From a virus: 64,000 nt of DNA. This document shows, one piece after another, positions 1-64,000 of the stretch. Positions within the stretch are counted from its first letter, which is position 1, and each line of letters opens with the position of its first letter. The position numbers were made by a program, and so were the translations under genes. Under the pieces are notes generated by a model. It was not told the DNA's origin, ran no database searches, and worked only from the letters and a program-made list of their open reading frames with translations. The stretch lies in IMG/VR virus record IMGVR_UViG_3300020430_000007, one strand, 5' to 3'.

Positions 1-3000
1 AGACACATAAGTTTTTGCCAGGTGAAAATATAAGAATATTTTCTGAGACAGGAGATTTACCTGATGGTATAGAATATAATAGAGATTATTTTGTTGTAAC
101 TGATGGTGTAAATACAAATCAAATCAAGGTTGCTACAACTTTCAATAACGCTATAGCAGGTAGTAATCTCATAGGTATAAACAACCTTGGTGGTAAGTTA
201 CGAATAGTTTCTACAGTTGAATCCAAAGATCCTGGCGATCCTGGTCACCCAATGCAGTATGAGGATGGAACTGGATGGTTCATCACAGTAGGTGCTGGTA
301 ACTCTCTTAGATCTGCAATAGTAACTAATCAATCTAAAATTACACCCAGAACAGTCAATACATTTGTCCAAAGAAGTTCTGACAATAGAAAAGATTTAGA
401 AAAAATTTATAGAGTAAGGTATGTGGTGCCTGATGATTCTACTTTAGCATCACCACCCACTAATGGTTTTTCTATTGCTGAATCTGGATCATTCCCTGAT
501 GATGTTAGCTACAAAAATGACTCTACAGTCATATCATCTACATCTAACCTAAGAATTGATAGTTTAATTGTTGATGCTAGTTGGAGTTCTGGATCTAATG
601 CAGGTATCATTACATCACAATTCCCACACAGATTATCTGTAGGACAGGGTGTAGAGATAAGAAGATTAAGAAGCACAAATAATACAGACGGAGTTGCAAA
701 CAATGGATATAATGGTTTATTTGATGTCTTAGCAATAGATGACGCTAGAACTTTTAGAATTGGAATTAATACAAATCCTGGCGGAATATCAACTATAACA
801 ACCAATGTTCCATACACTCTCCATGATCAATCAATTGTTGGATCAGGAAGAACTTTTGCTCCATTCTTCAACAAACGTGATTTTGGAACAGCATACCAAA
901 TTTATACAAATGAAGAGATACAAGAATACAAAAGGAACATTCAGGATGGTATATATGACATAACTTTATTATCATATCTAGCAAGACCTACAATATCACC
1001 GTTTTCAACTGCTTCAAATCTTTTCCCACAGAATGTAAACGACTTACGACCTAAGGTAAGTGTGGACAATCCTGTCGTTGATCCCAAATCAGCAGTGTCA
1101 TTTGCAAGAAGAGATGACATAGGTATTGTTCAGACAAATGATCCTGCTAATAGTATATCAAAAGAGGGTATAGAGTCATTCTTAGATAAGAGTAATCTTG
1201 GTATCGGCATAACAGGTGCAAGTGTCTCTGGTTCCGCACTTATATTGGATGGTGCAGTTGAACATGGATTCAATGCAATCTTAACTGTAACCGATCTCAA
1301 TGGTGGATCAAATTACACTCCGTCTACATCTTGGTTCAACGTAGATTTGATTGGTGGCACAGGTAAAGGTGCCACTGCTGATGTTACCGTTAATTCAGGC
1401 GGTGTCATAACGAGTATTGATATAAACAACCACGGTTCAGGTTACAGTGTCAATGATGTTGTGACTGTTAGAGGAGTGCCTTTTGCATCTTCAGGATCTG
1501 ATGCGACTGTTAGGATAGATGCTATCAACAATAATATTGGTGACGCTATTCAAGTTATCGGTGTTGGCAGTGACTCTTATAATGGTGTCTATAGAATAAC
1601 TGGTGTGGATGAGGCACAAAGAGTTTCTTATACTGGAAGTGCAAGTGATAGTAGTAGTGGCGGATTTATATACCACGTGGGTGTGTCCACTGCCATCAAC
1701 AATATAGAATATGACATAACAAGTGGTATTGCAACTGTCACTTTACACTCAGATATAGGTTTGAGAAGAGGTGATCAGATTGTTATCAATAATGCGAACA
1801 CAGAATTCAATGGCACATTCTTTATCACAGATAGAATTGGTTATGGATCTTCAGTAAATGTCAGCATGGGTGCTCTTGGTAGCACTCCTACGTTTAGTGG
1901 TGCCACTGCTTTTGCACATGGTGCTGGCATATCAGCAAGAGGTAATAATCAAACGATTCCAATATACGGTGGAGTCACCACACCTCTTACAACAGGTCTC
2001 ACCACAACCACATCCTCCATATCACTTCAAGAGAAGAGTTTACTCCGTAGAGGAGATTACTTACAAATTGAAGATGAAATTGTAAGAATATCAAATAAAG
2101 ATTGTAATTCAATTATAAGAGGTGTACTAGGCACAAATGCAACCAATCATGATAAGAATGTTGCAGCACAAAGAATAAAAATATTACCAGTTGAGTCTAG
2201 AAGATACTCTATTTTACGTGCATCTGGACACACTTTTGAGTATGTTGGGTTCGGACCTGGCAATTATTCAACTGCAATGCCATCTGCACAGGATAGGATA
2301 TTAACTGATGAGCAACAGTTAATCGCACAATCTGTTCAAACTAGGGGTGGATTGGTTGTCTATACAGGAATGAATGACAGGGGTGAATTTTATGTTGGAC
2401 GCAATAGAACTGATGCCGTAACTGGTGAGAGTAATAGCACAATAGATGAATTTGACACTGCACCCACAGGATCTTCACTCCCTAAATCTCTTCTACTCAA
2501 TTCTCTAACAACTGATGATTTAGCAATAAATGAAAACCTTTATAGTAATGGTAATACCGATGTTGTTGATCTAAAACTAAGAGGTAATAGAGAGGGAACA
2601 CAGGGAGTCGTATTCCTAGGTGTTCAATCATCAGAACCTATACAAACACAAGCACAGGATAACATATTATTTGCCACAAATCATACGCCAGGCGGATATA
2701 TTGGGTGGGTCAGAACCTCAGGAGTGGGAACTAACAGGTGGCAACAGTTCGGACCTATCTCTACTGAAAGTGGGGTTGAGGCGTACGCTTTTGAGAAGTT
2801 AGCGGTGGGTCAATCCTCTGTCGATTCAGGTGAGGTTCTAAGTGTCACTGGTAACGCAAGTGTAGATAGCATAAAAATTGACGATCTCACATCTGGTCGT
2901 TTAGTTCTTGTTGGCACTGATGGTGAATTGCAGGACAGTTCAAGTTTTACATGGTCAGGTTCTACACTTACTGCTCATACATTGTCAGTAACAAACGATA

Positions 3001-3779
3001 TCACAGTTGGTGGAGCAAGTTCGGTAACAGGTAATTCTTTTGTAGGTGGATCAATTACAGCAGAGGGCAATGTAAAATCATCTGGCGTATGCACCGCTAC
3101 AGCATTTGTAGGTAATGGTGTCATACCCATAGGTGGTATCATCATGTGGTCTGGAACTGATGGTAATATACCAGCAAACTGGCAATTATGTAATGGTACA
3201 AATGGAACACCGAATCTTATTGATAGATTTATAGTTGGTCGTGGTAATGCATATGCAGCAGACACAACTGGTGGTCAGACCGATTCGACTTTAGTAACAC
3301 ACGAGCATACAGTAAGCACGTTTATTAGTGATACAGGTCACTCTCATACCAATACATTAAGTGGAGGGGTTCACACTCACTCTAATACACTTGGAGGTGG
3401 AGATCACTCACACAGTGTAACGAGTTCTGCACACGATCACGGTATGAGTCATACTCATGCCTACAGTGCATCTGACGGGAATGAAAGTGTTACTACTTCA
3501 GGTGGTGCATCTAATGTTGGTAACGATGTGCAATCAGGAACAACAGGGGGGTCGAGCACATCATCCACTGATGAAACAACTGTCAGTTCTTTTGCTAACA
3601 CAAACAATGCAGATGTTACTATCACAAACGCTTCTGCTGATGCGGGTGTAAGCATAACAAATGTTTCCAATACAACTGGAATCGGTGTTACTGCTTCAAC
3701 TGATAGTCAGGGTTCTTCTGCAACAAATAAGAACCTACCTCCATATTATGCAATTGCGTATATTATGCGTATCAGTTGA
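1..3779 (+). CDS. Long tail fibre / virion structural protein with C-terminal tail-collar domain and HxH-rich needle (5'-truncated by window edge)
   Basis: Frame is open to the window start (THKFLPGENIR...). C-terminus has the collar motif IPIGGIIMWSG..NWQLCNGTNGTPNLIDRFIVG, ends NLPPYYAIAYIMRI, and carries six HxH motifs. Confidence 0.8.
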   Translation, partial: THKFLPGENIRIFSETGDLPDGIEYNRDYFVVTDGVNTNQIKVATTFNNAIAGSNLIGINNLGGKLRIVSTVESKDPGDPGHPMQYEDGTGWFITVGAGNSLRSAIVTNQSKITPRTVNTFVQRSSDNRKDLEKIYRVRYVVPDDSTLASPPTNGFSIAESGSFPDDVSYKNDSTVISSTSNLRIDSLIVDASWSSGSNAGIITSQFPHRLSVGQGVEIRRLRSTNNTDGVANNGYNGLFDVLAIDDARTFRIGINTNPGGISTITTNVPYTLHDQSIVGSGRTFAPFFNKRDFGTAYQIYTNEEIQEYKRNIQDGIYDITLLSYLARPTISPFSTASNLFPQNVNDLRPKVSVDNPVVDPKSAVSFARRDDIGIVQTNDPANSISKEGIESFLDKSNLGIGITGASVSGSALILDGAVEHGFNAILTVTDLNGGSNYTPSTSWFNVDLIGGTGKGATADVTVNSGGVITSIDINNHGSGYSVNDVVTVRGVPFASSGSDATVRIDAINNNIGDAIQVIGVGSDSYNGVYRITGVDEAQRVSYTGSASDSSSGGFIYHVGVSTAINNIEYDITSGIATVTLHSDIGLRRGDQIVINNANTEFNGTFFITDRIGYGSSVNVSMGALGSTPTFSGATAFAHGAGISARGNNQTIPIYGGVTTPLTTGLTTTTSSISLQEKSLLRRGDYLQIEDEIVRISNKDCNSIIRGVLGTNATNHDKNVAAQRIKILPVESRRYSILRASGHTFEYVGFGPGNYSTAMPSAQDRILTDEQQLIAQSVQTRGGLVVYTGMNDRGEFYVGRNRTDAVTGESNSTIDEFDTAPTGSSLPKSLLLNSLTTDDLAINENLYSNGNTDVVDLKLRGNREGTQGVVFLGVQSSEPIQTQAQDNILFATNHTPGGYIGWVRTSGVGTNRWQQFGPISTESGVEAYAFEKLAVGQSSVDSGEVLSVTGNASVDSIKIDDLTSGRLVLVGTDGELQDSSSFTWSGSTLTAHTLSVTNDITVGGASSVTGNSFVGGSITAEGNVKSSGVCTATAFVGNGVIPIGGIIMWSGTDGNIPANWQLCNGTNGTPNLIDRFIVGRGNAYAADTTGGQTDSTLVTHEHTVSTFISDTGHSHTNTLSGGVHTHSNTLGGGDHSHSVTSSAHDHGMSHTHAYSASDGNESVTTSGGASNVGNDVQSGTTGGSSTSSTDETTVSSFANTNNADVTITNASADAGVSITNVSNTTGIGVTASTDSQGSSATNKNLPPYYAIAYIMRIS

Positions 3780-3785
3780 TAAATA
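3780..3785 (+). promoter_or_regulatory. T4-type late promoter core (TAAATA)
   Basis: TAAATA directly after the upstream stop, ~25 nt before the next structural gene. Confidence 0.55.
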
Positions 3786-3809
3786 CACATACGACGGAGA
3801 AGTTAGTAG

Positions 3810-5831
3810 ATGTCCTCAGTAAATAAAAAGTTTGCTGTAGAAAAAGGTTTAGAGGTCGGTGATCAGGCTCTGATTGTCGATGCCGATAATAATCTCACAG
3901 GTATTGGTAAGACAGATGCCAAATTTGGTCTTGATGTCGCAACGACTGCCAATTTTGATGGTATTGTTGCAGCAGGTCAGGTAGGTATTGGCAGTACTCA
4001 ACCCCAAAGAAACTTAGATGTCATTGGTGCTGCCAGAGTTACGGGTCAACTTTATGACACAAACAATGCTGCTGGTAATAATCAAAACGTTCTAATATCT
4101 GTCGGCACAGGTATATCTTGGACAGACAACTTCCAAACTGCTGCTGATGGAACAGACTCCATACAATTTAAAAAATCAAATGCTAGGTTTGGTGGTGCAT
4201 CTAATTTTGTATTTGATCCTACAAATAAACGAGTAGGTATTGGTAGCACACTTCCAGAATACTTATTGCAAGTTGTACGTAACGGTAGTGATAGTGCAAA
4301 TGGTTTTGTTCAGATAGGTGGTACGTTCTTAGATAGCAATGCAACGATTGGTGTTGCAGCATCGATTCTTGCTGCTGATGCAAGTGGTGAGCTTATATGG
4401 GTAAGGAACACTGGTTCTCAAGTAAATAATATTTTATATGTAAGTGAAGAGGGTCATGACAGTAATGACGGATTGACTGAGGGTGCAGCAAAAAGAACTA
4501 TTGAGGGTGCTACAGCGATTGCAGTTGCAGGCAATGTGATAAGGGTATCTAGTGGTATATACACAGAAAATAATCCTGTAACAGTGCCAGCAAATGTCAC
4601 AATTGACGGGGATGAACTTAACAATACTCAGGTAGTGCCATCTAATGCAGGGGCAGACTTATTTGAGATGAACAATGGTTCAATGATACAGAACTTATCA
4701 TTTATTGGTGCTGCAAGCACTGGTTCAATGGTTTGCTTTGCCCCATCTGGAGTAGGAATAGTAACTCAATCTCCACTTATTAGAAATTGCACAAATTATG
4801 TTCCGAATAGTGTTGGGTTGAAGGTGGATGGTGATCACGCAGAGGGAGAGAAATCCATAACTGCTGATTCATATACAATGTACAATCAGGGTGGTATTGG
4901 TGTCACTGTCTCTAATGATGGTCATGCACAACTAAATTCAGTATACAGCATTTGTAATCAATCTGCTATCACTTGTGTTGCAGGAGCAACTGCAGATGTT
5001 CACAGTTCTGAGGCATCCTTTGGCACCTTTGGTCTTATTGCTTCTGGAGTGGGAACTGTTCATCAATCAGGCATTCTCACTGCTACCGTAACAACTAACA
5101 ACAATATTGTCAATGTTGCTAACTTAACTCAGAGACCTTTTGCTGGTCAGGTATTATATTTGGGCGAATTATTTAATGAAGTAACAAGTATTTCTATAAC
5201 TTCTGCTGGATCAGGGTATACTGCGACGAATCCACCAACTGTAACTTTTGGTGATCCGTCAGGAACAAATGGTATAACTGCTGAAGGTAGTGCTGTTATA
5301 AGCGGGTTTGGTTCTATTACCTCGATAAAAATTACGGGTAAAGGATCACAATATCGGTCTGCACCAGCTGTGACTATTTCAGCTCCTTCGTCGGGAGTCA
5401 CAGCTACTGCAACCGCTTCATTATCTCCTACCTATCATACTATAAATAGTGCGACCCCCGTCGTATCTGGTATTTCTACAATTACTTTAGATAAGTCTGT
5501 GCCTGCAACGGTGGGAGTAGGATCAACAGTTCCATTTGCTAAACAATCATTTATCAACGCTTCATCATATATTTTTGAGCATGTTGGTTCAGGTTTAGCG
5601 ATTGACTCTGCCCGACCTATAAAAGGAGGTGTCTCTGTTCCTGAAAACCAAACTAAATCAGAATTAGGAGGTAAAATTATTTACTCATCGACTGATGAGA
5701 AAGGTAATTTAAAATTAGGAGACAATTTTGTTATCAACCAACAAACAGGAAAAATTACTGGTGACACTTTTGACAAGAATGTACAGTCAACACTTACACC
5801 ACTACTAATAGCATTAGGAGGAAATTTATAA
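3810..5831 (+). CDS. Tail fibre/spike-like structural protein with beta-helix (pectin lyase-like) region
   Basis: VGIGSTQP fibre repeats, ILYVSEEGHDSNDG..AKRTI motif typical of beta-helix starts, GSGY repeats, located in the fibre module. Confidence 0.65.
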   Translation: MSSVNKKFAVEKGLEVGDQALIVDADNNLTGIGKTDAKFGLDVATTANFDGIVAAGQVGIGSTQPQRNLDVIGAARVTGQLYDTNNAAGNNQNVLISVGTGISWTDNFQTAADGTDSIQFKKSNARFGGASNFVFDPTNKRVGIGSTLPEYLLQVVRNGSDSANGFVQIGGTFLDSNATIGVAASILAADASGELIWVRNTGSQVNNILYVSEEGHDSNDGLTEGAAKRTIEGATAIAVAGNVIRVSSGIYTENNPVTVPANVTIDGDELNNTQVVPSNAGADLFEMNNGSMIQNLSFIGAASTGSMVCFAPSGVGIVTQSPLIRNCTNYVPNSVGLKVDGDHAEGEKSITADSYTMYNQGGIGVTVSNDGHAQLNSVYSICNQSAITCVAGATADVHSSEASFGTFGLIASGVGTVHQSGILTATVTTNNNIVNVANLTQRPFAGQVLYLGELFNEVTSISITSAGSGYTATNPPTVTFGDPSGTNGITAEGSAVISGFGSITSIKITGKGSQYRSAPAVTISAPSSGVTATATASLSPTYHTINSATPVVSGISTITLDKSVPATVGVGSTVPFAKQSFINASSYIFEHVGSGLAIDSARPIKGGVSVPENQTKSELGGKIIYSSTDEKGNLKLGDNFVINQQTGKITGDTFDKNVQSTLTPLLIALGGNL

Positions 5832-5832
5832 A

Positions 5833-6171
5833 ATGACAGCAACTCCAACAAATCAATTCAAGACTGTCACACACACTGTAACCACCAGTGCGGTTGGAAT
5901 CTATACATGTCCTGCGGGAATTTCTGCATTGGTCATTTATGGTAATGTAGCAAATGTCGGCACATCATCCTCAGTAACTGCTTTTACTGCAACTCTAAGT
6001 AGAGATTCAGTTGACACTCCCATAGTTCAACTAGCAAGGATTCCACACCAAGACTCAATGACATTTATTGAGGGTAGACTAGCACTTGAATCTGGCGATA
6101 TCCTAAAAATTCAGGGTGATTTTGATAATACACAGAAATGCATAGTTAGTATACTGGAGAACGCTAAGTAA
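5833..6171 (+). CDS. Small virion structural protein (tail-fibre associated)
   Basis: 112 aa all-beta ORF (IYTCPAG...LALESGDILKI) tightly packed between fibre genes. Confidence 0.6.
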   Translation: MTATPTNQFKTVTHTVTTSAVGIYTCPAGISALVIYGNVANVGTSSSVTAFTATLSRDSVDTPIVQLARIPHQDSMTFIEGRLALESGDILKIQGDFDNTQKCIVSILENAK

Positions 6172-7994
6172 TGGGAAGACTTCTTTCAGGCAGAGTTGGT
6201 GTTACCAGCTACTCAGGTTTATCTACGTTTAGAAAACAGACAGATGGTTTTCCATCATTTCTTGGTCTGGAAGAGACTGAACCTAATTTAGGGTTACCAG
6301 GTAATAATGACTATATGTTGATGGGTGACATCGACGGTACTCGTCGTTGGGAAGAAAAATATTTTACTGGAATTGGTACTATAAATGGTTTAGATGTTCA
6401 GGTTGAGGGTGTTACTCCAACTGGATTTGCTGGATCAATTACTAAGTTTAACTTTACAGGTAATCAAGTACACGTTGAACAAACAAAACAAACATTTAGT
6501 GGAAATGAGATAGGTGTTGCTACTATAACTCTGAATAGAACACCATTTGATTTTCAAGATAAGGCAGGATTCACGCCAATAACAGGTGTTACAACAATAA
6601 GAGTTGGTTTAGGATTATCATTTAGAGAATTACCAGTAGGTGACACAAACTCAGGTATTGTATCAATATTTGCAGAAACCTCTGGTAAAATTCAGACCCA
6701 AGATAGTTCTGGTAATGTAGCGTTTTCGGAAGTAGATACATTACGTATTGGTGCTGGTCTTACAATCTCCCAACCCTCTGCTGGAGTTGCATCAATAAGT
6801 CCGACAGGAGACTTCTCATACGTAAACGTAAGTATAGCAAGCACACTTGGTGCTGCTGAGGGCGTGTTTACAGGACCTTTGACTGGAAATGTCACTGGTA
6901 ACCTTACTGGTGATGTAACTGGTAATGTCACAGGTGATGTGACAGGAGATCTTACAGGTAACTCATCAGGAACTCACACTGGGGCAGTTGTGGGTGATGT
7001 GACTGGTAATCTATCAGGTAATGTAACTGGAGATACTTTGAACATGAGTGGTATTGCAACAGCGATATCATTCAAAGGATCGTTGCATTCATCTGGGATA
7101 TCAACTGCCATTATTCTAAAAAGTGATAATGTTGATGCCACTGGTATTATAACTGCTGCAGGTGGTTTTGTTGGTAATATTAATGGCGATGTTACTGGTA
7201 AAGTGACGGGCGATTTATACTCTGTAGGATTCTCAACTGCATCAATTTTTGACGCAGTTAGAATAGTCGTTAGCGATCAAATAGATTGCGATGGACTAAA
7301 ATCTACTGGTATTATAACCGCCACAAGTTTTGATGGTGCATTTGCTGGAGCAGCAAGCAGTATAACAGTCTCAACTGAAAATTCTGACACTACAAACTAT
7401 GTCGTTTTTGTCAACGATGTAAACGGTGACTATGTAGCAAAGGTTAATACGGCACTTAGATATGATGCTCAAAATAGCACATTACATGCCACAGAGTTTT
7501 CAGGGTCTGGTTTGTCACTAACTGATATTCCTGGCAGTGCCATAACAGGGGCATTGAATGCTACAACTATTACTCTTACTGCAACAAATACCACCAATGC
7601 ATCTCATTTTATTACCTTTACTGACTCTGCTACAGGTGATGAAGTAATAAGAACAGACACCTCCCTTACTTATAATCCAAGCTCAAATACACTAACTGCT
7701 GCCACGTTTGCAGGTGACGCAACAGGATTAACTGGCACTCCGTCTATATCAGTTGGTGCTATTACTGCTGCTGGTAATATAATTCCATCAGCTCACTCAA
7801 CATATAATCTTGGGTCAAACTCTGTAAGATGGAATAACATATATACCATGGACATGCATTTTTCTAATGAAGGAAGTAAAAATGATGTAGATGGAACTTG
7901 GGGAGATTGGACACTACAAGAGGGTGATGAGAATATATTCATGAAAAATAATCGGACAGGTAAGAGATACAAGATAAACCTAACAGAAGTATAA
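6171..7994 (+). CDS. Tail fibre protein with G(N/D)(V/L)T repeats
   Basis: Runs of GNVTGNLTGDVT repeats; C-terminal VDGTWGDWTLQEG..NNRTGKRYK motif shared with the next gene. Confidence 0.75.
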   Translation: MGRLLSGRVGVTSYSGLSTFRKQTDGFPSFLGLEETEPNLGLPGNNDYMLMGDIDGTRRWEEKYFTGIGTINGLDVQVEGVTPTGFAGSITKFNFTGNQVHVEQTKQTFSGNEIGVATITLNRTPFDFQDKAGFTPITGVTTIRVGLGLSFRELPVGDTNSGIVSIFAETSGKIQTQDSSGNVAFSEVDTLRIGAGLTISQPSAGVASISPTGDFSYVNVSIASTLGAAEGVFTGPLTGNVTGNLTGDVTGNVTGDVTGDLTGNSSGTHTGAVVGDVTGNLSGNVTGDTLNMSGIATAISFKGSLHSSGISTAIILKSDNVDATGIITAAGGFVGNINGDVTGKVTGDLYSVGFSTASIFDAVRIVVSDQIDCDGLKSTGIITATSFDGAFAGAASSITVSTENSDTTNYVVFVNDVNGDYVAKVNTALRYDAQNSTLHATEFSGSGLSLTDIPGSAITGALNATTITLTATNTTNASHFITFTDSATGDEVIRTDTSLTYNPSSNTLTAATFAGDATGLTGTPSISVGAITAAGNIIPSAHSTYNLGSNSVRWNNIYTMDMHFSNEGSKNDVDGTWGDWTLQEGDENIFMKNNRTGKRYKINLTEV

Positions 7995-7997
7995 ATA
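7990..7997 (+). promoter_or_regulatory. T4 late promoter TATAAATA
   Basis: Exact consensus overlapping the upstream stop, 32 nt before the ATG at 8030. Confidence 0.75.
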
Positions 7998-8029
7998 CCA
8001 AAGATAGGAATTTCTAATAGTGTAGCGTT

Positions 8030-10999
8030 ATGTCAAGAGCTAGAGAGTTAGCCAAGGTTGGTGGACTACAACAAACAATATCTGGAGTTAGTACTCACGT
8101 TGGTATCTCTACCTTTGCTTCCGATGTCTTCATACTAGGTAAGTTAGATATTACAGGTGATCTCGGATTTGACGAGATGACTGCGGTAAACTCTAAAATA
8201 ACTGGAGTATCAACAGCACAGGATTTAGTTGTCAGTAGAAACTTAAGTGTTTCAGGACTGTCCACATTTAGTGGACTGTTGAAGGTGGACGGTGCAGCAA
8301 TAGAGGCAGCATCTGCCAAGATAAGTGATCTAACAAATAATAGAGTTGTCATAGCAGGGACATCTGGAGAATTAGAAGATGATGCAAATCTTACATTTGA
8401 CAGTGCTGTTCTAACCGTCACTGGGTCAACCAACACAACTGTAAGGTCAACTACATTAGATCTTGACGTAACAAGAAATGTGGATATAGCAGGTATAGCA
8501 ACAATAACAGGCAATATAGATGCCAATGGTGCGTTGGATGTTGACGGTCAGACAGATCTAGATGTGCTCAATGTTTCTGACGTTTCTGCATTTACTGGTG
8601 CCATCACAGCAAATGGTGGTGTTGTTGGTGATTTGACTGGTAACACCGCAGGATCACACACTGGGGCAGTTGATCTTAATGGTGGCGTTCTTACGCTGGA
8701 CGCTGACGCTGACACTACCATAACTGCTGACACAGACGATCAAATAGACATTGCTTTTGGTGGTAATGATAGAATCACGCTGGCAACTGGTTTGATTGAT
8801 CTAAAAAATGACGGATCTCAGTCAGCACTAAGGTTATATTGTGAGAGTTCTAACGCACATTATGCTGCACTTCAAGCACCTGCACACTCTGCTTTTTCAG
8901 GTAACGTAACAGTAACATTACCAGCGACTACAGATACATTGGTTGGTAGAGATACAACTGACACTCTTACAAATAAAACTCTAACATCTCCCACAATCAC
9001 AGGAACAGGGGCGATTGCAGGAACATTTACTGGTAACCTGACAGGTAATGCGTCGGGGTCATCAGGTTCTTGTACTGGTAACTCTGCCACTGCAACTGAG
9101 GCAACTAACATTACTGTCACTGCTAATAATAGCACAGATGAGACAGTGTATCCATTGTTTGTAGATGGTGCAACTGGAACTCAAGGTGCAGAGACAGACA
9201 CAGGTCTATCATACAATCCTTCAAGTGGTGTCTTATCAGCAACCACGTTCAGTGGAGCATTGAGTGGTGCACTTACAGGTAATGTCACAGGTAATATAAG
9301 TGGTAATCAATCAGGTGGTACAGTTTCTGCAACATCTGCTGCTATCGCTGACTTAACTGCACAAAGAGTTGTCATCGCTGGCACATCTGGAGAACTAGAG
9401 GATTCTTCAAATCTAACATTCAATGGATCTTTATTGAATGTAATTGGTGCCATAACTGCTAGTGGAGCAATCACAGGTGATCTTACTGGTGATGTGACAG
9501 GTAACGTAACGGGTAATGTTACAGGTGCAGCGTCTAAGATCACAGTCGCTGACGAATCCACTGACACCACTTGTTTCCCAGTATTTGTAACCGCAGCTAC
9601 TGGTAATAGAAGTCCAGCAACAGGTAGTAACCTCACATTTAACTCTAATGATGGTACGTTATCTACCACTAACCTGACTCTAACAGGTAACTTAACTGTA
9701 CAAGGTTCTACCACAACGGTTGAATCTAGCACCATGACCGTTACTGATAAGAACATAACGATTGCTAGATCTGCTGCTAACGATGCTGCTGCTGACGGTG
9801 CTGGAATTACAGTTGACTCTGCAGAGGGTGCAAAGACATGGAATTGGGTAGATGCCTCTGATTCATGGACATCATCTGAACACATAGACCTAGCAAATGG
9901 TAAGGTTCTAAAGCATAATACCGCAACTATTCTATCAGAGACTACACTTGGATCAAGTGTTGTAAACAGTTCACTAACCTCTGTTGGAACCATAGCAACT
10001 GGTACATGGCAAGGTACAGCAATCAATGACAGCTACATTGGTACAATCAACAATGCTGACAAGGTAGCACTAAGTGCTCTTGACATTGACGGTGGCACAG
10101 ACATAAACGCTGCTATCACGGACGCAGATCTGTTTATTTGTGATGATGGTGGTGCTGGAACTAATAGAAAGGTAGCTGCGTCCAGATTAAAGACTTACTT
10201 GGGAATTGGTGCTGGTGCGTCAGATATTGATAACCTTGATATTGACGGTGGTACTGACATTGGTGCTAACCTCGCTGACGCTGATCTATTCATTGTTGAT
10301 GATGGTGCTGGTGGCACAAATAGAAAACTCGCAGCATCTAGAATCAAAACTTATGTTGCTGACATAACACTAACAACTGCAGCACAAACCGCAATCACGA
10401 GTGTTGGTACATTGGCATCACTTGACATCAGTGGTGCATTAGATGTGGATGGTGCTACCACCTTAGACGGATTGACTGTCTCTGAGGCATCTACTTTCAC
10501 TGGTGAGATAACTGCGAATGGTGGACTCGCTGGTAACGTGACTGGTAATGTATCTGGTTCATCTGGATCATGTACTGGTACTGCAGCGATAGCAACAAGT
10601 GTTACTGCGACTGCCAACAACTCAACCGATGAGACAGTATATCTTACTTTTGTTGATGGGGCGACTGGAACACAAGGAGTTGAGACAGACACAGGTCTAT
10701 CATATAATCCAAGTTCAGGAACCATAACAACCACAGCGATTGGTGCTCACAGTGTTACAGGAACATTGACAACTCAGGCAATTATCCCTGATGGTGATGG
10801 TACAAGAGACCTTGGTGCATCTGGCACTAGATTTGCTAATATCTACAGTTCTGACGTAGATTTGAGCAATGAAGCTAGAGGTGGTAACACAGTTGATGGC
10901 ACATGGGGTTCTTATCTTATAGAAGAGGGTGAGAACGATTTGTTCTTGAAAAATAGAAGAACTGGTAAGCAATACAAGTTCTGTCTTCAAGAAGTATAA
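8030..10999 (+). CDS. Long tail fibre protein with internal duplicated modules
   Basis: MSRARELA start, G(N/D)VT repeats, duplicated LDIDGGTDI..GTNRK and GSSGSCTG..LSYNPSSG modules, C-terminal VDGTWGSYLIEEG..NRRTGKQYK. Confidence 0.75.
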   Translation: MSRARELAKVGGLQQTISGVSTHVGISTFASDVFILGKLDITGDLGFDEMTAVNSKITGVSTAQDLVVSRNLSVSGLSTFSGLLKVDGAAIEAASAKISDLTNNRVVIAGTSGELEDDANLTFDSAVLTVTGSTNTTVRSTTLDLDVTRNVDIAGIATITGNIDANGALDVDGQTDLDVLNVSDVSAFTGAITANGGVVGDLTGNTAGSHTGAVDLNGGVLTLDADADTTITADTDDQIDIAFGGNDRITLATGLIDLKNDGSQSALRLYCESSNAHYAALQAPAHSAFSGNVTVTLPATTDTLVGRDTTDTLTNKTLTSPTITGTGAIAGTFTGNLTGNASGSSGSCTGNSATATEATNITVTANNSTDETVYPLFVDGATGTQGAETDTGLSYNPSSGVLSATTFSGALSGALTGNVTGNISGNQSGGTVSATSAAIADLTAQRVVIAGTSGELEDSSNLTFNGSLLNVIGAITASGAITGDLTGDVTGNVTGNVTGAASKITVADESTDTTCFPVFVTAATGNRSPATGSNLTFNSNDGTLSTTNLTLTGNLTVQGSTTTVESSTMTVTDKNITIARSAANDAAADGAGITVDSAEGAKTWNWVDASDSWTSSEHIDLANGKVLKHNTATILSETTLGSSVVNSSLTSVGTIATGTWQGTAINDSYIGTINNADKVALSALDIDGGTDINAAITDADLFICDDGGAGTNRKVAASRLKTYLGIGAGASDIDNLDIDGGTDIGANLADADLFIVDDGAGGTNRKLAASRIKTYVADITLTTAAQTAITSVGTLASLDISGALDVDGATTLDGLTVSEASTFTGEITANGGLAGNVTGNVSGSSGSCTGTAAIATSVTATANNSTDETVYLTFVDGATGTQGVETDTGLSYNPSSGTITTTAIGAHSVTGTLTTQAIIPDGDGTRDLGASGTRFANIYSSDVDLSNEARGGNTVDGTWGSYLIEEGENDLFLKNRRTGKQYKFCLQEV

Positions 11000-11002
11000 A
11001 TA
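10995..11002 (+). promoter_or_regulatory. T4 late promoter TATAAATA
   Basis: Exact consensus, followed by an AGGAG Shine-Dalgarno and the ATG at 11026. Confidence 0.75.
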
Positions 11003-11025
11003 ACAAAGTAGGAGACTAAGACGAA

Positions 11026-11736
11026 ATGGCTTTATACGGTACTGGTTCTAACGTAAACCAAACCACTGATGTAAGTGCAGGTAATTATGGTTCTGGTAAT
11101 GCTATACCAGTAATCACAGTTGACTCTGATAAGAGAATTAGTGCTATCAATACATCGTCAGTTACTTATGCAACGTTGAACGCTAATGCAAACGTTGGTA
11201 CAGTCGGTAGTTATGCCTTTATGCAACAGGCATCTGGTAATACACAGTATGCACCAGGTGACACTTTGGCAGGGTCGGATCTGAGATACTCTGATGCAAC
11301 TGGTCGTGTTCACACAGATACTCCAGCAGGTAATTGGAGATGTATGGGTTATGACTCAGGGGCAGCATTGACAAACTCAGGAACTGTTGGTGGATCTGCC
11401 ACTGGAACTGGTACCCTACAAGGTGGTAATGTAGAACAGGATTCAATCACACTGTCTGGTGCCACCGCTTCTTCATCAGCAGTGACCAGCGTTTCTACAA
11501 ATACTAACGTCAACACCTCTGGTAACATACAGGGTGGTAAGGGTAACCTAAGTCTTAGCTCAAATGCATCTTCTAGCTCAAATGCATCTACGAGTGTTAC
11601 AACAAACGTTGGTGGTAATGTTGACACAAGCAACATAAATGTTGCAGGTAACACATCTGTAAACGTTAACCTAGCATCTATAACGGTGAATACAACAGTT
11701 GCATACTCAGCAACACTCTGGTTACGCTACGCATAG
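11026..11736 (+). CDS. Tail fibre tip / receptor-binding protein
   Basis: VGSYAF..GDTLAGSDLRYS..PAGNWRCMG..ATLWLRYA is a myovirus fibre-tip pattern, here with a long S/T/N-rich insertion. Confidence 0.65.
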   Translation: MALYGTGSNVNQTTDVSAGNYGSGNAIPVITVDSDKRISAINTSSVTYATLNANANVGTVGSYAFMQQASGNTQYAPGDTLAGSDLRYSDATGRVHTDTPAGNWRCMGYDSGAALTNSGTVGGSATGTGTLQGGNVEQDSITLSGATASSSAVTSVSTNTNVNTSGNIQGGKGNLSLSSNASSSSNASTSVTTNVGGNVDTSNINVAGNTSVNVNLASITVNTTVAYSATLWLRYA

Positions 11737-11745
11737 GAATTAAAC

Positions 11746-12165
11746 ATGTCAAATCAAACAAGTTACGAGGTCGTAAGAGCAAGAAATCCAAAGTGGGCAA
11801 ATCTTGAACATAATATGATCAACCTAGAGGTTGATTTTGCACCACTAGATGAGGAGTGGTTGCCATATACATGTGCTCCTAATGACACAGAGACAGAGCA
11901 CTCACGTTATCTTTACAGCAAGGCAGTCAACGGAGATTATGGTGAGATAGCAGATTATGAGCATTGGTCTTTATGGACACCATGGTTCCAAGATAAGGTA
12001 GAGGTGGCAACTGAAGGTTTAGTGCAATTACTATTAGAAAAAGGTATATTGACAGATGATGAGGTTGATACTATATTGATAGAGAAGTCTGAATTTCAAG
12101 GATTTTCTAGACCCGCCACTGATCCAGAAACTCACAATGGAGGAGCTAACTGGGGAGCAACATAG
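11746..12165 (+). CDS. Tail fibre assembly chaperone-like protein
   Basis: ARNPKWAN..INLEVDF..WLPYTC..DTE..GDYGEIADY pattern typical of Tfa-like proteins that follow fibre genes. Confidence 0.6.
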   Translation: MSNQTSYEVVRARNPKWANLEHNMINLEVDFAPLDEEWLPYTCAPNDTETEHSRYLYSKAVNGDYGEIADYEHWSLWTPWFQDKVEVATEGLVQLLLEKGILTDDEVDTILIEKSEFQGFSRPATDPETHNGGANWGAT

Positions 12166-12183
12166 ATTATAATATTTTTTATT

Positions 12184-13173
12184 ATGTACGCTGACAAATC
12201 TGATAAATGGCATCACACAATGGCGAGGTATCTCGGTTTATCTGAGCATACCTCTTTTTTATTTGGTATACTACCAGGTGTATGTCGTGAGGCAATAGGT
12301 CGATACGACTACATGTACACCAAGTTTGAGTGCTTCAATAGCAATAAAACTTATGCTTGGTCATATCATCATGCTAATAAAATAAACAATGGAAGATTTA
12401 GTAATCAAATTGCTTATTACGGCACTGCTCCATTTTTGTGGGAACTCGGTAGAGTCGCAACACAAGGAGATATGCCAGAACCTAAGGGAAGTTTGTTCTT
12501 CTTACCAAGAGACGATCAAGTCACAATAAGAGATAGTGAATACGAAAGCGTACAAAAATTAATTGAATCTGCACCTAGACCAATTACTTTCCTACTGCCT
12601 TGGCGTAAATGTGACATATGGAAAAACTGGGATAAATTGATATTGGGTGGTGATTGTAAAATCATTCAAATGAAAGACCCTGTAACCAGACAAAATACAT
12701 TGTCAAAAACATTTTTAGAGCATGAGCATGTGTATGTGCCTTGGCCTGGCACAGACATTTACTATGCAGAGTTTTTAGATAAAAAAGTGCATGTTTATGA
12801 TAAGTTAGAACAATATCGCACAAAAACTATGGAGGAGATGGAAAGAGAGAACAACATTGTAATACATTATTTAAAATGGGGATATAATTGGTTGACCGAA
12901 GATCAGAGAGTATTTTTTGAGTGGACAAGAAAATGGAATGATATAGATAAAGACATAAGAAAATATCTAACAGAAAAAATGTTAGGACTTGATGTCCTCA
13001 AATCACCATCAGAGTTACACGAAGATCTTATGAATAATAATTTTTTAGAATTTGGTCAACAATTTGTTTATAACTCTGAATATCAAAAATCATATGAGTG
13101 GTTAAAATTTAGGATTCAGGAAAGAAGTCCTCGTCACTCATACCACGATCATCCACATATACAACTGCTCTAG
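12184..13173 (+). CDS. Hypothetical protein, possible glycosyltransferase-like (capsule/LPS-cluster type)
   Basis: 329 aa. GSLFFLPR..PITFLLPWR..GTDIYYAEFL resembles uncharacterised GT-B-like proteins of polysaccharide loci. Adjacent to sugar-pathway genes. Confidence 0.35.
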   Translation: MYADKSDKWHHTMARYLGLSEHTSFLFGILPGVCREAIGRYDYMYTKFECFNSNKTYAWSYHHANKINNGRFSNQIAYYGTAPFLWELGRVATQGDMPEPKGSLFFLPRDDQVTIRDSEYESVQKLIESAPRPITFLLPWRKCDIWKNWDKLILGGDCKIIQMKDPVTRQNTLSKTFLEHEHVYVPWPGTDIYYAEFLDKKVHVYDKLEQYRTKTMEEMERENNIVIHYLKWGYNWLTEDQRVFFEWTRKWNDIDKDIRKYLTEKMLGLDVLKSPSELHEDLMNNNFLEFGQQFVYNSEYQKSYEWLKFRIQERSPRHSYHDHPHIQLL

Positions 13174-13513
13174 GTTTACCAAAATATAATTTGTGATATT
13201 TTACTCCCCACTCCTTGAGTTGTGCTTCAGTCCTTTGTCTACAATAATCATCTGCTTCTTTTTGTGCTGCCAATATATCGTCTTCATGTATACAAATGCT
13301 TCGTATAAATCCACGTGCTGTCATAAGATATATTGTAGCACCCTCATCATATAATTCATTTACATATGCTATGCGTTTTGGTCTTGGTACTGCCTCCCAT
13401 GGTGTACCCTGATGAGGTTCAGTAAGTGTGCCATCAATGTCAATACAATAGATATTCGTGACATGATCTGTGATATCATTGAATTTTTCAACCAAAGGAG
13501 TAATCTTTTTCAT
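13109..13513 (-). CDS. HAD-family phosphatase (capsule biosynthesis phosphatase-like)
   Basis: Motif I DIDGTL, motif II MTARG, motifs III/IV GKP..YVDDR. Confidence 0.85.
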   Translation of the reverse strand: MKKITPLVEKFNDITDHVTNIYCIDIDGTLTEPHQGTPWEAVPRPKRIAYVNELYDEGATIYLMTARGFIRSICIHEDDILAAQKEADDYCRQRTEAQLKEWGVKYHKLYFGKPRAVVYVDDRGMSDEDFFPES

Positions 13514-13965
13514 TTTATGTGAGGTAATTGAGGAAGGTCAACGCCTATGGATTCCATAAGCATGTATATTTGCCATAGGACATTACATTCAAATTCATGA
13601 TATGTCTTAGCAGGTATTATTATAGTGTAAAGTTCTTGGTGTTGTTCTGGAGCAAACAATATAGTGTCTGATTTATCTCTTACACTCAACAATGCATCAG
13701 ATACACCAGCATTAATTCTACATGATATACCTATGACAAGATCAGCGTGTTGTGCATATTGCATCCAAGGCACTTTCCAATCGTTTTTATCTGCTAAGGC
13801 ACTCGTGTTGATGGAATCAGGTGCATAACAAAATTTACCAGTATGTCTGAATATATCAGATGCCATGTGTTGTGCCACTGCCATATTACCACCATTGCCA
13901 AATAGAGCAACAGTTTTTGCTTTCCTTAATTTCTCAGGTGCATCTCGTAAATCTACAGTGAGCAT
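13510..13965 (-). CDS. SIS-domain sugar-phosphate isomerase (GmhA-like, divergent)
   Basis: ALFGNGGNMAVAQHMASD, DLVIGISC and terminal YHEFEC match the GmhA/SIS layout. Confidence 0.75.
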   Translation of the reverse strand: MLTVDLRDAPEKLRKAKTVALFGNGGNMAVAQHMASDIFRHTGKFCYAPDSINTSALADKNDWKVPWMQYAQHADLVIGISCRINAGVSDALLSVRDKSDTILFAPEQHQELYTIIIPAKTYHEFECNVLWQIYMLMESIGVDLPQLPHIK

Positions 13966-14867
13966 AGTACTTGATCTATTAGTTGAGGTAATTTGAGTTG
14001 ACGTTTCAATGGCATGTGATTATCTAATGTAGTATTGTGATCACGTATACATTTATCCATCGGTAACCAGTCATCTAATTCAAAAAAATCTTGATAGTTA
14101 TCTCTATCAAGATTAAATGGTGTGAAAGGTATACCATAATATTCTAGCATACGAGTGATCAAACCATAAGTTTTCCTATGGTTTTTCAACTTACGCACAC
14201 ATTCTGATACAAAATAATCCTGACCACGTTTCCAATGAGCATCACCCACACAACCACGTAAGAATCCTTCAACCAATGATTCAAGATCTTCTTTATATGG
14301 TACTATATTATACCTTAATTTGAACTGGTTGACAATGTATTTTAGGTCAGCAGGAGGATGAGGAGGGTCTAGATCTTCCATATTTTTAGTTATAGTATCT
14401 TCAGCACCAAGAGATCCATTATATCCAAACATAACGTGTGGATTATTCATTGAGTCATGTTCAAGCAGGTGTTCTGCACAGTCATAGAATGTTGTAGGTA
14501 TATCATCTATGTTACCATCTAGTTTTCCCCAGTCTTTCATACTATATCTACCACGAGATGATATGAATGGTGATTCATAAAACCATTGATGTTGTGGTAT
14601 CTCGTTAGGAAACCACTCAGGAAAACAAATGTCTATAGTTTTATTATATGTACTAAAATCTTGTACTGCATACCATGTCTTTAGTTTTCCATTTTGTTGC
14701 CAGTACCATTGTTTTATATAATATCCATTCTCTGCAGGTCTCCATGTTGAAGTGAATATAGGTGTAGAGTGATGGTTGCAACAATATGTTTTCTTATTAT
14801 GAAAGAAGTTTATTACTACTTGCCATCCACCAGTCTTAACATAATTCCAATAACTATATTTTTTCAT
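13953..14867 (-). CDS. Family A paralogue (P-loop/sulfotransferase-fold-like hypothetical)
   Basis: Shares WYW, NP..FGY.G, NIVPYKEDL and IPF..FNLD.D.Y motifs with five other ORFs in the window. Confidence 0.6.
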   Translation of the reverse strand: MKKYSYWNYVKTGGWQVVINFFHNKKTYCCNHHSTPIFTSTWRPAENGYYIKQWYWQQNGKLKTWYAVQDFSTYNKTIDICFPEWFPNEIPQHQWFYESPFISSRGRYSMKDWGKLDGNIDDIPTTFYDCAEHLLEHDSMNNPHVMFGYNGSLGAEDTITKNMEDLDPPHPPADLKYIVNQFKLRYNIVPYKEDLESLVEGFLRGCVGDAHWKRGQDYFVSECVRKLKNHRKTYGLITRMLEYYGIPFTPFNLDRDNYQDFFELDDWLPMDKCIRDHNTTLDNHMPLKRQLKLPQLIDQVLCSL

Positions 14868-15681
14868 AATCTCTTATATAATCATCAACTAATTTCTTTA
14901 CATTTTGTTTCCATGGATTATATGTAAACAATTTATCGTGACTATCTCTTGGTAATACTTTATCTAAGTCAAATGTCTTAGCATAGTCACCACTGTCTAA
15001 TGAAAACATTTCGTATGGAATGTCAAGTCTAGATAAAAATTTTGGTATATATTTTTGAAATTTTCTTATAGTATTAATTAAGATAGTGGTTTCCTCTACT
15101 GATTCGGGTCGCCCAGTACCTGCAAACACATTATATGCTAAGTGTTTTATATCTTCTTTGTACACTACTATATTCTTACGTTTTCTTAGTTCTTCTATTA
15201 TGTGTGATGGTGGGTTGAGATTTGGTCTGTCCTGCTCCATATTTCTCATTTGTTTCTCTGATCCTAGTAATCCAGTGTATCCTAGTAAACCAAATGGATT
15301 TGTTATAAGATCTCTACTCATTATATTATCCACACACTCATAAAAATTTTGATGTGTTGTCCACTCCTTCCTAGGTACAGTTTCGTAACCACGATAATCT
15401 GGAATAGGATACCACATCTCATCATAATGTGCTGATGATAATTTATCTCTTGTGTCAAGATAGTAGTGGTGTGTATTTAATTGCTTTGTCTCTTTGTCAC
15501 ACCAATACCATTCTAGTTCATCTATTGGTATATCAGTCTCAACAAGATCTATTGGTCTACTAAGAACACACCACAGTGGCTTTGATTGTGATAAAAATGC
15601 ACAACTTTTTCTATTATACCAAAATTGACTACGGATGAGACACTTACCAGATTTTATAGATGAAAAATAAGTGTATTTCAT
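14854..15681 (-). CDS. Family A paralogue
   Basis: YFSSIKSGK N-terminal loop, WYW, NPFGLLGY, KNIVVYKEDI, IPYEMFSLDSGDY. Confidence 0.6.
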   Translation of the reverse strand: MKYTYFSSIKSGKCLIRSQFWYNRKSCAFLSQSKPLWCVLSRPIDLVETDIPIDELEWYWCDKETKQLNTHHYYLDTRDKLSSAHYDEMWYPIPDYRGYETVPRKEWTTHQNFYECVDNIMSRDLITNPFGLLGYTGLLGSEKQMRNMEQDRPNLNPPSHIIEELRKRKNIVVYKEDIKHLAYNVFAGTGRPESVEETTILINTIRKFQKYIPKFLSRLDIPYEMFSLDSGDYAKTFDLDKVLPRDSHDKLFTYNPWKQNVKKLVDDYIRDYEKI

Positions 15682-16541
15682 GGATTGTTCCTCACATAAT
15701 CATCAATCCATCCCTCTACGACATCAATAGGTTCAATATAATCATGTAACTTATGGTGGGGATCATCTTCTCTATCAAAAACTTTATCTAAATTAAAACA
15801 TAGTTTATAACTATCTTTGTCTAGATTAAACCACTCATATTTTATATTATAATAATCTAATAAATTTGCGATATCTTGCTCAAGTTGACGATATAAATTG
15901 ATACGTTTGGTTACTTGTCTAATATATTTTTCTGTAGTATTTGTGAAGTGTACATCAGGATGTTTATATTGTAAATGACCTATTCCAATAAAAAAATTTT
16001 TTGCTAAATGTCTTAGATCTTCTTTGTGAGTTACTATATTCTTACGTTTATTAAGTTCATCAATTACATAATCTAATGGTATATTGATTAGATTGGGTTC
16101 ACGATTTACTACTGATTCTGCTAATTGTCTGCCGATACCAGAATAACCTAACATGACAAGAGGATTTACAACATAGTCACATTCCATTGCGATAGGAAAG
16201 ACTTTATGATAATCGCCTTTACCTGTATTGGACGTTTCTATTTCTGGTCTCTTGAGATACTTTATAATATTATAATTTCCATTGGTGGGTATGTAAAAAA
16301 AATGTTCACTATAATGATAATTCAATAAAAAATCTTCATTTACTTTATATGATTTAGTGACTAATCTCCCATCAAGATCTTCCCAATACCAATAAAATTG
16401 TCCATTAGGTTTAACTGAGGTAGAGAATAATGTTTTTCTTTCTCCTAGATTAAAATTAAATGTGGTCTTATTATTGAGTAAGAACATGTCTCTCAACAAA
16501 TACTTACCCGATTTGCCAGGACTAAAATAATTATATTTCAT
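15678..16541 (-). CDS. Family A paralogue
   Basis: YFSPGKSGK, WYWED, NPLVMLGY, KNIVTHKEDL, IKYEWFNLDKDSY. Confidence 0.6.
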   Translation of the reverse strand: MKYNYFSPGKSGKYLLRDMFLLNNKTTFNFNLGERKTLFSTSVKPNGQFYWYWEDLDGRLVTKSYKVNEDFLLNYHYSEHFFYIPTNGNYNIIKYLKRPEIETSNTGKGDYHKVFPIAMECDYVVNPLVMLGYSGIGRQLAESVVNREPNLINIPLDYVIDELNKRKNIVTHKEDLRHLAKNFFIGIGHLQYKHPDVHFTNTTEKYIRQVTKRINLYRQLEQDIANLLDYYNIKYEWFNLDKDSYKLCFNLDKVFDREDDPHHKLHDYIEPIDVVEGWIDDYVRNNP

Positions 16542-17410
16542 GGATATTCACTCACATACCTATCTATCCAACCATCTACCATATATCTCAAATTATCAGG
16601 TAATAATGGTCCTGTTCCCTCAGTCTCATATCTACTAAACTCCTTTGTCACCTCAAATGTTTTGGAATAGTCTCCAGTATCAAGACTCCATCGTTCATAA
16701 GGTATATTATGTCTTTCCATCATAACTCTACAACAGTGATGATATTTTCGTGCTTCATTTAAACGAGTAGATACTATATTATAAAATCTCTCATAGTTAT
16801 CGTCAAATATTTGAGCACCACCAAGAAACCATGATCTTGCCCAATGTCTCAAATCTTCTTTGTATACTATTATATTTTTTCGTCTTCTCATTTGTTCAAT
16901 GGAGTAGTCTAAATCAACATTTAGTTTTCTTATACCTTTTTCAAGTCCTTCATTTAAATGTAATCCTGATATATTATCCTTCACATATCCATAGTATCCT
17001 AACAATACCTCAGGATGTAATATAAAATCACACTCAAAACATTTATCAAATATTTTGTATAAGTTATCAGGATGATACACTGAGGTGTTTTTTAGTTCGT
17101 CTGGAGTATACCTAGCATAGTCTATCGCTAACCAATTAGTAGATGCTAGATTGTCTCTAATTCTTACTTTATGGTCATTTATTGTAGATATAAAATCTAT
17201 GTTATCATATCGTCTAAACTCAGTTGTGCTTCTAATCTTTCCTTCTTTATCTTCCCAATACCATGTTCGTGTGTTATTTTTAGGGTTATATATTATTACA
17301 TGTAAAGGACCATATCCCTTTAGTTTTGCTACGCTCTTACCATTTAGTAATCCTATATTTTGATATTGTAATCTACCACCTCTATCTGTTGAGAAATAAG
17401 AGTTCTTCAT
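16538..17410 (-). CDS. Family A paralogue
   Basis: YFSTDRGGR, WYWED, HPEVLLGY, KNIIVYKEDL, IPYERWSLDTGDY. Confidence 0.6.
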   Translation of the reverse strand: MKNSYFSTDRGGRLQYQNIGLLNGKSVAKLKGYGPLHVIIYNPKNNTRTWYWEDKEGKIRSTTEFRRYDNIDFISTINDHKVRIRDNLASTNWLAIDYARYTPDELKNTSVYHPDNLYKIFDKCFECDFILHPEVLLGYYGYVKDNISGLHLNEGLEKGIRKLNVDLDYSIEQMRRRKNIIVYKEDLRHWARSWFLGGAQIFDDNYERFYNIVSTRLNEARKYHHCCRVMMERHNIPYERWSLDTGDYSKTFEVTKEFSRYETEGTGPLLPDNLRYMVDGWIDRYVSEYP

Positions 17411-18123
17411 TTAGCATTTAAGGCATCTTCTACTATTTGTATATGGTGTGGTCTATCAACACCTTGTGATCTATCTTTATCAGGGAGTAAAAGGGCATCA
17501 ACATGATACTTACCACAAAAACCAATGGTGTCTAATCCTTTCCAGTGTTTGACAAATGTCATGTCAAGATTAGGAAAATCAGCAATGACTGATCTCTTAT
17601 AAAAATACATTCCAAGTTGAGGGACAACATTGTCAGTCGCAATGTCAGGTGTTCTCATGAGATATAATACTCTACCATTGTTTATAGCCATTTGAACCAC
17701 ATCAGGATCCTCATAATCACCATCTAAAGTTTTTCTATATGGTTGAACCATGTCACTACAGTTATCAATTCCATATCTCACAATATAATCTATCTCTTTT
17801 GGATCTGCTAACGGTTCGTCTCCTTGTAAATTGAACACATAATCCACTCCCTGTAAATTTCGTGCTACCTCAGCAACTCTATGAGTACATGTATAATGTG
17901 ATTTAGTCATTATCGCTTCAAATCCCCATTGTTCAACAGTGTCTTTTATAATCTCATCCTCTGTAGCAACAATAATGCGATCAAAATATTTACATTGTTT
18001 TGGTATATCTGCTACTCGTAAGACTAATTCTCTCCCGTTTATTTTTACCAATGGTTTACCAGGAAATCTAGATGATGACATTCGTGCAGGCACAATGCAA
18101 GCGATGTTTTTTTCTCTGTACAT
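17407..18123 (-). CDS. kdsB: 3-deoxy-manno-octulosonate cytidylyltransferase (CMP-Kdo synthetase)-like
   Basis: IVPARMSSSRFPGKPL, IIVATED, NLQGDEPL, QLGMYFY, GVD: canonical KdsB motifs. Confidence 0.85.
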   Translation of the reverse strand: MYREKNIACIVPARMSSSRFPGKPLVKINGRELVLRVADIPKQCKYFDRIIVATEDEIIKDTVEQWGFEAIMTKSHYTCTHRVAEVARNLQGVDYVFNLQGDEPLADPKEIDYIVRYGIDNCSDMVQPYRKTLDGDYEDPDVVQMAINNGRVLYLMRTPDIATDNVVPQLGMYFYKRSVIADFPNLDMTFVKHWKGLDTIGFCGKYHVDALLLPDKDRSQGVDRPHHIQIVEDALNAK

Positions 18124-18128
18124 AATGT

Positions 18129-19034
18129 TTAGATGTTATCTTGTAGTCTACCAGACAATCTCATATCTGTCAAGTTTCGTTTTTGAAGATACTCTTTTGC
18201 CATAGTAGTTGCTAATTTATATCTATCACTTTCTTTATCGTATGGAAACATAGTATATTGTTTAGGGATTTTATTTTCACAAAAAATTTTATAATCATGG
18301 TTATCCAAATCAAGATAATCATATTCAATTTTATTATCTCTAAGTGTTTGTTCTACATTTCTATTGTTTCTAGTGAAATCGTCTAAATGTTTGAACACTA
18401 ATTCTTTATCAAGATACCATGCATCTTCTACATTTTTTACATTTACATTGAATGTTTTATTAGTAGCAGCAGATACAAATAGATTTATTCTAGCAATAGT
18501 AATATCTAATAAATTCTCTTTGTAGGGTATTATATTATTACATGTTCTAAAGTGTTTTGTAAATGGTTTATAGAATATTTGTGGATGTGGTTGAGGTAAA
18601 AATAGGTCACATGTGCATAAATCATTGAAGAAATGGTCATGCCATTTTCTACCATGATCTTCGTATATTGGATAAAGTTTTCTATTATTTTCTTTCCATG
18701 TTCCTACCTTGAATTTCGTTTTTGGTGGATTATTCTTGCCATATCCTAGATAATCTTCATATACAAAGTATTCTATCTTTATACCTGTATCTGTATAATG
18801 ATGTAGCAATTGCTCACTACTAAGACTATCAACTTTTATTACTGGAGTTATTGTGTCTGAGTCATCATATCTTTTATATTTTATATGGTGTTGATCTAAA
18901 TCATGATACTCCCATTTATGTGATACATACTTACCACCAATTTGCATTTGAGTGACAGTTTTTCTATTGTATCTAAATAAACCATTGAAATATGCTTTAC
19001 CATAGTGCCTAGCACCCCAGATGACAAATTTCAT
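18129..19034 (-). CDS. Family A paralogue (divergent)
   Basis: IWGARHYGK, YNRKT, NNIIPYKENL, IEYDYLDLDNHDY. Confidence 0.55.
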   Translation of the reverse strand: MKFVIWGARHYGKAYFNGLFRYNRKTVTQMQIGGKYVSHKWEYHDLDQHHIKYKRYDDSDTITPVIKVDSLSSEQLLHHYTDTGIKIEYFVYEDYLGYGKNNPPKTKFKVGTWKENNRKLYPIYEDHGRKWHDHFFNDLCTCDLFLPQPHPQIFYKPFTKHFRTCNNIIPYKENLLDITIARINLFVSAATNKTFNVNVKNVEDAWYLDKELVFKHLDDFTRNNRNVEQTLRDNKIEYDYLDLDNHDYKIFCENKIPKQYTMFPYDKESDRYKLATTMAKEYLQKRNLTDMRLSGRLQDNI

Positions 19035-19069
19035 ATCATGCTGTATAATGATCTTACTATAATATATCT

Positions 19070-19456
19070 ATGAAAAAAACACTACCACCCAACTACGGAT
19101 TTGACTTCCCTATACAATGGAAAAATGGTGATTTCAAAGTTGGTGATGCGGTAGTATGTGGTATGCAGAATCTAGACTATGGTATTGTATCATTTATAAG
19201 TAATGAATACTTGACAGTGTGCACCGCTTGTGGAACTGGCACAGATGAGTTACCACATAGAGATATAAAAGTGGTAGTATCTAAAGTAGTACCAATTAGA
19301 AAATTAGAAAAACATGAATATACCAAACTGGCAACATCACTCAAAAAAGGGTGCCAAACGGAGACTGCGACCTCAAAAATTGAGACAGGCAAGGAAAAGA
19401 CGCTCGCAATTTCTCACACGCTTAGAAAAAGAGTCGAAGAGAAACCAGTTGAATAA
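19070..19456 (+). CDS. Hypothetical phage protein
   Basis: 128 aa ORF behind TATAAT boxes (19044, 19058); FKVGD..GIVSFI..YLTV small beta-barrel-like pattern. Confidence 0.55.
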   Translation: MKKTLPPNYGFDFPIQWKNGDFKVGDAVVCGMQNLDYGIVSFISNEYLTVCTACGTGTDELPHRDIKVVVSKVVPIRKLEKHEYTKLATSLKKGCQTETATSKIETGKEKTLAISHTLRKRVEEKPVE

Positions 19457-19532
19457 GTGTCACAATCGCCCACACAAGGGTGATTTTTTTATGTATAATA
19501 TTAGTATATCAAACAAAACAACATGCCTGTAA
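19314..19532 (+). CDS. Small basic hypothetical protein (PNWQHHSKK type seen in cyanomyoviruses)
   Basis: MNIPNWQHHSKK..RLRPQKLRQARKRR matches my recollection of a conserved cyanophage ORF upstream of the cobT-like/cobS pair. Overlaps the previous ORF out of frame. Confidence 0.5.
   Translation: MNIPNWQHHSKKGAKRRLRPQKLRQARKRRSQFLTRLEKESKRNQLNKCHNRPHKGDFFMYNISISNKTTCL
19442..19499 (+). promoter_or_regulatory. Early promoter element copy 1 (palindrome + TATAAT)
   Basis: AACCAGTT-GAAT-AAGTGTCACA with TATAAT at 19494, 48 nt from the CAGT. Confidence 0.75.
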
Positions 19533-21727
19533 ACATAGAAATCAAAGGTAACTTAGCAAGACTACTTGCCACTGAGAACCTTATTGTTGAGCACAAAAAA
19601 GTAGAGACTGCTCAATTCAACACACAAACAAGAGTTTTGACTCTACCCATATGGAATACATCAAGTAATTTTGTTTATGATATGCTCGTAGCACACGAGG
19701 TAGGTCATGCATTATTTACTCCATGCGTTGATTGGAAACAAGATAAGTACAAATCTGTACCTCACTCATATGTCAATATTGTAGAGGATGCACGTATTGA
19801 GAGACTCATGAAAAACAAATTTGCAGGTCTAAACAGAGATTTCTACAAAGGATATGAAGAGTTGAACTCAAGTGACTTTTTTGAATTGAGTGACAAAAAT
19901 GTCAATAAAATGAAATTTATCGATAAAATCAATCTATACTTCAAACTAGGTGCCTTTCTATGTCTTGAGTTCAATGATATTGAAAATCAATTCATCACTG
20001 AAATATCACAATCAGAAACATTTGAACAAGTTCTTGACATTTCACTTAGAGTTTATCAGTATTCTAAAGAGCAACAACAAGCAAGACAAAAAATGCTTGA
20101 CTTAGCACAAACAAGTGAAGATAAAAACAACAATGATGATGAGGATCTTCAATCACCATCATATCAAAGAGATTATCAATCAGAAAGTGATGATGAGATT
20201 GATGACTCTGCAGATATTGATGATCCTGATTTTGAACCATCAGATGAAGTTGACGATGATGATGAAATTGACGGTGGTAGCACTGCAGGCAATCATGCGG
20301 GTGATTGGAATAACATTGATGAGAGTGATACTCAAGATGCATTTGACAATAACAGTGAGAAACTCAGAGATACTGATAGTAAAGAAACCACTTATATCAA
20401 TCTACCAGAGGTAAGACTTGACAAAGTTGTTGTACCATTTGATGTTATCAATGAATACCTAACAGATCACTTTCTTACTGAGAAAACAAGTCAGCAAGAT
20501 AATCATACAAACTACGTTGGTAATGCGATTCTCAAAGACACAAATGATTTCAGACAGTACAAAAAGTCAGCATCTAAAGATGTCAATCACCTTGTAAAAG
20601 AGTTTGAAATGAAGAAATCAGCAGATTCATACGCTAGACAGGCAACTGCTAGGACAGGTGTTCTTGATACATCTAAATTGCATACTTATATGTTCAATGA
20701 AGATATATTCAAAAAGATAACTGTTATTCCAGAGGGTAAAAATCATGGTCTTGTGTTTTTACTTGATTGGTCTGGTTCAATGTCTAACATACTTGAGAAT
20801 ACTTTGAAGCAATTATTCAATCTAGTATGGTTTTGTAGAAAAGTCAATATACCTTTTGAGGTTTATGCCTTTACAAATGATTCATGGTCATTATGGGGTG
20901 ATTACAACGAGGAAACAAGATATTATGAACTTGATGGATCTAAACTTGTAAAGTCATACAATACAAATGATTTACATATTGAGGGTGGTTTCAGAATGGT
21001 AAACATTCTCACTAGCACTGCAAAATCTAAAGATATTGACAATATGATGCTAAATCTATGGTTACAAACAAGAGCGATGAACTTTCGCATGTATAATTGG
21101 GGTCGCAAGTTTACTTTATCAGGAACACCACTCAATGAAGCAATTGTGTGTGTAGGACAACTCACTAAGCAATTTATCAAAAATGCTAAGTTGCAAAAAT
21201 CTCATGTTATTATATTGACTGACGGTGATGGTTATCACCCATCATACAACCATAACTTTATATCCTCTCATACTGGTAAAGAGAGACAATGTGTAAATTC
21301 AGTGCCAACGTGGTCTAGCACAATTAGAGTGGGTAGTAGATCATTTATCTGCACCACTGGTGATGTTGATTTTACAAACAAAATGGTTGAAGCAGTAAAA
21401 AGCACATTACCAAACACAAGTTTTATTGGAATACGTATTCTTGATAGCAGATCATATTCATGTTTCTATAATAAGTTTGGTAGATTATCATTTGATTATT
21501 TTGAAGACATGAAGAGTGAACTAAGGAAAAACGGTGCGGTGTTCTTCAAAAACAAATCATTTGATTTATGGTGTGGAGTGGTTCAAAAATCATTACATAC
21601 AGATGCAGATCTAGAGGTAGATCAAGGTGCTGCAAAAAGACAAATCACTGCTGCGTTCAAAAAAATGAACAAGGGTAAGAAATCCAACAAATTCATGGTC
21701 AAAGAGTTCATAAAACAAATTGCTTGA
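19523..21727 (+). CDS. CobT-like VWA-domain protein with N-terminal zincin (HExxH) peptidase-like domain
   Basis: HEVGH motif, NIVEDARIE, acidic linker, MIDAS LLDWSGSM, GTP and LTDG; immediately upstream of cobS. Confidence 0.85.
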   Translation: MPVNIEIKGNLARLLATENLIVEHKKVETAQFNTQTRVLTLPIWNTSSNFVYDMLVAHEVGHALFTPCVDWKQDKYKSVPHSYVNIVEDARIERLMKNKFAGLNRDFYKGYEELNSSDFFELSDKNVNKMKFIDKINLYFKLGAFLCLEFNDIENQFITEISQSETFEQVLDISLRVYQYSKEQQQARQKMLDLAQTSEDKNNNDDEDLQSPSYQRDYQSESDDEIDDSADIDDPDFEPSDEVDDDDEIDGGSTAGNHAGDWNNIDESDTQDAFDNNSEKLRDTDSKETTYINLPEVRLDKVVVPFDVINEYLTDHFLTEKTSQQDNHTNYVGNAILKDTNDFRQYKKSASKDVNHLVKEFEMKKSADSYARQATARTGVLDTSKLHTYMFNEDIFKKITVIPEGKNHGLVFLLDWSGSMSNILENTLKQLFNLVWFCRKVNIPFEVYAFTNDSWSLWGDYNEETRYYELDGSKLVKSYNTNDLHIEGGFRMVNILTSTAKSKDIDNMMLNLWLQTRAMNFRMYNWGRKFTLSGTPLNEAIVCVGQLTKQFIKNAKLQKSHVIILTDGDGYHPSYNHNFISSHTGKERQCVNSVPTWSSTIRVGSRSFICTTGDVDFTNKMVEAVKSTLPNTSFIGIRILDSRSYSCFYNKFGRLSFDYFEDMKSELRKNGAVFFKNKSFDLWCGVVQKSLHTDADLEVDQGAAKRQITAAFKKMNKGKKSNKFMVKEFIKQIA

Positions 21728-21782
21728 CCAGTTTACAAAGTGGTACATCATCGGTTGATTTACCACTTTTATCAATTATAAT
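21725..21782 (+). promoter_or_regulatory. Early promoter element copy 2
   Basis: TGACCAGTT-TACA-AAGTGGTACA, TATAAT at 21777 (48-nt spacing). Confidence 0.7.
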
Positions 21783-21807
21783 ACTATTATACAAACAAAT
21801 CTTTATT

Positions 21808-22938
21808 ATGACACTTATTCCTCACAAATATACAGACGTTGAATTGTTTGACTTACTCAAAAAGTATGATGACTCAGCAATCACATCAAAAGACTTACAA
21901 GAGATTGCAGATCACTTTGATGTAAAAGTATCTTCACTACGTAGAAGAATGAAGAGAAAAGGTTTTGAGTACAATGCTAAGAAAAAAACATATGCATTGA
22001 CTAAAACTCAACTCAAATCTGCAAAAAAACAACTTGAGACACAATTTGAGAAACCTCATGTTTTTGCTACTGAGCAAAAAGAGAATCTTGTGCCTACTAT
22101 AGACGACACATTTATCAAGTTTGGTGCATTTCCTGATCTCAAGAAAATTATACAATCAAGATTGTTTTATCCTATCTTCATCACTGGTATGTCAGGCAAC
22201 GGAAAAACTTTCGGTGTTGAACAAGCATGCTCTCAAACTAAGAGAGAGCTTATCAGAGTAAACATCACTGTTGAGACTGATGAAGATGATCTTATCGGTG
22301 GTTTCAGACTTGTCAACGGTGAGACTGTATGGCATAACGGTCCAGTTATTGAAGCATTAGAGCGTGGTGCTATATTATTATTAGATGAAGTTGATCTTGC
22401 ATCTAACAAGATATTATGTTTACAATCTATTCTAGAGGGTAAAGGTGTATTTCTCAAAAAGATTGGTAAGTTTGTCAAACCTAATGAGGGTTTCAATATT
22501 GTAGCAACTGCCAATACAAAAGGTAAAGGCAGTGATGACGGTAGGTTTATTGGCACAAATGTTCTCAATGAAGCATTTCTTGAGCGTTTTCCTATTACCA
22601 TTGAGCAAGACTACCCCACTGTAGGTGTAGAGTCAAAAATATTGACTAAAGTTGCAGAGTCATTGAATATTCCTATGATAAGTGAGCACAAAAACTTCAT
22701 TACACACTTGTGCAACTGGGCAGAGATTGTTCGTAAGACTTTCAATGATGGTGGTGTTGATGAGATCATATCAACACGTAGATTGACTCACATCATGCGA
22801 GCATATTCTATCTTCGGTGATAAGATGAAGTCTGTTCAAATGTGTCTCAACAGATTTGATGATGAGACTAAGGAGTCATTTATTCAATTATACACTAAAT
22901 TGGATGATACTGTAAATGTTTCAGAGTCAACACAATAG
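21808..22938 (+). CDS. cobS: CobS-like / MoxR-family AAA+ ATPase
   Basis: Walker A GMSGNGKT, Walker B LLLDEVD, ATANTKGKG, LERF, ISTRRL. The ATG at 21808 follows the promoter. Confidence 0.9.
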   Translation: MTLIPHKYTDVELFDLLKKYDDSAITSKDLQEIADHFDVKVSSLRRRMKRKGFEYNAKKKTYALTKTQLKSAKKQLETQFEKPHVFATEQKENLVPTIDDTFIKFGAFPDLKKIIQSRLFYPIFITGMSGNGKTFGVEQACSQTKRELIRVNITVETDEDDLIGGFRLVNGETVWHNGPVIEALERGAILLLDEVDLASNKILCLQSILEGKGVFLKKIGKFVKPNEGFNIVATANTKGKGSDDGRFIGTNVLNEAFLERFPITIEQDYPTVGVESKILTKVAESLNIPMISEHKNFITHLCNWAEIVRKTFNDGGVDEIISTRRLTHIMRAYSIFGDKMKSVQMCLNRFDDETKESFIQLYTKLDDTVNVSESTQ

Positions 22939-22939
22939 G

Positions 22940-22967
22940 TTGACTCTTGATCTCAATCTGCTATAAT
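22940..22967 (+). promoter_or_regulatory. Sigma70-like promoter with extended -10
   Basis: TTGACT-N16-TATAAT with TG immediately upstream of the -10 spacer base. Confidence 0.7.
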
Positions 22968-22973
22968 AAGAAT

Positions 22974-23165
22974 GTAAGCGAGGTTGGTTGAGTAGGTTTT
23001 TTGTAGAAGGTTTGACTACTCTTCTGTAAAATGTATCCTCGCACGATTTTTGGGCATTGATATGGCAAGGGTGATCTCATTCCGACATGCTATGTAAGGA
23101 TTCTAAACGGTAGTCGGTGGAAAAGGTCTTCAAATCGAACCTCATGTCATGTAAGTCCCGATTTC
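22974..23165 (+). ncRNA. Putative structured non-coding RNA (~190 nt)
   Basis: Sits between two promoters with no credible ORF. Stems: GCGAGG/CCTCGC, TTTTGTAGAAG/CTTCTGTAAAA, ATATGGCA/TGTCATGT, CCGAC/GTCGG, GGG/CCC. Confidence 0.6.
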
Positions 23166-23174
23166 AACACATTG

Positions 23175-23203
23175 TTGACAAACAGTCTTGTACATGCTAT
23201 AAT
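23175..23203 (+). promoter_or_regulatory. Consensus sigma70 promoter
   Basis: TTGACA-N17-TATAAT with extended TG. Confidence 0.85.
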
Positions 23204-23254
23204 ATGTACATACAGACCTGAGAAGTCTCTAAACTCATTCATTGTCCCTTTATT

Positions 23255-23479
23255 ATGTTATTCATGAAAATCACTGGTTCATCTGCTATTGCTGCTGTAA
23301 ACTTTGGCGAGAACAATGCAGTAGGTGTGACATTTACCAGTAATGATACCGAGTACGGTTTTGTTGCTAAGGATGCTGCACTTGTTCGCACTGGTCTTGA
23401 GTCTGCCCTCTCAAAGGGTGAGTCCATCGGCAAGTTGATCTCAAACTATCGTACAACTGGACAACTAAAGGCAGTCTAG
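23255..23479 (+). CDS. Small hypothetical phage protein
   Basis: 74 aa, SSAIAAV..ESIGKLI pattern, between a strong promoter and a hairpin terminator. Confidence 0.7.
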   Translation: MLFMKITGSSAIAAVNFGENNAVGVTFTSNDTEYGFVAKDAALVRTGLESALSKGESIGKLISNYRTTGQLKAV

Positions 23480-23514
23480 TTCATAACCACAACTGAATAC
23501 ATTGATTTATTTTT

Positions 23515-23537
23515 ACCCCTGATTGAGTCAGGGGTTT
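23515..23537 (+). terminator. Rho-independent terminator-like hairpin
   Basis: ACCCCTGA-TTGAG-TCAGGGGT followed by TT and a T-rich tract. Confidence 0.55.
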
Positions 23538-23564
23538 GCATTTTAAATTACATTGGAGATTATT

Positions 23565-23936
23565 ATGTCACTAAACTATGAGAAAGTATGGGAGGTAATG
23601 AATGATCTTGATGAGGTCGTTCAAAAGACAAAGATTATCTCTGAAATGTGTAATAAACTGAGAAAAACAGTTTATGATTGGACTGATGCTGATGAGGTAT
23701 TGGACGAGGTTGATGCACTAAAAGGATTTTCAACATATATCCTACAAGAATTAGACAATGCATCAATAAGAGCATGGAATAATACTGTTATTCCATTGAA
23801 TCCAAATAGAGAAAAGATAAGATTAGGAAAAGATCTTGATTCATTAGATAATGTCAAAATAGATACAGATCAATTCAAGATTGATTTGAATCAATTTAGA
23901 GATTATAACATAAGATCGGAGGATATGAAGGCATGA
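23565..23936 (+). CDS. Hypothetical helical protein
   Basis: GGAG Shine-Dalgarno before the ATG at 23565; 123 aa. Confidence 0.65.
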   Translation: MSLNYEKVWEVMNDLDEVVQKTKIISEMCNKLRKTVYDWTDADEVLDEVDALKGFSTYILQELDNASIRAWNNTVIPLNPNREKIRLGKDLDSLDNVKIDTDQFKIDLNQFRDYNIRSEDMKA

Positions 23937-24013
23937 TTTATACAATGCTATCAATCATAACCATAGGTGTTATAATGGTGATATATACATTATACAAATA
24001 TAATCCACATTGA
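23933..24013 (+). CDS. 26-aa single-TM microprotein (MIYTMLSIITIGVIMVIYTLYKYNPH)
   Basis: ATGA overlap with the upstream stop, GGAGG upstream, hydrophobic helix. Not in the ORF track. Confidence 0.5.
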   Translation: MIYTMLSIITIGVIMVIYTLYKYNPH

Positions 24014-24018
24014 TCATC

Positions 24019-24261
24019 ATGGCACTATCATCACAAGTTGAGGAATCACTAAGGGATGCACAAAGTCATTTACGAAATGCTTTAGCATTTTCAGCAAGGA
24101 GTGAGAAAACTTATGTAAGTAAACATGTTGCTGACATGTTACATAGAATAGATAATTTGATAGATGTTACTGATGTAATGGAGAGGTTAGAGTCAAGAAA
24201 ACAAGGTGATAAAGGTACGTGGGGTCCTTTTATTGATGACCATTTAGACGAAGATTGTTAG
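24019..24261 (+). CDS. Hypothetical phage protein
   Basis: MALSSQVEESLRDAQSHLRNALAFSARSEK; 80 aa, tightly packed. Confidence 0.7.
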   Translation: MALSSQVEESLRDAQSHLRNALAFSARSEKTYVSKHVADMLHRIDNLIDVTDVMERLESRKQGDKGTWGPFIDDHLDEDC

Positions 24262-25485
24262 ATGACAACTAAAGAGAATCCACAAAAGGATAACCATGTT
24301 ATATGTGGTTATCCTTTTTATGCTATTAGAAATGGTCCGAGTATAAACTATGCTCCATGTTGTTGGGCAAGGACAAAAAGCGTGTGTGGACCTCAAAACA
24401 CCCCTGCTATTGATTATTTCAAAGGCAATATATTCAATGAAATGAGGAGAGATATGTTGAGAGGTGTAAAGAGTGATTTGTTATTGGACACTTGCTCTTT
24501 ATGTTATAAAAATGAGGAGAATAACGGTTCATCTGCTAGACTTCAATCCGAGGTAGATTGGAGTGTGCTTGATAATTTTGATAGTGATGGTAAAATGATT
24601 GATAATAATAACAGATTTATAAAATTAGAACTCAATGCTTTTGGCAATCATTGTAACTTAGAATGTTATGAATGTCAACCAGACAACTCAAGTAGAAGGG
24701 AAGAGCGTTTGAAGAAGATGGGCACAAAGTGGCAAGCGATATTGGGTAAGTATTCATTTGTTGATAGGGATGTAAAAAAGAAAAATAAAGTGTTATGGAG
24801 AGAGTTTGTCAATGATTTAGTGCAACATAGTAGGAATATAAAAATGTTATCTTTTTGTGGTGGTGAACCAATGTCAATGGTATCACATTTTGATATATTG
24901 GATGCACTCATTGACAGTGGTGATTCTAAAGAGATAGAATTATATTATGTCTCAAATATGACAATGTTTACATTACCTAAAATGAGAAGATACATTGACA
25001 AATTCAAGTGGATGAACATACAATGGAGTGTGGATGGCATAGGTGAGAGAAATTATTGGTTGAGATATCCAACAAATTGGAACAATACTGTAAAAAATGT
25101 ATTAGACGTGCAACAATATCTTTATTATACTAAACCATGGAAAATAGGAAAGATTGAAGCAACAATAACACCATCATTATTAGGTGTACTCAAGTTGAGA
25201 GAGACAGTAGATTGGATGAATAAACATGATCTAATGCAAGATAATCCTATGATAAACAGAATTGATGAACCAAAAATATGTCAAACAAGACATTTACCAG
25301 ATGAGATAAAACAAAAGATAGGTGATGATGTCAAATCAGTGTCCGAGTATCATTATAATGATATGATGGAGAAGAGAGACCCTTATTATTTTGGGTTGGC
25401 AATAAAGTATTTTGATGCACTTGATAAATCAAGGGGCACTGACTGGAGAGCAACGTTTCCTGAGTTAGCATGTTATACCAACTAA
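24262..25485 (+). CDS. Radical SAM protein with N-terminal Cys-rich (SPASM/twitch-like) segment
   Basis: CNLECYEC (CxxxCxxC), GGEP, SVDG; N-terminal C..PCC..CSLC. Confidence 0.85.
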   Translation: MTTKENPQKDNHVICGYPFYAIRNGPSINYAPCCWARTKSVCGPQNTPAIDYFKGNIFNEMRRDMLRGVKSDLLLDTCSLCYKNEENNGSSARLQSEVDWSVLDNFDSDGKMIDNNNRFIKLELNAFGNHCNLECYECQPDNSSRREERLKKMGTKWQAILGKYSFVDRDVKKKNKVLWREFVNDLVQHSRNIKMLSFCGGEPMSMVSHFDILDALIDSGDSKEIELYYVSNMTMFTLPKMRRYIDKFKWMNIQWSVDGIGERNYWLRYPTNWNNTVKNVLDVQQYLYYTKPWKIGKIEATITPSLLGVLKLRETVDWMNKHDLMQDNPMINRIDEPKICQTRHLPDEIKQKIGDDVKSVSEYHYNDMMEKRDPYYFGLAIKYFDALDKSRGTDWRATFPELACYTN

Positions 25486-26300
25486 TTGACGTTAGATTTA
25501 CACCAGAATGTAAAGAACTTCATGAACTATTGACCGATAATTGTTTTGAGTTTGAGTCCTCTGATGATATTGTTAGTTCATTAGAAGAACATTATAACAT
25601 CAAGATTGAAAGTCTAGCATGGTGTAATGTGATCGACCAGATTGATAGTGATGGTAAAGTAACTGTCACATTGAATAACCAATGTGTTATAATACCTGCT
25701 ATAATGAATACAAGATTAGTTGGGATACCACCTAATTTTAGATATGATCCTAAAAGAAAACTTATTGGAGGTTTCAACATGATATTGGCAGAGTGGATAC
25801 ACAATTATAAATGCCATGATGATGCTGTAAATAATAGAGATATTGATCCCTATAACGGCTCACCATTTCAAATCTACAAAGATATGAGCAGTAAACGTAA
25901 GGGTAAGTTTTTTGAAATGATAGTTGCTGAGTATTGTGAAAATTTAGGATGTCTTGTAGAAAGAGCAACAAACTCTGAACATGATAGAATAATAAGTAAG
26001 CAGAAAGCAGAAATCAAGGGATCAACTTTATGGGAAGGTCACGATGAGTTGTTTAGATGGCAACAAATACGACCAAATCAAGATTATGACATTATGATAT
26101 TTCTTGCAATGTATCCTGATAGAGTTGATCTTTTTGCAAGTAAAAAGAAAGATGTAGTTGACTACGTTACAAAACAAGATGAGGATGGTAACTTTATCCA
26201 TAATCAACATGGTGGAAAGAGCGTTGATAGTGGTACATATTTCATACAAGGTAAACCATCTGATTTTCCATTTTTTAGACCCATACAAAGCGTAATATGA
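25470..26300 (+). CDS. Putative PD-(D/E)XK restriction endonuclease-like protein
   Basis: KGKFFE..EHDRII..KAEIKGS fits E..D..ExK geometry; directly upstream of two methyltransferases. Confidence 0.5.
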   Translation: MLYQLIDVRFTPECKELHELLTDNCFEFESSDDIVSSLEEHYNIKIESLAWCNVIDQIDSDGKVTVTLNNQCVIIPAIMNTRLVGIPPNFRYDPKRKLIGGFNMILAEWIHNYKCHDDAVNNRDIDPYNGSPFQIYKDMSSKRKGKFFEMIVAEYCENLGCLVERATNSEHDRIISKQKAEIKGSTLWEGHDELFRWQQIRPNQDYDIMIFLAMYPDRVDLFASKKKDVVDYVTKQDEDGNFIHNQHGGKSVDSGTYFIQGKPSDFPFFRPIQSVI

Positions 26301-27091
26301 AACTCAATGAAATACAGGAAAGAGATTGTATCGAGTATTTGAACACACTTGATGACAACTCAGTTGATCTTATCATTACTGATCCACCGTACAACATATC
26401 ATTTGATGGTGGCAAGGGATGGGATTCACAATGGAAAACTGAAGAGGATTATCTAAAATGGTGTGATACATGGACTACAGAGTTGGTACGTGTGCTAAAA
26501 CCTAATCGCATGATGATAGTGTGGGGTACTCTCAAAACAGATACATTTCTAAAATATAAACTATTGTTGAGTTCATATAATCAATTAGTATCACAAAATG
26601 AGATAGTGTGGAGTTATAATTGGGGTGGACGCACTAAGGATAATTTTGCACGTAAACATGAATATGCATGGTGTTATTCAAAAGGTGATAAGTTTCTATT
26701 CAATCGTGATGATGTAAGAGTTGAGCGTAAAGTGAAAAGAAATCTAAGAACTGGTGAGAATTATAGTCAGGGAACTATACCTACATGTGTATGGGAAAAG
26801 AATAATCATACAGCAAGTAAGGAACACTGCGGGTGGCACCCTACAACCAAAAACTTAGATGTGATATCAAGAATGGTAAGAGCATATTCAAACGAGGGTG
26901 ATACTGTTTTAGATATATTCATGGGTAGTGGATCAACTGCTATTGCATCTATGATGAATAAACGTAATTATGTTGGATGTGAACTTGATCCTAATTATAA
27001 TGAATTGATGAAAGAAAGAATATCATCTTATGCCACTAATACTATTGGCACAATACAACAACCAAATCCCATATTATCTACTATTGCATGA
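26297..27091 (+). CDS. DNA methyltransferase, beta class (N6-adenine likely)
   Basis: Motif IV DPPY, HPTTK, motif I DIFMGSGST. Confidence 0.9.
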   Translation: MKLNEIQERDCIEYLNTLDDNSVDLIITDPPYNISFDGGKGWDSQWKTEEDYLKWCDTWTTELVRVLKPNRMMIVWGTLKTDTFLKYKLLLSSYNQLVSQNEIVWSYNWGGRTKDNFARKHEYAWCYSKGDKFLFNRDDVRVERKVKRNLRTGENYSQGTIPTCVWEKNNHTASKEHCGWHPTTKNLDVISRMVRAYSNEGDTVLDIFMGSGSTAIASMMNKRNYVGCELDPNYNELMKERISSYATNTIGTIQQPNPILSTIA

Positions 27092-27957
27092 TGAAAGACA
27101 CAATCTTATATGGAGACTGTCGTGATACACTCAATAATGTAATAAATTCGTCAGTGCAGATGTGTGTTACATCCCCCCCTTATTATGGTCTTAGAGACTA
27201 TGGTGGTGAGGATTCACAAATTGGACAAGAGCAAACACCTGAGGAGTATATCAAACAATTAGTTGACTTGTTTAGTGTAGTAAGAGACAAACTAAAAGAT
27301 GATGGTGTATTATGGGTGAATATTGGTGATAGTTATTATAACTATAGGAGTGGTAAAGGTCAAGCATTACCAAAACAAACAGTGAGCAAAACTAATCAAG
27401 ACTTACCCACTAAATGCAATCGTAGAGCAAATAAACTAAAAGGATATAAAGAAAAAGATTTGATGGGCATACCATGGATGTTAGCATTTGCACTACGTGC
27501 AGATGGATGGTATCTTCGTCAGGATATCATATGGCACAAACCTAATCCAATGCCTGAGTCAGTGCGTGATAGATGTACAAAATCACATGAATATATTTTC
27601 CTATTGAGTAAGAATAGAAATTATTATTTTGATGTTGATGCCATCAAAGAACCAACAAGAAGAAAGAGGAGTGTGTGGAATGTGACAAAGAGACCATATA
27701 AGGGTGCACATTTTGCAGTATTCCCACCTGATTTGATTGAACCATGTATATTGGCAGGCAGTGACAAGGGTGATATCATATTAGATCCGTTTATGGGTAG
27801 TGGTACAACTGCACTGGTAGCAAAATCCTTAGAAAGACATTTTATTGGATGCGAATTGCATCAACAATATGATAACCTAATAAAAGAGAGATTGAGCAAT
27901 GTGACAATCAAGAAACCTGCACAGTCTACACCAAATCCATTAGAACTACTGCTATAA
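27088..27957 (+). CDS. DNA methyltransferase, beta class (N4-cytosine likely)
   Basis: Motif IV TSPPY, HFAVFP, motif I DPFMGSGTT. Confidence 0.9.
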   Translation: MMKDTILYGDCRDTLNNVINSSVQMCVTSPPYYGLRDYGGEDSQIGQEQTPEEYIKQLVDLFSVVRDKLKDDGVLWVNIGDSYYNYRSGKGQALPKQTVSKTNQDLPTKCNRRANKLKGYKEKDLMGIPWMLAFALRADGWYLRQDIIWHKPNPMPESVRDRCTKSHEYIFLLSKNRNYYFDVDAIKEPTRRKRSVWNVTKRPYKGAHFAVFPPDLIEPCILAGSDKGDIILDPFMGSGTTALVAKSLERHFIGCELHQQYDNLIKERLSNVTIKKPAQSTPNPLELLL

Positions 27958-27958
27958 T
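27901..27958 (+). promoter_or_regulatory. Early promoter element copy 3 (inside the 3' end of the methyltransferase gene)
   Basis: GTGACAATC-AAGA-AACCTGCACA, TGCTATAAT with TATAAT at 27953 (48-nt spacing). Confidence 0.6.
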
Positions 27959-27980
27959 ATTATTGTAAACAAAAAAACCA

Positions 27981-28130
27981 ATGAGTTCAGTTCAAACAGT
28001 TACTACCAAACATCACACTATACTGATTGATCGTGATGATTATCGTCAAATCAAAAATGAGTGTAAAAGACTTGATGTAACTATTGACTATTACTTTTTT
28101 GAGTTTCAATTCTATCAGGATGAAAACTAA
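27981..28130 (+). CDS. Small early hypothetical protein (49 aa)
   Basis: MSSVQTV..DVTIDYYFFEF; first ORF after the promoter. Not in the ORF track. Confidence 0.55.
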   Translation: MSSVQTVTTKHHTILIDRDDYRQIKNECKRLDVTIDYYFFEFQFYQDEN

Positions 28131-28267
28131 TGAGAAAATATACAGTCTCAGCACTTGTAGAGGGTTATCGTATTGAGGATCAAATCGTTGCAGTCTCAAT
28201 ACATCAAGCAATCAAACTCATGCAAGCAAAATACAGCAACGCAAGCAACATTTACTGTCTACACTAA
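28130..28267 (+). CDS. Small early hypothetical protein (45 aa)
   Basis: MRKYTVSALVEGYRIEDQI..; TAATG stop/start overlap. Confidence 0.55.
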   Translation: MRKYTVSALVEGYRIEDQIVAVSIHQAIKLMQAKYSNASNIYCLH

Positions 28268-28272
28268 TTATT

Positions 28273-28410
28273 ATGAACATTCCAACATATGACTTTCCAC
28301 AGTCACCAATTTTGATTATTGGATTCTTCGGAATCTTTACAGCACTACTCGTGTTATACATTGCAAACAGGGATTATTTTTCTAGTCCATACAATCAAGA
28401 TAAGAGGTAA
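28273..28410 (+). CDS. Small single-TM early protein (45 aa)
   Basis: MNIPTYDFPQSPILIIGFFGIFTALLVLYIANRDYF..; fills the gap between neighbouring ORFs. Confidence 0.55.
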   Translation: MNIPTYDFPQSPILIIGFFGIFTALLVLYIANRDYFSSPYNQDKR

Positions 28411-28411
28411 T

Positions 28412-28603
28412 ATGAAATACAATGTCACTTACGTTGAGTTTGACTTTGATGATGAAGTTATCTCAAAAGATGAAAGAATCGAAATCACTAATGACCACAT
28501 AGGTGTGTGGGATGCTATTGATGAAGATGACCTAATCGATGAAATTACAACCTCTTCAAATTGGTGCGTCAAAAATATTGATTATGTGTACCAGTTGAAA
28601 TAG
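28412..28603 (+). CDS. Small acidic early protein
   Basis: GAGG Shine-Dalgarno and ATG at 28412; MKYNVTYVEFDFDD..GVWDA.DEDDLIDEIT. Confidence 0.65.
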   Translation: MKYNVTYVEFDFDDEVISKDERIEITNDHIGVWDAIDEDDLIDEITTSSNWCVKNIDYVYQLK

Positions 28604-28645
28604 TGTCACATACACCCTAGCATTTTGTTTTGTACCGATTATAAT
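28588..28645 (+). promoter_or_regulatory. Early promoter element copy 4
   Basis: GTACCAGTT-GAAA-TAGTGTCACA, TATAAT at 28640. Confidence 0.75.
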
Positions 28646-28669
28646 AGGTACATAACAAACAAACACATT

Positions 28670-28918
28670 ATGCCAAACTTCTCAGATTTTCTAGACTACG
28701 TTTATATGTTCTACAATGACAACGATGGTCTATATCCCATTTCAAAACTCACAAAGGCAGAAATTGCACTTGCTACTCTTCGTTATCTTGATGAGATCAA
28801 TGAAAAAGATGATGACAATTTCACATGGGGTTATGGTGACACTATTGACAGAGAGCGTGTAAGAAATCACATTGTTATGAATCGTGAATCAGTCAAATCA
28901 CTAAACTGGAGTAAGTAA
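28670..28918 (+). CDS. Small early hypothetical protein
   Basis: MPNFSDFLDYVYMFY..GLYP..GDTIDRERVR. Confidence 0.65.
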   Translation: MPNFSDFLDYVYMFYNDNDGLYPISKLTKAEIALATLRYLDEINEKDDDNFTWGYGDTIDRERVRNHIVMNRESVKSLNWSK

Positions 28919-29073
28919 TGTTTGCAATATTCACTTCGCCCATCAAATTCTCAAAGTCATACAAAAATGCTTGTAAAATTGCAGATGACTATTACAACAA
29001 AACTGGTCAAGTTGTAGCAGTTGAGAGCATAAGCAAATCTAGTGTATGGCATTTACCCTCTTTAGCATCATGA
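28918..29073 (+). CDS. Small early hypothetical protein (51 aa)
   Basis: MFAIFTSPIKFSKSYKNACKIADDYYNKTGQVVAVE..; TAATG overlap. Not in the ORF track. Confidence 0.5.
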   Translation: MFAIFTSPIKFSKSYKNACKIADDYYNKTGQVVAVESISKSSVWHLPSLAS

Positions 29074-29255
29074 ACAAAACTCAAAACGATCAATGCATCA
29101 ACTTTATGAGTTTAGCATTACAATACTTTTGTGAAGCAAATTCGTTACCATTTATGTCAGCAGATGATCTATTATATGGTCAGATAGTGACAACAACTAA
29201 ACAAAAGTTATGGTTACATAGTTATATGCAACTTTGGCAATCGTTAGACATATAA
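29070..29255 (+). CDS. Small early hypothetical protein
   Basis: ATGA overlap; MNKTQNDQC..LPFMSADDLL. Confidence 0.55.
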   Translation: MNKTQNDQCINFMSLALQYFCEANSLPFMSADDLLYGQIVTTTKQKLWLHSYMQLWQSLDI

Positions 29256-29305
29256 TAACATTATCTTGCAATTATTCTTTTATTCTTCACATTATTCGTT
29301 CTATT

Positions 29306-29461
29306 ATGTCCTCTAAAAAGTATCAACAATTACAGATCAATTTGACCGCAGTAAGTGATAAGCAAAGAGAGGCTAAACGCCATGAATTGTTGTCACTTAG
29401 TGAGCATAATTTAGTGAATAAACATCATAATAAACCATGGAGGACAATCAACAACTATTAG
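29306..29461 (+). CDS. Small early hypothetical protein
   Basis: MSSKKYQQLQINL..KPWRTINNY. Confidence 0.5.
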   Translation: MSSKKYQQLQINLTAVSDKQREAKRHELLSLSEHNLVNKHHNKPWRTINNY

Positions 29462-29462
29462 T

Positions 29463-29519
29463 GTGACAGTAAACAAACTGTCCACATTTTCCCTATTCCT
29501 GATAATTGTTGACTATAAT
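29463..29519 (+). promoter_or_regulatory. Early promoter element copy 5
   Basis: GTGACAGTA-AACA-AACTGTCCAC, TATAAT at 29514 (47 nt). Confidence 0.75.
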
Positions 29520-29599
29520 AAAGACATAACAAGGATGCTAACATTCACAAGTGCTTAGGGATACCATCCTTGTTATACAAGTTTTTTATCGTGTTTATT

Positions 29600-29818
29600 A
29601 TGATCCACTCATTACATTTTGGAAGAGCATTTTGGTTGAATCTTGATAATGAGCTCATGTCCGCACCATGGTTGAAAACTGGTGAGGTTTTAGACGGAAC
29701 TTATGGAACTGATGACCAATCTGACTACGTTTGTGAGTGGACTGATTTTGAAGGGGTTGATATAGCATTATTACTCAAAATTCACAAAGATTTATTACTT
29801 GCTGAGACAGTTCAATAA
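29600..29818 (+). CDS. Small early hypothetical protein
   Basis: MIHSLHFGRAFWLNLDNELMSAP... Confidence 0.6.
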   Translation: MIHSLHFGRAFWLNLDNELMSAPWLKTGEVLDGTYGTDDQSDYVCEWTDFEGVDIALLLKIHKDLLLAETVQ

Positions 29819-29861
29819 CTGTCACAGCATTGCCCCATAACTCTACAAGGGGCATTATAAT
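29804..29861 (+). promoter_or_regulatory. Early promoter element copy 6
   Basis: GAGACAGTT-CAAT-AACTGTCACA, TATAAT at 29856. Confidence 0.8.
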
Positions 29862-29883
29862 AAGAACATATACAGAAAAACTC

Positions 29884-30072
29884 ATGAACATTGCAACATC
29901 AAAATTTTTATATAGAATCTCAACACCTAATAAAATTGTAGGTGATGACATTTTTACAAATGATCTAAACTCAGCAACTCTATTTTGTTTAGAATGTGCT
30001 AGAGATTATGGATCTGCAGCAGTTTACAATCATCAGACAGGCAAACTCATACAGACTATAGGACAGTCATAG
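29884..30072 (+). CDS. Small early hypothetical protein
   Basis: ATG 23 nt after TATAAT; MNIATSKFLYRI... Confidence 0.55.
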   Translation: MNIATSKFLYRISTPNKIVGDDIFTNDLNSATLFCLECARDYGSAAVYNHQTGKLIQTIGQS

Positions 30073-30117
30073 AACTGTCACAGTGACACGTGCAATATTA
30101 TCTCAATGCACTATAAT
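30060..30117 (+). promoter_or_regulatory. Early promoter element copy 7
   Basis: AGGACAGTC-ATAG-AACTGTCACA, TATAAT at 30112. Confidence 0.8.
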
Positions 30118-30143
30118 AAAATCATAACAGAAATTTACAAACT

Positions 30144-30326
30144 ATGTCAACATTACACCACGAATCACTCTTAGAAACATGCTACGATGAAGCATGGGAA
30201 GAATACAGAAAAGAGCACAATCTCACCTCAGATCAACTATATGCATTAGAGCAAAATTCAGAGCATGGTTATTTACCAGTCATCGCTGACAATGCTAGGA
30301 AAAAATTTGATGATTTATGCATGTAG
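30144..30326 (+). CDS. Small early hypothetical protein
   Basis: MSTLHHESLLETCYDEAWEE..ARKKFDDLC. Confidence 0.65.
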   Translation: MSTLHHESLLETCYDEAWEEYRKEHNLTSDQLYALEQNSEHGYLPVIADNARKKFDDLCM

Positions 30327-30383
30327 TGGACAGTTCACAAACTGTCTATTTTTTTACACATGCTCTATAATAGGCATTATAAT
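30327..30383 (+). promoter_or_regulatory. Early promoter element copy 8
   Basis: TGGACAGTT-CACA-AACTGTCTA, TATAAT at 30378. Confidence 0.75.
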
Positions 30384-30416
30384 AAGTACATAACAAACAA
30401 ACAATCCTTTCTACAT
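30372..30416 (+). repeat. 45-nt exact direct repeat, copy 1 (promoter -10 plus leader)
   Basis: AGGCATTATAATAAGTACATAACAAACAAACAATCCTTTCTACAT, identical at 30969-31013. Confidence 0.9.
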
Positions 30417-30699
30417 GACAATCACAGAATACAAACAACTCATCAAAAATGATACTCTTATGATAGGTCTTGACGTATCTGAAGAGAAAACAAACAAAAT
30501 CATCAACAGAATACTAGAGGTTGATAATTTTCAAAACGTCGCATGCTATTGTGCAGACTTCTCAGAATTTGTAGAAGAGTTAGCAGAATGGGGAGTTGAC
30601 GGATGTGCAAAAGTTTACTTCGATGACCCAGATTTGAATATTGCTAAACTTGATGCATTTATCAAGGCAGAAAACGGTTACATCAGAGAGGGCAAATAA
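30415..30699 (+). CDS. Small early hypothetical protein
   Basis: 94 aa ORF starting at the end of the promoter leader. Confidence 0.65.
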   Translation: MTITEYKQLIKNDTLMIGLDVSEEKTNKIINRILEVDNFQNVACYCADFSEFVEELAEWGVDGCAKVYFDDPDLNIAKLDAFIKAENGYIREGK

Positions 30700-30700
30700 T

Positions 30701-30979
30701 ATGCAATTACAATCTAAAACCTCAAAAGATGTACCATCACCAGTAACAGTAGATTATTATCAAATCAAGGGAACCGATCAAGTAAGATTGAGAGTAATTA
30801 CATTACTAGGCAAAACTCTCAATAAGACTTGCATCGAAGTACATGATATGGCAAGAGAGATTGATAATTTATTATTACATGAATTTGCAGTAACTGTCAA
30901 TACCAACCGACCTAGACAGATTGTGCCAGTCAAAGAAGTGGCACAATGTCTCACACATTACCATGCTCAGGCATTATAA
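30701..30979 (+). CDS. Small early hypothetical protein
   Basis: MQLQSKTSK..VDYYQIKG; ATG 1 nt after the upstream stop; reads through promoter copy 9. Confidence 0.55.
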   Translation: MQLQSKTSKDVPSPVTVDYYQIKGTDQVRLRVITLLGKTLNKTCIEVHDMAREIDNLLLHEFAVTVNTNRPRQIVPVKEVAQCLTHYHAQAL

Positions 30980-30980
30980 T
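30923..30980 (+). promoter_or_regulatory. Early promoter element copy 9
   Basis: GTGCCAGTC-AAAG-AAGTGGCACA, TATAAT at 30975. Confidence 0.8.
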
Positions 30981-31013
30981 AAGTACATAACAAACAAACA
31001 ATCCTTTCTACAT
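30969..31013 (+). repeat. 45-nt exact direct repeat, copy 2
   Basis: Identical to 30372-30416. Confidence 0.9.
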
Positions 31014-31014
31014 C

Positions 31015-31359
31015 ATGCGTAAAATCGAATCACAAATGAACAATGCAATCAAAAACAAAATTGCATGGTCTAAAGACAACACACTCACCACTTTTGACAA
31101 TACTCTTGAAAATTGCTTTGTTTACCTACATGGAAATCATATTGCAACTTACAATTATGAATCTCAAGAGTTATCCTTATTCGATGGCGGATGGCAGTCC
31201 AATACAACTAAATCTAGACTCAACGCACTTTGCTATGAGTTTGCAACTGGTTTTTCAGTATTTCAAAAAAACTGGAATTGGTTTGTAAGTGACTTTCAAG
31301 CAAAAACAATCAAGAATTTCACTGACGGCATTACAGTAAATTACAACGGATGTTTCTAA
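31015..31359 (+). CDS. Conserved early phage protein (MRKIE..VYLHGNHIA..TTKSRLNA type)
   Basis: Recognisable motif set of a widespread small early phage protein. Confidence 0.75.
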   Translation: MRKIESQMNNAIKNKIAWSKDNTLTTFDNTLENCFVYLHGNHIATYNYESQELSLFDGGWQSNTTKSRLNALCYEFATGFSVFQKNWNWFVSDFQAKTIKNFTDGITVNYNGCF

Positions 31360-31399
31360 TAACATCCTCTACAAATCACTCTACTAAGTAACAACTATC

Positions 31400-31573
31400 A
31401 TGAACAATTTCTACTCTTTTTCTTATCAACAATCAGACGATGATTATCAAGCAGATTTTAACTATAATTGTACACAATTTGTTGATGAAGATGATATTTT
31501 TTCTACTATAGATGCACCGTCTATATATGAAACAATAGACAAAGAAACACAGTCAATTCTTAACACTTTCTAG
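31400..31573 (+). CDS. Small acidic hypothetical protein (57 aa)
   Basis: MNNFYSFSYQQSDDDYQADF..; last ORF of the early array. Not in the ORF track. Confidence 0.45.
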   Translation: MNNFYSFSYQQSDDDYQADFNYNCTQFVDEDDIFSTIDAPSIYETIDKETQSILNTF

Positions 31574-32225
31574 GTAACACGCATGAGACCCGCACTAACA
31601 ACAACTCAACCAAATTACACACGTAAAAGTATTACAAATACTAGTGTTATTCTCCCTGATAATGTATATAAATCGTTATTCAAAATGCATCCATCTGATG
31701 CTTACATATTCGGTATAGATTGTGAACCGCAAAATGTTATAAATGTATAAAAAAACATATGTTTGTTTTATATAAACTTTGTAAATGTTCTCACTAATTG
31801 TTACCTTAGCGAGCAACATAACAAAAGTCAAGTATAAGAATTGTGGAGTGACTTCGCCACTATCTAACACAAAAGACAGTCAATTTGTCCCTTATTCTTT
31901 ATAACAATTATGAGCAAATTGCAGGCACTATCTGAACTCGAAGCAGCAAGTACTTCAAGGACAGTTAGACACATTTTATACAAATATTACAGAGGTAACT
32001 GGTAACAATTATAAGACATTCAACAGATATATTATAACACATACTTGAAAGGATTGCAAGGGGTACGGATAACACGAATTGACAGTGTTTTTCGTGCCTT
32101 TTGTGTTATAATGGGGGGGCGGTTAGCTAAAAAAGCAAACAACCCTAACCTACAAAAGTATCCCAACGAGCGATATATAAAAAAAATCGCAAAAAAATTT
32201 TTTGCCCTTAAAAAAAATTCTGGAT
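31574..32225. other. Largely non-coding AT-rich region, candidate replication origin
   Basis: Longest ORF-poor stretch. Contains the AT palindrome TATAAAA-AAACATATGTTT-GTTTTATA, an extended -10 (TGTTATAAT, TATAAT at 32107) followed by G7, then A/T tracts and a GCGAT..ATCGC hairpin. Confidence 0.4.
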
Positions 32226-33173
32226 ATGTTTGTATACTGGGGATCTAATGATTCTGGCAAGGCACATCTGAAGCACTATGCCAAACTGAATAATAAAACG
32301 GTTCTCATGTGGTGGCCGAATGAGATTCATAAGGTAAAGACCACAACCCATATCAATGAATGGTCATGGGCGGATGAGACTGTTCATCGTATCAAGTATC
32401 ATGACTTGGACGGTTTTCGTAAATGTGAAAAGACAGAAAACCAGATATGGATAAACACGTTTCTATTTGAAAATTACGCTGCTACTATTAAGAGTACAAT
32501 CAACCCTACCATAAATAAAGGTAAATATGGAAAACATGAAAAACATAAGAAGATATACACAAAAGAACAAATAAAGAAATATACACAGAAGGAGTATATC
32601 AACACTTCAGTATACTTTGATATTATCTCAACGTTTAATAAAGCATATGGTAATGGTATCTGTAAACCATTGACTCATGATACTCTAAAGAATCACTATG
32701 ATGAGATACTGGAAGATGTAGATGTAATCACATTCACTCTCCCAGACTGGGCGATAGATGATTTAGAGGATGTACTCAGAAAGTCTGTCAATATCATACC
32801 GTATAAATCAAATCAACTTGATTCGGCAATCAGTAAATTAGATCACTTCAATAATGTAGAGAAGACAAATCTATTTGAAGTTTACAAAACTGATAAGAAG
32901 AGAGTATGGCGTTACCTAGATTGGTATCGTGAGGAAGTGGATAATACAATAGACAAACTATCACAGCGTAACATACCTTATACATTGTTTGATTTAGATA
33001 CTGATAGTTACCCTGAAACTTTTGGATGGGAAATTGACGTAGATCGTAAGTTCAGTCATCGAGGTGTAGCATGGAATCATGAGAATTATAACAGAGTCAA
33101 AGAAATTGCCGAGGAGTATGTCATAAATAAGTCAGGATACTATCACGATAAAAATGGCATACACAAGGGATGA
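32226..33173 (+). CDS. Family A paralogue (sixth copy, remote from the others)
   Basis: MFVYWGSNDSGK..LNNKT, NIIPYKSN, IPYTLFDLDTDSY. Confidence 0.6.
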   Translation: MFVYWGSNDSGKAHLKHYAKLNNKTVLMWWPNEIHKVKTTTHINEWSWADETVHRIKYHDLDGFRKCEKTENQIWINTFLFENYAATIKSTINPTINKGKYGKHEKHKKIYTKEQIKKYTQKEYINTSVYFDIISTFNKAYGNGICKPLTHDTLKNHYDEILEDVDVITFTLPDWAIDDLEDVLRKSVNIIPYKSNQLDSAISKLDHFNNVEKTNLFEVYKTDKKRVWRYLDWYREEVDNTIDKLSQRNIPYTLFDLDTDSYPETFGWEIDVDRKFSHRGVAWNHENYNRVKEIAEEYVINKSGYYHDKNGIHKG

Positions 33174-33369
33174 TGACGGTTTAGTAGGAAAAATCACACG
33201 GAACTCTGCAGGTAAATATGAGTGGAGTTTAGGTGAGTTTTATAAAGATGCTGAGATTGTTGGTAAGACTGGCACTTTTAATGGAAGGACACAACTTGTA
33301 AAAGGAACCGAAGATGATTACGACACCGCAGCAGCAGCACTAAAAGCAGCATTCGTGGCAGCAGAATAG
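33154..33369 (+). CDS. Small hypothetical protein, probably late
   Basis: 71 aa; CATAAATA late-promoter-like box at 33122-33129. Confidence 0.55.
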   Translation: MAYTRDDDGLVGKITRNSAGKYEWSLGEFYKDAEIVGKTGTFNGRTQLVKGTEDDYDTAAAALKAAFVAAE

Positions 33370-34121
33370 CATCGAAGCATACATATATCAGCTGAGTAGA
33401 CAATAAAAGTATATCCTTCTTGTCGCCTCTCAGAGAATTCTTCTTTAGGATCCTTTGAGAGGTGATTTCCTGGTATGTGATAACCGATTGGCACATTATT
33501 TCGTAGACATCCTTTCTTGAACTCTCCTAACACTTGCAAGTATTTGACATTTTCAAAATCACCTGCACAACCGAGAGATGCTGAAAGATCATACGGACCT
33601 ATCAGTGCAACATCCACATCGACACTTAGAATCTCATCGATGTTTTCCACAGCTTCGTAGTGTTCTATCATTGGTATGAGTAACGGTTGTTGTCCTAATC
33701 CTTCTCGGTGCTCATGAAATTGTATACCATACCCGTTTCCTCTGTTAAACCCTATACCCCGTGTGCCTCTGGGTGGCAGCGAGAAACTCTCTTTTATCTC
33801 AGAGAGTTGTGATTTATTTCTTATTTGAGGAACTATGATACCAGCAGCACCTTGTTCTAATGCTTCAATGGCACAATAGGAGTCTGGTTTAGATATACGT
33901 GCTAAAGGTAATGTATTGCCTAATTCCAATGCCCGAAATATGTTTGGTAACTGATCACGTGTAATATTACTATGTTCTAAGTCTACTCCTATAAAATCAA
34001 ATCCTTGTGATCCTAAGATCTCTGCAACCTCAGGACAGGGTAATTGCATCCAAGACCCTACAACATGTCTACCTTCTGCTAAATATTGTCGAATCTTTTG
34101 AACTGCTGCAAATTTATTCAT
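33318..34121 (-). CDS. HpcH/HpaI-family class II pyruvate aldolase
   Basis: GSWMQL..GFDFIGVDLEHS, PLARI, GAAGIIVPQI, PPRGTRG, MIEH, IGPYDLSASLG. Confidence 0.9.
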   Translation of the reverse strand: MNKFAAVQKIRQYLAEGRHVVGSWMQLPCPEVAEILGSQGFDFIGVDLEHSNITRDQLPNIFRALELGNTLPLARISKPDSYCAIEALEQGAAGIIVPQIRNKSQLSEIKESFSLPPRGTRGIGFNRGNGYGIQFHEHREGLGQQPLLIPMIEHYEAVENIDEILSVDVDVALIGPYDLSASLGCAGDFENVKYLQVLGEFKKGCLRNNVPIGYHIPGNHLSKDPKEEFSERRQEGYTFIVYSADICMLRCYSAATNAAFSAAAAVS

Positions 34122-34701
34122 GATTTTATTCTCTGGATGTAGTATAACATATGGTGATGAGTTAGTAAACCCCGAAAAAGACAGATTTTCTAAAAATCAT
34201 ATCAATATTGCACGGTGTGGATTGTCAAATGACATGATTGTCATGAGAACTATCGAGTATATTGAACAAAATCCCGATGTAGATTACGTTATAACGCAAT
34301 TTACAGTGCCTAGACGGTCAACATACTACAAAAATGAGTGGAAAAGCATCACACCATGGATAAAAAACGTGCAATCAGATGTATATTATAAGTATTTGGA
34401 CTCTCAAGAAATGAGAAATATGAATTTATGGAAAAATGTGTATATTTTAGAGCAATATTTACGTGACATACCGCATTATTTCTGGAGATTGAGTGAAAGC
34501 ACAGAGAAATCATCAACAAATGACGGTATTTTTAAGAATTTGGTGCCTTGGAGTAATATGAAGACCTTATATGAACTAATTGGCAGACCCGATACATCTC
34601 CTCAACACTATGTAACTGGTCACCCTAACAAAAAAGGTCATGATTTGATTGCTCAACACCTCCAAGGCGTTGTCCCAAACATATTATACCACTCATCGTA
34701 G
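34120..34701 (+). CDS. SGNH/GDSL-like hydrolase or acyltransferase, copy 1
   Basis: Block I ILFSGCSITYG, block II G-SND, terminal HPNKKGHDLIA. Confidence 0.7.
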   Translation: MILFSGCSITYGDELVNPEKDRFSKNHINIARCGLSNDMIVMRTIEYIEQNPDVDYVITQFTVPRRSTYYKNEWKSITPWIKNVQSDVYYKYLDSQEMRNMNLWKNVYILEQYLRDIPHYFWRLSESTEKSSTNDGIFKNLVPWSNMKTLYELIGRPDTSPQHYVTGHPNKKGHDLIAQHLQGVVPNILYHSS

Positions 34702-35567
34702 TATTTGGCAAGGTATCTTCGACCAAAACTCAAGTCATCATCAGTCAAATCCTCTAAATCAGAGGAATACTGGTCACTGAGGTTCTCATGGTGGGGTGCT
34801 TTTGTTCCCATTTCAGGATAATAGCAGTTAGGGTATAGATTTTTGATGTCAAAATGTAAAAAGTCACTAAGTTTTGCTAAAGCATCGTTTTTTCCACCCC
34901 ATAAATCTTCTGAAACTATGGTTGTGGTGCTAAAAATCGATTTATAACACTTTATTCTCTTAACAAACTCACAATTTATGCTATAATTGCCTTTCATAAG
35001 ATAATTTCTGAAATAATCTCTTGATGTAGGATATTTTTTACGTATATTTTTGTCATATTGGTATTGTGCCGACAATTCGCTGTATAATCTACGAACTGGG
35101 TCACGAAAAATTATTAAAACCTTAATTTTGAAGTGTTTTCTGAGTTGAGGTGCTATTTCTTTTATAAATTTTTGGGGAAGCATTGCATTGCTGTTAGAAA
35201 AATCAGCAACATATGCATATTCGTGTTTTATTCTCTCATAATGTCTTTTGTAATATTTGATATATGTCTCTAACGTCGGTTTTGTAAATAATTCTTCAAT
35301 CTCATCTAGATTTTCAGTAAAAGCATACTTATCTTTTAGATGCCACTCATTTTTGTAGTGTGGATTCTCGGATTTACCCATAATGAATTCATACCAAGGT
35401 CTTCTCCACTCCCATGCCTCATCGCTAAAAATATGATATAATAAGTGACTCTCCTTTTGTAGTCCTACATGGGCACACTTGTTAGAACGTTGTAATGTAA
35501 GGTGAAGAGGACTTGTAGCACTCCAACCAGTCCCTGCACCGATGATCAATGGAACTCTCATGTCCAA
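34653..35567 (-). CDS. Family B sulfotransferase-fold protein
   Basis: GAGTGWSATSPL (5'PSB-like), KE.H, DFSN, IIFRDPVRRLYS (3'PB-like), YYPEMG..DQY.SD. Confidence 0.7.
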   Translation of the reverse strand: MDMRVPLIIGAGTGWSATSPLHLTLQRSNKCAHVGLQKESHLLYHIFSDEAWEWRRPWYEFIMGKSENPHYKNEWHLKDKYAFTENLDEIEELFTKPTLETYIKYYKRHYERIKHEYAYVADFSNSNAMLPQKFIKEIAPQLRKHFKIKVLIIFRDPVRRLYSELSAQYQYDKNIRKKYPTSRDYFRNYLMKGNYSINCEFVKRIKCYKSIFSTTTIVSEDLWGGKNDALAKLSDFLHFDIKNLYPNCYYPEMGTKAPHHENLSDQYSSDLEDLTDDDLSFGRRYLAKYYDEWYNMFGTTPWRC

Positions 35568-36439
35568 GGCATAGTACCAAAGTAATTATACCACTCATCG
35601 TAATACTTTGTAAGGTGTTTTCTACCAAACTCAAGATCTTCTTCAGTCAAATCTTCTAAATCTGAAGACCATTGGTCTTTTAATTTCTTATGATGAGGTG
35701 CTTTTGTTCCCATCTCTGGAAAATATGCATTTGGCCACAATTTTTCAAACTTAAAATCTAAAAATTTCTCTAAGTTTTCTTGACAATTATTTTTTCCACC
35801 CCATAAATCCTCAGAAACGATACTTATGGTACTAAAATGCTCGTTGAATGATTTATAACTGCCAACATAATCAGAATTTGGAGTAATCTCTCCTTTTTTA
35901 AGATAACTTCTCCAATATTCTTTTGAAGTGCTATAACTATTTTGCAATTCTTTAGAATCTTGATATCTTTGAGACATTTCTGAGTATAATCTTCTTGTTG
36001 GATCTCTAAAAATCTTTAAAACCTTGATATCAAAATGTTTTTTTAATGTAGGAGCAATTTTTGCAATAAAATCTTTCGGTAAATTAGCATTACTGTTAGA
36101 AAAATCATGAACATACTTGAATTTGTGCTTCACACGTTCATAATGACGTTTATAATACTTGACATATATCTTTAAATTTGGACTTCTAGTGTAAAACTCT
36201 TTAATTTCATCTATATTATGATGTAACTTTTTAGAAGTCATCGAATTACCAACAAAACGTTTATACGAAGGTTCTCTCCATTGCCATACACTAGGGTCAT
36301 AAATATTCATCAGGAAATGGGGTTCTTTCAGAATACCTGGATGACTACATTTATTTGCACATGATAGTGTAAGATGAAGTGGAGTGGTCGCACACCAACC
36401 ATGTCCAGCTCCTATTATTAATGGAACTTTCTTATTCAT
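35558..36439 (-). CDS. Family B sulfotransferase-fold protein
   Basis: GAGHGWCATTPL, KEPH, DFSN, IFRDPTRRLYS, YFPEMG..DQWSSD. Confidence 0.7.
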   Translation of the reverse strand: MNKKVPLIIGAGHGWCATTPLHLTLSCANKCSHPGILKEPHFLMNIYDPSVWQWREPSYKRFVGNSMTSKKLHHNIDEIKEFYTRSPNLKIYVKYYKRHYERVKHKFKYVHDFSNSNANLPKDFIAKIAPTLKKHFDIKVLKIFRDPTRRLYSEMSQRYQDSKELQNSYSTSKEYWRSYLKKGEITPNSDYVGSYKSFNEHFSTISIVSEDLWGGKNNCQENLEKFLDFKFEKLWPNAYFPEMGTKAPHHKKLKDQWSSDLEDLTEEDLEFGRKHLTKYYDEWYNYFGTMPWT

Positions 36440-37085
36440 GAAAATATTATTCAGTGGTGATAGTTTTACTTATGGTGACGAATTATCAAATAGAGAAAAA
36501 GATCGTTTCTCAAGACTAGTTAGTGAACATTATGCTGCAGAAGAAATTAACAAGGCACAATGTGGTTCCTCAAACGATAAAATTGTTCGTGATGTATTTG
36601 AATATCTTCATCTGTTCAATGTTGACGCTGTAGTTGTTCAATTTTCAATATTACGTAGATTTGATGCTTATAAAGATGGTTGGATAGGAATGATGCCTGA
36701 AGATACAGGTGGAAAGTATTGTCATGCTCCAGATTGGAAGAAAAATATAGCAAGAGCATATTATAAACACGTTCAAGATGATAGAAAAGATCAAGAGCGT
36801 TATTTTCAACAAATTTTGTTGTTGCAATCATTTTTGAATCAAAAAAATATCCCATACGTTATGTTGGGTCTAGAGAGTTTTGAATATAGGCAGGAAAAGA
36901 TATATTATAATTACATCAAAGATTTTTGTGAGGATTTTGAATATATAATTCCAAATCTTATAGGAGGGTACAGATCTGAAAATTATTGTCCAGATCTCAC
37001 ACATATTAACTCTGCTTTGCATGGGATGCACCCAAATGAAAAGGGTCATAAAATCATAGCAAATCATATTATCAGTAAATTATGA
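36438..37085 (+). CDS. SGNH/GDSL-like hydrolase or acyltransferase, copy 2
   Basis: MKILFSGDSFTYGDEL, GSSND, HPNEKGHKIIA; start at ATG 36438. Confidence 0.7.
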   Translation: MKILFSGDSFTYGDELSNREKDRFSRLVSEHYAAEEINKAQCGSSNDKIVRDVFEYLHLFNVDAVVVQFSILRRFDAYKDGWIGMMPEDTGGKYCHAPDWKKNIARAYYKHVQDDRKDQERYFQQILLLQSFLNQKNIPYVMLGLESFEYRQEKIYYNYIKDFCEDFEYIIPNLIGGYRSENYCPDLTHINSALHGMHPNEKGHKIIANHIISKL

Positions 37086-38134
37086 AGATAAGGCATAAAC
37101 CTAGAATACCAGTCGCACCACCTCCAAAAAAACCAACTTTACTTATGAATATTGGTGTTGGTTGGTCTGCAACCACTCCATTCTTATATACTCTCTCAAT
37201 AGATCAAAGATACTGTCATCCTGGTCATATAAAAGAAAATCATTACCTTAGAATGATATTTGAGCAAGATTGTTGTAATAAATTTGACATACATAAATTT
37301 ATTTTATCAACATCAGCAAATGAAAAGCAATGGATATTTAGAAAATGGCAAAAAGAATTATTTGAGTACAGTTATCACTTTCTTGATGATCCAAATTACA
37401 TAAAAGATTGGTATTCGCTTCCAGTTACCATTGATAAGTATATTGATTATTACATAAAGCATTGGGAAGTAATAAAAAGTGATTTTCATGCCGTAGCTGA
37501 TTTTTCTAATCATAATTGGGCAATTCCTTATTATGAAAATGGTTCAGACATGATAAAGGAGATACAAAAAGAATTTGAACTAAAAGTTACAGTTCAATTT
37601 AGAGATCCTATAAAACGTTTGTACTCAGAGTTAGGAACTTGTTTTGTTGATAAGAGAGTTCCACATATGTTTACTTTAGGTGCAACATCAAAACTACTGA
37701 GAGGTAGAAAATACTTACAAAACAATCAACACAATAATTTTTTTAAATTTTGCTTAGACGATGGTGCTTGGGATAGTGCAAACTGTCGATACATTGATTT
37801 ATTGACAAAGTGGGAGTCGTTAGTTGGCACTGCCAACATATTACCTATCATAATGGAAGAATTTTGGAATCCTCAATATAGAAAACAACAATGTGAGAGA
37901 TTATCTAATTTTTTAGGAGCACCAATTCAAAAAATTCATCAAAATGCCTATTTTCCAGATATGGGTGCAGATGCACCTCACCACATAGGTCTTATAGATC
38001 AATGGACCTCTGATAAAGAAACAATTACTGAAGAAACTATAGAATATGCACTAAAATACATGAAACCGTGCTATACTGATTGGAAGTCTAAATTTGGAAG
38101 TGTACCTGAGTTGTGGACAAAGTATGAAGATTAA
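37082..38134 (+). CDS. Family B sulfotransferase-fold protein
   Basis: NIGVGWSATTPF, KENH, ADFSN, QFRDPIKRLYS, YFPDMG..DQWTSD. Confidence 0.7.
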   Translation: MKIRHKPRIPVAPPPKKPTLLMNIGVGWSATTPFLYTLSIDQRYCHPGHIKENHYLRMIFEQDCCNKFDIHKFILSTSANEKQWIFRKWQKELFEYSYHFLDDPNYIKDWYSLPVTIDKYIDYYIKHWEVIKSDFHAVADFSNHNWAIPYYENGSDMIKEIQKEFELKVTVQFRDPIKRLYSELGTCFVDKRVPHMFTLGATSKLLRGRKYLQNNQHNNFFKFCLDDGAWDSANCRYIDLLTKWESLVGTANILPIIMEEFWNPQYRKQQCERLSNFLGAPIQKIHQNAYFPDMGADAPHHIGLIDQWTSDKETITEETIEYALKYMKPCYTDWKSKFGSVPELWTKYED

Positions 38135-38735
38135 TTATGTTACTGATCCTTGGAAATGTGTAGAAATAGAAGATTTTCTACCTGAAGATAGGTGGAAAGA
38201 AATACAAGGACTAGCAAAAATAGAATTAGATAACTACCACTCTTCAAATACTAAAGAAAAGTCTGGTCATTATGTAAGATTCCTAGATTATGATATTATT
38301 CCAGAAACCAATAGTTTATTTACAGATATTGCTTTACCTCATCGTGAATATAAAGGTAAATTGAAAAAACTTGTGCATTGGGCAATTTCTCCTCCAAAAT
38401 GGAATTATCCAACTCATTGTGACAATAAATCCAGAATAAGCACTTCAATCATGTATATTTCTCCTGAGAATAGTGATGGTACTGTTCTACATAAGAACGC
38501 TAGTCAAAATGATGGAGGTGATCATGAAAAGGCAGATTTACCATCAACCTACACTTGTAAATTAGATTGGAAACCCAATAAGGTTTTCTTTCATAATAGT
38601 ATTCCAAATAAAACTTGGCATAGTATTCAAAATTCTACAGATCTTCCTAGAGTCGTATTAAGTTCGTTTCTAATACAAGAAGATTTGATTTTACCGAACA
38701 GACCTTGTTCAGGGTATGAAATTTCTATTAATTAA
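38124..38735 (+). CDS. 2OG-Fe(II) oxygenase
   Basis: HCD (HxD), GTVL, WKPN, distal WHS and R; IEDFLPE N-terminus. Confidence 0.8.
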   Translation: MKINYVTDPWKCVEIEDFLPEDRWKEIQGLAKIELDNYHSSNTKEKSGHYVRFLDYDIIPETNSLFTDIALPHREYKGKLKKLVHWAISPPKWNYPTHCDNKSRISTSIMYISPENSDGTVLHKNASQNDGGDHEKADLPSTYTCKLDWKPNKVFFHNSIPNKTWHSIQNSTDLPRVVLSSFLIQEDLILPNRPCSGYEISIN

Positions 38736-38741
38736 TAATTC

Positions 38742-39569
38742 GTGACTACCTTATTGATTAGTGCTGGCACTGCTTTCTCTGCTAGTTCACCTTTACACTA
38801 CACATTATGTTTAGATAACAAATATGCTCATACTGGTTTATGTAAGGAAAATTTTTACCTCTATTCACTTCAAGAGGGTGTGAATATTGAGTTTGGTCGT
38901 GACACATCAAAAAACAAACCTCCACAAATGACTATCACGCACGGATGTGAGGAGTTACATGGTAGAAGATCAATAAACTCTTACATAAGATATTATCAAC
39001 GGTTGTGGGAGCATATAAAGACTGATTATCAAGCAATTGCTGACTTTTCTAATCAAAATGCTTGTTTGACTGAAAAATTCATGAAATCTATAAAACCAAA
39101 TTTACTTAAGTGTTTTAATGTCAAAGTAATAATGATTTTTAGAGATCCTATACGTAGATTGTGGTCAGTTTGTAACAAAGGTAACATCAAAGATTTTCGT
39201 AGATGGGTAAGTGGTGAATTAGAACCAAATGCCATGTATGCTGACATTTATAAAAGATATAGGAATGTTTGGGGTGAAGAAAATGTTCATATGGTGGTTA
39301 TGGAAGAATTATGGGAAGGAAAGACGCAAGCACTCTCTAATTTTTTAAATTTCCCTATAAACACAATTCATGAAAATGTTTATTACCCTGAAAGAGGAAC
39401 AAAAGCACCGCATTACGAATACTTAATGGATCAATGGATATCTGACAAACATGATTTAGATGTAAAGACATGGGAGTATGCCATAAGCAATATGGGTTGG
39501 GTGTACAAAGATTTTAAGGAAACTTTTGGATACATACCTGATAAGTGGGGTCAATGGTATGAAACCTAA
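38742..39569 (+). CDS. Family B sulfotransferase-fold protein
   Basis: SAGTAFSASSPL, KEN, ADFSN, IFRDPIRRLWS, YYPERG..DQWISD. Confidence 0.7.
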   Translation: MTTLLISAGTAFSASSPLHYTLCLDNKYAHTGLCKENFYLYSLQEGVNIEFGRDTSKNKPPQMTITHGCEELHGRRSINSYIRYYQRLWEHIKTDYQAIADFSNQNACLTEKFMKSIKPNLLKCFNVKVIMIFRDPIRRLWSVCNKGNIKDFRRWVSGELEPNAMYADIYKRYRNVWGEENVHMVVMEELWEGKTQALSNFLNFPINTIHENVYYPERGTKAPHYEYLMDQWISDKHDLDVKTWEYAISNMGWVYKDFKETFGYIPDKWGQWYET

Positions 39570-40524
39570 ATTATTATTGAACGCTGGAACTTGTTTCTCA
39601 GCAACAAGTCCGTTGTGGTATACTTTAGGGTTAAATAACCACTATGCTCATACTGGACACGCAAAAGAGCACAATTATCTTTATCATATGATGATTGATG
39701 CGAAAAGGTCCATCAGTACACCTAGTCAACTCAATTCATCTGTTAGATTGACTCAAAAGTGGGAACAAACTGATTTGATAAAAAAAACCAAGAAGAAGGA
39801 GAAAAAGAGGGATGGAAAAGATGGATTCATGCATGTTTATCCTGAGATGACTAAAAGGTCACCTTTTATAGAAGGTAAGTGGACATTAGAAGAAAGAAGA
39901 GATTTTTTTGATAATCCAGAACTAAGTATTGACAAATATATTAAGTATTACCTAAAACATTGGGAAAACTTTAAATGTGAATATCAATCAGTTGCAGATT
40001 TCTCTAATACTAATGCTTGCTTGTCTGTAGAGTTTATGGAAAGTATAAAACCTAAATTATTAGAATATTTTGATATAAAAGTAACAATGATCTTTAGAGA
40101 TCCTATTCGTAGGTTATTTTCAGCGTGTAATAGAGTTCATTCTAAATCTGGTGGAATTATGGAAGGATTTAGAAATTGGATCCTATCTGACAGTATGGAA
40201 GAGAACGTTTACTACTCAAACATATATAATAGGCATTGTCAGGTATGGGGTAAAGAAAATGTAATGCCTATTATAATGGAGGAGTTCTCTACTGATAAAT
40301 TATCTGATTTCTTAGGTTATCGTTTAGTCACTGCTCATCAGAATTGTTATTATCCTGAAATGGGTTCTAATGCACCAAAATATCCTGGTTTGTCAGATCA
40401 ATATAGTTCAGATAAGATAGATTTGTATAAAGAGACTTATGAGTTTGCTTTAGTACATATGGAGAACATTTATAAATCATTTGAAGAAACTTTTGGTTAC
40501 ATACCCGAAGCATGGAAAAAATAA
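39559..40524 (+). CDS. Family B sulfotransferase-fold protein
   Basis: NAGTCFSATSPL, KEHN, ADFSN, IFRDPIRRLFS, YYPEMG..DQYSSD. Confidence 0.7.
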   Translation: MKPKLLLNAGTCFSATSPLWYTLGLNNHYAHTGHAKEHNYLYHMMIDAKRSISTPSQLNSSVRLTQKWEQTDLIKKTKKKEKKRDGKDGFMHVYPEMTKRSPFIEGKWTLEERRDFFDNPELSIDKYIKYYLKHWENFKCEYQSVADFSNTNACLSVEFMESIKPKLLEYFDIKVTMIFRDPIRRLFSACNRVHSKSGGIMEGFRNWILSDSMEENVYYSNIYNRHCQVWGKENVMPIIMEEFSTDKLSDFLGYRLVTAHQNCYYPEMGSNAPKYPGLSDQYSSDKIDLYKETYEFALVHMENIYKSFEETFGYIPEAWKK

Positions 40525-41402
40525 AGTTATTATGGAATATTGGGACCAACTATTCCGCTACAACTCCTTTTTGGTACACATTATCGTTAAATCATAAATT
40601 TTGCCATACTGGTCATCGTAAAGAATTGCATTGGCTTGATCTTCTGGAATCTCAAAAGTTTTGGAAAACGAAAATCAAGGGTAGACCACGTTATTACAAA
40701 TATTTCACTAATAGGATTTTTGGTTTTACTACATCACCTTTAGCATACCTAAAAACCGACAAACCATCAAAATTACAAAATGCTAGATGTTTCACTAAGG
40801 AAGAAGAAGAATACTTCTTCTCTTATCCAACATCAATTGAAAAGTACATTGATTATCGTAAAAGGCATTGGAATCACATAAAACATGAGTATCATGCATT
40901 AGGTGATTTTTCAAATAGTTATTGTTTATTATCTGAAGACTTTATGAGAGGTATTAAGGATAAATTACTAGAAGTCTTTGATCTAAAGATTACTGTATGC
41001 CTTAGAGACCCTGTTCGTCGTTTATGGTCCTCTAACCCTAATAAATCAGGCGGAATAGATAAAGTTTCTAATTATGGTAAAATATTACGGTCTTATTATA
41101 ATGTTTGGGGTAAAGACAATGTTCTTCCTATTATAATGGAGGAATTTTGGGATCCTAGTAAATATAGAGAGCAGACTGAAAGATTATCTAATTTTTTGAA
41201 TTATCCTATTACTAACATCTATAAAAACGTTTATTATCCTGAACTTGGTTCTAATTCACCACAATATGAATTTTTGAAAGATCAATGGAAAAATGAGAAG
41301 GATATTGATTTAGAAACATATAAACACATTTATTCTAAATTAGAATGGATTTACCAAGACTGTGAAAAAATTTTTGGTTATATCCCAGAAAAATGGCAAT
41401 AA
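40512..41402 (+). CDS. Family B sulfotransferase-fold protein
   Basis: NIGTNYSATTPF, KELH, GDFSN, CLRDPVRRLWS, YYPELG..DQW. Confidence 0.7.
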   Translation: MEKIKLLWNIGTNYSATTPFWYTLSLNHKFCHTGHRKELHWLDLLESQKFWKTKIKGRPRYYKYFTNRIFGFTTSPLAYLKTDKPSKLQNARCFTKEEEEYFFSYPTSIEKYIDYRKRHWNHIKHEYHALGDFSNSYCLLSEDFMRGIKDKLLEVFDLKITVCLRDPVRRLWSSNPNKSGGIDKVSNYGKILRSYYNVWGKDNVLPIIMEEFWDPSKYREQTERLSNFLNYPITNIYKNVYYPELGSNSPQYEFLKDQWKNEKDIDLETYKHIYSKLEWIYQDCEKIFGYIPEKWQ

Positions 41403-41426
41403 ATAAAAATACTTATTTTTATAGAT

Positions 41427-41519
41427 ATGAAAAGATTATGGCAATGGATAAAAGGTGAATACAAACTTTGGAAATTACGTAAGCAAGATCCATATATTTA
41501 CGAAGAAGATGATGACTAA
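41427..41519 (+). CDS. 30-aa microprotein (MKRLWQWIKGEYKLWKLRKQDPYIYEEDDD)
   Basis: Preceded by AATAAATA; K..LRK.DP.IY motif typical of small marine-phage ORFs. Not in the ORF track. Confidence 0.55.
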   Translation: MKRLWQWIKGEYKLWKLRKQDPYIYEEDDD

Positions 41520-42353
41520 TTACCAACTATGTGGTATATAACCAAATTTTTTCTCAAACCCTTCATATAACCAATTAAGTTTTTTTCTACCATAATCAAG
41601 ATCATCTTTTGATAAATCTTGCAAGTCAGATGTCCATTGGTGTTCTAAACCCTTTATATGCGGTGCTCTTGTTCCTCGTTCTGGAAAATAAAGATTTTTG
41701 CTCATTTTATCTATTTTCACACCTAGAAAATCAGACAAACCTTTTGGATTCTCCCAAACCTCCTCCATAATCACAGGATACACCTTTTTGAACGCAGATG
41801 ACCAATTTTTGTAAATTGTTACGTAGTCTGGTAATACAATTGAGGGTTTTTCTAAATTTGACCTCCAATATTCTAAACTATTAGAATATCTTTTATAACT
41901 GTCATTCCATTTTTCTTTGTACCATGTTGACATTTGAGAATATGATCTCCTGACTGGATTTCTCCATATTGTAGTGACTTTGACATCAAATTCGCTTTCA
42001 AGTCTTGGTGCAATCTGTCTCAAGAAGTATGCAGGTAAATCTCCGTTACTATTTGAGAAATCGCTGACACCTTTATGACTTTTAACAATATGTGATTTAA
42101 TATAATCAACATACCAGTCTAGAGTCGTGTCTTTTTTGACAAAATCTAATCCTCTTTTCTTATGATCCTTGTGCCAGTAAATATTTGCATGCTTTGGATT
42201 GTATTCCCTCTCATATAAGTAATATAGCACATTACACTCTGTAGTATGCTCTCTATTTGGGCATATCGCATATCCAATGTCTGAAAGTGTGTCGCAAAGC
42301 GGTTTAGTCGCAGACCACCCCACTCCAGCATTTATGTGCAATACGGGTTTCAT
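41520..42353 (-). CDS. Family B sulfotransferase-fold protein
   Basis: NAGVGWSATKPL, SDFSN, IWRNPVRRSYS, YFPERG..HQWTSD. Confidence 0.7.
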   Translation of the reverse strand: MKPVLHINAGVGWSATKPLCDTLSDIGYAICPNREHTTECNVLYYLYEREYNPKHANIYWHKDHKKRGLDFVKKDTTLDWYVDYIKSHIVKSHKGVSDFSNSNGDLPAYFLRQIAPRLESEFDVKVTTIWRNPVRRSYSQMSTWYKEKWNDSYKRYSNSLEYWRSNLEKPSIVLPDYVTIYKNWSSAFKKVYPVIMEEVWENPKGLSDFLGVKIDKMSKNLYFPERGTRAPHIKGLEHQWTSDLQDLSKDDLDYGRKKLNWLYEGFEKKFGYIPHSW

Positions 42354-42380
42354 AAATATCATGCATTCTCCTTATATATT

Positions 42381-43343
42381 TTGAAAATACCATTATTGAT
42401 ATTTGGTGGATGGGGTCATGCTGCATCTACACCATTTTATTATACTCTTTCTTTAGATAATAAGTATTGTCATGGTGGACACAGAAAGGAGACTGGATAC
42501 CTTAATGAATTAGAAAATTATGAGTTCTTTGATCAACCTATGTGGACGTATACTAGTGACCCATATGATAGGTTGATGGTAAAGGATTCTAGTATGCCAC
42601 CAATACTTGATAAGCATGTAAAGCATAGTGAGGAGTTTATCCGAGATTGGATAGCAGAACCACCAAGTATATGTAAGTACATTCATTATTATCTAATACA
42701 TTATGAAAACATCAAACATGAATATAAGGCAGTTGCTGACTTTACAAACGGCAATTCTTGGTTGAGAGAACCATTTCTTGACAAGTACGTGCCTGCATTG
42801 CAAGAGTTTTTTGATATAAAATGCATATTTGTTTCTAGAGATCCAGTCCGTAGATCATATTCAGATTTTAGTGCTAAGTTTACAGGAAATGATCCTAGTG
42901 GTAAAATGTTGAAAGAAGGTATGTTATACCCTAACAATCCCACTGACAAACATTATAATAATATACATGATATGTTTTGCGGAGAACTACGTAAGACTTG
43001 TACAAGGTTCTATGTTGAGTTTTATAAAAAATTCAGCAAATACTTCCCAACTCTTCAAATTGTGATGGAGGATTTTTGGGAACCTGATAATTTTACTGAG
43101 CAGACCGAAAGGTTATCCAATTTCTTAGGTTATCCTATTACAAAGATACATGAGAATGCTTTTTGGCCAGAAGCAGGTGAAAATGCACCTAAATACGATT
43201 TCCTGAAGGATCAATGGGGATCTGTAAGGGAACCACTAACAAAAGAGTTATACGATTATGGTAGAGAACAATTGGACCCAATCTATTCTCAATGGAAAGA
43301 AGAGTTTGGATCTTTGCCTAGTTCTTGGGGTAAACATATATGA
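42381..43343 (+). CDS. Family B sulfotransferase-fold protein
   Basis: FGGWGHAASTPF, KETG, ADFTN, VSRDPVRRSYS, FWPEAG..DQW. TTG start chosen by alignment with paralogues. Confidence 0.65.
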   Translation: MKIPLLIFGGWGHAASTPFYYTLSLDNKYCHGGHRKETGYLNELENYEFFDQPMWTYTSDPYDRLMVKDSSMPPILDKHVKHSEEFIRDWIAEPPSICKYIHYYLIHYENIKHEYKAVADFTNGNSWLREPFLDKYVPALQEFFDIKCIFVSRDPVRRSYSDFSAKFTGNDPSGKMLKEGMLYPNNPTDKHYNNIHDMFCGELRKTCTRFYVEFYKKFSKYFPTLQIVMEDFWEPDNFTEQTERLSNFLGYPITKIHENAFWPEAGENAPKYDFLKDQWGSVREPLTKELYDYGREQLDPIYSQWKEEFGSLPSSWGKHI

Positions 43344-44719
43344 TAGGGTTTAGCGAGGGATTTCATGACGCTGCAATTGCGGTTGTTCATAAAAATACTA
43401 TTAGTTACGCTGCACATTCTGAGAGATACTCAAAAAAGAAGCATGATAAAGTATTGAACTTAAATGCAGTCACCATGGCAAGGGGATTGAATATACATGA
43501 TGACATTGTAGCATTTTACGAAAACCCGTTATCAAAAAGAACTAGACAGTTATATGCAGGACAAAAAGCGTGGAGGAGAGATAGACGGTTATCTTTGCAA
43601 CCTAATAAGTATATGCAACATCATAAATCACACGCTGCTGCTGCATTTCAAACATCCAACTTTGAACACGCTGCGTGTGTGGTGGTAGATAGCATTGGTG
43701 AGTGGGATTGTTCCTCAGTGTGGACTGCTAATATGGTAAGAGGATCCGCAGTATATAAAAAAGTATGGTCTAGAAGATATCCTAAGTCTATAGGACTTTG
43801 GTATAGTGCACTGACTAAATGGGCAGGATTAAGACCATTAGATGAAGAATATATTTTTATGGGAATGGCAGCCTTCGGAAAACCTTGTTATACTAAAGAG
43901 TTACGAGCATTACTTTCTAAAAATAACCATAAAGGTATACGTGGACTAGAAGGTGATTCATGTGATGTAGCAAAAAGTGCGGAGGTTGTTCTTCAAGAGG
44001 AATTGTTCAAAATATTTGATATTGCTAAAAAATACAGTAACAACATTTGCTATGGAGGCGGAGTTGCACTAAACTGTGTTGTAAATACAAAACTAAGGGA
44101 AAGGTGCAATCTTTGGATTATGCCTAATCCTGGCGACGCTGGAGGTGCTTTAGGTGCAGCTTTACTTGCATATGGTAAAAAAGTTCAATTTACTCCCTAT
44201 CTCGGATGTAACATTAGGGGTTCGGTGGATCCAGAAGAGGTGGTCGATCACATACTCAAACATAAAATCGTTGGTGTTGCAAATGGTCGTGCTGAGTTTG
44301 GTCCTCGTGCTCTTGGTAATAGAAGTCTATTGGCGGATCCACGCCAAATTTCAACCAAAGATCTAGTCAACGAAATAAAACAACGTCAGAAGTTTAGACC
44401 ATTTGCTCCTGCTATACTAGAAGAGCATTGTCAGGAATGGTTTGATATGCCTGAGCATTCAAGGCATATGTCATATGTTTATCAATGTAAGCAGAGTGAC
44501 CTTATTCCTGCCTGTCTACACGTTGATAACTCTGCTAGAGTACAAACAGTGCCAGAGACATCTGAGAGCGTTCTGAGACCCATATTGGAGTGTTGGTATG
44601 AGAAGACAGGAATCCCTGTATTGTTGAATACATCTTTGAATGTTCGTGGAAAACCAATGGTAAACAATGTTGAAGATGCAAAATTGTTTTCTAGTAAATA
44701 TTCAGTCAAGGTTTTTTAA
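43340..44719 (+). CDS. Carbamoyltransferase (NodU/CmcH family)
   Basis: HDAA, ERYS..KHD, HHKSHAA, GGVALN, EFGPRALGNRS, RPFAP, HVDNSARVQTV, LLNTSLN. Confidence 0.95.
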   Translation: MIGFSEGFHDAAIAVVHKNTISYAAHSERYSKKKHDKVLNLNAVTMARGLNIHDDIVAFYENPLSKRTRQLYAGQKAWRRDRRLSLQPNKYMQHHKSHAAAAFQTSNFEHAACVVVDSIGEWDCSSVWTANMVRGSAVYKKVWSRRYPKSIGLWYSALTKWAGLRPLDEEYIFMGMAAFGKPCYTKELRALLSKNNHKGIRGLEGDSCDVAKSAEVVLQEELFKIFDIAKKYSNNICYGGGVALNCVVNTKLRERCNLWIMPNPGDAGGALGAALLAYGKKVQFTPYLGCNIRGSVDPEEVVDHILKHKIVGVANGRAEFGPRALGNRSLLADPRQISTKDLVNEIKQRQKFRPFAPAILEEHCQEWFDMPEHSRHMSYVYQCKQSDLIPACLHVDNSARVQTVPETSESVLRPILECWYEKTGIPVLLNTSLNVRGKPMVNNVEDAKLFSSKYSVKVF

Positions 44720-45435
44720 TGAAAATACTGTTTCATGGATGCTCAATTACTTGGGGTGACGAACTCGAAGATCGTGAAAATGAAAGATATAGTAAATTAG
44801 TTTCTAATCATTTTCTGACTGAAGACTGTAATATTTCTCATTGCGGGAATAGTAACGATAGAATTGTAAGAGAATCTATTGAACATCTACAAGACAATTG
44901 TTTTGATATTGTGGTATTGCAGTTTACTGTACACTCAAGAGTGGAGTGGTTTGATAAACAGGGTTTTCCCCATAGGTTTACACCACAACTTACATCAACT
45001 CATGGAAAATTAAAACTCAAGGGTATTGCAGGTAGAGATGATTTGAGAGAAAGAATGTTTTCTGCTGGTAAATGGTTTTATAGGTTTGTTTATAATGATA
45101 TTCTTGGTGTCGAAAATATGTGGAAAAATATTTTTCTTTTTGATTCTTACTGTAAGGCAAACAATATTACCTTCATCCCTATTTTAGCAGATCATTTTCA
45201 TGAGGTTATTCGTAGACCAGAAAAGTTTTATCATGGGGCAAATGGAACTGGTTGGTGGAAACCTTTATGTCAGGATATACCAATAACATATATTCATGAG
45301 GATATTATAGGTCATAAAAAGGATGGCATAGGAGATCATTACTATGGTGATTACCATGCAAAGGGAAATCATCCAAACGCTTTAGGACACCAAAAAATTG
45401 CAGAAAAACTTATTAAGTTGATAGAGACTATATAA
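44719..45435 (+). CDS. SGNH/GDSL-like hydrolase or acyltransferase, copy 3
   Basis: MKILFHGCSITWGDEL, GNSND, HPNALGHQKIA. Confidence 0.7.
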   Translation: MKILFHGCSITWGDELEDRENERYSKLVSNHFLTEDCNISHCGNSNDRIVRESIEHLQDNCFDIVVLQFTVHSRVEWFDKQGFPHRFTPQLTSTHGKLKLKGIAGRDDLRERMFSAGKWFYRFVYNDILGVENMWKNIFLFDSYCKANNITFIPILADHFHEVIRRPEKFYHGANGTGWWKPLCQDIPITYIHEDIIGHKKDGIGDHYYGDYHAKGNHPNALGHQKIAEKLIKLIETI

Positions 45436-45470
45436 TCTGTTATAATATAATTGGATTGCAACCCTATAGT

Positions 45471-46229
45471 ATGGCTAAAGGATTTAAGGTGGTAACCACT
45501 CCACCCGCTACAGAAAAAAAGGAAGACTGGTGGTCTGTAGAAAAAGGAAAAGAATTAATCAAAGGTAAAAGCATTGTTTTTTGTTTGCCTGGTCGTGGTG
45601 TTTCTTACATATTTTTAAAAGCGTTTGTGCAACTTTGTTTTGATTTAGTACAAAGTGGTGCAAGTATTCAAATATCTCAAGATTACTCATCAATGGTAAA
45701 CTTTGCACGATGTAAGTGTTTAGGTGCGAATGTGCTTAGAGGACCTGATCAATTACCATGGGACGGTAAACTGAAATATGACTATCAACTTTGGATTGAC
45801 AGTGATATTGTTTTCAACCTAGAAAATTTTTATCGAATAGTTTGTATGGACAAAGATATCGCTGCTGGTTGGTATGCGACTGAAGATGGTAAGACAACAT
45901 CCGTTGCACATTGGCTTGAAGAAGATGACTTCAAGGAAAATGGCGGAGTTATGAATCATGAGATGGTTGATGGCATTCAAAAACGCAAAAAACCATTTAC
46001 AGTTGACTACACTGGATTTGGTTGGTTATTAATTAAAAAAGGAGTGTTCGAGCATAAAGAAATGACTTATCCTTGGTTCGCACCTCAAATGCAGGTTTTT
46101 GAATCTGGAGAGGTTCAAGACATGTGTGGTGAAGATGTATCTTTTTGCTTAGATGCTATCAAGGCGGGATTTGAAATTTGGTGTGACCCTCAATGTCGTG
46201 TTGGTCATGAGAAAACAAGAATTATATAG
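45471..46229 (+). CDS. GT-A-fold glycosyltransferase-like protein (conserved in cyanomyoviruses)
   Basis: LWIDSD (DxD), GFGWLLIK..VFE, GEDVSFC, VGHEK. Confidence 0.7.
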   Translation: MAKGFKVVTTPPATEKKEDWWSVEKGKELIKGKSIVFCLPGRGVSYIFLKAFVQLCFDLVQSGASIQISQDYSSMVNFARCKCLGANVLRGPDQLPWDGKLKYDYQLWIDSDIVFNLENFYRIVCMDKDIAAGWYATEDGKTTSVAHWLEEDDFKENGGVMNHEMVDGIQKRKKPFTVDYTGFGWLLIKKGVFEHKEMTYPWFAPQMQVFESGEVQDMCGEDVSFCLDAIKAGFEIWCDPQCRVGHEKTRII

Positions 46230-46255
46230 ATACCTGTAAAGAATGTTTACAGTGT

Positions 46256-46429
46256 ATGGAAAAGTATGATATATATGTTGAGGGAGTAAAAGAATTCTCT
46301 TCTGTTAATGAAGAGGAGATGCTTGACATTACTCAAGCACTTGCCGACGAGTTTTATAACTCAGGTTACCCTCATCCCGACGAAATAGAAATTAAATACC
46401 TGGGAACCGACGACCAGGATTCCGACTGA
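46256..46429 (+). CDS. Small acidic hypothetical protein (57 aa)
   Basis: MEKYDIYVEG..LADEFYNSGYP. Not in the ORF track. Confidence 0.6.
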   Translation: MEKYDIYVEGVKEFSSVNEEEMLDITQALADEFYNSGYPHPDEIEIKYLGTDDQDSD

Positions 46430-46455
46430 CTATCAGGCGACGGAGCATCCTAATT

Positions 46456-46484
46456 GACCTTCTCGACAGAGGAGGTCTTTTTTT
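46456..46484 (+). terminator. Rho-independent terminator
   Basis: GACCTTCTC-GACA-GAGGAGGTC stem followed by T7. Confidence 0.8.
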
Positions 46485-46525
46485 GCCTCTAAATAGATAA
46501 ATATACCGAGATTGTAAACGTTCAA

Positions 46526-46930
46526 GTGCCTGTCCAACGTTTTTCGCAGGGTTTTAAGGACATATCTTTGTCTTTCAAAACTCATCCAGTAACAAATGAT
46601 ATACTTGCATTGAAAAATGAGGATGCAATAAAACGTTCTGTCCAAAATTTGATAAGAATACAATTAGGAGAGGTATTTTTTAATGATTTGTTAGGTACTA
46701 GAATAACTGGTGCGTTATTTGAGCTTGCCAACGATGATTTTGTTGATCCTATAGTAACAGAAATAGAAACTACGATAACAAACAACGAACCTAGAGTGGA
46801 ATTGACTGATGTTGATGTTCAATCACAACCTGATAATAATTCTTTAGATATTAGGATATCTTATGATCTCGTTGGTTTATCTGCACCAACTCAAATTTTA
46901 CAATTCGTCTTAGAACCAACTAGGCTATAA
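46526..46930 (+). CDS. gp25: Baseplate wedge subunit gp25
   Basis: FKDISLSF..HPVTNDI..AIKRSVQNLI..GE.FF..EPRV; preceded by TAAATA boxes. Confidence 0.9.
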   Translation: MPVQRFSQGFKDISLSFKTHPVTNDILALKNEDAIKRSVQNLIRIQLGEVFFNDLLGTRITGALFELANDDFVDPIVTEIETTITNNEPRVELTDVDVQSQPDNNSLDIRISYDLVGLSAPTQILQFVLEPTRL

Positions 46931-48807
46931 TGGCACTTCAACAATTTACAAATCTAAATTTTGAAGATATAAAATCTTCATTAAAAGACTACTTGAGAGA
47001 AAATTCTAATTTTTCAGATATGGATTTTGAGGGTTCTAACCTCTCAATTCTCATAAACACTCTTGCTTATAACTCATACATCACTGCATACAACACCAAC
47101 ATGGTGGTGAATGAGACTTTTATTGACTCTGCTACATTAAGAGAGAATGTTGTATCATTAGCACGTAATATTGGATATGTTCCTCGCTCAAAAACTGCTG
47201 CAAAAACTAAAGTAGATTATTTCATTACAGGTATATCTACATCTACATCAATAATTGTTTTTGAATCAGGTGTAATTGCAAATGGAACTGTATCTAATGC
47301 TAATTATATTTTTTCGTTACCAGAAGAAGTAACTGGAACTGTTGTTGATGGAATATCACAGGGAACCATAGAAATTTGTCAAGGACAATATTTAGAATCC
47401 CAATTTAGAATTGATAATTCTCAACCAAACCAAAGATTCATATTACCAAATTCTGATATCGACACCTCTACAATAAGAGTAAGTGTACTAGAAAGTTCTG
47501 GAAGTAATACAAGCACTGAATATAAATTAGCAGAAAATATAATTGGTATCACATCTACTTCTAACATATATCTTTTACAGGAAACAACTGACGAAAGGTA
47601 TGAGTTATTGTTTGGTGATGGTGTATTTGGTGATAAACTAGAATCTGGAAATATAGTCAATGTTTCTTACATTAAAACAAGTGGAAAGCAAGGTAATGGT
47701 GTAGCAGGTTTCAAATTTGCAGGTGCAATTAGTGATCAAGATGGTGCAATTTTAGATGGATTTACCGCTACCTTAAATGCACAATTTCCATCAGAAAATG
47801 GTGATGACATAGAAGATCTTGATAGTGTAAGGTACTATGCACCAAGAGTTTACTCATCTCAACATCGAGCAGTAACTGCCTCTGATTACGAAGCAATATT
47901 ACCATCGATATATTCTAATATAGAGTCTGTTAGTGCGTATGGAGGCGAACAATTAGATCCACCTCAATTTGGAAGAGTGTTCATATCAGCTAAACCTAAA
48001 AATGGATCTTTCTTGTCTGACTTTACTAAAAAAGATATATTGTCATCTTTAAAAAGTTATTCTGTAGCAGGTATAGTGCCAACGTTTGTTGACCTTAAGT
48101 TTTTATTTGTAGAGATTGATAGTTACATTTATTATAATCCTAATTTTGCAGGAAATGAGGAAAGTATAAAAACTTCTGTAATAAATTCCCTCACATCTTT
48201 TTCAACAGGTAAGGAACTAAATCAATTTGGTGGCAGATTTAAGTACAGTAAGGTATTGTCATTGATAGACAATGTTGATAGTTCAATCACCTCTAACATA
48301 ACAACAGTAAGGATAAGAAGAAATCTTATCGCTGCAATAAACCAATTTACTCAATATGAGTTGTGTTTCTTAAACGCTTTCTATTGTAAAGAAGATAGTT
48401 TTAATATAAAGTCTACTGGATTCAACGTGTCTGGAGTCTCAGGAACTTGTTTTTTCACTGATCAAAAAATTGACAGTGAAAATGGTAAACTTATTCTCTT
48501 TCAAATACTTACTGATAACTCGATAAAAATTATCTCAAATAATTTTGGAACAGTAGAATATAAAAAAGGTGAATTGATTATAGATACTGTGAATATAACA
48601 TCTACAGTGCTTTCAAATAACATAATAGAGGTAGAGGCAACTCCAGACTCTAATGATATATTAGCAAGAAATGAATTGTATTTGCAATTTGAAGTGTCAA
48701 AGAGTAACTTCTTTATGAGAAAAGATTCAATATCCTCTGGTGCAGATACCTCAGGAGCAAGGTTTACCCCACAATCTAGTTACCAATCTGGTAGTAGAAC
48801 ACGATAA
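46930..48807 (+). CDS. gp6: Baseplate wedge subunit gp6
   Basis: LNFEDIK..DFEGS..LAYN..FIDSATLRENVVSLARNIGY, FGDGVFG, RAVTASDY. Confidence 0.92.
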   Translation: MALQQFTNLNFEDIKSSLKDYLRENSNFSDMDFEGSNLSILINTLAYNSYITAYNTNMVVNETFIDSATLRENVVSLARNIGYVPRSKTAAKTKVDYFITGISTSTSIIVFESGVIANGTVSNANYIFSLPEEVTGTVVDGISQGTIEICQGQYLESQFRIDNSQPNQRFILPNSDIDTSTIRVSVLESSGSNTSTEYKLAENIIGITSTSNIYLLQETTDERYELLFGDGVFGDKLESGNIVNVSYIKTSGKQGNGVAGFKFAGAISDQDGAILDGFTATLNAQFPSENGDDIEDLDSVRYYAPRVYSSQHRAVTASDYEAILPSIYSNIESVSAYGGEQLDPPQFGRVFISAKPKNGSFLSDFTKKDILSSLKSYSVAGIVPTFVDLKFLFVEIDSYIYYNPNFAGNEESIKTSVINSLTSFSTGKELNQFGGRFKYSKVLSLIDNVDSSITSNITTVRIRRNLIAAINQFTQYELCFLNAFYCKEDSFNIKSTGFNVSGVSGTCFFTDQKIDSENGKLILFQILTDNSIKIISNNFGTVEYKKGELIIDTVNITSTVLSNNIIEVEATPDSNDILARNELYLQFEVSKSNFFMRKDSISSGADTSGARFTPQSSYQSGSRTR

Positions 48808-51800
48808 ATGATACAGACATCCATCACTAAAGTAAAAGTCAGTGAAGTAATTCAGGGTCAAATACCTGAACACATAGACGTTGAAAATCCTTTATTTTCT
48901 GAATTTTTAAGACAATACTATATCTCTCAAGAATTTCAGGGAGGTGTCATTGATATTGCTGATAACTTATCAGATTATAAAAAATTAGATTTCTTAAATA
49001 ATGAAAATCTGATAGGTTTTACCTCACTTACTAATTTTACAAACGCAAATGAGGAGACAATATTTGTAGAGTCAACGAAGGGTTGGCCTAGACAATATGG
49101 TTTACTAAAAATTGATGATGAAATTATTACGTATAGTGGCATAGGTTCAACATCATTTATAGGATGCACACGTGGATTTAGTGGAATTGAAAATAACTCA
49201 AAAACTAATCAACCAGAATTTTTAACATTTAGTCAAACTGGTGTAAGCACACATAAAGAAGATTCAAGAGTTACTAATCTAAGTAATGTGTTTTTGAACA
49301 CATTTTTAAAAAAATTAAAAAATCAATTTTTGCCAGGTTTTGCTGAAAGAAACATTAATACAAACGTAAATCAAGCAAATTTTATAAGACAAGCAAAAGA
49401 TTTTTATAAGTCAAAAGGAACAGAAGAGGCATTTAAGATACTTTTCGGAGCATTATTTAATGAAAAAGTAGAGATGGTTCAACCATCTAAATTCTTAATA
49501 AGACCTTCAGATGCAGATTTTATTGTAAACGATGTATTGGTGTGTGAAGCAATAAAAGGTGACCCAGAAAAAATAAAAGGTCAAAGTTTGATACAGGATA
49601 CACAACCACTACAAACAAGTGCATCAATTTTTGACGTAGAACGTGCTACCATTGATGGTAAGAAGTTTTATAAGATTGCAGTGGATCAAAGCAGTCTTGT
49701 TGGTAAATTTAAACAAATTGGTAAAACATTCATAACTAAAACCTCTGGTATAGGTGAAACAATACTAAACGTCGATTCCACTGTAGGTTTTGGAACCACT
49801 GGAACAATAAATTTTGAGGATAGAATTTTTAATTATACAAGTAAAAACCTTACACAATTTTTTGGTATATCAGCGTTTACGTCTCCTTGTGGCATAGGAT
49901 CTACCGTTACATCTGGATTAGAAGCATTCTCATTTGAGGATGGTGATCTAAGTAAAATTGTTAGAGTAAACGTACTGGGAGTATTGAGTGAGTTTGTGGG
50001 AGATGCATTTAATCAACAAACTAACAGTGATATCAACGTAAAGACATTAGGTATTGAGCAAAAAGAATTACGATGGTCATCATGGATTTACAACACCACT
50101 GCAAGTCATAGTTTAGTTGGTTTTGAGGATTTAGGTGGTAATAGTTATAGATTTGATTTAGTTAATAGTCATGTTTTTTATGTTGGTGACAAATTAGATA
50201 TTATTGATCAAGATGGTATCATACAAGAAGGAACTGTCTCAAGTACACCTAATGATAGGAGTGTTGTGGCATCAACAGGTAACCTAGATCCACAAATTAA
50301 GTATTACATTCGTAGAAGACTAAAAACAACATCTGATGGATTTACTGCTGATATACAAAACACTTATACTGATAATGAGACAGTAGTTGTAGCGTCTAAT
50401 AGTTTACCTCACTGGACCATAGACCCACAAAAAAGAGTAAGAACGTTTGTCTCAAGTTTAAATAATGCTGGCACAATAATCGAGGTTACAGATCATAATT
50501 TTCATGATGGTGAATTAGTTGTTTATTCCTGCTCATCTACAAAATTAACAAACTTAATAAACAATCAACCTTATCATATTAAAAAAATTGATAATAATCG
50601 GGTTGCATTGGCATACTCTTTAGAAAATGTTCGTAACTCTGTTCTTATAACAGCATTCACAGATGATGATGTTGCTAACACTACCTTACATTTTTTGACT
50701 CCAGATGTTGTTTTTGGTAGCACTATTGGGGCACAAAAATTACTTAGAAGGTTTGACGAACCTCAATTTGCAGAAACAAAAACTAAAACTGTTCAGGGTG
50801 GAGTTGGTTTATTTGCAAATGGTGTAGAACTTTATTCTTATAAAGCAACTGACAAAGTTTTTTATGGACCTATTGAATCTGTTGATATCTTAAATTCTGG
50901 TTCAGGTTATGATGTAATTTTTCCTCCCAGATTATCAGTCACTCAAACTGGACATACAGGTGTAGGGTGCTCTGCAATCACTCATGTTGAAGGAAAGTTA
51001 GTAGACATACTGGTCGATACGGAGGGACTTGATTACATAACAACTCCCACGGTTTCTATCACAGGTGGTAATGATACAAGTGCTAGAGCGAGAGCACAAA
51101 TGAAATTGGTAGATCAAGAGGTTGAGTTTGATAGCACCTCGCAAGCAGGTATTGTAAATTTAATATCTGATAGATTTGTTTTTTCAAAACCTCATGGATT
51201 CAAACATGGTGAAGAAATTATATATCGTTCTAATAAAAGTGATGCTATTGGGATAGGAACAACACCAGGTAAACTCATTGATGAGGCATCATATTTTGTT
51301 GTAAAAATAGATGATTTTCAAATTCACATATCAGAAACAAAACAAGATGCTACCTTAGGTATTGGAACAATAGATTTACTATCTCATGGTGGAGGAGTTC
51401 AAAGTTTTTTTGCAACACAAAAAAGAAGTAAAGTTGATCAAATAGTTATTGAAAATGCAGGTAAATTTAAGAATAGACAAAATACTGCAAAAGATTCTAC
51501 AGGCATCAATACCTTTACAAATACTATTTCTATAATAGATCATAATTTTATATCAGGTGATACTGTTAGGTATAGTGCAGATGATGCGATAGGTGGATTA
51601 GTAAGTGGCACTGATTATTTTGCAAATGTCATTGACACAAATACATTTAGGTTGTCATCTCAAAAAGATTTATCTGACATAATATCATTTGGAAGTATTG
51701 GATCTGGAACTCACACATTTCAAGACCCACCTATAGAGGTGGTGTTATCTGGAAGACAAGGTATTGTAACAACAAATTCTCTGGCAACTCCTATCGCCAG

Positions 51801-54800
51801 AGGAAAAATAATTGGTTTACATATAGAAAATGCAGGCACAGATTTTGGGTCAACTGTTATCAATGATAATAACAAACCAGATATAAAAATTGTAGAGGGT
51901 GAAAAATCATTTTTACAAGCTTTTGTTATAAATGGCAGGATAGATCAAATAATTATACTAAGTGGTGGAGAACAATTCTTTAGCACTCCTGATATTATCA
52001 TAACTGGTGATGGGGTTGGTGCAAAAGCAAAAGCAGTGATAGAAAATGGATCGATAGTAAGAATCGACATGATTAATAAAGGTATAAGTTATAGTCAAGA
52101 AAAAACAAGTGTTAGAGCAAGAACGCCAGGATCTAGTGCAATTTTTTCAGGCAATATTAAAGAGTGGACTGTTAATCAAGTTGAGAAATTAGCAAAATAT
52201 GGTGATGTAAAAAATGATGATGGATTTTTTGAAAATATTAAAGTTGCTTCACTAGGCAACCCTTATGTCAATTATTACGTACCAAGAAACTTAAGATCAT
52301 ATCTAGGAGATGACGGAACAACACACTCTCCAATTATAGGGTGGGCATATGATGGACATCCTATCTACGGTCCTGTTGGAATTGTTAATGGAACTTTAAA
52401 AATATTAGATTCTAGTTATTCTAAACTTTCAGGTACAGAGAGACCTAATGGACCTCCACTCAACATTTATCCTGCAGGATTTTTCTGTGAAGATTTTACC
52501 TTTATCGAGGGTTATGGTGATTTAGATGAGCATAACGGTAGATTTGCTGTTACTCCAGATTTTCCAAATGGAATTTATGCTTATTACGCAACGGTAGATA
52601 AAATTGCCACTCAAAATCCATTAGATCCCTTTGATGGTATAAGAAGACCAATTTTTCCCTATGTTATTGGTGATTCTTACCATTCATCTCCAATTGAATT
52701 TAATCTATCTCTAAACTCTATACAAGACATAGATTTCAATAAAACTAACTTCATAAGAAACACCGACCCTCATAATATCAATGAGTACGAGTTTGTCACA
52801 AATTCTAATAAAAATACATTTACAAATTCAAAAATACTTTCTATAAAATCAAATTCTTTAGATAACATATCGATAATTGAATCTGGTAGAGAATACAATG
52901 TAGGAGATACTCTTACTTTTGATAATAAGAATACAGAAGGTTTTGGTGCTATCGGAAAAGTTGTTGAGGTTACAGGTCCTACAATATCAACTATTACGTC
53001 AACAATAACTGATTTTGAAAATGTTACCTTCTTCACCTCTAGTAATTTTGTTACTGGTGTCACAACATTACCTCACAATTTATCAAACAATACTTTTGGA
53101 GAGGTATTAGGCACACCAACAGCATTGTTGTCAACACCAAAAATAAAAGTAGAATCTATTCGTTCTATACTTACAGATCCAATGTTGTCTGTTGGTCTGA
53201 CAACAGACGTTTCGTTTAGTGATAGATTTTCGACTAAAAAATTTGGTATCAATGATATTATTAAAATTGATGATGAACAACTTAAGGTTTTTGGATTTAA
53301 TTCTTTATCAAACAAATACAAATTATTGAGAGCACAAAATGGCACTGTATCTGCTGCACATACTTTTGGATCAATCATAGAAAGACAAGAGAGAAAATTT
53401 ACATTTCCCCTCCCAAATAATTTTAAGGATGTTGTAAAAGAAAATTTCACCAGATTTTTTGATGCGACTAGTGTTGTAGGTGTTGGATTGACATTTGGTG
53501 TGGGTGTGGGTGTAACTATATCAATCGATAATGTAGATAGATTTATTCCAACAAGAAGTATTTTTATAGAAAATAATGATTTTTCACACGGTGAGAAATT
53601 GCTTTATAGTGCTGGTGCAGGAACATCATTAACGTATCAAACTGATGCGATGAAGCGTGTCAATACCAACTTTAAAAGTCCTCTGCCACCAGAGGTGTTT
53701 GTTCAAAAAATAGACAATAATCTTATTGGAATAGTCACCACAAGAACTGGTATTGGATCTGATTTAGATAGAGTTATGTTTGATACCACTACAGGTATAG
53801 GAAACACACATAATTTTACAACTACAAGAGGAGAAGTAAAAGGAACATTTAGAGTTGTTGATGTACAAGCAACCACTGTAGGGGTACATAGCATGAGACC
53901 AAACGACAAAATTAATTTGTCTATTGTCTCTTCAGGAACTAGTGTCGTTACTGCAACATATGATTCTGGAACAAGGTTTGTAAGTATAGGATCTACAAAT
54001 AACCCACCTTTATCAGTGACTATTGGTGACACCTTAATTATCAATACTGATGATGGATCTATGTTAGATACAAAATTGAAGTTCTTTTTAGATCAAGAAT
54101 ATAAAAAACCATTTGTAGGATCAGGTGTTTCTGCTGTTGAGATAAGAGAAAATTCAATACCTGGCAACTTAGCAGGATTGACATCTATCACATTTACACC
54201 TCAAGTTCCAGATATATTATACTATAAGTTTGTCCCTGTTGGAACTGGCATAAACTCAAAAGTAATAGAGGTAGATGAAGACGTTGTTGATTACTCTAAA
54301 ATTGTTGTAAACACAAGTAAATTTGCTGGTAAACATTCTATTACAACCACTGGTAGTAATACATTCAATTATAATATCGCAAGCGTACCAGAAAAAGTAG
54401 GATATTCATCTTCATCTGAACTAAAATACACCATAGATTCAAAAACTCAACGAGGTGGAGTAGGAAGAATTTTACTATCATCTGGTGGCACAGGTTATAA
54501 AGATATACCAGAGGTTTCTGTCGCATCAACCACAGGTAGATCTGCCTCTGTAAAAGCGATTGGAGAAAAAATTGGTGAAATTAATAATGTTCAAATAGTT
54601 GATTTTGGATTTGACTATCCGTCAGACAATACATTGAGACCTGAGGCAGAGGTCGCTCAAATTATATCATTGAAAGATAATTTTAGTGTAACAAGTGTTG
54701 GTATCACATCTGTTGGATCAAAGTACTTAACTCCTCCTAATTTTGTTGTATATAATAGAAAAACAAATACTATATCTGAAGAGTCTCAATTTTTTGCAGA

Positions 54801-57021
54801 ATTAGACGGTGGTGGTGTTGGTAAAGTTACCATAGTCAATGGTGGTAATAACTTGAGTAGTTCCGATAATGAATTGATCGCTGTTGACAATACCAATGGG
54901 GTAGGAATTATCTCTGCATCTTACTCAAATCCTAATGTAACACTTAGATTACAAACTCCTATTGGTGGTTTTACAACATCATTACCCATGCCCTTCAACG
55001 TAGGTGATAGAGTTTTTGTTGAAAATGTAGGGGTAAGCTCAGGACAAGGTTATAATTCTGAAGATCATAATTTTGAATTTTTTACCCTTACTGGAGTGAC
55101 CACTGCGTTTGGTTTGGTAGATCAAGCAACAATTACATATTCAATAGACAAAGATCCTGGTTTTCATGATTTTGAAAAATTTGGAACAGTATCTAATGAA
55201 AAAAATATTGCTAAATTTACATTAAACTTATCAGAAGGTATTTTTAATAATAATGAAAAAGTTTTTACCTCCTCAGGTGCAAAAGCGAGAATTATTTCTG
55301 GCGACGGAAAAACTAGAAATGTTTTACGAGTTGACAATATTGTAGGACTCAATACTGGTGATAAACTTACAGGTGAGTTGTCACGTGCTAGTGGAACAAT
55401 AGAATCTTTGGCATCGTATACTGGACATTTTAAGTTAGATAGTTCTGTCAATAAGAGTTTTGGTTGGGAAAATGATACAGGAAAACTAAGTGATTTTTAT
55501 CAGAGAGTGCAAGATAATGACTACTATCAAAATTTTTCATACTCCTTAAAAAGTAAAGTTGGAGTTTCTAGTTGGAGTGAACCAGTTGACTCGCTATCTC
55601 ATATCGCTGGATTTAAGAAACACTCTGATTTACTTATTCCTTCCATTGCTGGAGTCGGTGCAAGTGTGGTTGGTATTAGTTCTCAAGCAGGTGGTGTAAT
55701 CCTATTGGATTCTGTTATTGATATGGAAAAAAGAGATCAGTTTGATCTTGTCTCAGAAAATACTGATATCAAGGCAAAAAGCAGTAGTGAAATTAATTTC
55801 AATTCTAAGAGATTTGGACAAGCAATACAATGTAAAGGTAATAGGGTGTTAGATTTAGATGATATCTCAGAGCAATTTTATTCTGATCCTGATATATTCA
55901 GGTCTCTTGAATTAGACGTATTTGACATGACTGAAGTGTCAGCAGTAAAATATTATGCACAGGTTGTTCTTGACACATCTTTAGAAATTACTTTCAACGC
56001 AACACAATACACTGAGTTTGTGGTAAGTCATGACGGAAACATAGCATTTTTAAACACGTACTCTGAGTTATCTGATGCATTTGATCTAGGTGAGTTTACT
56101 GCCACTGCATCTGGAAGTATTTGCAGCGTGTCATTTTCTCCATTCAATACTACGTTTGAATATGACATAACATTCCACAAAGAAGTTCTTGGTTCTGCTG
56201 TAGGGGTAGGAACAACTGCTTTTGGAATGGTGCAAAAGGTTGGTATGACATCAGCAATTGCTGCATCAGGTTCACCTGTTGTACAAGTTATAGCAGAGAT
56301 GGACGGAAGTAAATTCAGATCTGGTAGTGTGATAGTTTCTGCTGGCACAAAGACAGAAAAAGAAATAGATGAGTTTGCTTTTGTGCTTGCAGGTACAAAT
56401 AGTATGAATTTTACTAATTTTGGTAAAATGGATGCTGGAACTGATATGGGAACTTTTGTTCTAAATCAGGCAAGTGGTGTAATTAGATTAGAGTTTACCC
56501 CTGCAGCAAATCAAGATGTAACTGTTTCTACATTGTCAACTGTAGTTGGTGTTGCCACCACCGTTGCTGCAAGTGGATTCACAACAACCAGATATAGAAT
56601 TGGTGATACTGAATTAAACTCTCGTAGGACCGAGATATCTGCTGCAGCATCTCCTTCTGCAACAATAATTTCTAATCAATCATCTAACAATTATACCTCT
56701 ATAAGATATACAATCGAGGTTGAAAACACCACTGATAATGCTTATTCATATTATAATGTGGTTGCTAATACATATGAGGGAAGCATCAATTTTGTAAAAT
56801 TTAATAATGTGTCCACTGCATCAGGTATATCAACTATTGGTGCTGATACTAGTGTGCCTAATGATATAAGAGATATTCGTGCTACAGAGGTTGTCTCTTC
56901 TGGTAATGATACTCAATTGAGATTTACTCCTGCACCAAACAAAGCATATAATGTAAGAGTTGCCGAACTGAGAATCGACAAACCTGATGCTCTATCAAGT
57001 GACCTAACAGTTGGATTCTAA
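48808..57021 (+). CDS. gp7: Baseplate wedge initiator gp7-like giant structural protein (contains YHYH-like domain)
   Basis: KDFYKSKGT motif, HSPIIGWAYDGHPIYGP..LDEHNGRF, QDNDYYQNFSY..SHIAGF; follows gp6. Confidence 0.75.
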   Translation: MIQTSITKVKVSEVIQGQIPEHIDVENPLFSEFLRQYYISQEFQGGVIDIADNLSDYKKLDFLNNENLIGFTSLTNFTNANEETIFVESTKGWPRQYGLLKIDDEIITYSGIGSTSFIGCTRGFSGIENNSKTNQPEFLTFSQTGVSTHKEDSRVTNLSNVFLNTFLKKLKNQFLPGFAERNINTNVNQANFIRQAKDFYKSKGTEEAFKILFGALFNEKVEMVQPSKFLIRPSDADFIVNDVLVCEAIKGDPEKIKGQSLIQDTQPLQTSASIFDVERATIDGKKFYKIAVDQSSLVGKFKQIGKTFITKTSGIGETILNVDSTVGFGTTGTINFEDRIFNYTSKNLTQFFGISAFTSPCGIGSTVTSGLEAFSFEDGDLSKIVRVNVLGVLSEFVGDAFNQQTNSDINVKTLGIEQKELRWSSWIYNTTASHSLVGFEDLGGNSYRFDLVNSHVFYVGDKLDIIDQDGIIQEGTVSSTPNDRSVVASTGNLDPQIKYYIRRRLKTTSDGFTADIQNTYTDNETVVVASNSLPHWTIDPQKRVRTFVSSLNNAGTIIEVTDHNFHDGELVVYSCSSTKLTNLINNQPYHIKKIDNNRVALAYSLENVRNSVLITAFTDDDVANTTLHFLTPDVVFGSTIGAQKLLRRFDEPQFAETKTKTVQGGVGLFANGVELYSYKATDKVFYGPIESVDILNSGSGYDVIFPPRLSVTQTGHTGVGCSAITHVEGKLVDILVDTEGLDYITTPTVSITGGNDTSARARAQMKLVDQEVEFDSTSQAGIVNLISDRFVFSKPHGFKHGEEIIYRSNKSDAIGIGTTPGKLIDEASYFVVKIDDFQIHISETKQDATLGIGTIDLLSHGGGVQSFFATQKRSKVDQIVIENAGKFKNRQNTAKDSTGINTFTNTISIIDHNFISGDTVRYSADDAIGGLVSGTDYFANVIDTNTFRLSSQKDLSDIISFGSIGSGTHTFQDPPIEVVLSGRQGIVTTNSLATPIARGKIIGLHIENAGTDFGSTVINDNNKPDIKIVEGEKSFLQAFVINGRIDQIIILSGGEQFFSTPDIIITGDGVGAKAKAVIENGSIVRIDMINKGISYSQEKTSVRARTPGSSAIFSGNIKEWTVNQVEKLAKYGDVKNDDGFFENIKVASLGNPYVNYYVPRNLRSYLGDDGTTHSPIIGWAYDGHPIYGPVGIVNGTLKILDSSYSKLSGTERPNGPPLNIYPAGFFCEDFTFIEGYGDLDEHNGRFAVTPDFPNGIYAYYATVDKIATQNPLDPFDGIRRPIFPYVIGDSYHSSPIEFNLSLNSIQDIDFNKTNFIRNTDPHNINEYEFVTNSNKNTFTNSKILSIKSNSLDNISIIESGREYNVGDTLTFDNKNTEGFGAIGKVVEVTGPTISTITSTITDFENVTFFTSSNFVTGVTTLPHNLSNNTFGEVLGTPTALLSTPKIKVESIRSILTDPMLSVGLTTDVSFSDRFSTKKFGINDIIKIDDEQLKVFGFNSLSNKYKLLRAQNGTVSAAHTFGSIIERQERKFTFPLPNNFKDVVKENFTRFFDATSVVGVGLTFGVGVGVTISIDNVDRFIPTRSIFIENNDFSHGEKLLYSAGAGTSLTYQTDAMKRVNTNFKSPLPPEVFVQKIDNNLIGIVTTRTGIGSDLDRVMFDTTTGIGNTHNFTTTRGEVKGTFRVVDVQATTVGVHSMRPNDKINLSIVSSGTSVVTATYDSGTRFVSIGSTNNPPLSVTIGDTLIINTDDGSMLDTKLKFFLDQEYKKPFVGSGVSAVEIRENSIPGNLAGLTSITFTPQVPDILYYKFVPVGTGINSKVIEVDEDVVDYSKIVVNTSKFAGKHSITTTGSNTFNYNIASVPEKVGYSSSSELKYTIDSKTQRGGVGRILLSSGGTGYKDIPEVSVASTTGRSASVKAIGEKIGEINNVQIVDFGFDYPSDNTLRPEAEVAQIISLKDNFSVTSVGITSVGSKYLTPPNFVVYNRKTNTISEESQFFAELDGGGVGKVTIVNGGNNLSSSDNELIAVDNTNGVGIISASYSNPNVTLRLQTPIGGFTTSLPMPFNVGDRVFVENVGVSSGQGYNSEDHNFEFFTLTGVTTAFGLVDQATITYSIDKDPGFHDFEKFGTVSNEKNIAKFTLNLSEGIFNNNEKVFTSSGAKARIISGDGKTRNVLRVDNIVGLNTGDKLTGELSRASGTIESLASYTGHFKLDSSVNKSFGWENDTGKLSDFYQRVQDNDYYQNFSYSLKSKVGVSSWSEPVDSLSHIAGFKKHSDLLIPSIAGVGASVVGISSQAGGVILLDSVIDMEKRDQFDLVSENTDIKAKSSSEINFNSKRFGQAIQCKGNRVLDLDDISEQFYSDPDIFRSLELDVFDMTEVSAVKYYAQVVLDTSLEITFNATQYTEFVVSHDGNIAFLNTYSELSDAFDLGEFTATASGSICSVSFSPFNTTFEYDITFHKEVLGSAVGVGTTAFGMVQKVGMTSAIAASGSPVVQVIAEMDGSKFRSGSVIVSAGTKTEKEIDEFAFVLAGTNSMNFTNFGKMDAGTDMGTFVLNQASGVIRLEFTPAANQDVTVSTLSTVVGVATTVAASGFTTTRYRIGDTELNSRRTEISAAASPSATIISNQSSNNYTSIRYTIEVENTTDNAYSYYNVVANTYEGSINFVKFNNVSTASGISTIGADTSVPNDIRDIRATEVVSSGNDTQLRFTPAPNKAYNVRVAELRIDKPDALSSDLTVGF

Positions 57022-57038
57022 ATACCTAAAAAACAATA

Positions 57039-60000
57039 ATGTTTCAGTTAGCATCTGTAAATAAACAATTTAACAAGGCAACAGAAACCTTTAGAAAGTC
57101 ATTTAATTTGACTCATAGGGGTGAACCTCTTTTTGTTAAAACATTTGATGCTAGTTCTAGTGCCATTGTAGATACAGATGATAATACCTTTATAATTAAT
57201 AATCATTTTTTTAGAACAGGAGAACCACTAATATATGATGCCACCAATGGATCTGCGGTTGGTATCCAACATAGTTTAAATGGTGTGGGTGCAGCAACGA
57301 CCTTACCAATAAAAGTGTTTGCAATTGAGGTTGGAGAAAATAAATTTAAGGTTGCATCAAGTGCTGCTAACGCTGCCTCTAATTTACCAATAGGGTTGAC
57401 AACAGTTGGCATAGGCACAACTCATAGATTTATAGCAGAAAAACAATTATCAAAATGCATTATTTCTCTTGATAATGTTATACAAGCACCACTGTATGAA
57501 ACAGATGGATTCCAAACAGAGTGTATGAACAATGTGATTGGTAGAGAAATTGTATTTAAGAATGTCGGTGGATTCAAAAAATTTGACTTAATAAGGATAA
57601 ATGATGAAATAATGAGAATTCAAATAATCGGATTCGGAAATAGTGCAACTAATGTATTAGTAGATCGTGAATGGTTTGGAACATCACAGTTTGCTCACAA
57701 TATAGGAGACAGTATTAAGTTGATACGTGGTGACTACAATATTATACAAGATAAAATTCATTTTGCGGATGTTCCTTTTGGTGGTAGAAGAGATGAGGTG
57801 GGTGTATCTTCAGAGACTATAAGTGTGGATACTAATTCATTTACTGTTCTTACTGATTTATTTGAGTCTGGAACAAAAGTAAAATTAAGAACTTTAGATC
57901 CACCTACACCACTAGAAGAAAACAGAGAATACTTCATAATAAAAAATTCTGCAAATAACTTTTCATTCGCAAACGATAGAGGTGATGCTTTACTAGGTAA
58001 TAAAATAAATCTTACAACATCTGGTATTGGCACACACAAATTATTGGTATCAGGAACTGTTGAGGGTAGTTCTTTCCAAGGGAGGGTATTTACAAGATCA
58101 GATTATAATGATAATGTTGTTTTAGATGACATCTCAGAATCATTTACAGGTATAGCAAAAACATTTACTGCAAAAAGTTCTGGAGTAAACACTACTGGAA
58201 TATCTACTGATTTTGGTGTCATATTAGTAAACAACATTTTCCAAAGACCGACAATTGACTACAGATTAGATGGCACTCCTGCAACAGGTATTACAACTAT
58301 AACATTTACTGGTAACGAGTCAACCATTCAAACAGAATCATATAGTACATCTGATGTAAACTCAAACAATCTACCAAGAAAGGGAATTATTACACGTATT
58401 GATGAGTGGGAAAAAGGTTATGGATATCAACCTAGAATTGTTGGTGTTGGTTCTGCGATAGTTTCTGCAGCAGGAACTGTATCTAACATTGGTCTTGGTT
58501 TTACTGGTAGTGGATATAGAAACAACAATGAAACAACCTATAGATTTAAAGTTTTAGGAGGGGGTGCTACCACAAGTGCTGCTGGAACATTTACAACTGA
58601 TGTTGGACATATAAAATCTATTGATATAGTTGATTCTGGTTCTGGATACTATCATAAAACAGTATCAAATGCAATTCATGATATAAATTCAGGTATCATG
58701 ACAGTTACAACATCTGCCAATCATAATTTAGCAGTAGGTGACAGGGTTGTATTAAGTGGTATTAATATGACTGATGGATCATCAACATATTCATTCCCAT
58801 TTCCAGATGAGATTGGTTATCAAGGAGCAAGGGTTGTTGAGATTGTTCCAAGTGTAAGGAAATTTTCTGTAAATGTTGGTGTTCATACTGTTGCTACAAC
58901 ATACAGCAGTGGTGGTGTTATTAATAAACCAACAGATGTTGTTTTCGACTCACCTATTGGATATGATGATGTTGCACTTATTAGTTCTCTGACAGGAATT
59001 GGAGCGTCGGTGTCAATAGACGCAAACACGCTCACTCAAATGAAGGGATGGGAACTAACAAATGTTGGTTACGGATATAGTGAGGGTGAGATACTTACGA
59101 TTAGCAGTGGCATTAATACAGACCCGACTTTACATGAAAAAGGTTTTATAGATGTTGCTAGTGGTGATGAATATAAAATAGAGCATGCAGATTATAACTC
59201 AAATGTAGGTATACTCACTGTTGCCATAGGTATTCATACGTTGACAGTGGGTATGGGAGTTAGTTTGAAAGACAAAGCTATTGGTTTTACTTGTGCTAAA
59301 GACAATTACAGCACTTTACATAAGTATCCAAGATCAACTGATCCTGTGTCAGGAATAAGCACAGAAATTGTAGGTGTTGCTGGAACAACTATATCTATAA
59401 ATGTTGGATTACCTCCTGCAAATGAGAGATATGAATATAAATTTGCAGGAGCAGCATTCAAGGAGTCTACATTTACAGTCAAGTTCACGATGGATGATGA
59501 GTTTGCTGGATGGGTGTTTGGTAAATTGCAAATACTTGATGATTTTTCAAATGAATTTAATGGTAGTAAAACTGTTTTCACATTGAGAGAAAATTCTGCT
59601 GCAATCAGTTTTGAAAAAGATATTGGTAGTCCAGTTATAATTCAAAATAGTCTTCTTATATTCATTGATGATGTGTTACAAGAACCTGGCAAGTCATACG
59701 TATATAATGGTGGTACACAATTAGAGTTTTTAGAGGCACCTAAGGCAGGATCTTCTCTTCAAATTTTATTCTATAAAGGGACAGACTCTGATGTAGGAAC
59801 CTTAAGTGCAACACCATCACTCAAGACTGGTGATAAAGTAAATATTGAGAATCAAGATATAAGAGTTGTAAGAGATCTTATTACAAGAGACACAATTCAG
59901 TCAACACTTTACAAAGGTCCTGGCATAAGTTCTGCTAGAGTTCCACTAAGACCATTGTCATGGAGTAAACAAAGAGATGACTCTTTTGTTGATGGTGTAA

Positions 60001-60743
60001 AAGTAAGTAAAGCAAGAGAAGACTTACTTTCGTTTATATTTCCTGCTGGACGCATAATCAAAGATATCGCCACCACAGATACTGTTCTTTATATTGATAC
60101 AGGTGTAGCAAGTTTCTTATATTCTGAGGAACCTGATGCATCTAATAGTAGTTGTAGGATTATTGATACTGATAAGAATAACAGTGGATATGGATCAACA
60201 GGATTCCATTTTCCATTAAAAGACATAAGTGGTGTAAGTTTTGTAGGAGATGATGGTATCATCACTGGTGTAGGAACTCAAAACAATAAAATAACCTTTG
60301 AGTTTACACTCCCTCTAAATTCTCCCTATAGAGAGAATCAATATGGTGGTAAAACATCAACAGCAATTGCAAGTGGTGATTATTTTATTGTAACTAATTC
60401 AAGTGTTGGTTCTGGGGTAACTGCAAAAGATTCTACTGCCTCTACTGTTGTGGGTGTTGCAACAGAATTTTTAGATGGTGTATATCAAGTAGCATCTACA
60501 CCAGTTGCTGTTGGATCAGGTCAAACAATGAGAGTTACTTGTAACATTGAATCTAATCATGGACTTGATTTTACAGGTCTTAGTTCAGGATCAGGACAAT
60601 TTTATGGTAATTACAGTTTTTGTAAAATAACCAGTGCTGCTGTTGGTGCTGCTTTCACTTGCAACACTCTTAATGGTCTTACAGGTATAGCGACTGCACC
60701 TCAGGTCATAAGGTCTGAAAGATTGTCGTTAGACTACACATAA
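57039..60743 (+). CDS. Large virion structural (baseplate-associated) protein
   Basis: 1234 aa with NHFFRTGE and GIGTTH repeats like gp7; lies between gp7 and gp8; CTAAATA late box upstream. Confidence 0.7.
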   Translation: MFQLASVNKQFNKATETFRKSFNLTHRGEPLFVKTFDASSSAIVDTDDNTFIINNHFFRTGEPLIYDATNGSAVGIQHSLNGVGAATTLPIKVFAIEVGENKFKVASSAANAASNLPIGLTTVGIGTTHRFIAEKQLSKCIISLDNVIQAPLYETDGFQTECMNNVIGREIVFKNVGGFKKFDLIRINDEIMRIQIIGFGNSATNVLVDREWFGTSQFAHNIGDSIKLIRGDYNIIQDKIHFADVPFGGRRDEVGVSSETISVDTNSFTVLTDLFESGTKVKLRTLDPPTPLEENREYFIIKNSANNFSFANDRGDALLGNKINLTTSGIGTHKLLVSGTVEGSSFQGRVFTRSDYNDNVVLDDISESFTGIAKTFTAKSSGVNTTGISTDFGVILVNNIFQRPTIDYRLDGTPATGITTITFTGNESTIQTESYSTSDVNSNNLPRKGIITRIDEWEKGYGYQPRIVGVGSAIVSAAGTVSNIGLGFTGSGYRNNNETTYRFKVLGGGATTSAAGTFTTDVGHIKSIDIVDSGSGYYHKTVSNAIHDINSGIMTVTTSANHNLAVGDRVVLSGINMTDGSSTYSFPFPDEIGYQGARVVEIVPSVRKFSVNVGVHTVATTYSSGGVINKPTDVVFDSPIGYDDVALISSLTGIGASVSIDANTLTQMKGWELTNVGYGYSEGEILTISSGINTDPTLHEKGFIDVASGDEYKIEHADYNSNVGILTVAIGIHTLTVGMGVSLKDKAIGFTCAKDNYSTLHKYPRSTDPVSGISTEIVGVAGTTISINVGLPPANERYEYKFAGAAFKESTFTVKFTMDDEFAGWVFGKLQILDDFSNEFNGSKTVFTLRENSAAISFEKDIGSPVIIQNSLLIFIDDVLQEPGKSYVYNGGTQLEFLEAPKAGSSLQILFYKGTDSDVGTLSATPSLKTGDKVNIENQDIRVVRDLITRDTIQSTLYKGPGISSARVPLRPLSWSKQRDDSFVDGVKVSKAREDLLSFIFPAGRIIKDIATTDTVLYIDTGVASFLYSEEPDASNSSCRIIDTDKNNSGYGSTGFHFPLKDISGVSFVGDDGIITGVGTQNNKITFEFTLPLNSPYRENQYGGKTSTAIASGDYFIVTNSSVGSGVTAKDSTASTVVGVATEFLDGVYQVASTPVAVGSGQTMRVTCNIESNHGLDFTGLSSGSGQFYGNYSFCKITSAAVGAAFTCNTLNGLTGIATAPQVIRSERLSLDYT

Positions 60744-60764
60744 ATAAACAAAAAGTTTTAAATA

Positions 60765-62303
60765 ATGCCAGCCGTCATCACGAATCAGATCAGGGTATTG
60801 AATGCGTCTAATTTTGTTAGCGGAATTTCGACGACAAACAATAGTTACTATATTTTTATTGGATTACCAAATGCAACTGAAGTTGCGTCTGATTGGAATA
60901 CAAATACTCCATCACCCATAGACAATTTTGATGAGCATGATAATGTCTACGATACGATGATATCTGCAAAAAAAATTACATCAAATGATGTTCTTAGAGT
61001 TGTCAATAAAGTAAATTGGACAAGTGGAACAATATTTGAGATGTATCGTCATGATTATAGCGTCAATAACTTAAGTCCACAAACAAGTTCTACAAGTCTT
61101 TACAGTGCAAACTATTATGTTATGAATAAAGACTTTAGGGTTTATGTTTGCATATACAATGGATCTGCTCCATCAAATAGTGGGCAAGGTATAGTATCAC
61201 TTGTTGAACCACTACACACTGACTTACAACCCAGATTAGAAAGTGACGGTTATATATGGAAGTATCTTTATACCATAAAACCAAGTGAAATCTTAAAATT
61301 TGATAGTGCTAACTTTATGCCTACACCAGCAGATTATGCAAATAATCCTGACTGTGCTGATGTAAGAAATGCTGCTATAAATGGAAAAATTGAGGTAATA
61401 ACTATTGAGGACACGACTAATGCTGCCTATCAATTTAACGGCACAAAAAACAATGTTCCAATAAGAGGTGATGGTGATGGTGGATTAGCTTCAGTAACAT
61501 TTTTGAATGGTAAACCATCTTCTGTTCAAGTGACAAATGGTGGTTCTGATTATTCTTTTGCAACTTTAGATTTAGACTCAGTTGTTACAGGTGCTGGTGC
61601 ATCATTCTCTGTTATCATACCACCGCCAGGCGGTCATGGTGCTGACGTATACACAGAGTTAGGGTCAAATAAAGTATTGGTTTATTCGAGAATTGAAAAT
61701 ACTGATGTAACTAATCCTGATTTTCCTTCAGGAAATCAATTTGCCAGAATAGGAATTCTTAAAAATCCTATAGAAAATGGCAGCACTAATTTATTAACAG
61801 CAGCAAGTGTTACAAACACAAAAGCATTACGTGTAACAGGTGCTACTGCAGATAGTTTGTCAGCATCCATAGATGGTTTAATCACTCAAACTGTGGGAGT
61901 TGGATCAACTGCTGTAGGTAAAATTATATCCTATGATAACTCTACTCAAGTATTGAGATATTGGCAAGATAGATCTCTTGCAACAAATGATTCCAATGGA
62001 ACACCACCTACCTTTGGATACAAGCTAAATAAATTCAGCAATACACCTGGCACTGGCGGTAGCACTAACGTTGTTGTAACAACTTCCTCAGGGACAGAAA
62101 CCGTTGGTATTGACACTGGTTTTGTTGGAGTCTCAACAACAATAAATGCTAAAACTTTTTACTTCGGTCAATCGTTTACAAACGGAATAGCAGAACCAGA
62201 GATAAAAAAACATTCTGGTGATATCATATACATTGATAACAGACCAGAAGTGACAAGAGCCTCAAACCAAAGGGAAGATATTAAGATCATCTTAGAATTC
62301 TGA
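60765..62303 (+). CDS. gp8: Baseplate wedge subunit gp8
   Basis: MPAVITNQIR..YYVMNKDFRVYVC..DGYIWKYLYTI..SGDIIYIDNR..EDIKIILEF. Confidence 0.88.
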   Translation: MPAVITNQIRVLNASNFVSGISTTNNSYYIFIGLPNATEVASDWNTNTPSPIDNFDEHDNVYDTMISAKKITSNDVLRVVNKVNWTSGTIFEMYRHDYSVNNLSPQTSSTSLYSANYYVMNKDFRVYVCIYNGSAPSNSGQGIVSLVEPLHTDLQPRLESDGYIWKYLYTIKPSEILKFDSANFMPTPADYANNPDCADVRNAAINGKIEVITIEDTTNAAYQFNGTKNNVPIRGDGDGGLASVTFLNGKPSSVQVTNGGSDYSFATLDLDSVVTGAGASFSVIIPPPGGHGADVYTELGSNKVLVYSRIENTDVTNPDFPSGNQFARIGILKNPIENGSTNLLTAASVTNTKALRVTGATADSLSASIDGLITQTVGVGSTAVGKIISYDNSTQVLRYWQDRSLATNDSNGTPPTFGYKLNKFSNTPGTGGSTNVVVTTSSGTETVGIDTGFVGVSTTINAKTFYFGQSFTNGIAEPEIKKHSGDIIYIDNRPEVTRASNQREDIKIILEF

Positions 62304-62307
62304 TACA

Positions 62308-64000
62308 ATGCCACAGAACACCAATTTAAATGCTAGTCCATATTTTGATGATTTTGAGTCGTCGAAAAACTTCAATCGAGTTTTATTCAAACCTGGCACT
62401 CCTGTTCAAGCAAGAGAATTAACGACTTTACAATCTATCTTACAGGGACAGATTGAAAAATTTGGTAAACATATTTTTAAGGAAGGATCTGTTGTCATAC
62501 CTGGTTCTCTTGGATTTGATCAAGAATATACTGCTGTAAAAGTTGAGTCTACATTTTCTGGTGTTCCTGTTGAACTTTATTTTGATAGATTTATAGGTGT
62601 AAAAATAAAGGGTAAAATTTCTGGAGTTACCGCAAAAGTTGTTAAAGTTCTATCTGCATCTCAATCGGAGACAGGACATACTACTCTTTATATAAAATAC
62701 TTATCTTCTGGTAAAAACAAATCTCAAGAATTGTTCTCAAGTGGAGAGAATTTATTTACAACAGTTCCTGTTACTTATGGGACAACAACTATTGGTGGAG
62801 GTTCAGATTTTGCCACATGCATACAATCGAATGCTACAGCACAAGGTTCTGCTTTTACAGTAACAAAGGGTATATTTTTTGCTCGTGGTGCTTTTGTAGA
62901 GGTTCCAACAAAAACTATTTTATTAGATCAATACAATCCAAATCCATCATGTAGAGTTGGTTTTCTTGTAAAAGAAGAGATAGTGACTGCTGTAGATGAT
63001 GAGAGTTTATATGATAATGCTGCAGGATTCTCAAACTTTACTGCACCAGGTGCAGACAGACTTAAAATAAGTTTAGAACTTACTAAAAAACCATTAGATA
63101 ATCTAAGTGATGAAAATTTTATTGAGTTGTTTAGGAGTGACAAAGGAACAGGTGAGAAAATTGTCAACAATACACAGTACAACGAACTTGGAAAGGAACT
63201 TGCAAGAAGAACACATGACGAGAGTGGAGATTATTTTGTAGACAGATTTAGTTTACAAGCAAAAGAGTGTCTTAATGATAGACACTCTGTTTTTGGAACA
63301 TATTTTCCTGAGCAAAAAACTAGAAGAGGTAATGTACCATCAAAAGATTTACTCAATATAAAAATAGGACCAGGTAAAGCGTATGTAAAAGGTTTTGAGA
63401 TAAAGGTATGTGGTTTTAGAATTTTAGATATAGAAAAACCTAGAACTACAAAAAAAATAACAAGCAGTGCCATACCATTTCAAGCAGGAAATAAACTTTC
63501 AGTAAACAATACTTTAAACGGTGCTCAAATTAAATTAAACGCCACTAACTCTGATTTTATTGATTTACGTGATACAAGATTAGGTGCTACAAAATCGACT
63601 GCTGCTGGAAATAGCATAGGAAGAGCAAGGGTGTATGATTATAAAACAACTAATGCAAATTATACTGGCAATGAAACTCAATTTGATTTATTTCTTTGGG
63701 ATATACAAACTGATACCACAGTCACGATAAGTACAACTACCACTCTTTCTGTGCCTGCTTTTATAGAGGGTTCAAGATCAGGTGCTAGAGGTTATCTAAA
63801 ATCTTCCATATCAAATTCAGCAGATCTGGTGCTTACACAAACATCAGGTAAATTTATTGTTGATGAACCCATTATTATTAATGGTATACAAGATGGAAAG
63901 GTCGTTAGATCCATAAGCGAAAAAGATTTAGCAGATGTGAAATCAGTAAGATCAACTGGTGGATCAAGAACCTTTGCTGCAGATGTAGTATTAGAACCAA
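62308..64000 (+). CDS. DUF4815/VrlC-like large structural protein (3'-truncated by window edge)
   Basis: MPQNTNLNASPYFDDF..RVLFKPGTPVQARELTTLQSILQ, APGADRLK, GKAYVKGFE. Open to the window end; missing from the ORF track. Confidence 0.85.
   Translation, partial: MPQNTNLNASPYFDDFESSKNFNRVLFKPGTPVQARELTTLQSILQGQIEKFGKHIFKEGSVVIPGSLGFDQEYTAVKVESTFSGVPVELYFDRFIGVKIKGKISGVTAKVVKVLSASQSETGHTTLYIKYLSSGKNKSQELFSSGENLFTTVPVTYGTTTIGGGSDFATCIQSNATAQGSAFTVTKGIFFARGAFVEVPTKTILLDQYNPNPSCRVGFLVKEEIVTAVDDESLYDNAAGFSNFTAPGADRLKISLELTKKPLDNLSDENFIELFRSDKGTGEKIVNNTQYNELGKELARRTHDESGDYFVDRFSLQAKECLNDRHSVFGTYFPEQKTRRGNVPSKDLLNIKIGPGKAYVKGFEIKVCGFRILDIEKPRTTKKITSSAIPFQAGNKLSVNNTLNGAQIKLNATNSDFIDLRDTRLGATKSTAAGNSIGRARVYDYKTTNANYTGNETQFDLFLWDIQTDTTVTISTTTTLSVPAFIEGSRSGARGYLKSSISNSADLVLTQTSGKFIVDEPIIINGIQDGKVVRSISEKDLADVKSVRSTGGSRTFAADVVLEP

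Follow-up and report, generated by a model that had tools for sequence, protein, structure and literature searches.

A 64,000-nucleotide stretch of DNA (the window) from an uncultured marine T4-like cyanomyovirus (Kyanoviridae) encodes a conserved module of a KdsB-like cytidylyltransferase, an SIS-fold protein and a HAD phosphatase with its own GT-B partner, and, 15 kb away, an HpcH/HpaI aldolase that may supply the missing synthase step, leading to a CMP-activated Kdo-like acid. We place the probability of this reading at roughly 40%. We see in the window a phage glycan system with two separate components, the first spanning 12184-19034 and the second carrying the aldolase; early genes and DNA methylases separate the aldolase from the module. 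The four genes that the initial annotation had joined into a Kdo-like route, with the aldolase in place of KdsA, are present as open reading frames at exactly the coordinates listed here, and their homologues in many loci rule out chance reading frames. The features are as follows.

12184-13173, plus strand: transferase with a GT-B fold that may use the CMP-activated donor (predicted structure, module neighbour)
13109-13513, minus strand: HAD phosphatase of the AfhF/1xpj type (DIDGT motif, phrog_1238, model of a fused orthologue)
13510-13965, minus strand: single-domain SIS protein (GmhA/DiaA-like), putative sugar-phosphate isomerase (profile against the PDB, model)
13953-17410, minus strand: four tandem Family A paralogues at 13953-14867, 14854-15681, 15678-16541 and 16538-17410 (BLASTP)
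17407-18123, minus strand: KdsB-like CTP_transf_3 cytidylyltransferase of a virus-specific clade (Pfam, NCBIfam, PDB, tree, pocket alignment)
18129-19034, minus strand: distant Family A-like paralogue upstream of the KdsB-like gene (BLASTP to 32202-33173, E 4e-8; alignment with Family A)
32202-33173, plus strand: distant Family A-like paralogue adjoining the aldolase (BLASTP, alignment)
33318-34121, minus strand: HpcH/HpaI class II pyruvate aldolase (Pfam, aligned residues, tree)
34120-34701, plus strand: Family C protein, paralogue of the SGNH/GDSL-like protein at 36384-37085 (always adjoins the aldolase in relatives)
34653-43343: array of eight Family B paralogues with a sulfotransferase fold, interrupted by Family C and one other gene (profile against the PDB)
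43340-44719, plus strand: NodU/CmcH-type carbamoyltransferase (Pfam Carbam_trans_N and _C; phrog_1601, 9e-93)

The four tandem Family A paralogues are related to one another at pairwise BLASTP E-values of 5e-10 to 7e-35 and have no match in Pfam, PHROG or PDB sequences. They sit as an insert between the SIS and KdsB-like genes that only some relatives possess. The Family B array matches PDB sulfotransferases with a profile E-value of 2.6e-5.

The SIS gene adjoins the KdsB-like gene in 47 viral loci, 43 of which also contain the HAD gene and 41 the GT-B homologue; about half of the 79 distinct KdsB-relative loci fetched were of this module type. In at least 17 loci, the SIS and HAD domains are fused in one protein. 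The gene-neighbourhood comparison dissolved the single four-gene unit proposed initially, since the aldolase is absent near the module in all 47 loci and from all 40 other module-bearing viral records, one complete 192-kb genome among them. IMG/VR yielded only four aldolase loci against 151 stretches encoding a KdsB relative, and among close relatives no contig was found to carry both the aldolase and the module, the aldolase contigs ending before the module region. Relatives of the KdsB-like protein at 58% identity or more form over 100 clusters (at 90% identity) in marine metagenomes and are almost absent from cultured phages.

Neither the SIS nor the HAD protein has a Pfam match, so their first labels rested on motifs; these labels hold. 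The SIS protein (151 residues) is a single domain without the tandem CBS domains of KdsD, and its profile finds DiaA and GmhA in the PDB (E 0.004-0.02). In the AlphaFold model of a fused SIS-HAD orthologue (L044, pLDDT 82), the N-terminal domain matches SIS domains including GmhA (Foldseek E ~1e-5; TM by target ~0.56-0.58 for 5i01, 1x92 and 2i2w), with no KdsD structure among its top matches. The fold is of the GmhA/DiaA type, as the initial annotation had recognized, and the missing CBS domains speak against KdsD. The score against TIGR00441 is 12.9 bits for a cut-off of 209; the QH..SD motif aligns with the QH..AE of GmhA, and the C-terminal catalytic His is not confidently placed.

The small HAD protein carries DIDGT as motif I, of the DxDxT form, and matches phrog_1238 (3e-23). 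The C-terminal domain of the fused model resembles AfhF of phage HY126 (9iqw; Foldseek E 1.5e-5, 27% identity) and 1xpj (E 2e-5, 32% identity), consistent with an AfhF-type phosphatase. A KdsC identity (YrbI-type HAD-IIIA) was rejected in view of these structural neighbours, and no KdsC model occurs among its NCBIfam matches at E up to 1. Homologues are found in 268 phage records, including an RB69 ORF051-like gene; the label ‘phosphoheptose isomerase’ on phage HAD genes of phrog_1238 is misleading, as is the plain label ‘KdsB’. The adjoining 12184-13173 protein has no Pfam match, and its AF2 model (pLDDT 84, pTM 0.86) gives only weak GT-B matches in Foldseek, with VIA-align Z-scores of 9.5 for TarL, 9.4 for Bcs3 with CMP and 9.0 for TagF.

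The aldolase matches Pfam HpcH_HpaI (E 4e-17; 62.6 bits against a cut-off of 25). The His, Arg, Glu and Asp of its DLEHS, PLARI, MIEH and GPYDLS motifs align with solved HpcH aldolases and are invariant in relatives; the His and Arg are the catalytic pair and the Glu and Asp the metal ligands of a class II enzyme. The aldolase may serve the sulfotransferase/SGNH island alone, since its surroundings always consist of sulfotransferase-fold and SGNH genes. In cells, an HpcH aldolase lies beside or up to ~4 kb upstream of a KdsB-like gene in 26 of 38 loci (directly adjacent in 21), a pairing that Pfam bears out for SAR86, Methanoperedens and Sulfurimonas and that occurs also in the host family (L172, L174). 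Alongside the pair, such genomes retain a canonical kdsA of their own and another CTP_transf_3 gene, which marks the pair as a distinct pathway; in two pair-bearing genomes, Methanoperedens G199 and picocyanobacterium G087, kdsA was not detected. An HpcH aldolase replacing KdsA beside a KdsB-type enzyme is thus a recurrent arrangement, and the chemistry of the route first proposed gains support from it, even if the four-gene unit does not survive. The cellular cassette was not found in the literature searched, and the split viral form, in which the aldolase lies away from the KdsB-like gene, appears to be new. The phage aldolases lie inside the paired group in their tree, as the sister clade (support 99) of those from L143 and L148, which are paired with KdsB-like genes.

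The KdsB-like protein matches Pfam CTP_transf_3 (E 7e-28), and KdsB structures make up all of its 13 best PDB matches. Its best NCBIfam matches are likewise all KdsB models, none of which reaches its cut-off (NF009905, 154.1 bits against 255; TIGR00466, 91.8 against 155.2; NF003952, 147 against 193). The catalytic motifs PARMSSSRFPGKP and QGDEP are kept in alignment with solved KdsB structures, and the KdsB P-loop PxRxxSxRxPxKP is present together with QGDEP. The Kdo-contact set is incomplete: the positions of E. coli Gln98 and Tyr185 are kept, but His181 and LEQLR, which we take to be Kdo contacts in KdsB, are replaced by Gln and LDTIG. Because these sugar-pocket residues differ, the product is probably not Kdo itself, a suspicion already raised by the initial annotation. 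Two substitutions relative to canonical KdsB, His181 to Gln and the Glu of LEQLR to Asp, are common to the phage protein and the aldolase-paired clade. The phage pocket has diverged further than that of the paired clade (LDTIG versus [VI]DMMR, with upstream acidic residues lost), so the sugar used by the phage enzyme may differ from the aldolase product. Gln98 and Tyr185 have been described as contacts of the Kdo C5 hydroxyl, and His181 is named there in modelling only (PMC12199768). The KdsB tree supports the paired clade at 100/95 and the phage clade at 100/100, and places the latter in the sister group of the former at 91/94. This is weaker lineage support than that of the aldolase tree.

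The absence of kdsA from the window was borne out, as a tblastn search with cyanobacterial KdsA returned nothing better than E 5.6. The window reading frames scanned against Pfam, a part of the total, include no synthase family, kinase or NTP_transferase. The complete genome G009 lacks genes of all four synthase families tested (KdsA, NeuB, DHDPS of the NanA type, and HpcH). Among host-family (picocyanobacterial) genomes, kdsA scores above the curated cut-off in 83 of 151, and small-genome picocyanobacteria mostly lack it.

We infer the substrates, the order of steps, the acceptor and, for this phage, the link between aldolase and KdsB-like enzyme as follows. The SIS isomerase would make or adjust a sugar phosphate, the AfhF-like HAD would take off the terminal phosphate, and the KdsB-like enzyme would link CMP to the anomeric hydroxyl of a 2-ulosonic (keto-acid) sugar, which the GT-B transferase would hand to a host surface glycan or a virion protein. 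The module lacks a carbon–carbon bond-forming synthase of its own, so that most related phages would have to use the host for this step. The aldolase descends from the cellular family whose genes lie next to KdsB-like ones, and its most likely role is to condense pyruvate (or hydroxypyruvate) with an aldose or aldose phosphate, filling the gap; the outcome would be a route to a CMP-activated Kdo-like acid that needs neither the host nor PEP. The link between module and aldolase is favoured by the conservation of the module, the retained motifs and metal residues, the cellular pairing, the tree affinities and the shared substitutions. It is disfavoured by the 15 kb between them, by their never lying near each other in any locus, by the aldolase’s absence from 40 records, its rarity in IMG/VR and its island setting, and by the diverged KdsB-like pocket and a sister support of only 91/94.

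An extended version of this reading strikes us as rather unlikely: a complete phage-encoded route (isomerase, HpcH aldolase, AfhF-like phosphatase and KdsB-like enzyme), followed by TagF-like GT-B attachment and heavy decoration, would produce a virus-specified acidic glycan, on the virion or the infected-cell surface, that is made by no cell. The decorators would be the eight sulfotransferase-fold enzymes, the carbamoyltransferase, the SGNH enzymes and the six Family A proteins.

It is possible, though we doubt it, that the phage makes ordinary CMP-Kdo or a near relative through the host’s KdsA and boosts only the flanking steps, the unrelated aldolase serving the sulfotransferase/carbamoyltransferase island to which it is always confined. 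The flanking steps would be arabinose-5-phosphate supply, Kdo-8-phosphate dephosphorylation and CMP activation. In its favour, 40 records and one complete genome carry the module but no synthase from the phage, about half of the host-family genomes could provide KdsA, and other viral KdsB genes likewise have no synthase nearby; AfhF, moreover, acts on the 5-phosphate of arabinose phosphate, which would correspond to the phosphate-bearing end of Kdo-8-phosphate. Against it, the KdsB-like protein fails every KdsB equivalog cut-off, has altered Kdo-contact positions and groups with aldolase-paired paralogues rather than with canonical KdsB; the aldolase itself falls in the KdsB-paired family, the SIS protein resembles GmhA and DiaA and has none of KdsD’s CBS domains, and kdsA is mostly missing where host genomes are small.

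Improbable, in our judgement, is a self-contained three-step route without synthase or kinase. Here the isomerase would provide a phosphorylated sugar, the phosphatase would strip it of its phosphate, and the KdsB-like enzyme would attach CMP directly to the resulting neutral ketose or aldose, yielding a novel type of CMP-sugar. The strongly diverged pocket, with acidic and Arg positions lost, would suit such a route, as would the minimal module of L004 and L005, where no kinase is found, and genome G009, which has none of the four synthase families tested. The SIS-HAD fusion suggests close coupling of the steps, but does not prove that they are consecutive, because E. coli kdsD and kdsC adjoin although their steps are not. 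To our knowledge, moreover, all characterized CTP_transf_3 enzymes act on a 2-keto-3-deoxy acid sugar. That the module instead feeds DNA hypermodification, like the arabinosyl-5-hydroxycytosine pathway of RB69, DLP3 and HY126, is hardly credible: the HAD shares its best structural neighbours (AfhF 9iqw and 1xpj) with RB69 gp51 and DLP3 gp81, has RB69 ORF051-like homologues and accompanies an isomerase and a GT-B protein in a T4-like phage, but the nucleotidyltransferase is KdsB-type rather than of the MurU-like/kinase AfhE type, no kinase domain was found, and neither G009 nor four other large records yielded a ThyA-like synthase (PF00303) for 5-hydroxy- or hydroxymethyl-cytosine.

In the ocean, cyanomyoviruses rank with the most abundant viruses, and we know of no chemistry assigned to their ‘LPS-like’ genes. 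A widespread virus-specific module of SIS-HAD, KdsB-like enzyme and GT-B transferase is now defined, and is related by ancestry to a cellular route, apparently undescribed, that uses a pyruvate aldolase where Kdo or sialic-acid pathways have a PEP-dependent synthase. If the enzymes act as proposed, they would represent a new way to activated acidic sugars and would help to study the remodelling of host surfaces or virus particles by phages.

The canonical CMP-Kdo pathway consists of KdsD, KdsA, KdsC and KdsB. The window also has an SIS-fold protein, a HAD phosphatase and a KdsB-family enzyme with CTP-binding and QGDEP motifs; however, KdsA is missing, the SIS protein is single-domain and GmhA/DiaA-like without the CBS pair, the HAD is AfhF/1xpj-like instead of YrbI/KdsC-like, and the KdsB-like enzyme falls below all equivalog cut-offs with changed Kdo-contact positions. 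TagF/TarL/Bcs3-type polymerases, which release CMP, share the GT-B fold and are the best structural matches of the 12184-13173 protein (Z 9.0-9.5), but identity is 8-12%, the Z-scores are moderate and Pfam gives no match. In RB69, DLP3 and HY126, a UDP-arabinose pathway employing an A5P isomerase, AfhE, AfhF and GT-B transferases leads to arabinosyl-5-hydroxycytosine DNA (PMC13326640). Both systems belong to T4-like phages and have an AfhF-family HAD, an SIS isomerase and GT-B transferases; the window differs in lacking the AfhE kinase/uridylyltransferase, activation falling to a KdsB-type CMP-transferase, and a complete relative of the phage yielded no ThyA-like hydroxylase. Synechococcus phage S-SCSM2R, reported as the first cyanophage with kdsA and kdsB (PMC12801897), is also a cyanomyovirus with a KdsB gene, but its KdsB is 26% identical to that of the window, adjoins a true KdsA and has no SIS/HAD/GT-B module. 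In the cellular aldolase/KdsB-like cassette, the genes are adjacent or overlapping and the HAD is of the HAD-IA type, whereas the phage genes lie 15 kb apart in different modules, the HAD is of the AfhF type, an SIS protein is added and most related phages have the KdsB-like part only. The aldolase and KdsB-like lineages are nevertheless related in phage and cell, the His-to-Gln and Glu-to-Asp substitutions are shared, and some cellular versions also carry a HAD gene and a carbamoyltransferase.

The features of the window on which the analysis draws are as follows, with the strand given for the GT-B gene and the four genes of the proposed route:

15-10999: long fibre-like genes (ORF map)
12184-13173 (+): GT-B protein
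13109-13513 (-): HAD gene
13510-13965 (-): SIS gene
13953-17410, 18129-19034 and 32202-33173: Family A, six paralogues (275-323 aa) that have a G-rich, KSGK-like motif near the N-terminus and share a conserved NI(V/I)xYKE motif
17407-18123 (-): KdsB-like gene
31015-31359: Kyanoviridae Gp96 protein
33318-34121 (-): HpcH/HpaI aldolase gene
46930-48807: gp6-type baseplate wedge (phrog_219, E 2.5e-190)
60765-62303: second baseplate wedge subunit

The closest GenBank record is the uncultured "Marine virus AG-345-D19", and psbA and psbD are present in IMG/VR records related to the window; taken with the fibre-like, baseplate and Gp96 genes, the window is therefore a portion of an uncultured T4-like cyanomyovirus. 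The KdsB-like, SIS and HAD genes, together with the GT-B gene, are referred to here as the module, and the sulfotransferase-fold/carbamoyltransferase region that holds the aldolase as the island. In nearly all related loci, the module is adjoined by a gene pair found in the window within 19523-22938, which encodes a 734-aa protein matching phrog_459 ('peptidase', E 1.5e-232) and lacking a Pfam match, with an AAA_5 (McrB/dynein-like) ATPase after it. The stretch that separates the two glycan modules (24262-27957) encodes a protein with weak radical-SAM likeness (24262-25485), a 276-aa protein lacking annotation and a tandem pair of N6_N4 DNA methylases (26297-27091 and 27088-27957).

All-against-all BLAST of the window proteins revealed three paralogue families. 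Family A, in which four copies stand in tandem between the SIS gene and the KdsB-like gene and two are distant, varies from 0 to 6 copies per related phage; it matched nothing in Pfam, PHROGs, NCBIfam or PDB sequences, and neither a match nor a model was found in the ESM Atlas. Family B comprises eight sulfotransferase-fold copies, with no detectable kinship to Family A, and Family C is SGNH-like.

The initial annotation had read the four genes as a full route to a CMP-3-deoxy-ulosonate, the aldolase replacing KdsA. All four ORFs are present in the ORF map, and a cyanobacterial KdsA query found no match in the window, in agreement with the reported lack of kdsA there. The KdsB-like protein is a clear CTP_transf_3 member (E 7e-28), whose top matches in both NCBIfam and the PDB are KdsB without exception, yet it scores below every curated cut-off. 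The aldolase is a clear HpcH/HpaI enzyme that retains the catalytic His and Arg as well as the Glu and Asp that bind the metal. Its last ~19 residues (window 33318-33375) form an Ala/Ser-rich tail absent from relatives, which match residues 1-248 only and end earlier; a shifted stop or frameshift near the 3' end may explain this tail. Neither the SIS nor the HAD ORF has a Pfam match: the former gave weak profile matches to DiaA and GmhA, and the latter carries motif I (DIDGT) and matches phrog_1238. Decisive support for both putative identities comes from a predicted structure, the AlphaFold model (pLDDT 82) of an orthologue in which SIS and HAD are fused (L044:10653-11549). The N-domain of the model gave matches to SIS domains, several GmhA structures among them, and the C-domain to AfhF, the arabinose-1,5-bisphosphate phosphatase of phage HY126 (27% identity), and to 1xpj. 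The protein encoded at 12184-13173 has a confident GT-B fold in a predicted model (pLDDT 84), with the CMP-releasing polymerases TarL, Bcs3 and TagF as best structural matches (Z 9.0-9.5).

Window proteins were mapped onto 47 viral loci, themselves found via the KdsB-like protein, whose closest relative (P0001, 80% identity) lies on a 52-kb contig. The SIS gene adjoins the KdsB-like gene in all 47, HAD is present at 43, and a homologue of the GT-B protein at 41, including distant versions in another gene order; SIS and HAD form a single ORF in at least 17 of these loci. The aldolase was found within 10 kb of the module at 0 of the 47 loci and anywhere at all in 0 of 40 whole module-bearing records, and is missing from one 80-kb record that covers the full fibre-to-baseplate interval. 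A 192-kb module-bearing record, complete by CheckV, has no HpcH, KdsA/DAHP-synthase, NeuB or DHDPS-type gene. In IMG/VR it is rare (4 loci), and a repeat scan using an aldolase alignment found no further loci there. In every viral or marine metagenome contig that bears it, the aldolase has a Family C gene and Family B genes as its neighbours, with a carbamoyltransferase close by; all these contigs stop short of the module region. The module is thus conserved without the aldolase, which is rare and always in the island, and therefore the four genes are not one conserved unit.

Cellular genomes present a different arrangement. A search with the KdsB-like alignment, covering a single genome for each prokaryotic species, found 38 cellular loci. 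The phage KdsB-like clade is virus-specific, because its closest cellular relative is only about 34% identical. At 26 of these 38, an aldolase gene of the HpcH family is located upstream of, and co-oriented with, the KdsB-like gene, directly adjacent in 21, and these paired aldolases are 30-43% identical to that of the window. The pair occurs in SAR86, other Gammaproteobacteria, Legionellaceae, Sulfurimonas, Omnitrophota, Planctomycetota, Bdellovibrionota, Alphaproteobacteria and Methanoperedens archaea, and Pfam confirms it in three (SAR86, Methanoperedens and Sulfurimonas). This map of cellular loci makes it less likely that the aldolase has no connection with the KdsB-like gene.

The neighbours of the pair differ: a 2-hydroxyacid dehydrogenase and an ELM1-like protein in SAR86, the latter with no relation found to the GT-B family; a methyltransferase in Methanoperedens; and in Sulfurimonas a carbamoyltransferase, 31% identical to that of the window, a generic kinship. 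In Sulfurimonas sp. CS5 (L144 7234-10606), the aldolase, KdsB-like and full-length NodU-type carbamoyltransferase genes abut or overlap, which suggests a carbamoylated ulosonic acid as product. A 3.5-kb metagenome contig (L117) encodes HAD, aldolase, SDR and a KdsB passing the NF009905 cut-off; its aldolase runs over two different frames (475-921 and 976-1212, within 475-1212), owing to a frameshift or a sequencing error. Four pair-bearing bacteria also have canonical kdsA and another CTP_transf_3 gene, so in them the pair is a second pathway; in the archaeon with the pair, no kdsA was found. Among the 151 picocyanobacterial genomes sampled as the host family, five carry an aldolase homologue. 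One, of 1.6 Mb, has SDR, HAD, aldolase and KdsB-like genes in a row, and kdsA was not found in that genome. In a small picocyanobacterial genome (L173, G100:C14:14863-18573), the homologue and a genuine kdsA are separated by about 600 bp; the aldolase and KdsA synthase types can thus coexist at one locus.

In a maximum-likelihood KdsB tree, all aldolase-paired KdsB-like proteins fall in one clade (100/95), and the phage module clade (100/100) lies within its sister group (91/94), with canonical KdsBs from the same genomes outside both. The putative phage-paired sister relationship is supported, not strongly. Both clades share two changes relative to canonical KdsB, E. coli His181 to Gln and the Glu of LEQLR to Asp, and the phage clade has diverged further, to LDTIG at the LEQLR position. 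In the aldolase tree, 19 phage sequences form one clade, sister (99) to KdsB-paired aldolases of Legionellaceae and Isosphaeraceae genomes. Cellular pairing, trees and motifs still give weight to the aldolase chemistry first proposed.

We therefore retain the initial annotation's aldolase/KdsB-like chemistry, on the evidence of the 26/38 cellular loci, trees and motifs, and abandon its single unit, given the 47 loci and 40 records; the route would hold in a weaker, facultative form, with a probability of about 0.4 and with inferred substrates. The module would activate and then transfer a 2-ulosonic acid that is related to Kdo, though probably a different sugar. Most relatives would have to take the step that forms the carbon-carbon bond from the host; kdsA scores above cut-off in 83 of the 151 host-family genomes and is mostly absent from the small ones. 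In the phage of the window, the acquired aldolase would be the natural candidate for this step. A reading in which host KdsA supplies the synthase step and the aldolase is unrelated to the module is rather unlikely. CMP activation of a neutral sugar, synthase-free and kinase-free, is an improbable account of the module. DNA glycosylation of the RB69 type is highly improbable, because PF00303 is absent from the complete 192-kb relative and the module uses another type of activating enzyme than the RB69 system. The position of the module beside fibre genes, with a large tailoring island, is compatible with virion or host-surface decoration.

A KdsB of more canonical type, sharing about 30-33% identity with that of the window, is encoded at another 32 viral loci, and a KdsA-like gene lies within 10 kb at only one of them, L082 (10001-20455); as a rule, phage KdsB genes seem to have no synthase nearby. 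The small HAD family also occurs in cultured cyanophages, where it accompanies PfkB or GHMP kinases and nucleotidyltransferases. In P-SSM2 (L165, 238199-239992) its flanking genes encode a PfkB kinase, a protein resembling cytidylyltransferases and a cupin; those in Bellamy (L166, 167422-171524) encode a class II aldolase of the adducin type, a GHMP kinase and an NTP_transferase. Both the 'phosphoheptose isomerase' label on these proteins and the annotation of phrog_1238 seem to be erroneous.

No description of the aldolase/KdsB-like pair was found in the literature searched, which excludes most subscription journals; new here are a viral, split form of this system and the SIS-HAD/GT-B module. 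The one published case of a cyanophage with both kdsA and kdsB is S-SCSM2R (PMC12801897), whose KdsB is only 26% identical to that of the window and stands beside a true KdsA. The RB69-type arabinose pathway has the same HAD family as the window (PMC13326640).

What the first reader, a model, noticed from the sequence alone, without database searches (positions are those of the whole stretch)
34653..43343. Family B: eight sulfotransferase-fold paralogues that all replace the catalytic PSB lysine with an aromatic residue
Seen: the loops read GTGWSAT, GHGWCAT, GVGWSAT, GTAFSAS, GTCFSAT, GTNYSAT, GVGWSAT and GWGHAAS. Downstream, KE (7 of 8), DF(S/T)N and R(D/N)Pxx(R)xxS are retained, plus a family-specific C-terminal N-x-(Y/F)-(Y/F/W)-P(E/D)xG..(A/S)P....L.(D/H)Q(W/Y). 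Established: PAPS sulfotransferases have GxxK(A/S)GT(T/S), where Lys contacts the transferred sulfate, and RxPxxRxxS binds the 3'-phosphate. Inference: consistent loss of Lys with intact frames and conserved other motifs suggests a new chemistry, a different 3'-phosphoadenosine donor (e.g. acyl-CoA), or non-catalytic PAP/glycan binding, diversified eightfold for different acceptors. This is the best candidate for an undescribed enzyme family in the window.
Basis: partly seen in the sequence, partly recalled or inferred. Interest (0 to 1): 0.85.

Follow-up and report, generated by a model that had tools for sequence, protein, structure and literature searches.

The report
Lysine-less sulfotransferase-fold gene array in phage
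An uncultured marine T4-like phage carries eight intact, selected copies of a virus-only branch of the sulfotransferase fold in which the lysine that normally drives sulfate transfer is always an aromatic residue, so what these enzymes do chemically is an open question.

Summary

- **Fold:** an AlphaFold model (pLDDT 84) matches heparan-sulfate 3-O-/N-sulfotransferases at Z about 16.
- **Lysine position:** rarer relatives with a normal Lys/Arg loop, and the solved bacterial enzyme 3rnl, align column for column. This puts W/F/Y/H exactly at the catalytic lysine position.
- **What is kept:** the 3'-phosphate motif, the loop Gly/Thr and the Glu base.
- **What the aromatic clade adds:** an Arg four residues before the motif Ser, and an acidic C-terminal loop.
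- **Selection:** the loop column changed at least 22 times on the family tree, almost always from one aromatic residue to another. dN/dS against orthologues is 0.08-0.30.
- **Distribution:** 243 copies in 72 IMG/VR viral loci, 1-9 per locus. They sit beside a carbamoyltransferase, SGNH-like paralogues and the gp25/gp6 baseplate genes. One limited pattern scan found none in bacterial genomes.
- **Annotation:** no Pfam, NCBIfam or PHROG model matches.

My reading is that these are active cytoplasmic tailoring enzymes for a phage-specified glycan. They still bind a 3'-phosphoadenosine donor, probably PAPS, but with a rewired catalytic centre. The donor and the chemistry are untested.

I class this as a new variant of a known kind. 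The scan also noted this same stretch in an overlapping window.

The parts
34653..35567 (-). Family B copy 1 (304 aa), loop G-T-G-W-S-A-T; the sequence that was modelled
   Evidence: dN/dS 0.18-0.25
35558..36439 (-). Family B copy 2 (293 aa), Trp at the Lys position
   Evidence: 86% identical orthologue in L002, dN/dS 0.22
37082..38134 (+). Family B copy 3 (350 aa), Trp; Pro/Lys-rich N-terminal extension that orthologues also carry
   Evidence: dN/dS 0.21-0.22
38742..39569 (+). Family B copy 4 (275 aa), Phe at the Lys position
   Evidence: dN/dS 0.08-0.10
39526..40524 (+). Family B copy 5 (332 aa as listed), Phe. The real start is probably the ATG at about 39559, because the family N-terminus M-K-P-K begins there
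   Evidence: dN/dS 0.09-0.13
40512..41402 (+). Family B copy 6 (296 aa), Tyr at the Lys position
   Evidence: dN/dS 0.24
41520..42362 (-). Family B copy 7 (280 aa), Trp; has T-E instead of K-E and a Lys four residues after the Trp
   Evidence: nearest orthologue 53% identical, dS saturated
42336..43343 (+). Family B copy 8 (335 aa), His at the Lys position (G-W-G-H-A-A-S); the only copy with a weak Sulfotransfer_1 hit, below the cut-off
   Evidence: dN/dS 0.17-0.23
34120..34701 (+). SGNH/GDSL-like paralogue interleaved with the array
   Evidence: G-C-S-x-T-x-G-D-E start; homologues in 47 of 75 family-B loci
36384..37085 (+). SGNH/GDSL-like paralogue (DUF6071, Lipase_GDSL_2); probable start near 36438
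38094..38735 (+). Conserved ORF of unknown family inside the array. It has an H-x-D ... H pattern by eye, which is not a tested assignment
   Evidence: no Pfam, PHROG or PDB hit; homologues in 10 of 75 loci
43340..44719 (+). NodU/CmcH-type carbamoyltransferase, the most constant neighbour of the array
   Evidence: Pfam Carbam_trans_N/C, phrog_1601; present in 52 of 75 loci and in the distant locus L007
44719..45435 (+). Third SGNH-like paralogue, itself from a multi-copy family
   Evidence: 138 ORFs of this family in the fetched loci; it cross-hits the ORF at 36438-37082 at 3e-25
45456..46229 (+). phrog_1574 protein (unknown function; faint glycosyltransferase similarity) between the island and gp25/gp6
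33318..34121 (-). HpcH/HpaI aldolase-like gene at the left edge of the island
   Evidence: Pfam PF03328, E 4e-17; co-occurs in 10 of 75 loci

Best explanation
The eight genes encode soluble cytoplasmic enzymes of a virus-specific clade of the carbohydrate-type (heparan-sulfate 3-O/N-sulfotransferase-like) fold. They keep everything needed to hold a 3'-phosphoadenosine 5'-phospho-X nucleotide: the loop Gly and Thr/Ser, the Arg and Ser of the 3'-phosphate motif, and a conserved Tyr. They also keep the Glu that deprotonates the acceptor. The loop Lys that normally stabilises the leaving group has been replaced by a selected aromatic ring. I propose that each paralogue is an active, regiospecific tailoring enzyme for a different hydroxyl of a phage-specified glycan or glycoconjugate. 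These enzymes would work alongside the neighbouring carbamoyltransferase and SGNH-like acyl-transfer or esterase paralogues. The donor is most likely still PAPS. In this reading the aromatic ring stacks on the acceptor sugar or closes the site. The cationic role of Lys is taken over by the clade-enriched Arg four residues before the motif Ser, or by a metal held by the conserved acidic C-terminal loop. Shown: the fold, the position of the substitution, the retained motifs, purifying selection, and the viral array context. Inferred: catalysis, the donor, a glycan acceptor, and the compensating residue.
For: Fold: Foldseek top hits are 3-OST-3, TPST, CurM ST and NDST. VIA-align gives Z 16.1, rmsd 3.5 A over 222 residues to 1t8t, and Z 15.9 to 1nst. 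The profile matches 3rnl at E 2.4e-11.

Position: K/R-loop relatives and 3rnl align their Lys to the aromatic column and their K-E-x-H-F-F to the family's K-E.

Retained core in 223 viral copies: Gly12 215, Thr18 189, Arg155 218, Arg160 212, Ser163 214, Tyr201 204, Glu220 220, Glu39 179, Lys38 187.

Selection for an aromatic: at least 22 changes at the column, about 19 of them among W/F/Y/H.

Clade-enriched Arg159: 196 R plus 8 K of 223 copies, against D/T/E in 3rnl and the 3-OSTs.

Coupling: the two nested departures from an aromatic residue (P0101 Arg, P0075 Ser) both have a degraded C-terminal loop.

Purifying selection: dN/dS 0.08-0.30.

Soluble: maximum 19-residue hydropathy is 1.22 or lower.

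Context: 1-9 copies per locus in 72 viral loci. Carbamoyltransferase is present in 52 of 75 loci and SGNH-like genes in 48 of 75. The arrays sit next to gp25/gp6. A family member lies directly beside a CMP-sugar cytidylyltransferase in L008.
Against: A Lys or Arg in the PSB loop is treated as defining for PAPS sulfotransferases (review PMC11625862). From my own knowledge, mutating it in several enzymes removes most activity.

Phe cannot hydrogen-bond, so the aromatic residue cannot itself replace the Lys.

Arg159 is also basic in about half of the K/R-type relatives. Its position near the reaction centre could not be measured.

One subclade (the 'C-Q' type) has lost the Glu base as well.

No PAPS-synthesis gene was found in the window ORFs scanned or in four related fragments. 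These are partial genomes, and the host may supply PAPS.

No glycosyltransferase or acceptor has been identified.
Confidence: 0.4

Rival explanations
1. Same scaffold, different chemistry. The proteins bind a 3'-phosphoadenosine nucleotide but transfer something other than sulfate. CoA's 3'-phospho-ADP part is isosteric with PAPS, so an acyl-CoA or CoA-type donor is possible. PAP could also be the leaving group for a phosphoryl-centred rather than sulfuryl-centred transfer, helped by a metal on the acidic loop.
For: Loss of the cation and gain of a selected aromatic ring at the reaction centre. New conserved acidic positions at D/E252, D265 and D270. Constant association with SGNH-like acyl-transfer or esterase paralogues. 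A normal K-type copy sits next to a W-type copy in L079, which suggests the two are not redundant.
Against: No sulfotransferase-fold enzyme with such a donor is known to me. The Glu base stays where it serves attack on the group directly attached to the 5'-phosphate, which would be far from a CoA thioester. Nothing here tests ligand preference.
Confidence: 0.25
2. Non-catalytic pseudoenzymes. These would be PAP- or glycan-binding proteins acting as scaffolds, specificity subunits for the neighbouring enzymes, or lectin-like virion or assembly factors near the baseplate genes.
For: The defining catalytic Lys is absent from every copy. An aromatic residue in a sugar-binding position is typical of lectins (my own knowledge). 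One subclade also lacks the Glu base. The arrays lie beside tail-fibre and baseplate genes.
Against: Nucleotide-binding residues and the Glu base are conserved as tightly as in enzymes: Arg155 218 of 223, Ser163 214 of 223, Glu39 179 of 223. All eight window copies keep Glu. No active K-type partner is present in the window, and only 3 K-type copies occur among 223.
Confidence: 0.2
3. Decaying or drifting duplicates of a former sulfotransferase gene, with no function.
For: Loss of the catalytic residue, and many tandem copies.
Against: All frames are intact. dN/dS is 0.08-0.30 for seven copies. There are 35 invariant columns among the paralogues. The aromatic state is maintained through about 19 substitutions. 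The clade is widespread, with 243 copies in 72 viral loci.
Confidence: 0.03

Closest known systems
Heparan sulfate 3-O-sulfotransferases (3-OST-1/3/5) and the N-sulfotransferase domain of NDST1
   Same: Best structural matches: Z 14-16 with about 225 aligned residues. They share the R-(D/E)-P-x-x-R-x-x-S motif and a Glu base in a (K/A)-E-x-H-F-F-like segment. There is a weak match of the N-x-Y-(F/Y) loop.
   Different: Those enzymes have Lys in the PSB loop and basic residues in the C-terminal loops that bind anionic heparan sulfate. Family B has an aromatic residue in the loop, an extra Arg before the motif Ser, and acidic residues in the C-terminal loop. Sequence identity is only 12-18%.
Bacterial sulfotransferase of Alicyclobacillus acidocaldarius (PDB 3rnl; function not characterised as far as I know)
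   Same: Closest solved sequence relative: E 2.4e-11 with the mixed profile. Both the PSB loop and K-K-E-A-H-F-F align. Z is 15.6.
   Different: It has the canonical G-A-A-K-C-G-T-S-S loop and lacks the P-(D/E)-x-G ... D-Q-W block.
K/R-type relatives from marine metagenomes and viral contigs (for example P0114, P0126, P0103 and the L079 copy)
   Same: Same family by HMMER (E 1e-25 to 1e-37). They share K-E, D-F-S, the 3'-phosphate motif and overall length.
   Different: They keep Lys or Arg in the loop and mostly lack the C-terminal N-x-Y-x-P-(D/E)-x-G and D-Q-W motifs. Eleven of them form one side of the tree. They are rare: 3 of 223 copies in the viral loci.
Stf0, NodH and TPST, the sulfotransferases with Arg instead of Lys in the PSB loop
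   Same: They show that the loop cation can vary within active enzymes (review PMC11625862). TPSTs are among the fold matches.
   Different: The replacement there is still a cation. In Family B no cation remains at that position.

Membership tests
PAPS-dependent sulfotransferase superfamily (Sulfotransfer_1/3 type) | alpha/beta fold with a central parallel sheet, a strand-loop-helix (PSB) and a strand-turn-helix (3'-PB) | tested here: met
   AF2 model with pLDDT 84; Foldseek prob 1.00 to many sulfotransferases; VIA-align Z 16.1 to 1t8t and 15.9 to 1nst
PAPS-dependent sulfotransferase superfamily (Sulfotransfer_1/3 type) | catalytic Lys (or Arg) in the 5'-PSB loop | tested here: not met
   W/F/Y/H in all eight copies. 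The column aligns to Lys of the K-type relatives and of 3rnl. 213 of 216 aligned viral copies are aromatic. The review PMC11625862 names Lys/Arg as defining.
PAPS-dependent sulfotransferase superfamily (Sulfotransfer_1/3 type) | PSB-loop Gly and Thr/Ser that bind the 5'-phosphate | tested here: met
   Gly12 in 215 of 223 copies; Thr/Ser18 in 213 of 223
PAPS-dependent sulfotransferase superfamily (Sulfotransfer_1/3 type) | 3'-phosphate-binding motif R-x-P-x-x-R-x-x-S with the conserved Ser | tested here: met
   Invariant in the eight copies. Arg155 in 218 of 223 copies and Ser163 in 214 of 223. The motif aligns to 3rnl and the 3-OSTs.
PAPS-dependent sulfotransferase superfamily (Sulfotransfer_1/3 type) | catalytic base (Glu in the HS-type enzymes, His in the cytosolic type) | tested here: met
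   Glu39 is in all eight copies and aligns to the Glu of K-K-E-A-H-F-F in 3rnl. The equivalence is by alignment only. Glu is present in 179 of 223 copies across the clade.
PAPS-dependent sulfotransferase superfamily (Sulfotransfer_1/3 type) | score above the Pfam gathering threshold | tested here: not met
   Only copy 8 hits PF00685, at 13.5 bits against a cut-off of 22. The other seven have no hit.
PAPS-dependent sulfotransferase superfamily (Sulfotransfer_1/3 type) | binds PAPS and transfers sulfate | not testable with these tools
   Needs purified protein. No ligand docking or model coordinates were available.
P-loop nucleotide kinases (Walker A G-x-x-x-x-G-K-[ST]) | Walker A lysine | tested here: not met
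   The loop is G-x-x-aromatic-[SCA]-[AG]-[TS], with no Lys before the Thr

The most novel reading that the evidence does not exclude
The aromatic clade is a new enzyme class built on the sulfotransferase scaffold. It would still use 3',5'-ADP (PAP) as the leaving group or handle, but transfer a group other than sulfate. One example is a phospho-linked or acyl group from a CoA-like 3'-phospho-ADP donor. Catalysis would be assisted by a metal on the conserved acidic loop or by a relocated Arg. Marine T4-like phages would have expanded it into arrays of up to nine to write a complex modification code on a virion or cell-surface glycan.
Probability: 0.2. Interest if true: 0.85.

Novelty: new variant of a known kind. 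Interest (0 to 1): 0.62.

Why it matters
A cation in the PSB loop is part of the working definition of a sulfotransferase. A large, selected, virus-only clade that swaps it for an aromatic ring while keeping the nucleotide-binding core has one of two meanings. Either sulfuryl transfer can be catalysed in a different way, through a migrated catalytic residue, or the fold has been recruited to a new donor or reaction.

These genes are invisible to Pfam, NCBIfam and PHROG annotation, yet they are among the most expanded gene families in an abundant group of uncultured marine myoviruses. They sit next to the host-recognition apparatus. They therefore probably shape a phage or cell-surface glycan that current viromics ignores. 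The proteins are small, soluble and directly testable.

Tried and rejected
- **Curated libraries:** Pfam, NCBIfam and PHROG scans of the eight proteins gave no family.
- **Window's own genome:** it is not held, so PAPS-synthesis genes could not be sought genome-wide.
- **APS kinase:** an APS-kinase search of four related viral fragments found nothing, but these are 15-22% complete. No APS kinase or ATP sulfurylase appeared among the window ORFs scanned.
- **Bacterial and archaeal genomes:** one degenerate-pattern scan of 185,579 genomes found no relative. This is weak evidence for absence.
- **GenBank phages:** only the uncultured Marine virus AG-345-D19 has homologues. No isolate does.
- **Context of K-type relatives:** their contigs were too short to be useful.
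- **Fused forms:** a search of longer proteins found none, which is weak evidence.
- **Family A versus Family B:** profile comparison shows no relationship (probability 0.2%).
- **Literature:** searches found no description of a lysine-less sulfotransferase clade or of these phage genes. Iyer et al. 2010 (PMC2938197) discuss other sulfotransferases and tandem dioxygenase arrays in cyanophages, not this family.
- **Residue distances:** distances around Trp15 could not be measured because model coordinates are not exposed.
- **Complex prediction:** not used, because no protein-protein claim is made.
- **Decay hypothesis:** rejected on dN/dS.


Full report
**What the window is.** PHROG scans identify tail-fibre proteins at 15-10999 and baseplate wedge proteins from 46930 onward. 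A gp25 homologue lies at 46526-46930, and a Kyanoviridae Gp96 homologue (E 7e-42) at 31015-31359. The gp6-like protein is 64% identical to a contig of the uncultured 'Marine virus AG-345-D19' and about 50-53% identical to Synechococcus myoviruses. The window is therefore part of an uncultured marine T4-like, Kyanoviridae-related myovirus. No whole genome is held for it, and the host is not established.

**The observation.** The eight ORFs are at exactly the stated coordinates and are intact. They align over their whole length at 30-58% identity to the first copy, with 35 invariant columns. All quoted loops and downstream motifs are present. None has a hydrophobic segment typical of a membrane or signal sequence; maximum 19-residue hydropathy is 1.22 or lower. 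The listed TTG start of copy 5 is probably too far upstream, because the family's usual N-terminus begins at an ATG near 39559.

**Fold.** No Pfam, NCBIfam or PHROG family is matched. Only copy 8 gives a sub-threshold Sulfotransfer_1 hit, 13.5 bits against a cut-off of 22. A profile of the eight copies weakly hits sulfotransferases over the R-D-P-x-x-R-x-x-S region (3rnl E 1.6e-3; 3-OST-5 and 3-OST-1 E about 0.015). An AlphaFold2 model of copy 1 has mean pLDDT 84.4 and pTM 0.85. Foldseek ranks 3-OST-3, TPST1/2, the CurM and olefin-synthase sulfotransferase domains, 3rnl and NDST1 first. VIA-align gives Z 16.1 (rmsd 3.5 A, 222 residues) to 3-OST-3, 15.9 to the NST domain and 15.6 to 3rnl. Cytosolic SULTs score about Z 10. 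The fold is a carbohydrate-type sulfotransferase.

**Whether the aromatic residue sits at the lysine position.** It does, on three lines of evidence.
- An exhaustive profile search of 1.84 billion representatives found 1234 hits at E<=1e-3 and 114 at E<=1e-30. Among the 150 returned, twelve more distant members carry a canonical G-x-x-K/R-[SC]-G-T-T loop. In both MAFFT alignments their Lys/Arg occupies the same column as W/F/Y/H.
- A mixed profile (A2) hits 3rnl at E 2.4e-11. Its N-terminal segment aligns the 3rnl loop G-A-A-K-C-G-T-S-S and the following K-K-E-A-H-F-F to the family's loop and K-E motif.
- In the model, strand 5-12 is followed by a loop and then helix 18-28. Trp15 therefore lies three residues before the first helix residue, as Lys does in K-x-G-T.

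Residue-level superposition could not be done because model coordinates are not exposed.

**What is kept and what is new.** The counts below come from 223 non-duplicate viral copies.

| Position | Count of 223 |
|---|---|
| Gly12 | 215 |
| Thr18 (plus Ser) | 189 (plus 24) |
| Lys38 | 187 |
| Glu39 | 179 |
| Asp122 | 214 |
| Phe123 | 202 |
| Arg155 | 218 |
| Arg160 | 212 |
| Ser163 | 214 |
| Tyr201 | 204 |
| Glu220 | 220 |

The nucleotide-binding core and the presumed Glu base are thus conserved at enzyme-like levels.

Features enriched in the aromatic clade relative to the K/R-type relatives are as follows:
- Arg159, four residues before the motif Ser: R in 196 and K in 8 of 223 copies. The aligned residue is D, T or E in 3rnl and the 3-OSTs, and it is basic in only about half of the K/R relatives.
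- Pro20 and Met219.
- A C-terminal block (N/C)-x-(Y/F)-x-P-(D/E)-x-G ... P ... L-x-(D/C)-Q-(W/Y)-x-S-D.

The first part of that block aligns weakly to the N-x-(F/L)-Y-F loop of 3-OST-1 and 3-OST-5, so it is not entirely new. Its conserved residues are acidic where the 3-OSTs are basic. No new conserved Lys or His appears.

**Evolution of the substitution.** On a tree built without the loop columns, eleven K/R-type sequences form one side and the aromatic sequences the other. Two exceptions are nested among the aromatic sequences: P0101 (Arg) and P0075 (Ser). Both have a degraded or missing C-terminal block. That amounts to three coincident events, which is suggestive of functional coupling between the aromatic residue and the C-terminal loop but is not a statistical proof. 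The loop column needs at least 22 changes on this tree, and about 19 of them are exchanges among W, F, Y and H. Most of those exchanges need two nucleotide changes, so an aromatic ring is positively required and is not merely tolerated. Phe makes up about 18% of copies, so a hydrogen bond from this residue cannot be the common function. Stacking or packing is more likely. One subclade (the 'C-Q' type, for example in L007) has also lost the Glu base.

**Selection.** Nei-Gojobori dN/dS against orthologues in three related viral contigs is 0.08-0.30 for seven copies. For copy 7, dS is saturated. The genes are not decaying.

**Distribution and neighbourhood.**
- Close homologues are unnamed marine metagenome proteins from Tara, JGI and ENA, with no Pfam domain.
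- ESM-Atlas clusters nearest to copy 3 are 90-100% viral. The nearest named clusters are bacterial sulfotransferases.
- GenBank phages contain the family only in Marine virus AG-345-D19.
- A pattern scan of IMG/VR returned 72 loci. An HMM finds 243 copies in all fetched loci, with 1-9 per locus.
- One pattern scan of GTDB genomes found none. This is weak evidence.

In 75 non-duplicate loci, the carbamoyltransferase is present in 52, SGNH-like paralogues in about 48, the phrog_1574 protein in 50, gp25 in 48 and gp6 in 46. The recurrent order is Kyano_Gp96 ... [family B array mixed with SGNH-like paralogues] - carbamoyltransferase - SGNH-like - phrog_1574 - gp25 - gp6. The distant 'C-Q' subclade in L007 is also tandem and next to a carbamoyltransferase. 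In L008 a family member lies directly upstream of a CMP-sugar cytidylyltransferase. L079 has a K-type copy immediately beside a W-type copy, which argues that the two types are not interchangeable.

**Interpretation.** Several facts point to active enzymes that bind a PAP-type nucleotide and act on varied acceptors:
- the 5'- and 3'-phosphate-binding elements and the Glu base are retained;
- selection is purifying;
- the proteins are soluble;
- length variation concentrates in two inserts, after the first helix and after the 3'-phosphate helix, which by analogy are where sulfotransferases bind acceptors.

The neighbours are all sugar-tailoring or sugar-activating types: carbamoyltransferase, SGNH-like proteins, an HpcH-type aldolase and a CMP-sugar cytidylyltransferase. 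A phage-specified glycan or glycoconjugate is therefore the most likely acceptor.

The donor cannot be settled. I put 0.40 on PAPS with a rewired centre (Arg159 or a metal on the acidic loop replacing Lys, with the aromatic ring stacking on the acceptor). I put 0.25 on a different donor or chemistry, 0.20 on non-catalytic binders and 0.03 on decay. The rest covers readings not considered here.

The review PMC11625862 states that the working definition of a sulfotransferase rests on the PSB Lys/Arg, the PB-helix Ser and the sheet architecture. Family B meets two of these three, so it should not be filed as an ordinary member.

**Limits.** There is no ligand, activity or expression evidence. The host and full genome are unknown. 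The compensating-residue idea rests on conservation alone. The coupling between the aromatic residue and the C-terminal loop rests on three events. The absence from cellular genomes rests on one narrow scan plus Atlas taxonomy.

**Earlier notes.** The scan had already noted this same stretch in an overlapping window (e1-5896294). It had also noted the SGNH paralogues, Family A and a possible Kdo-like pathway. I checked those only in part.

Noticed in passing
window 13953-17410(-), 18129-19034(-), 32202-33173(+): 'Family A': six divergent paralogues with no Pfam or PHROG hit. The AF2 model is only moderate (pLDDT 65). Its best fold matches are generic P-loop kinase or sulfotransferase-like (2axp Z 8.2, Stf0 Z 7.8), which is inconclusive. 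Profile comparison shows no relationship to Family B. Homologues occur in up to 17 of 75 family-B loci.
   Followed up: partly
window 17407-18123(-), with 13109-13513(-), 13510-13965(-) and 33318-34121(-): A KdsB-like CMP-sugar cytidylyltransferase (CTP_transf_3, E 7e-28) and an HpcH/HpaI aldolase-like gene. The two small neighbours, which earlier notes call HAD and SIS, gave no Pfam hit at E<=0.01. A possible Kdo-like sugar-acid pathway that may feed the glycan.
   Followed up: partly
window 34120-34701, 36384-37085, 44719-45435 (all +): Three SGNH/GDSL-like paralogues with a G-(C/D)-S-x-T-x-G-D-E start. This family is itself expanded in related phages: 138 ORFs in the fetched loci, up to five or more per locus. 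It co-varies in copy number with Family B.
   Followed up: partly
L079:4282-5226(-) next to L079:5230-6237(-): A canonical K-type loop copy (G-L-M-K-C-G-T-T) sits directly beside a W-type copy in one viral contig. This natural pair would suit a comparative assay.
   Followed up: no
L007:2074-5088 and representatives P0070-P0128: A 'C-Q' subclade of Family B has lost the Glu base (K-E becomes K-I, K-S, K-N and so on) and has Cys instead of Asp before the conserved Gln. It may be a further functional shift.
   Followed up: no
window 24262-27957(+): A radical-SAM-like ORF (weak hit), an unassigned ORF, and two N6/N4 DNA methyltransferases (E 2.5e-48 and 4.8e-56) in tandem, between the two glycan-related blocks.
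   Followed up: no
window 19523-22938(+): A large phrog_459 'peptidase' (E 1.5e-232) followed by an AAA_5 ATPase. The same pair lies next to a Family B gene in L008.
   Followed up: no
window 39526-39559: The mechanical TTG start of copy 5 overlaps copy 4 by 44 nt. The ATG at about 39559 matches the family N-terminus and leaves a short overlap typical of translational coupling.
   Followed up: partly
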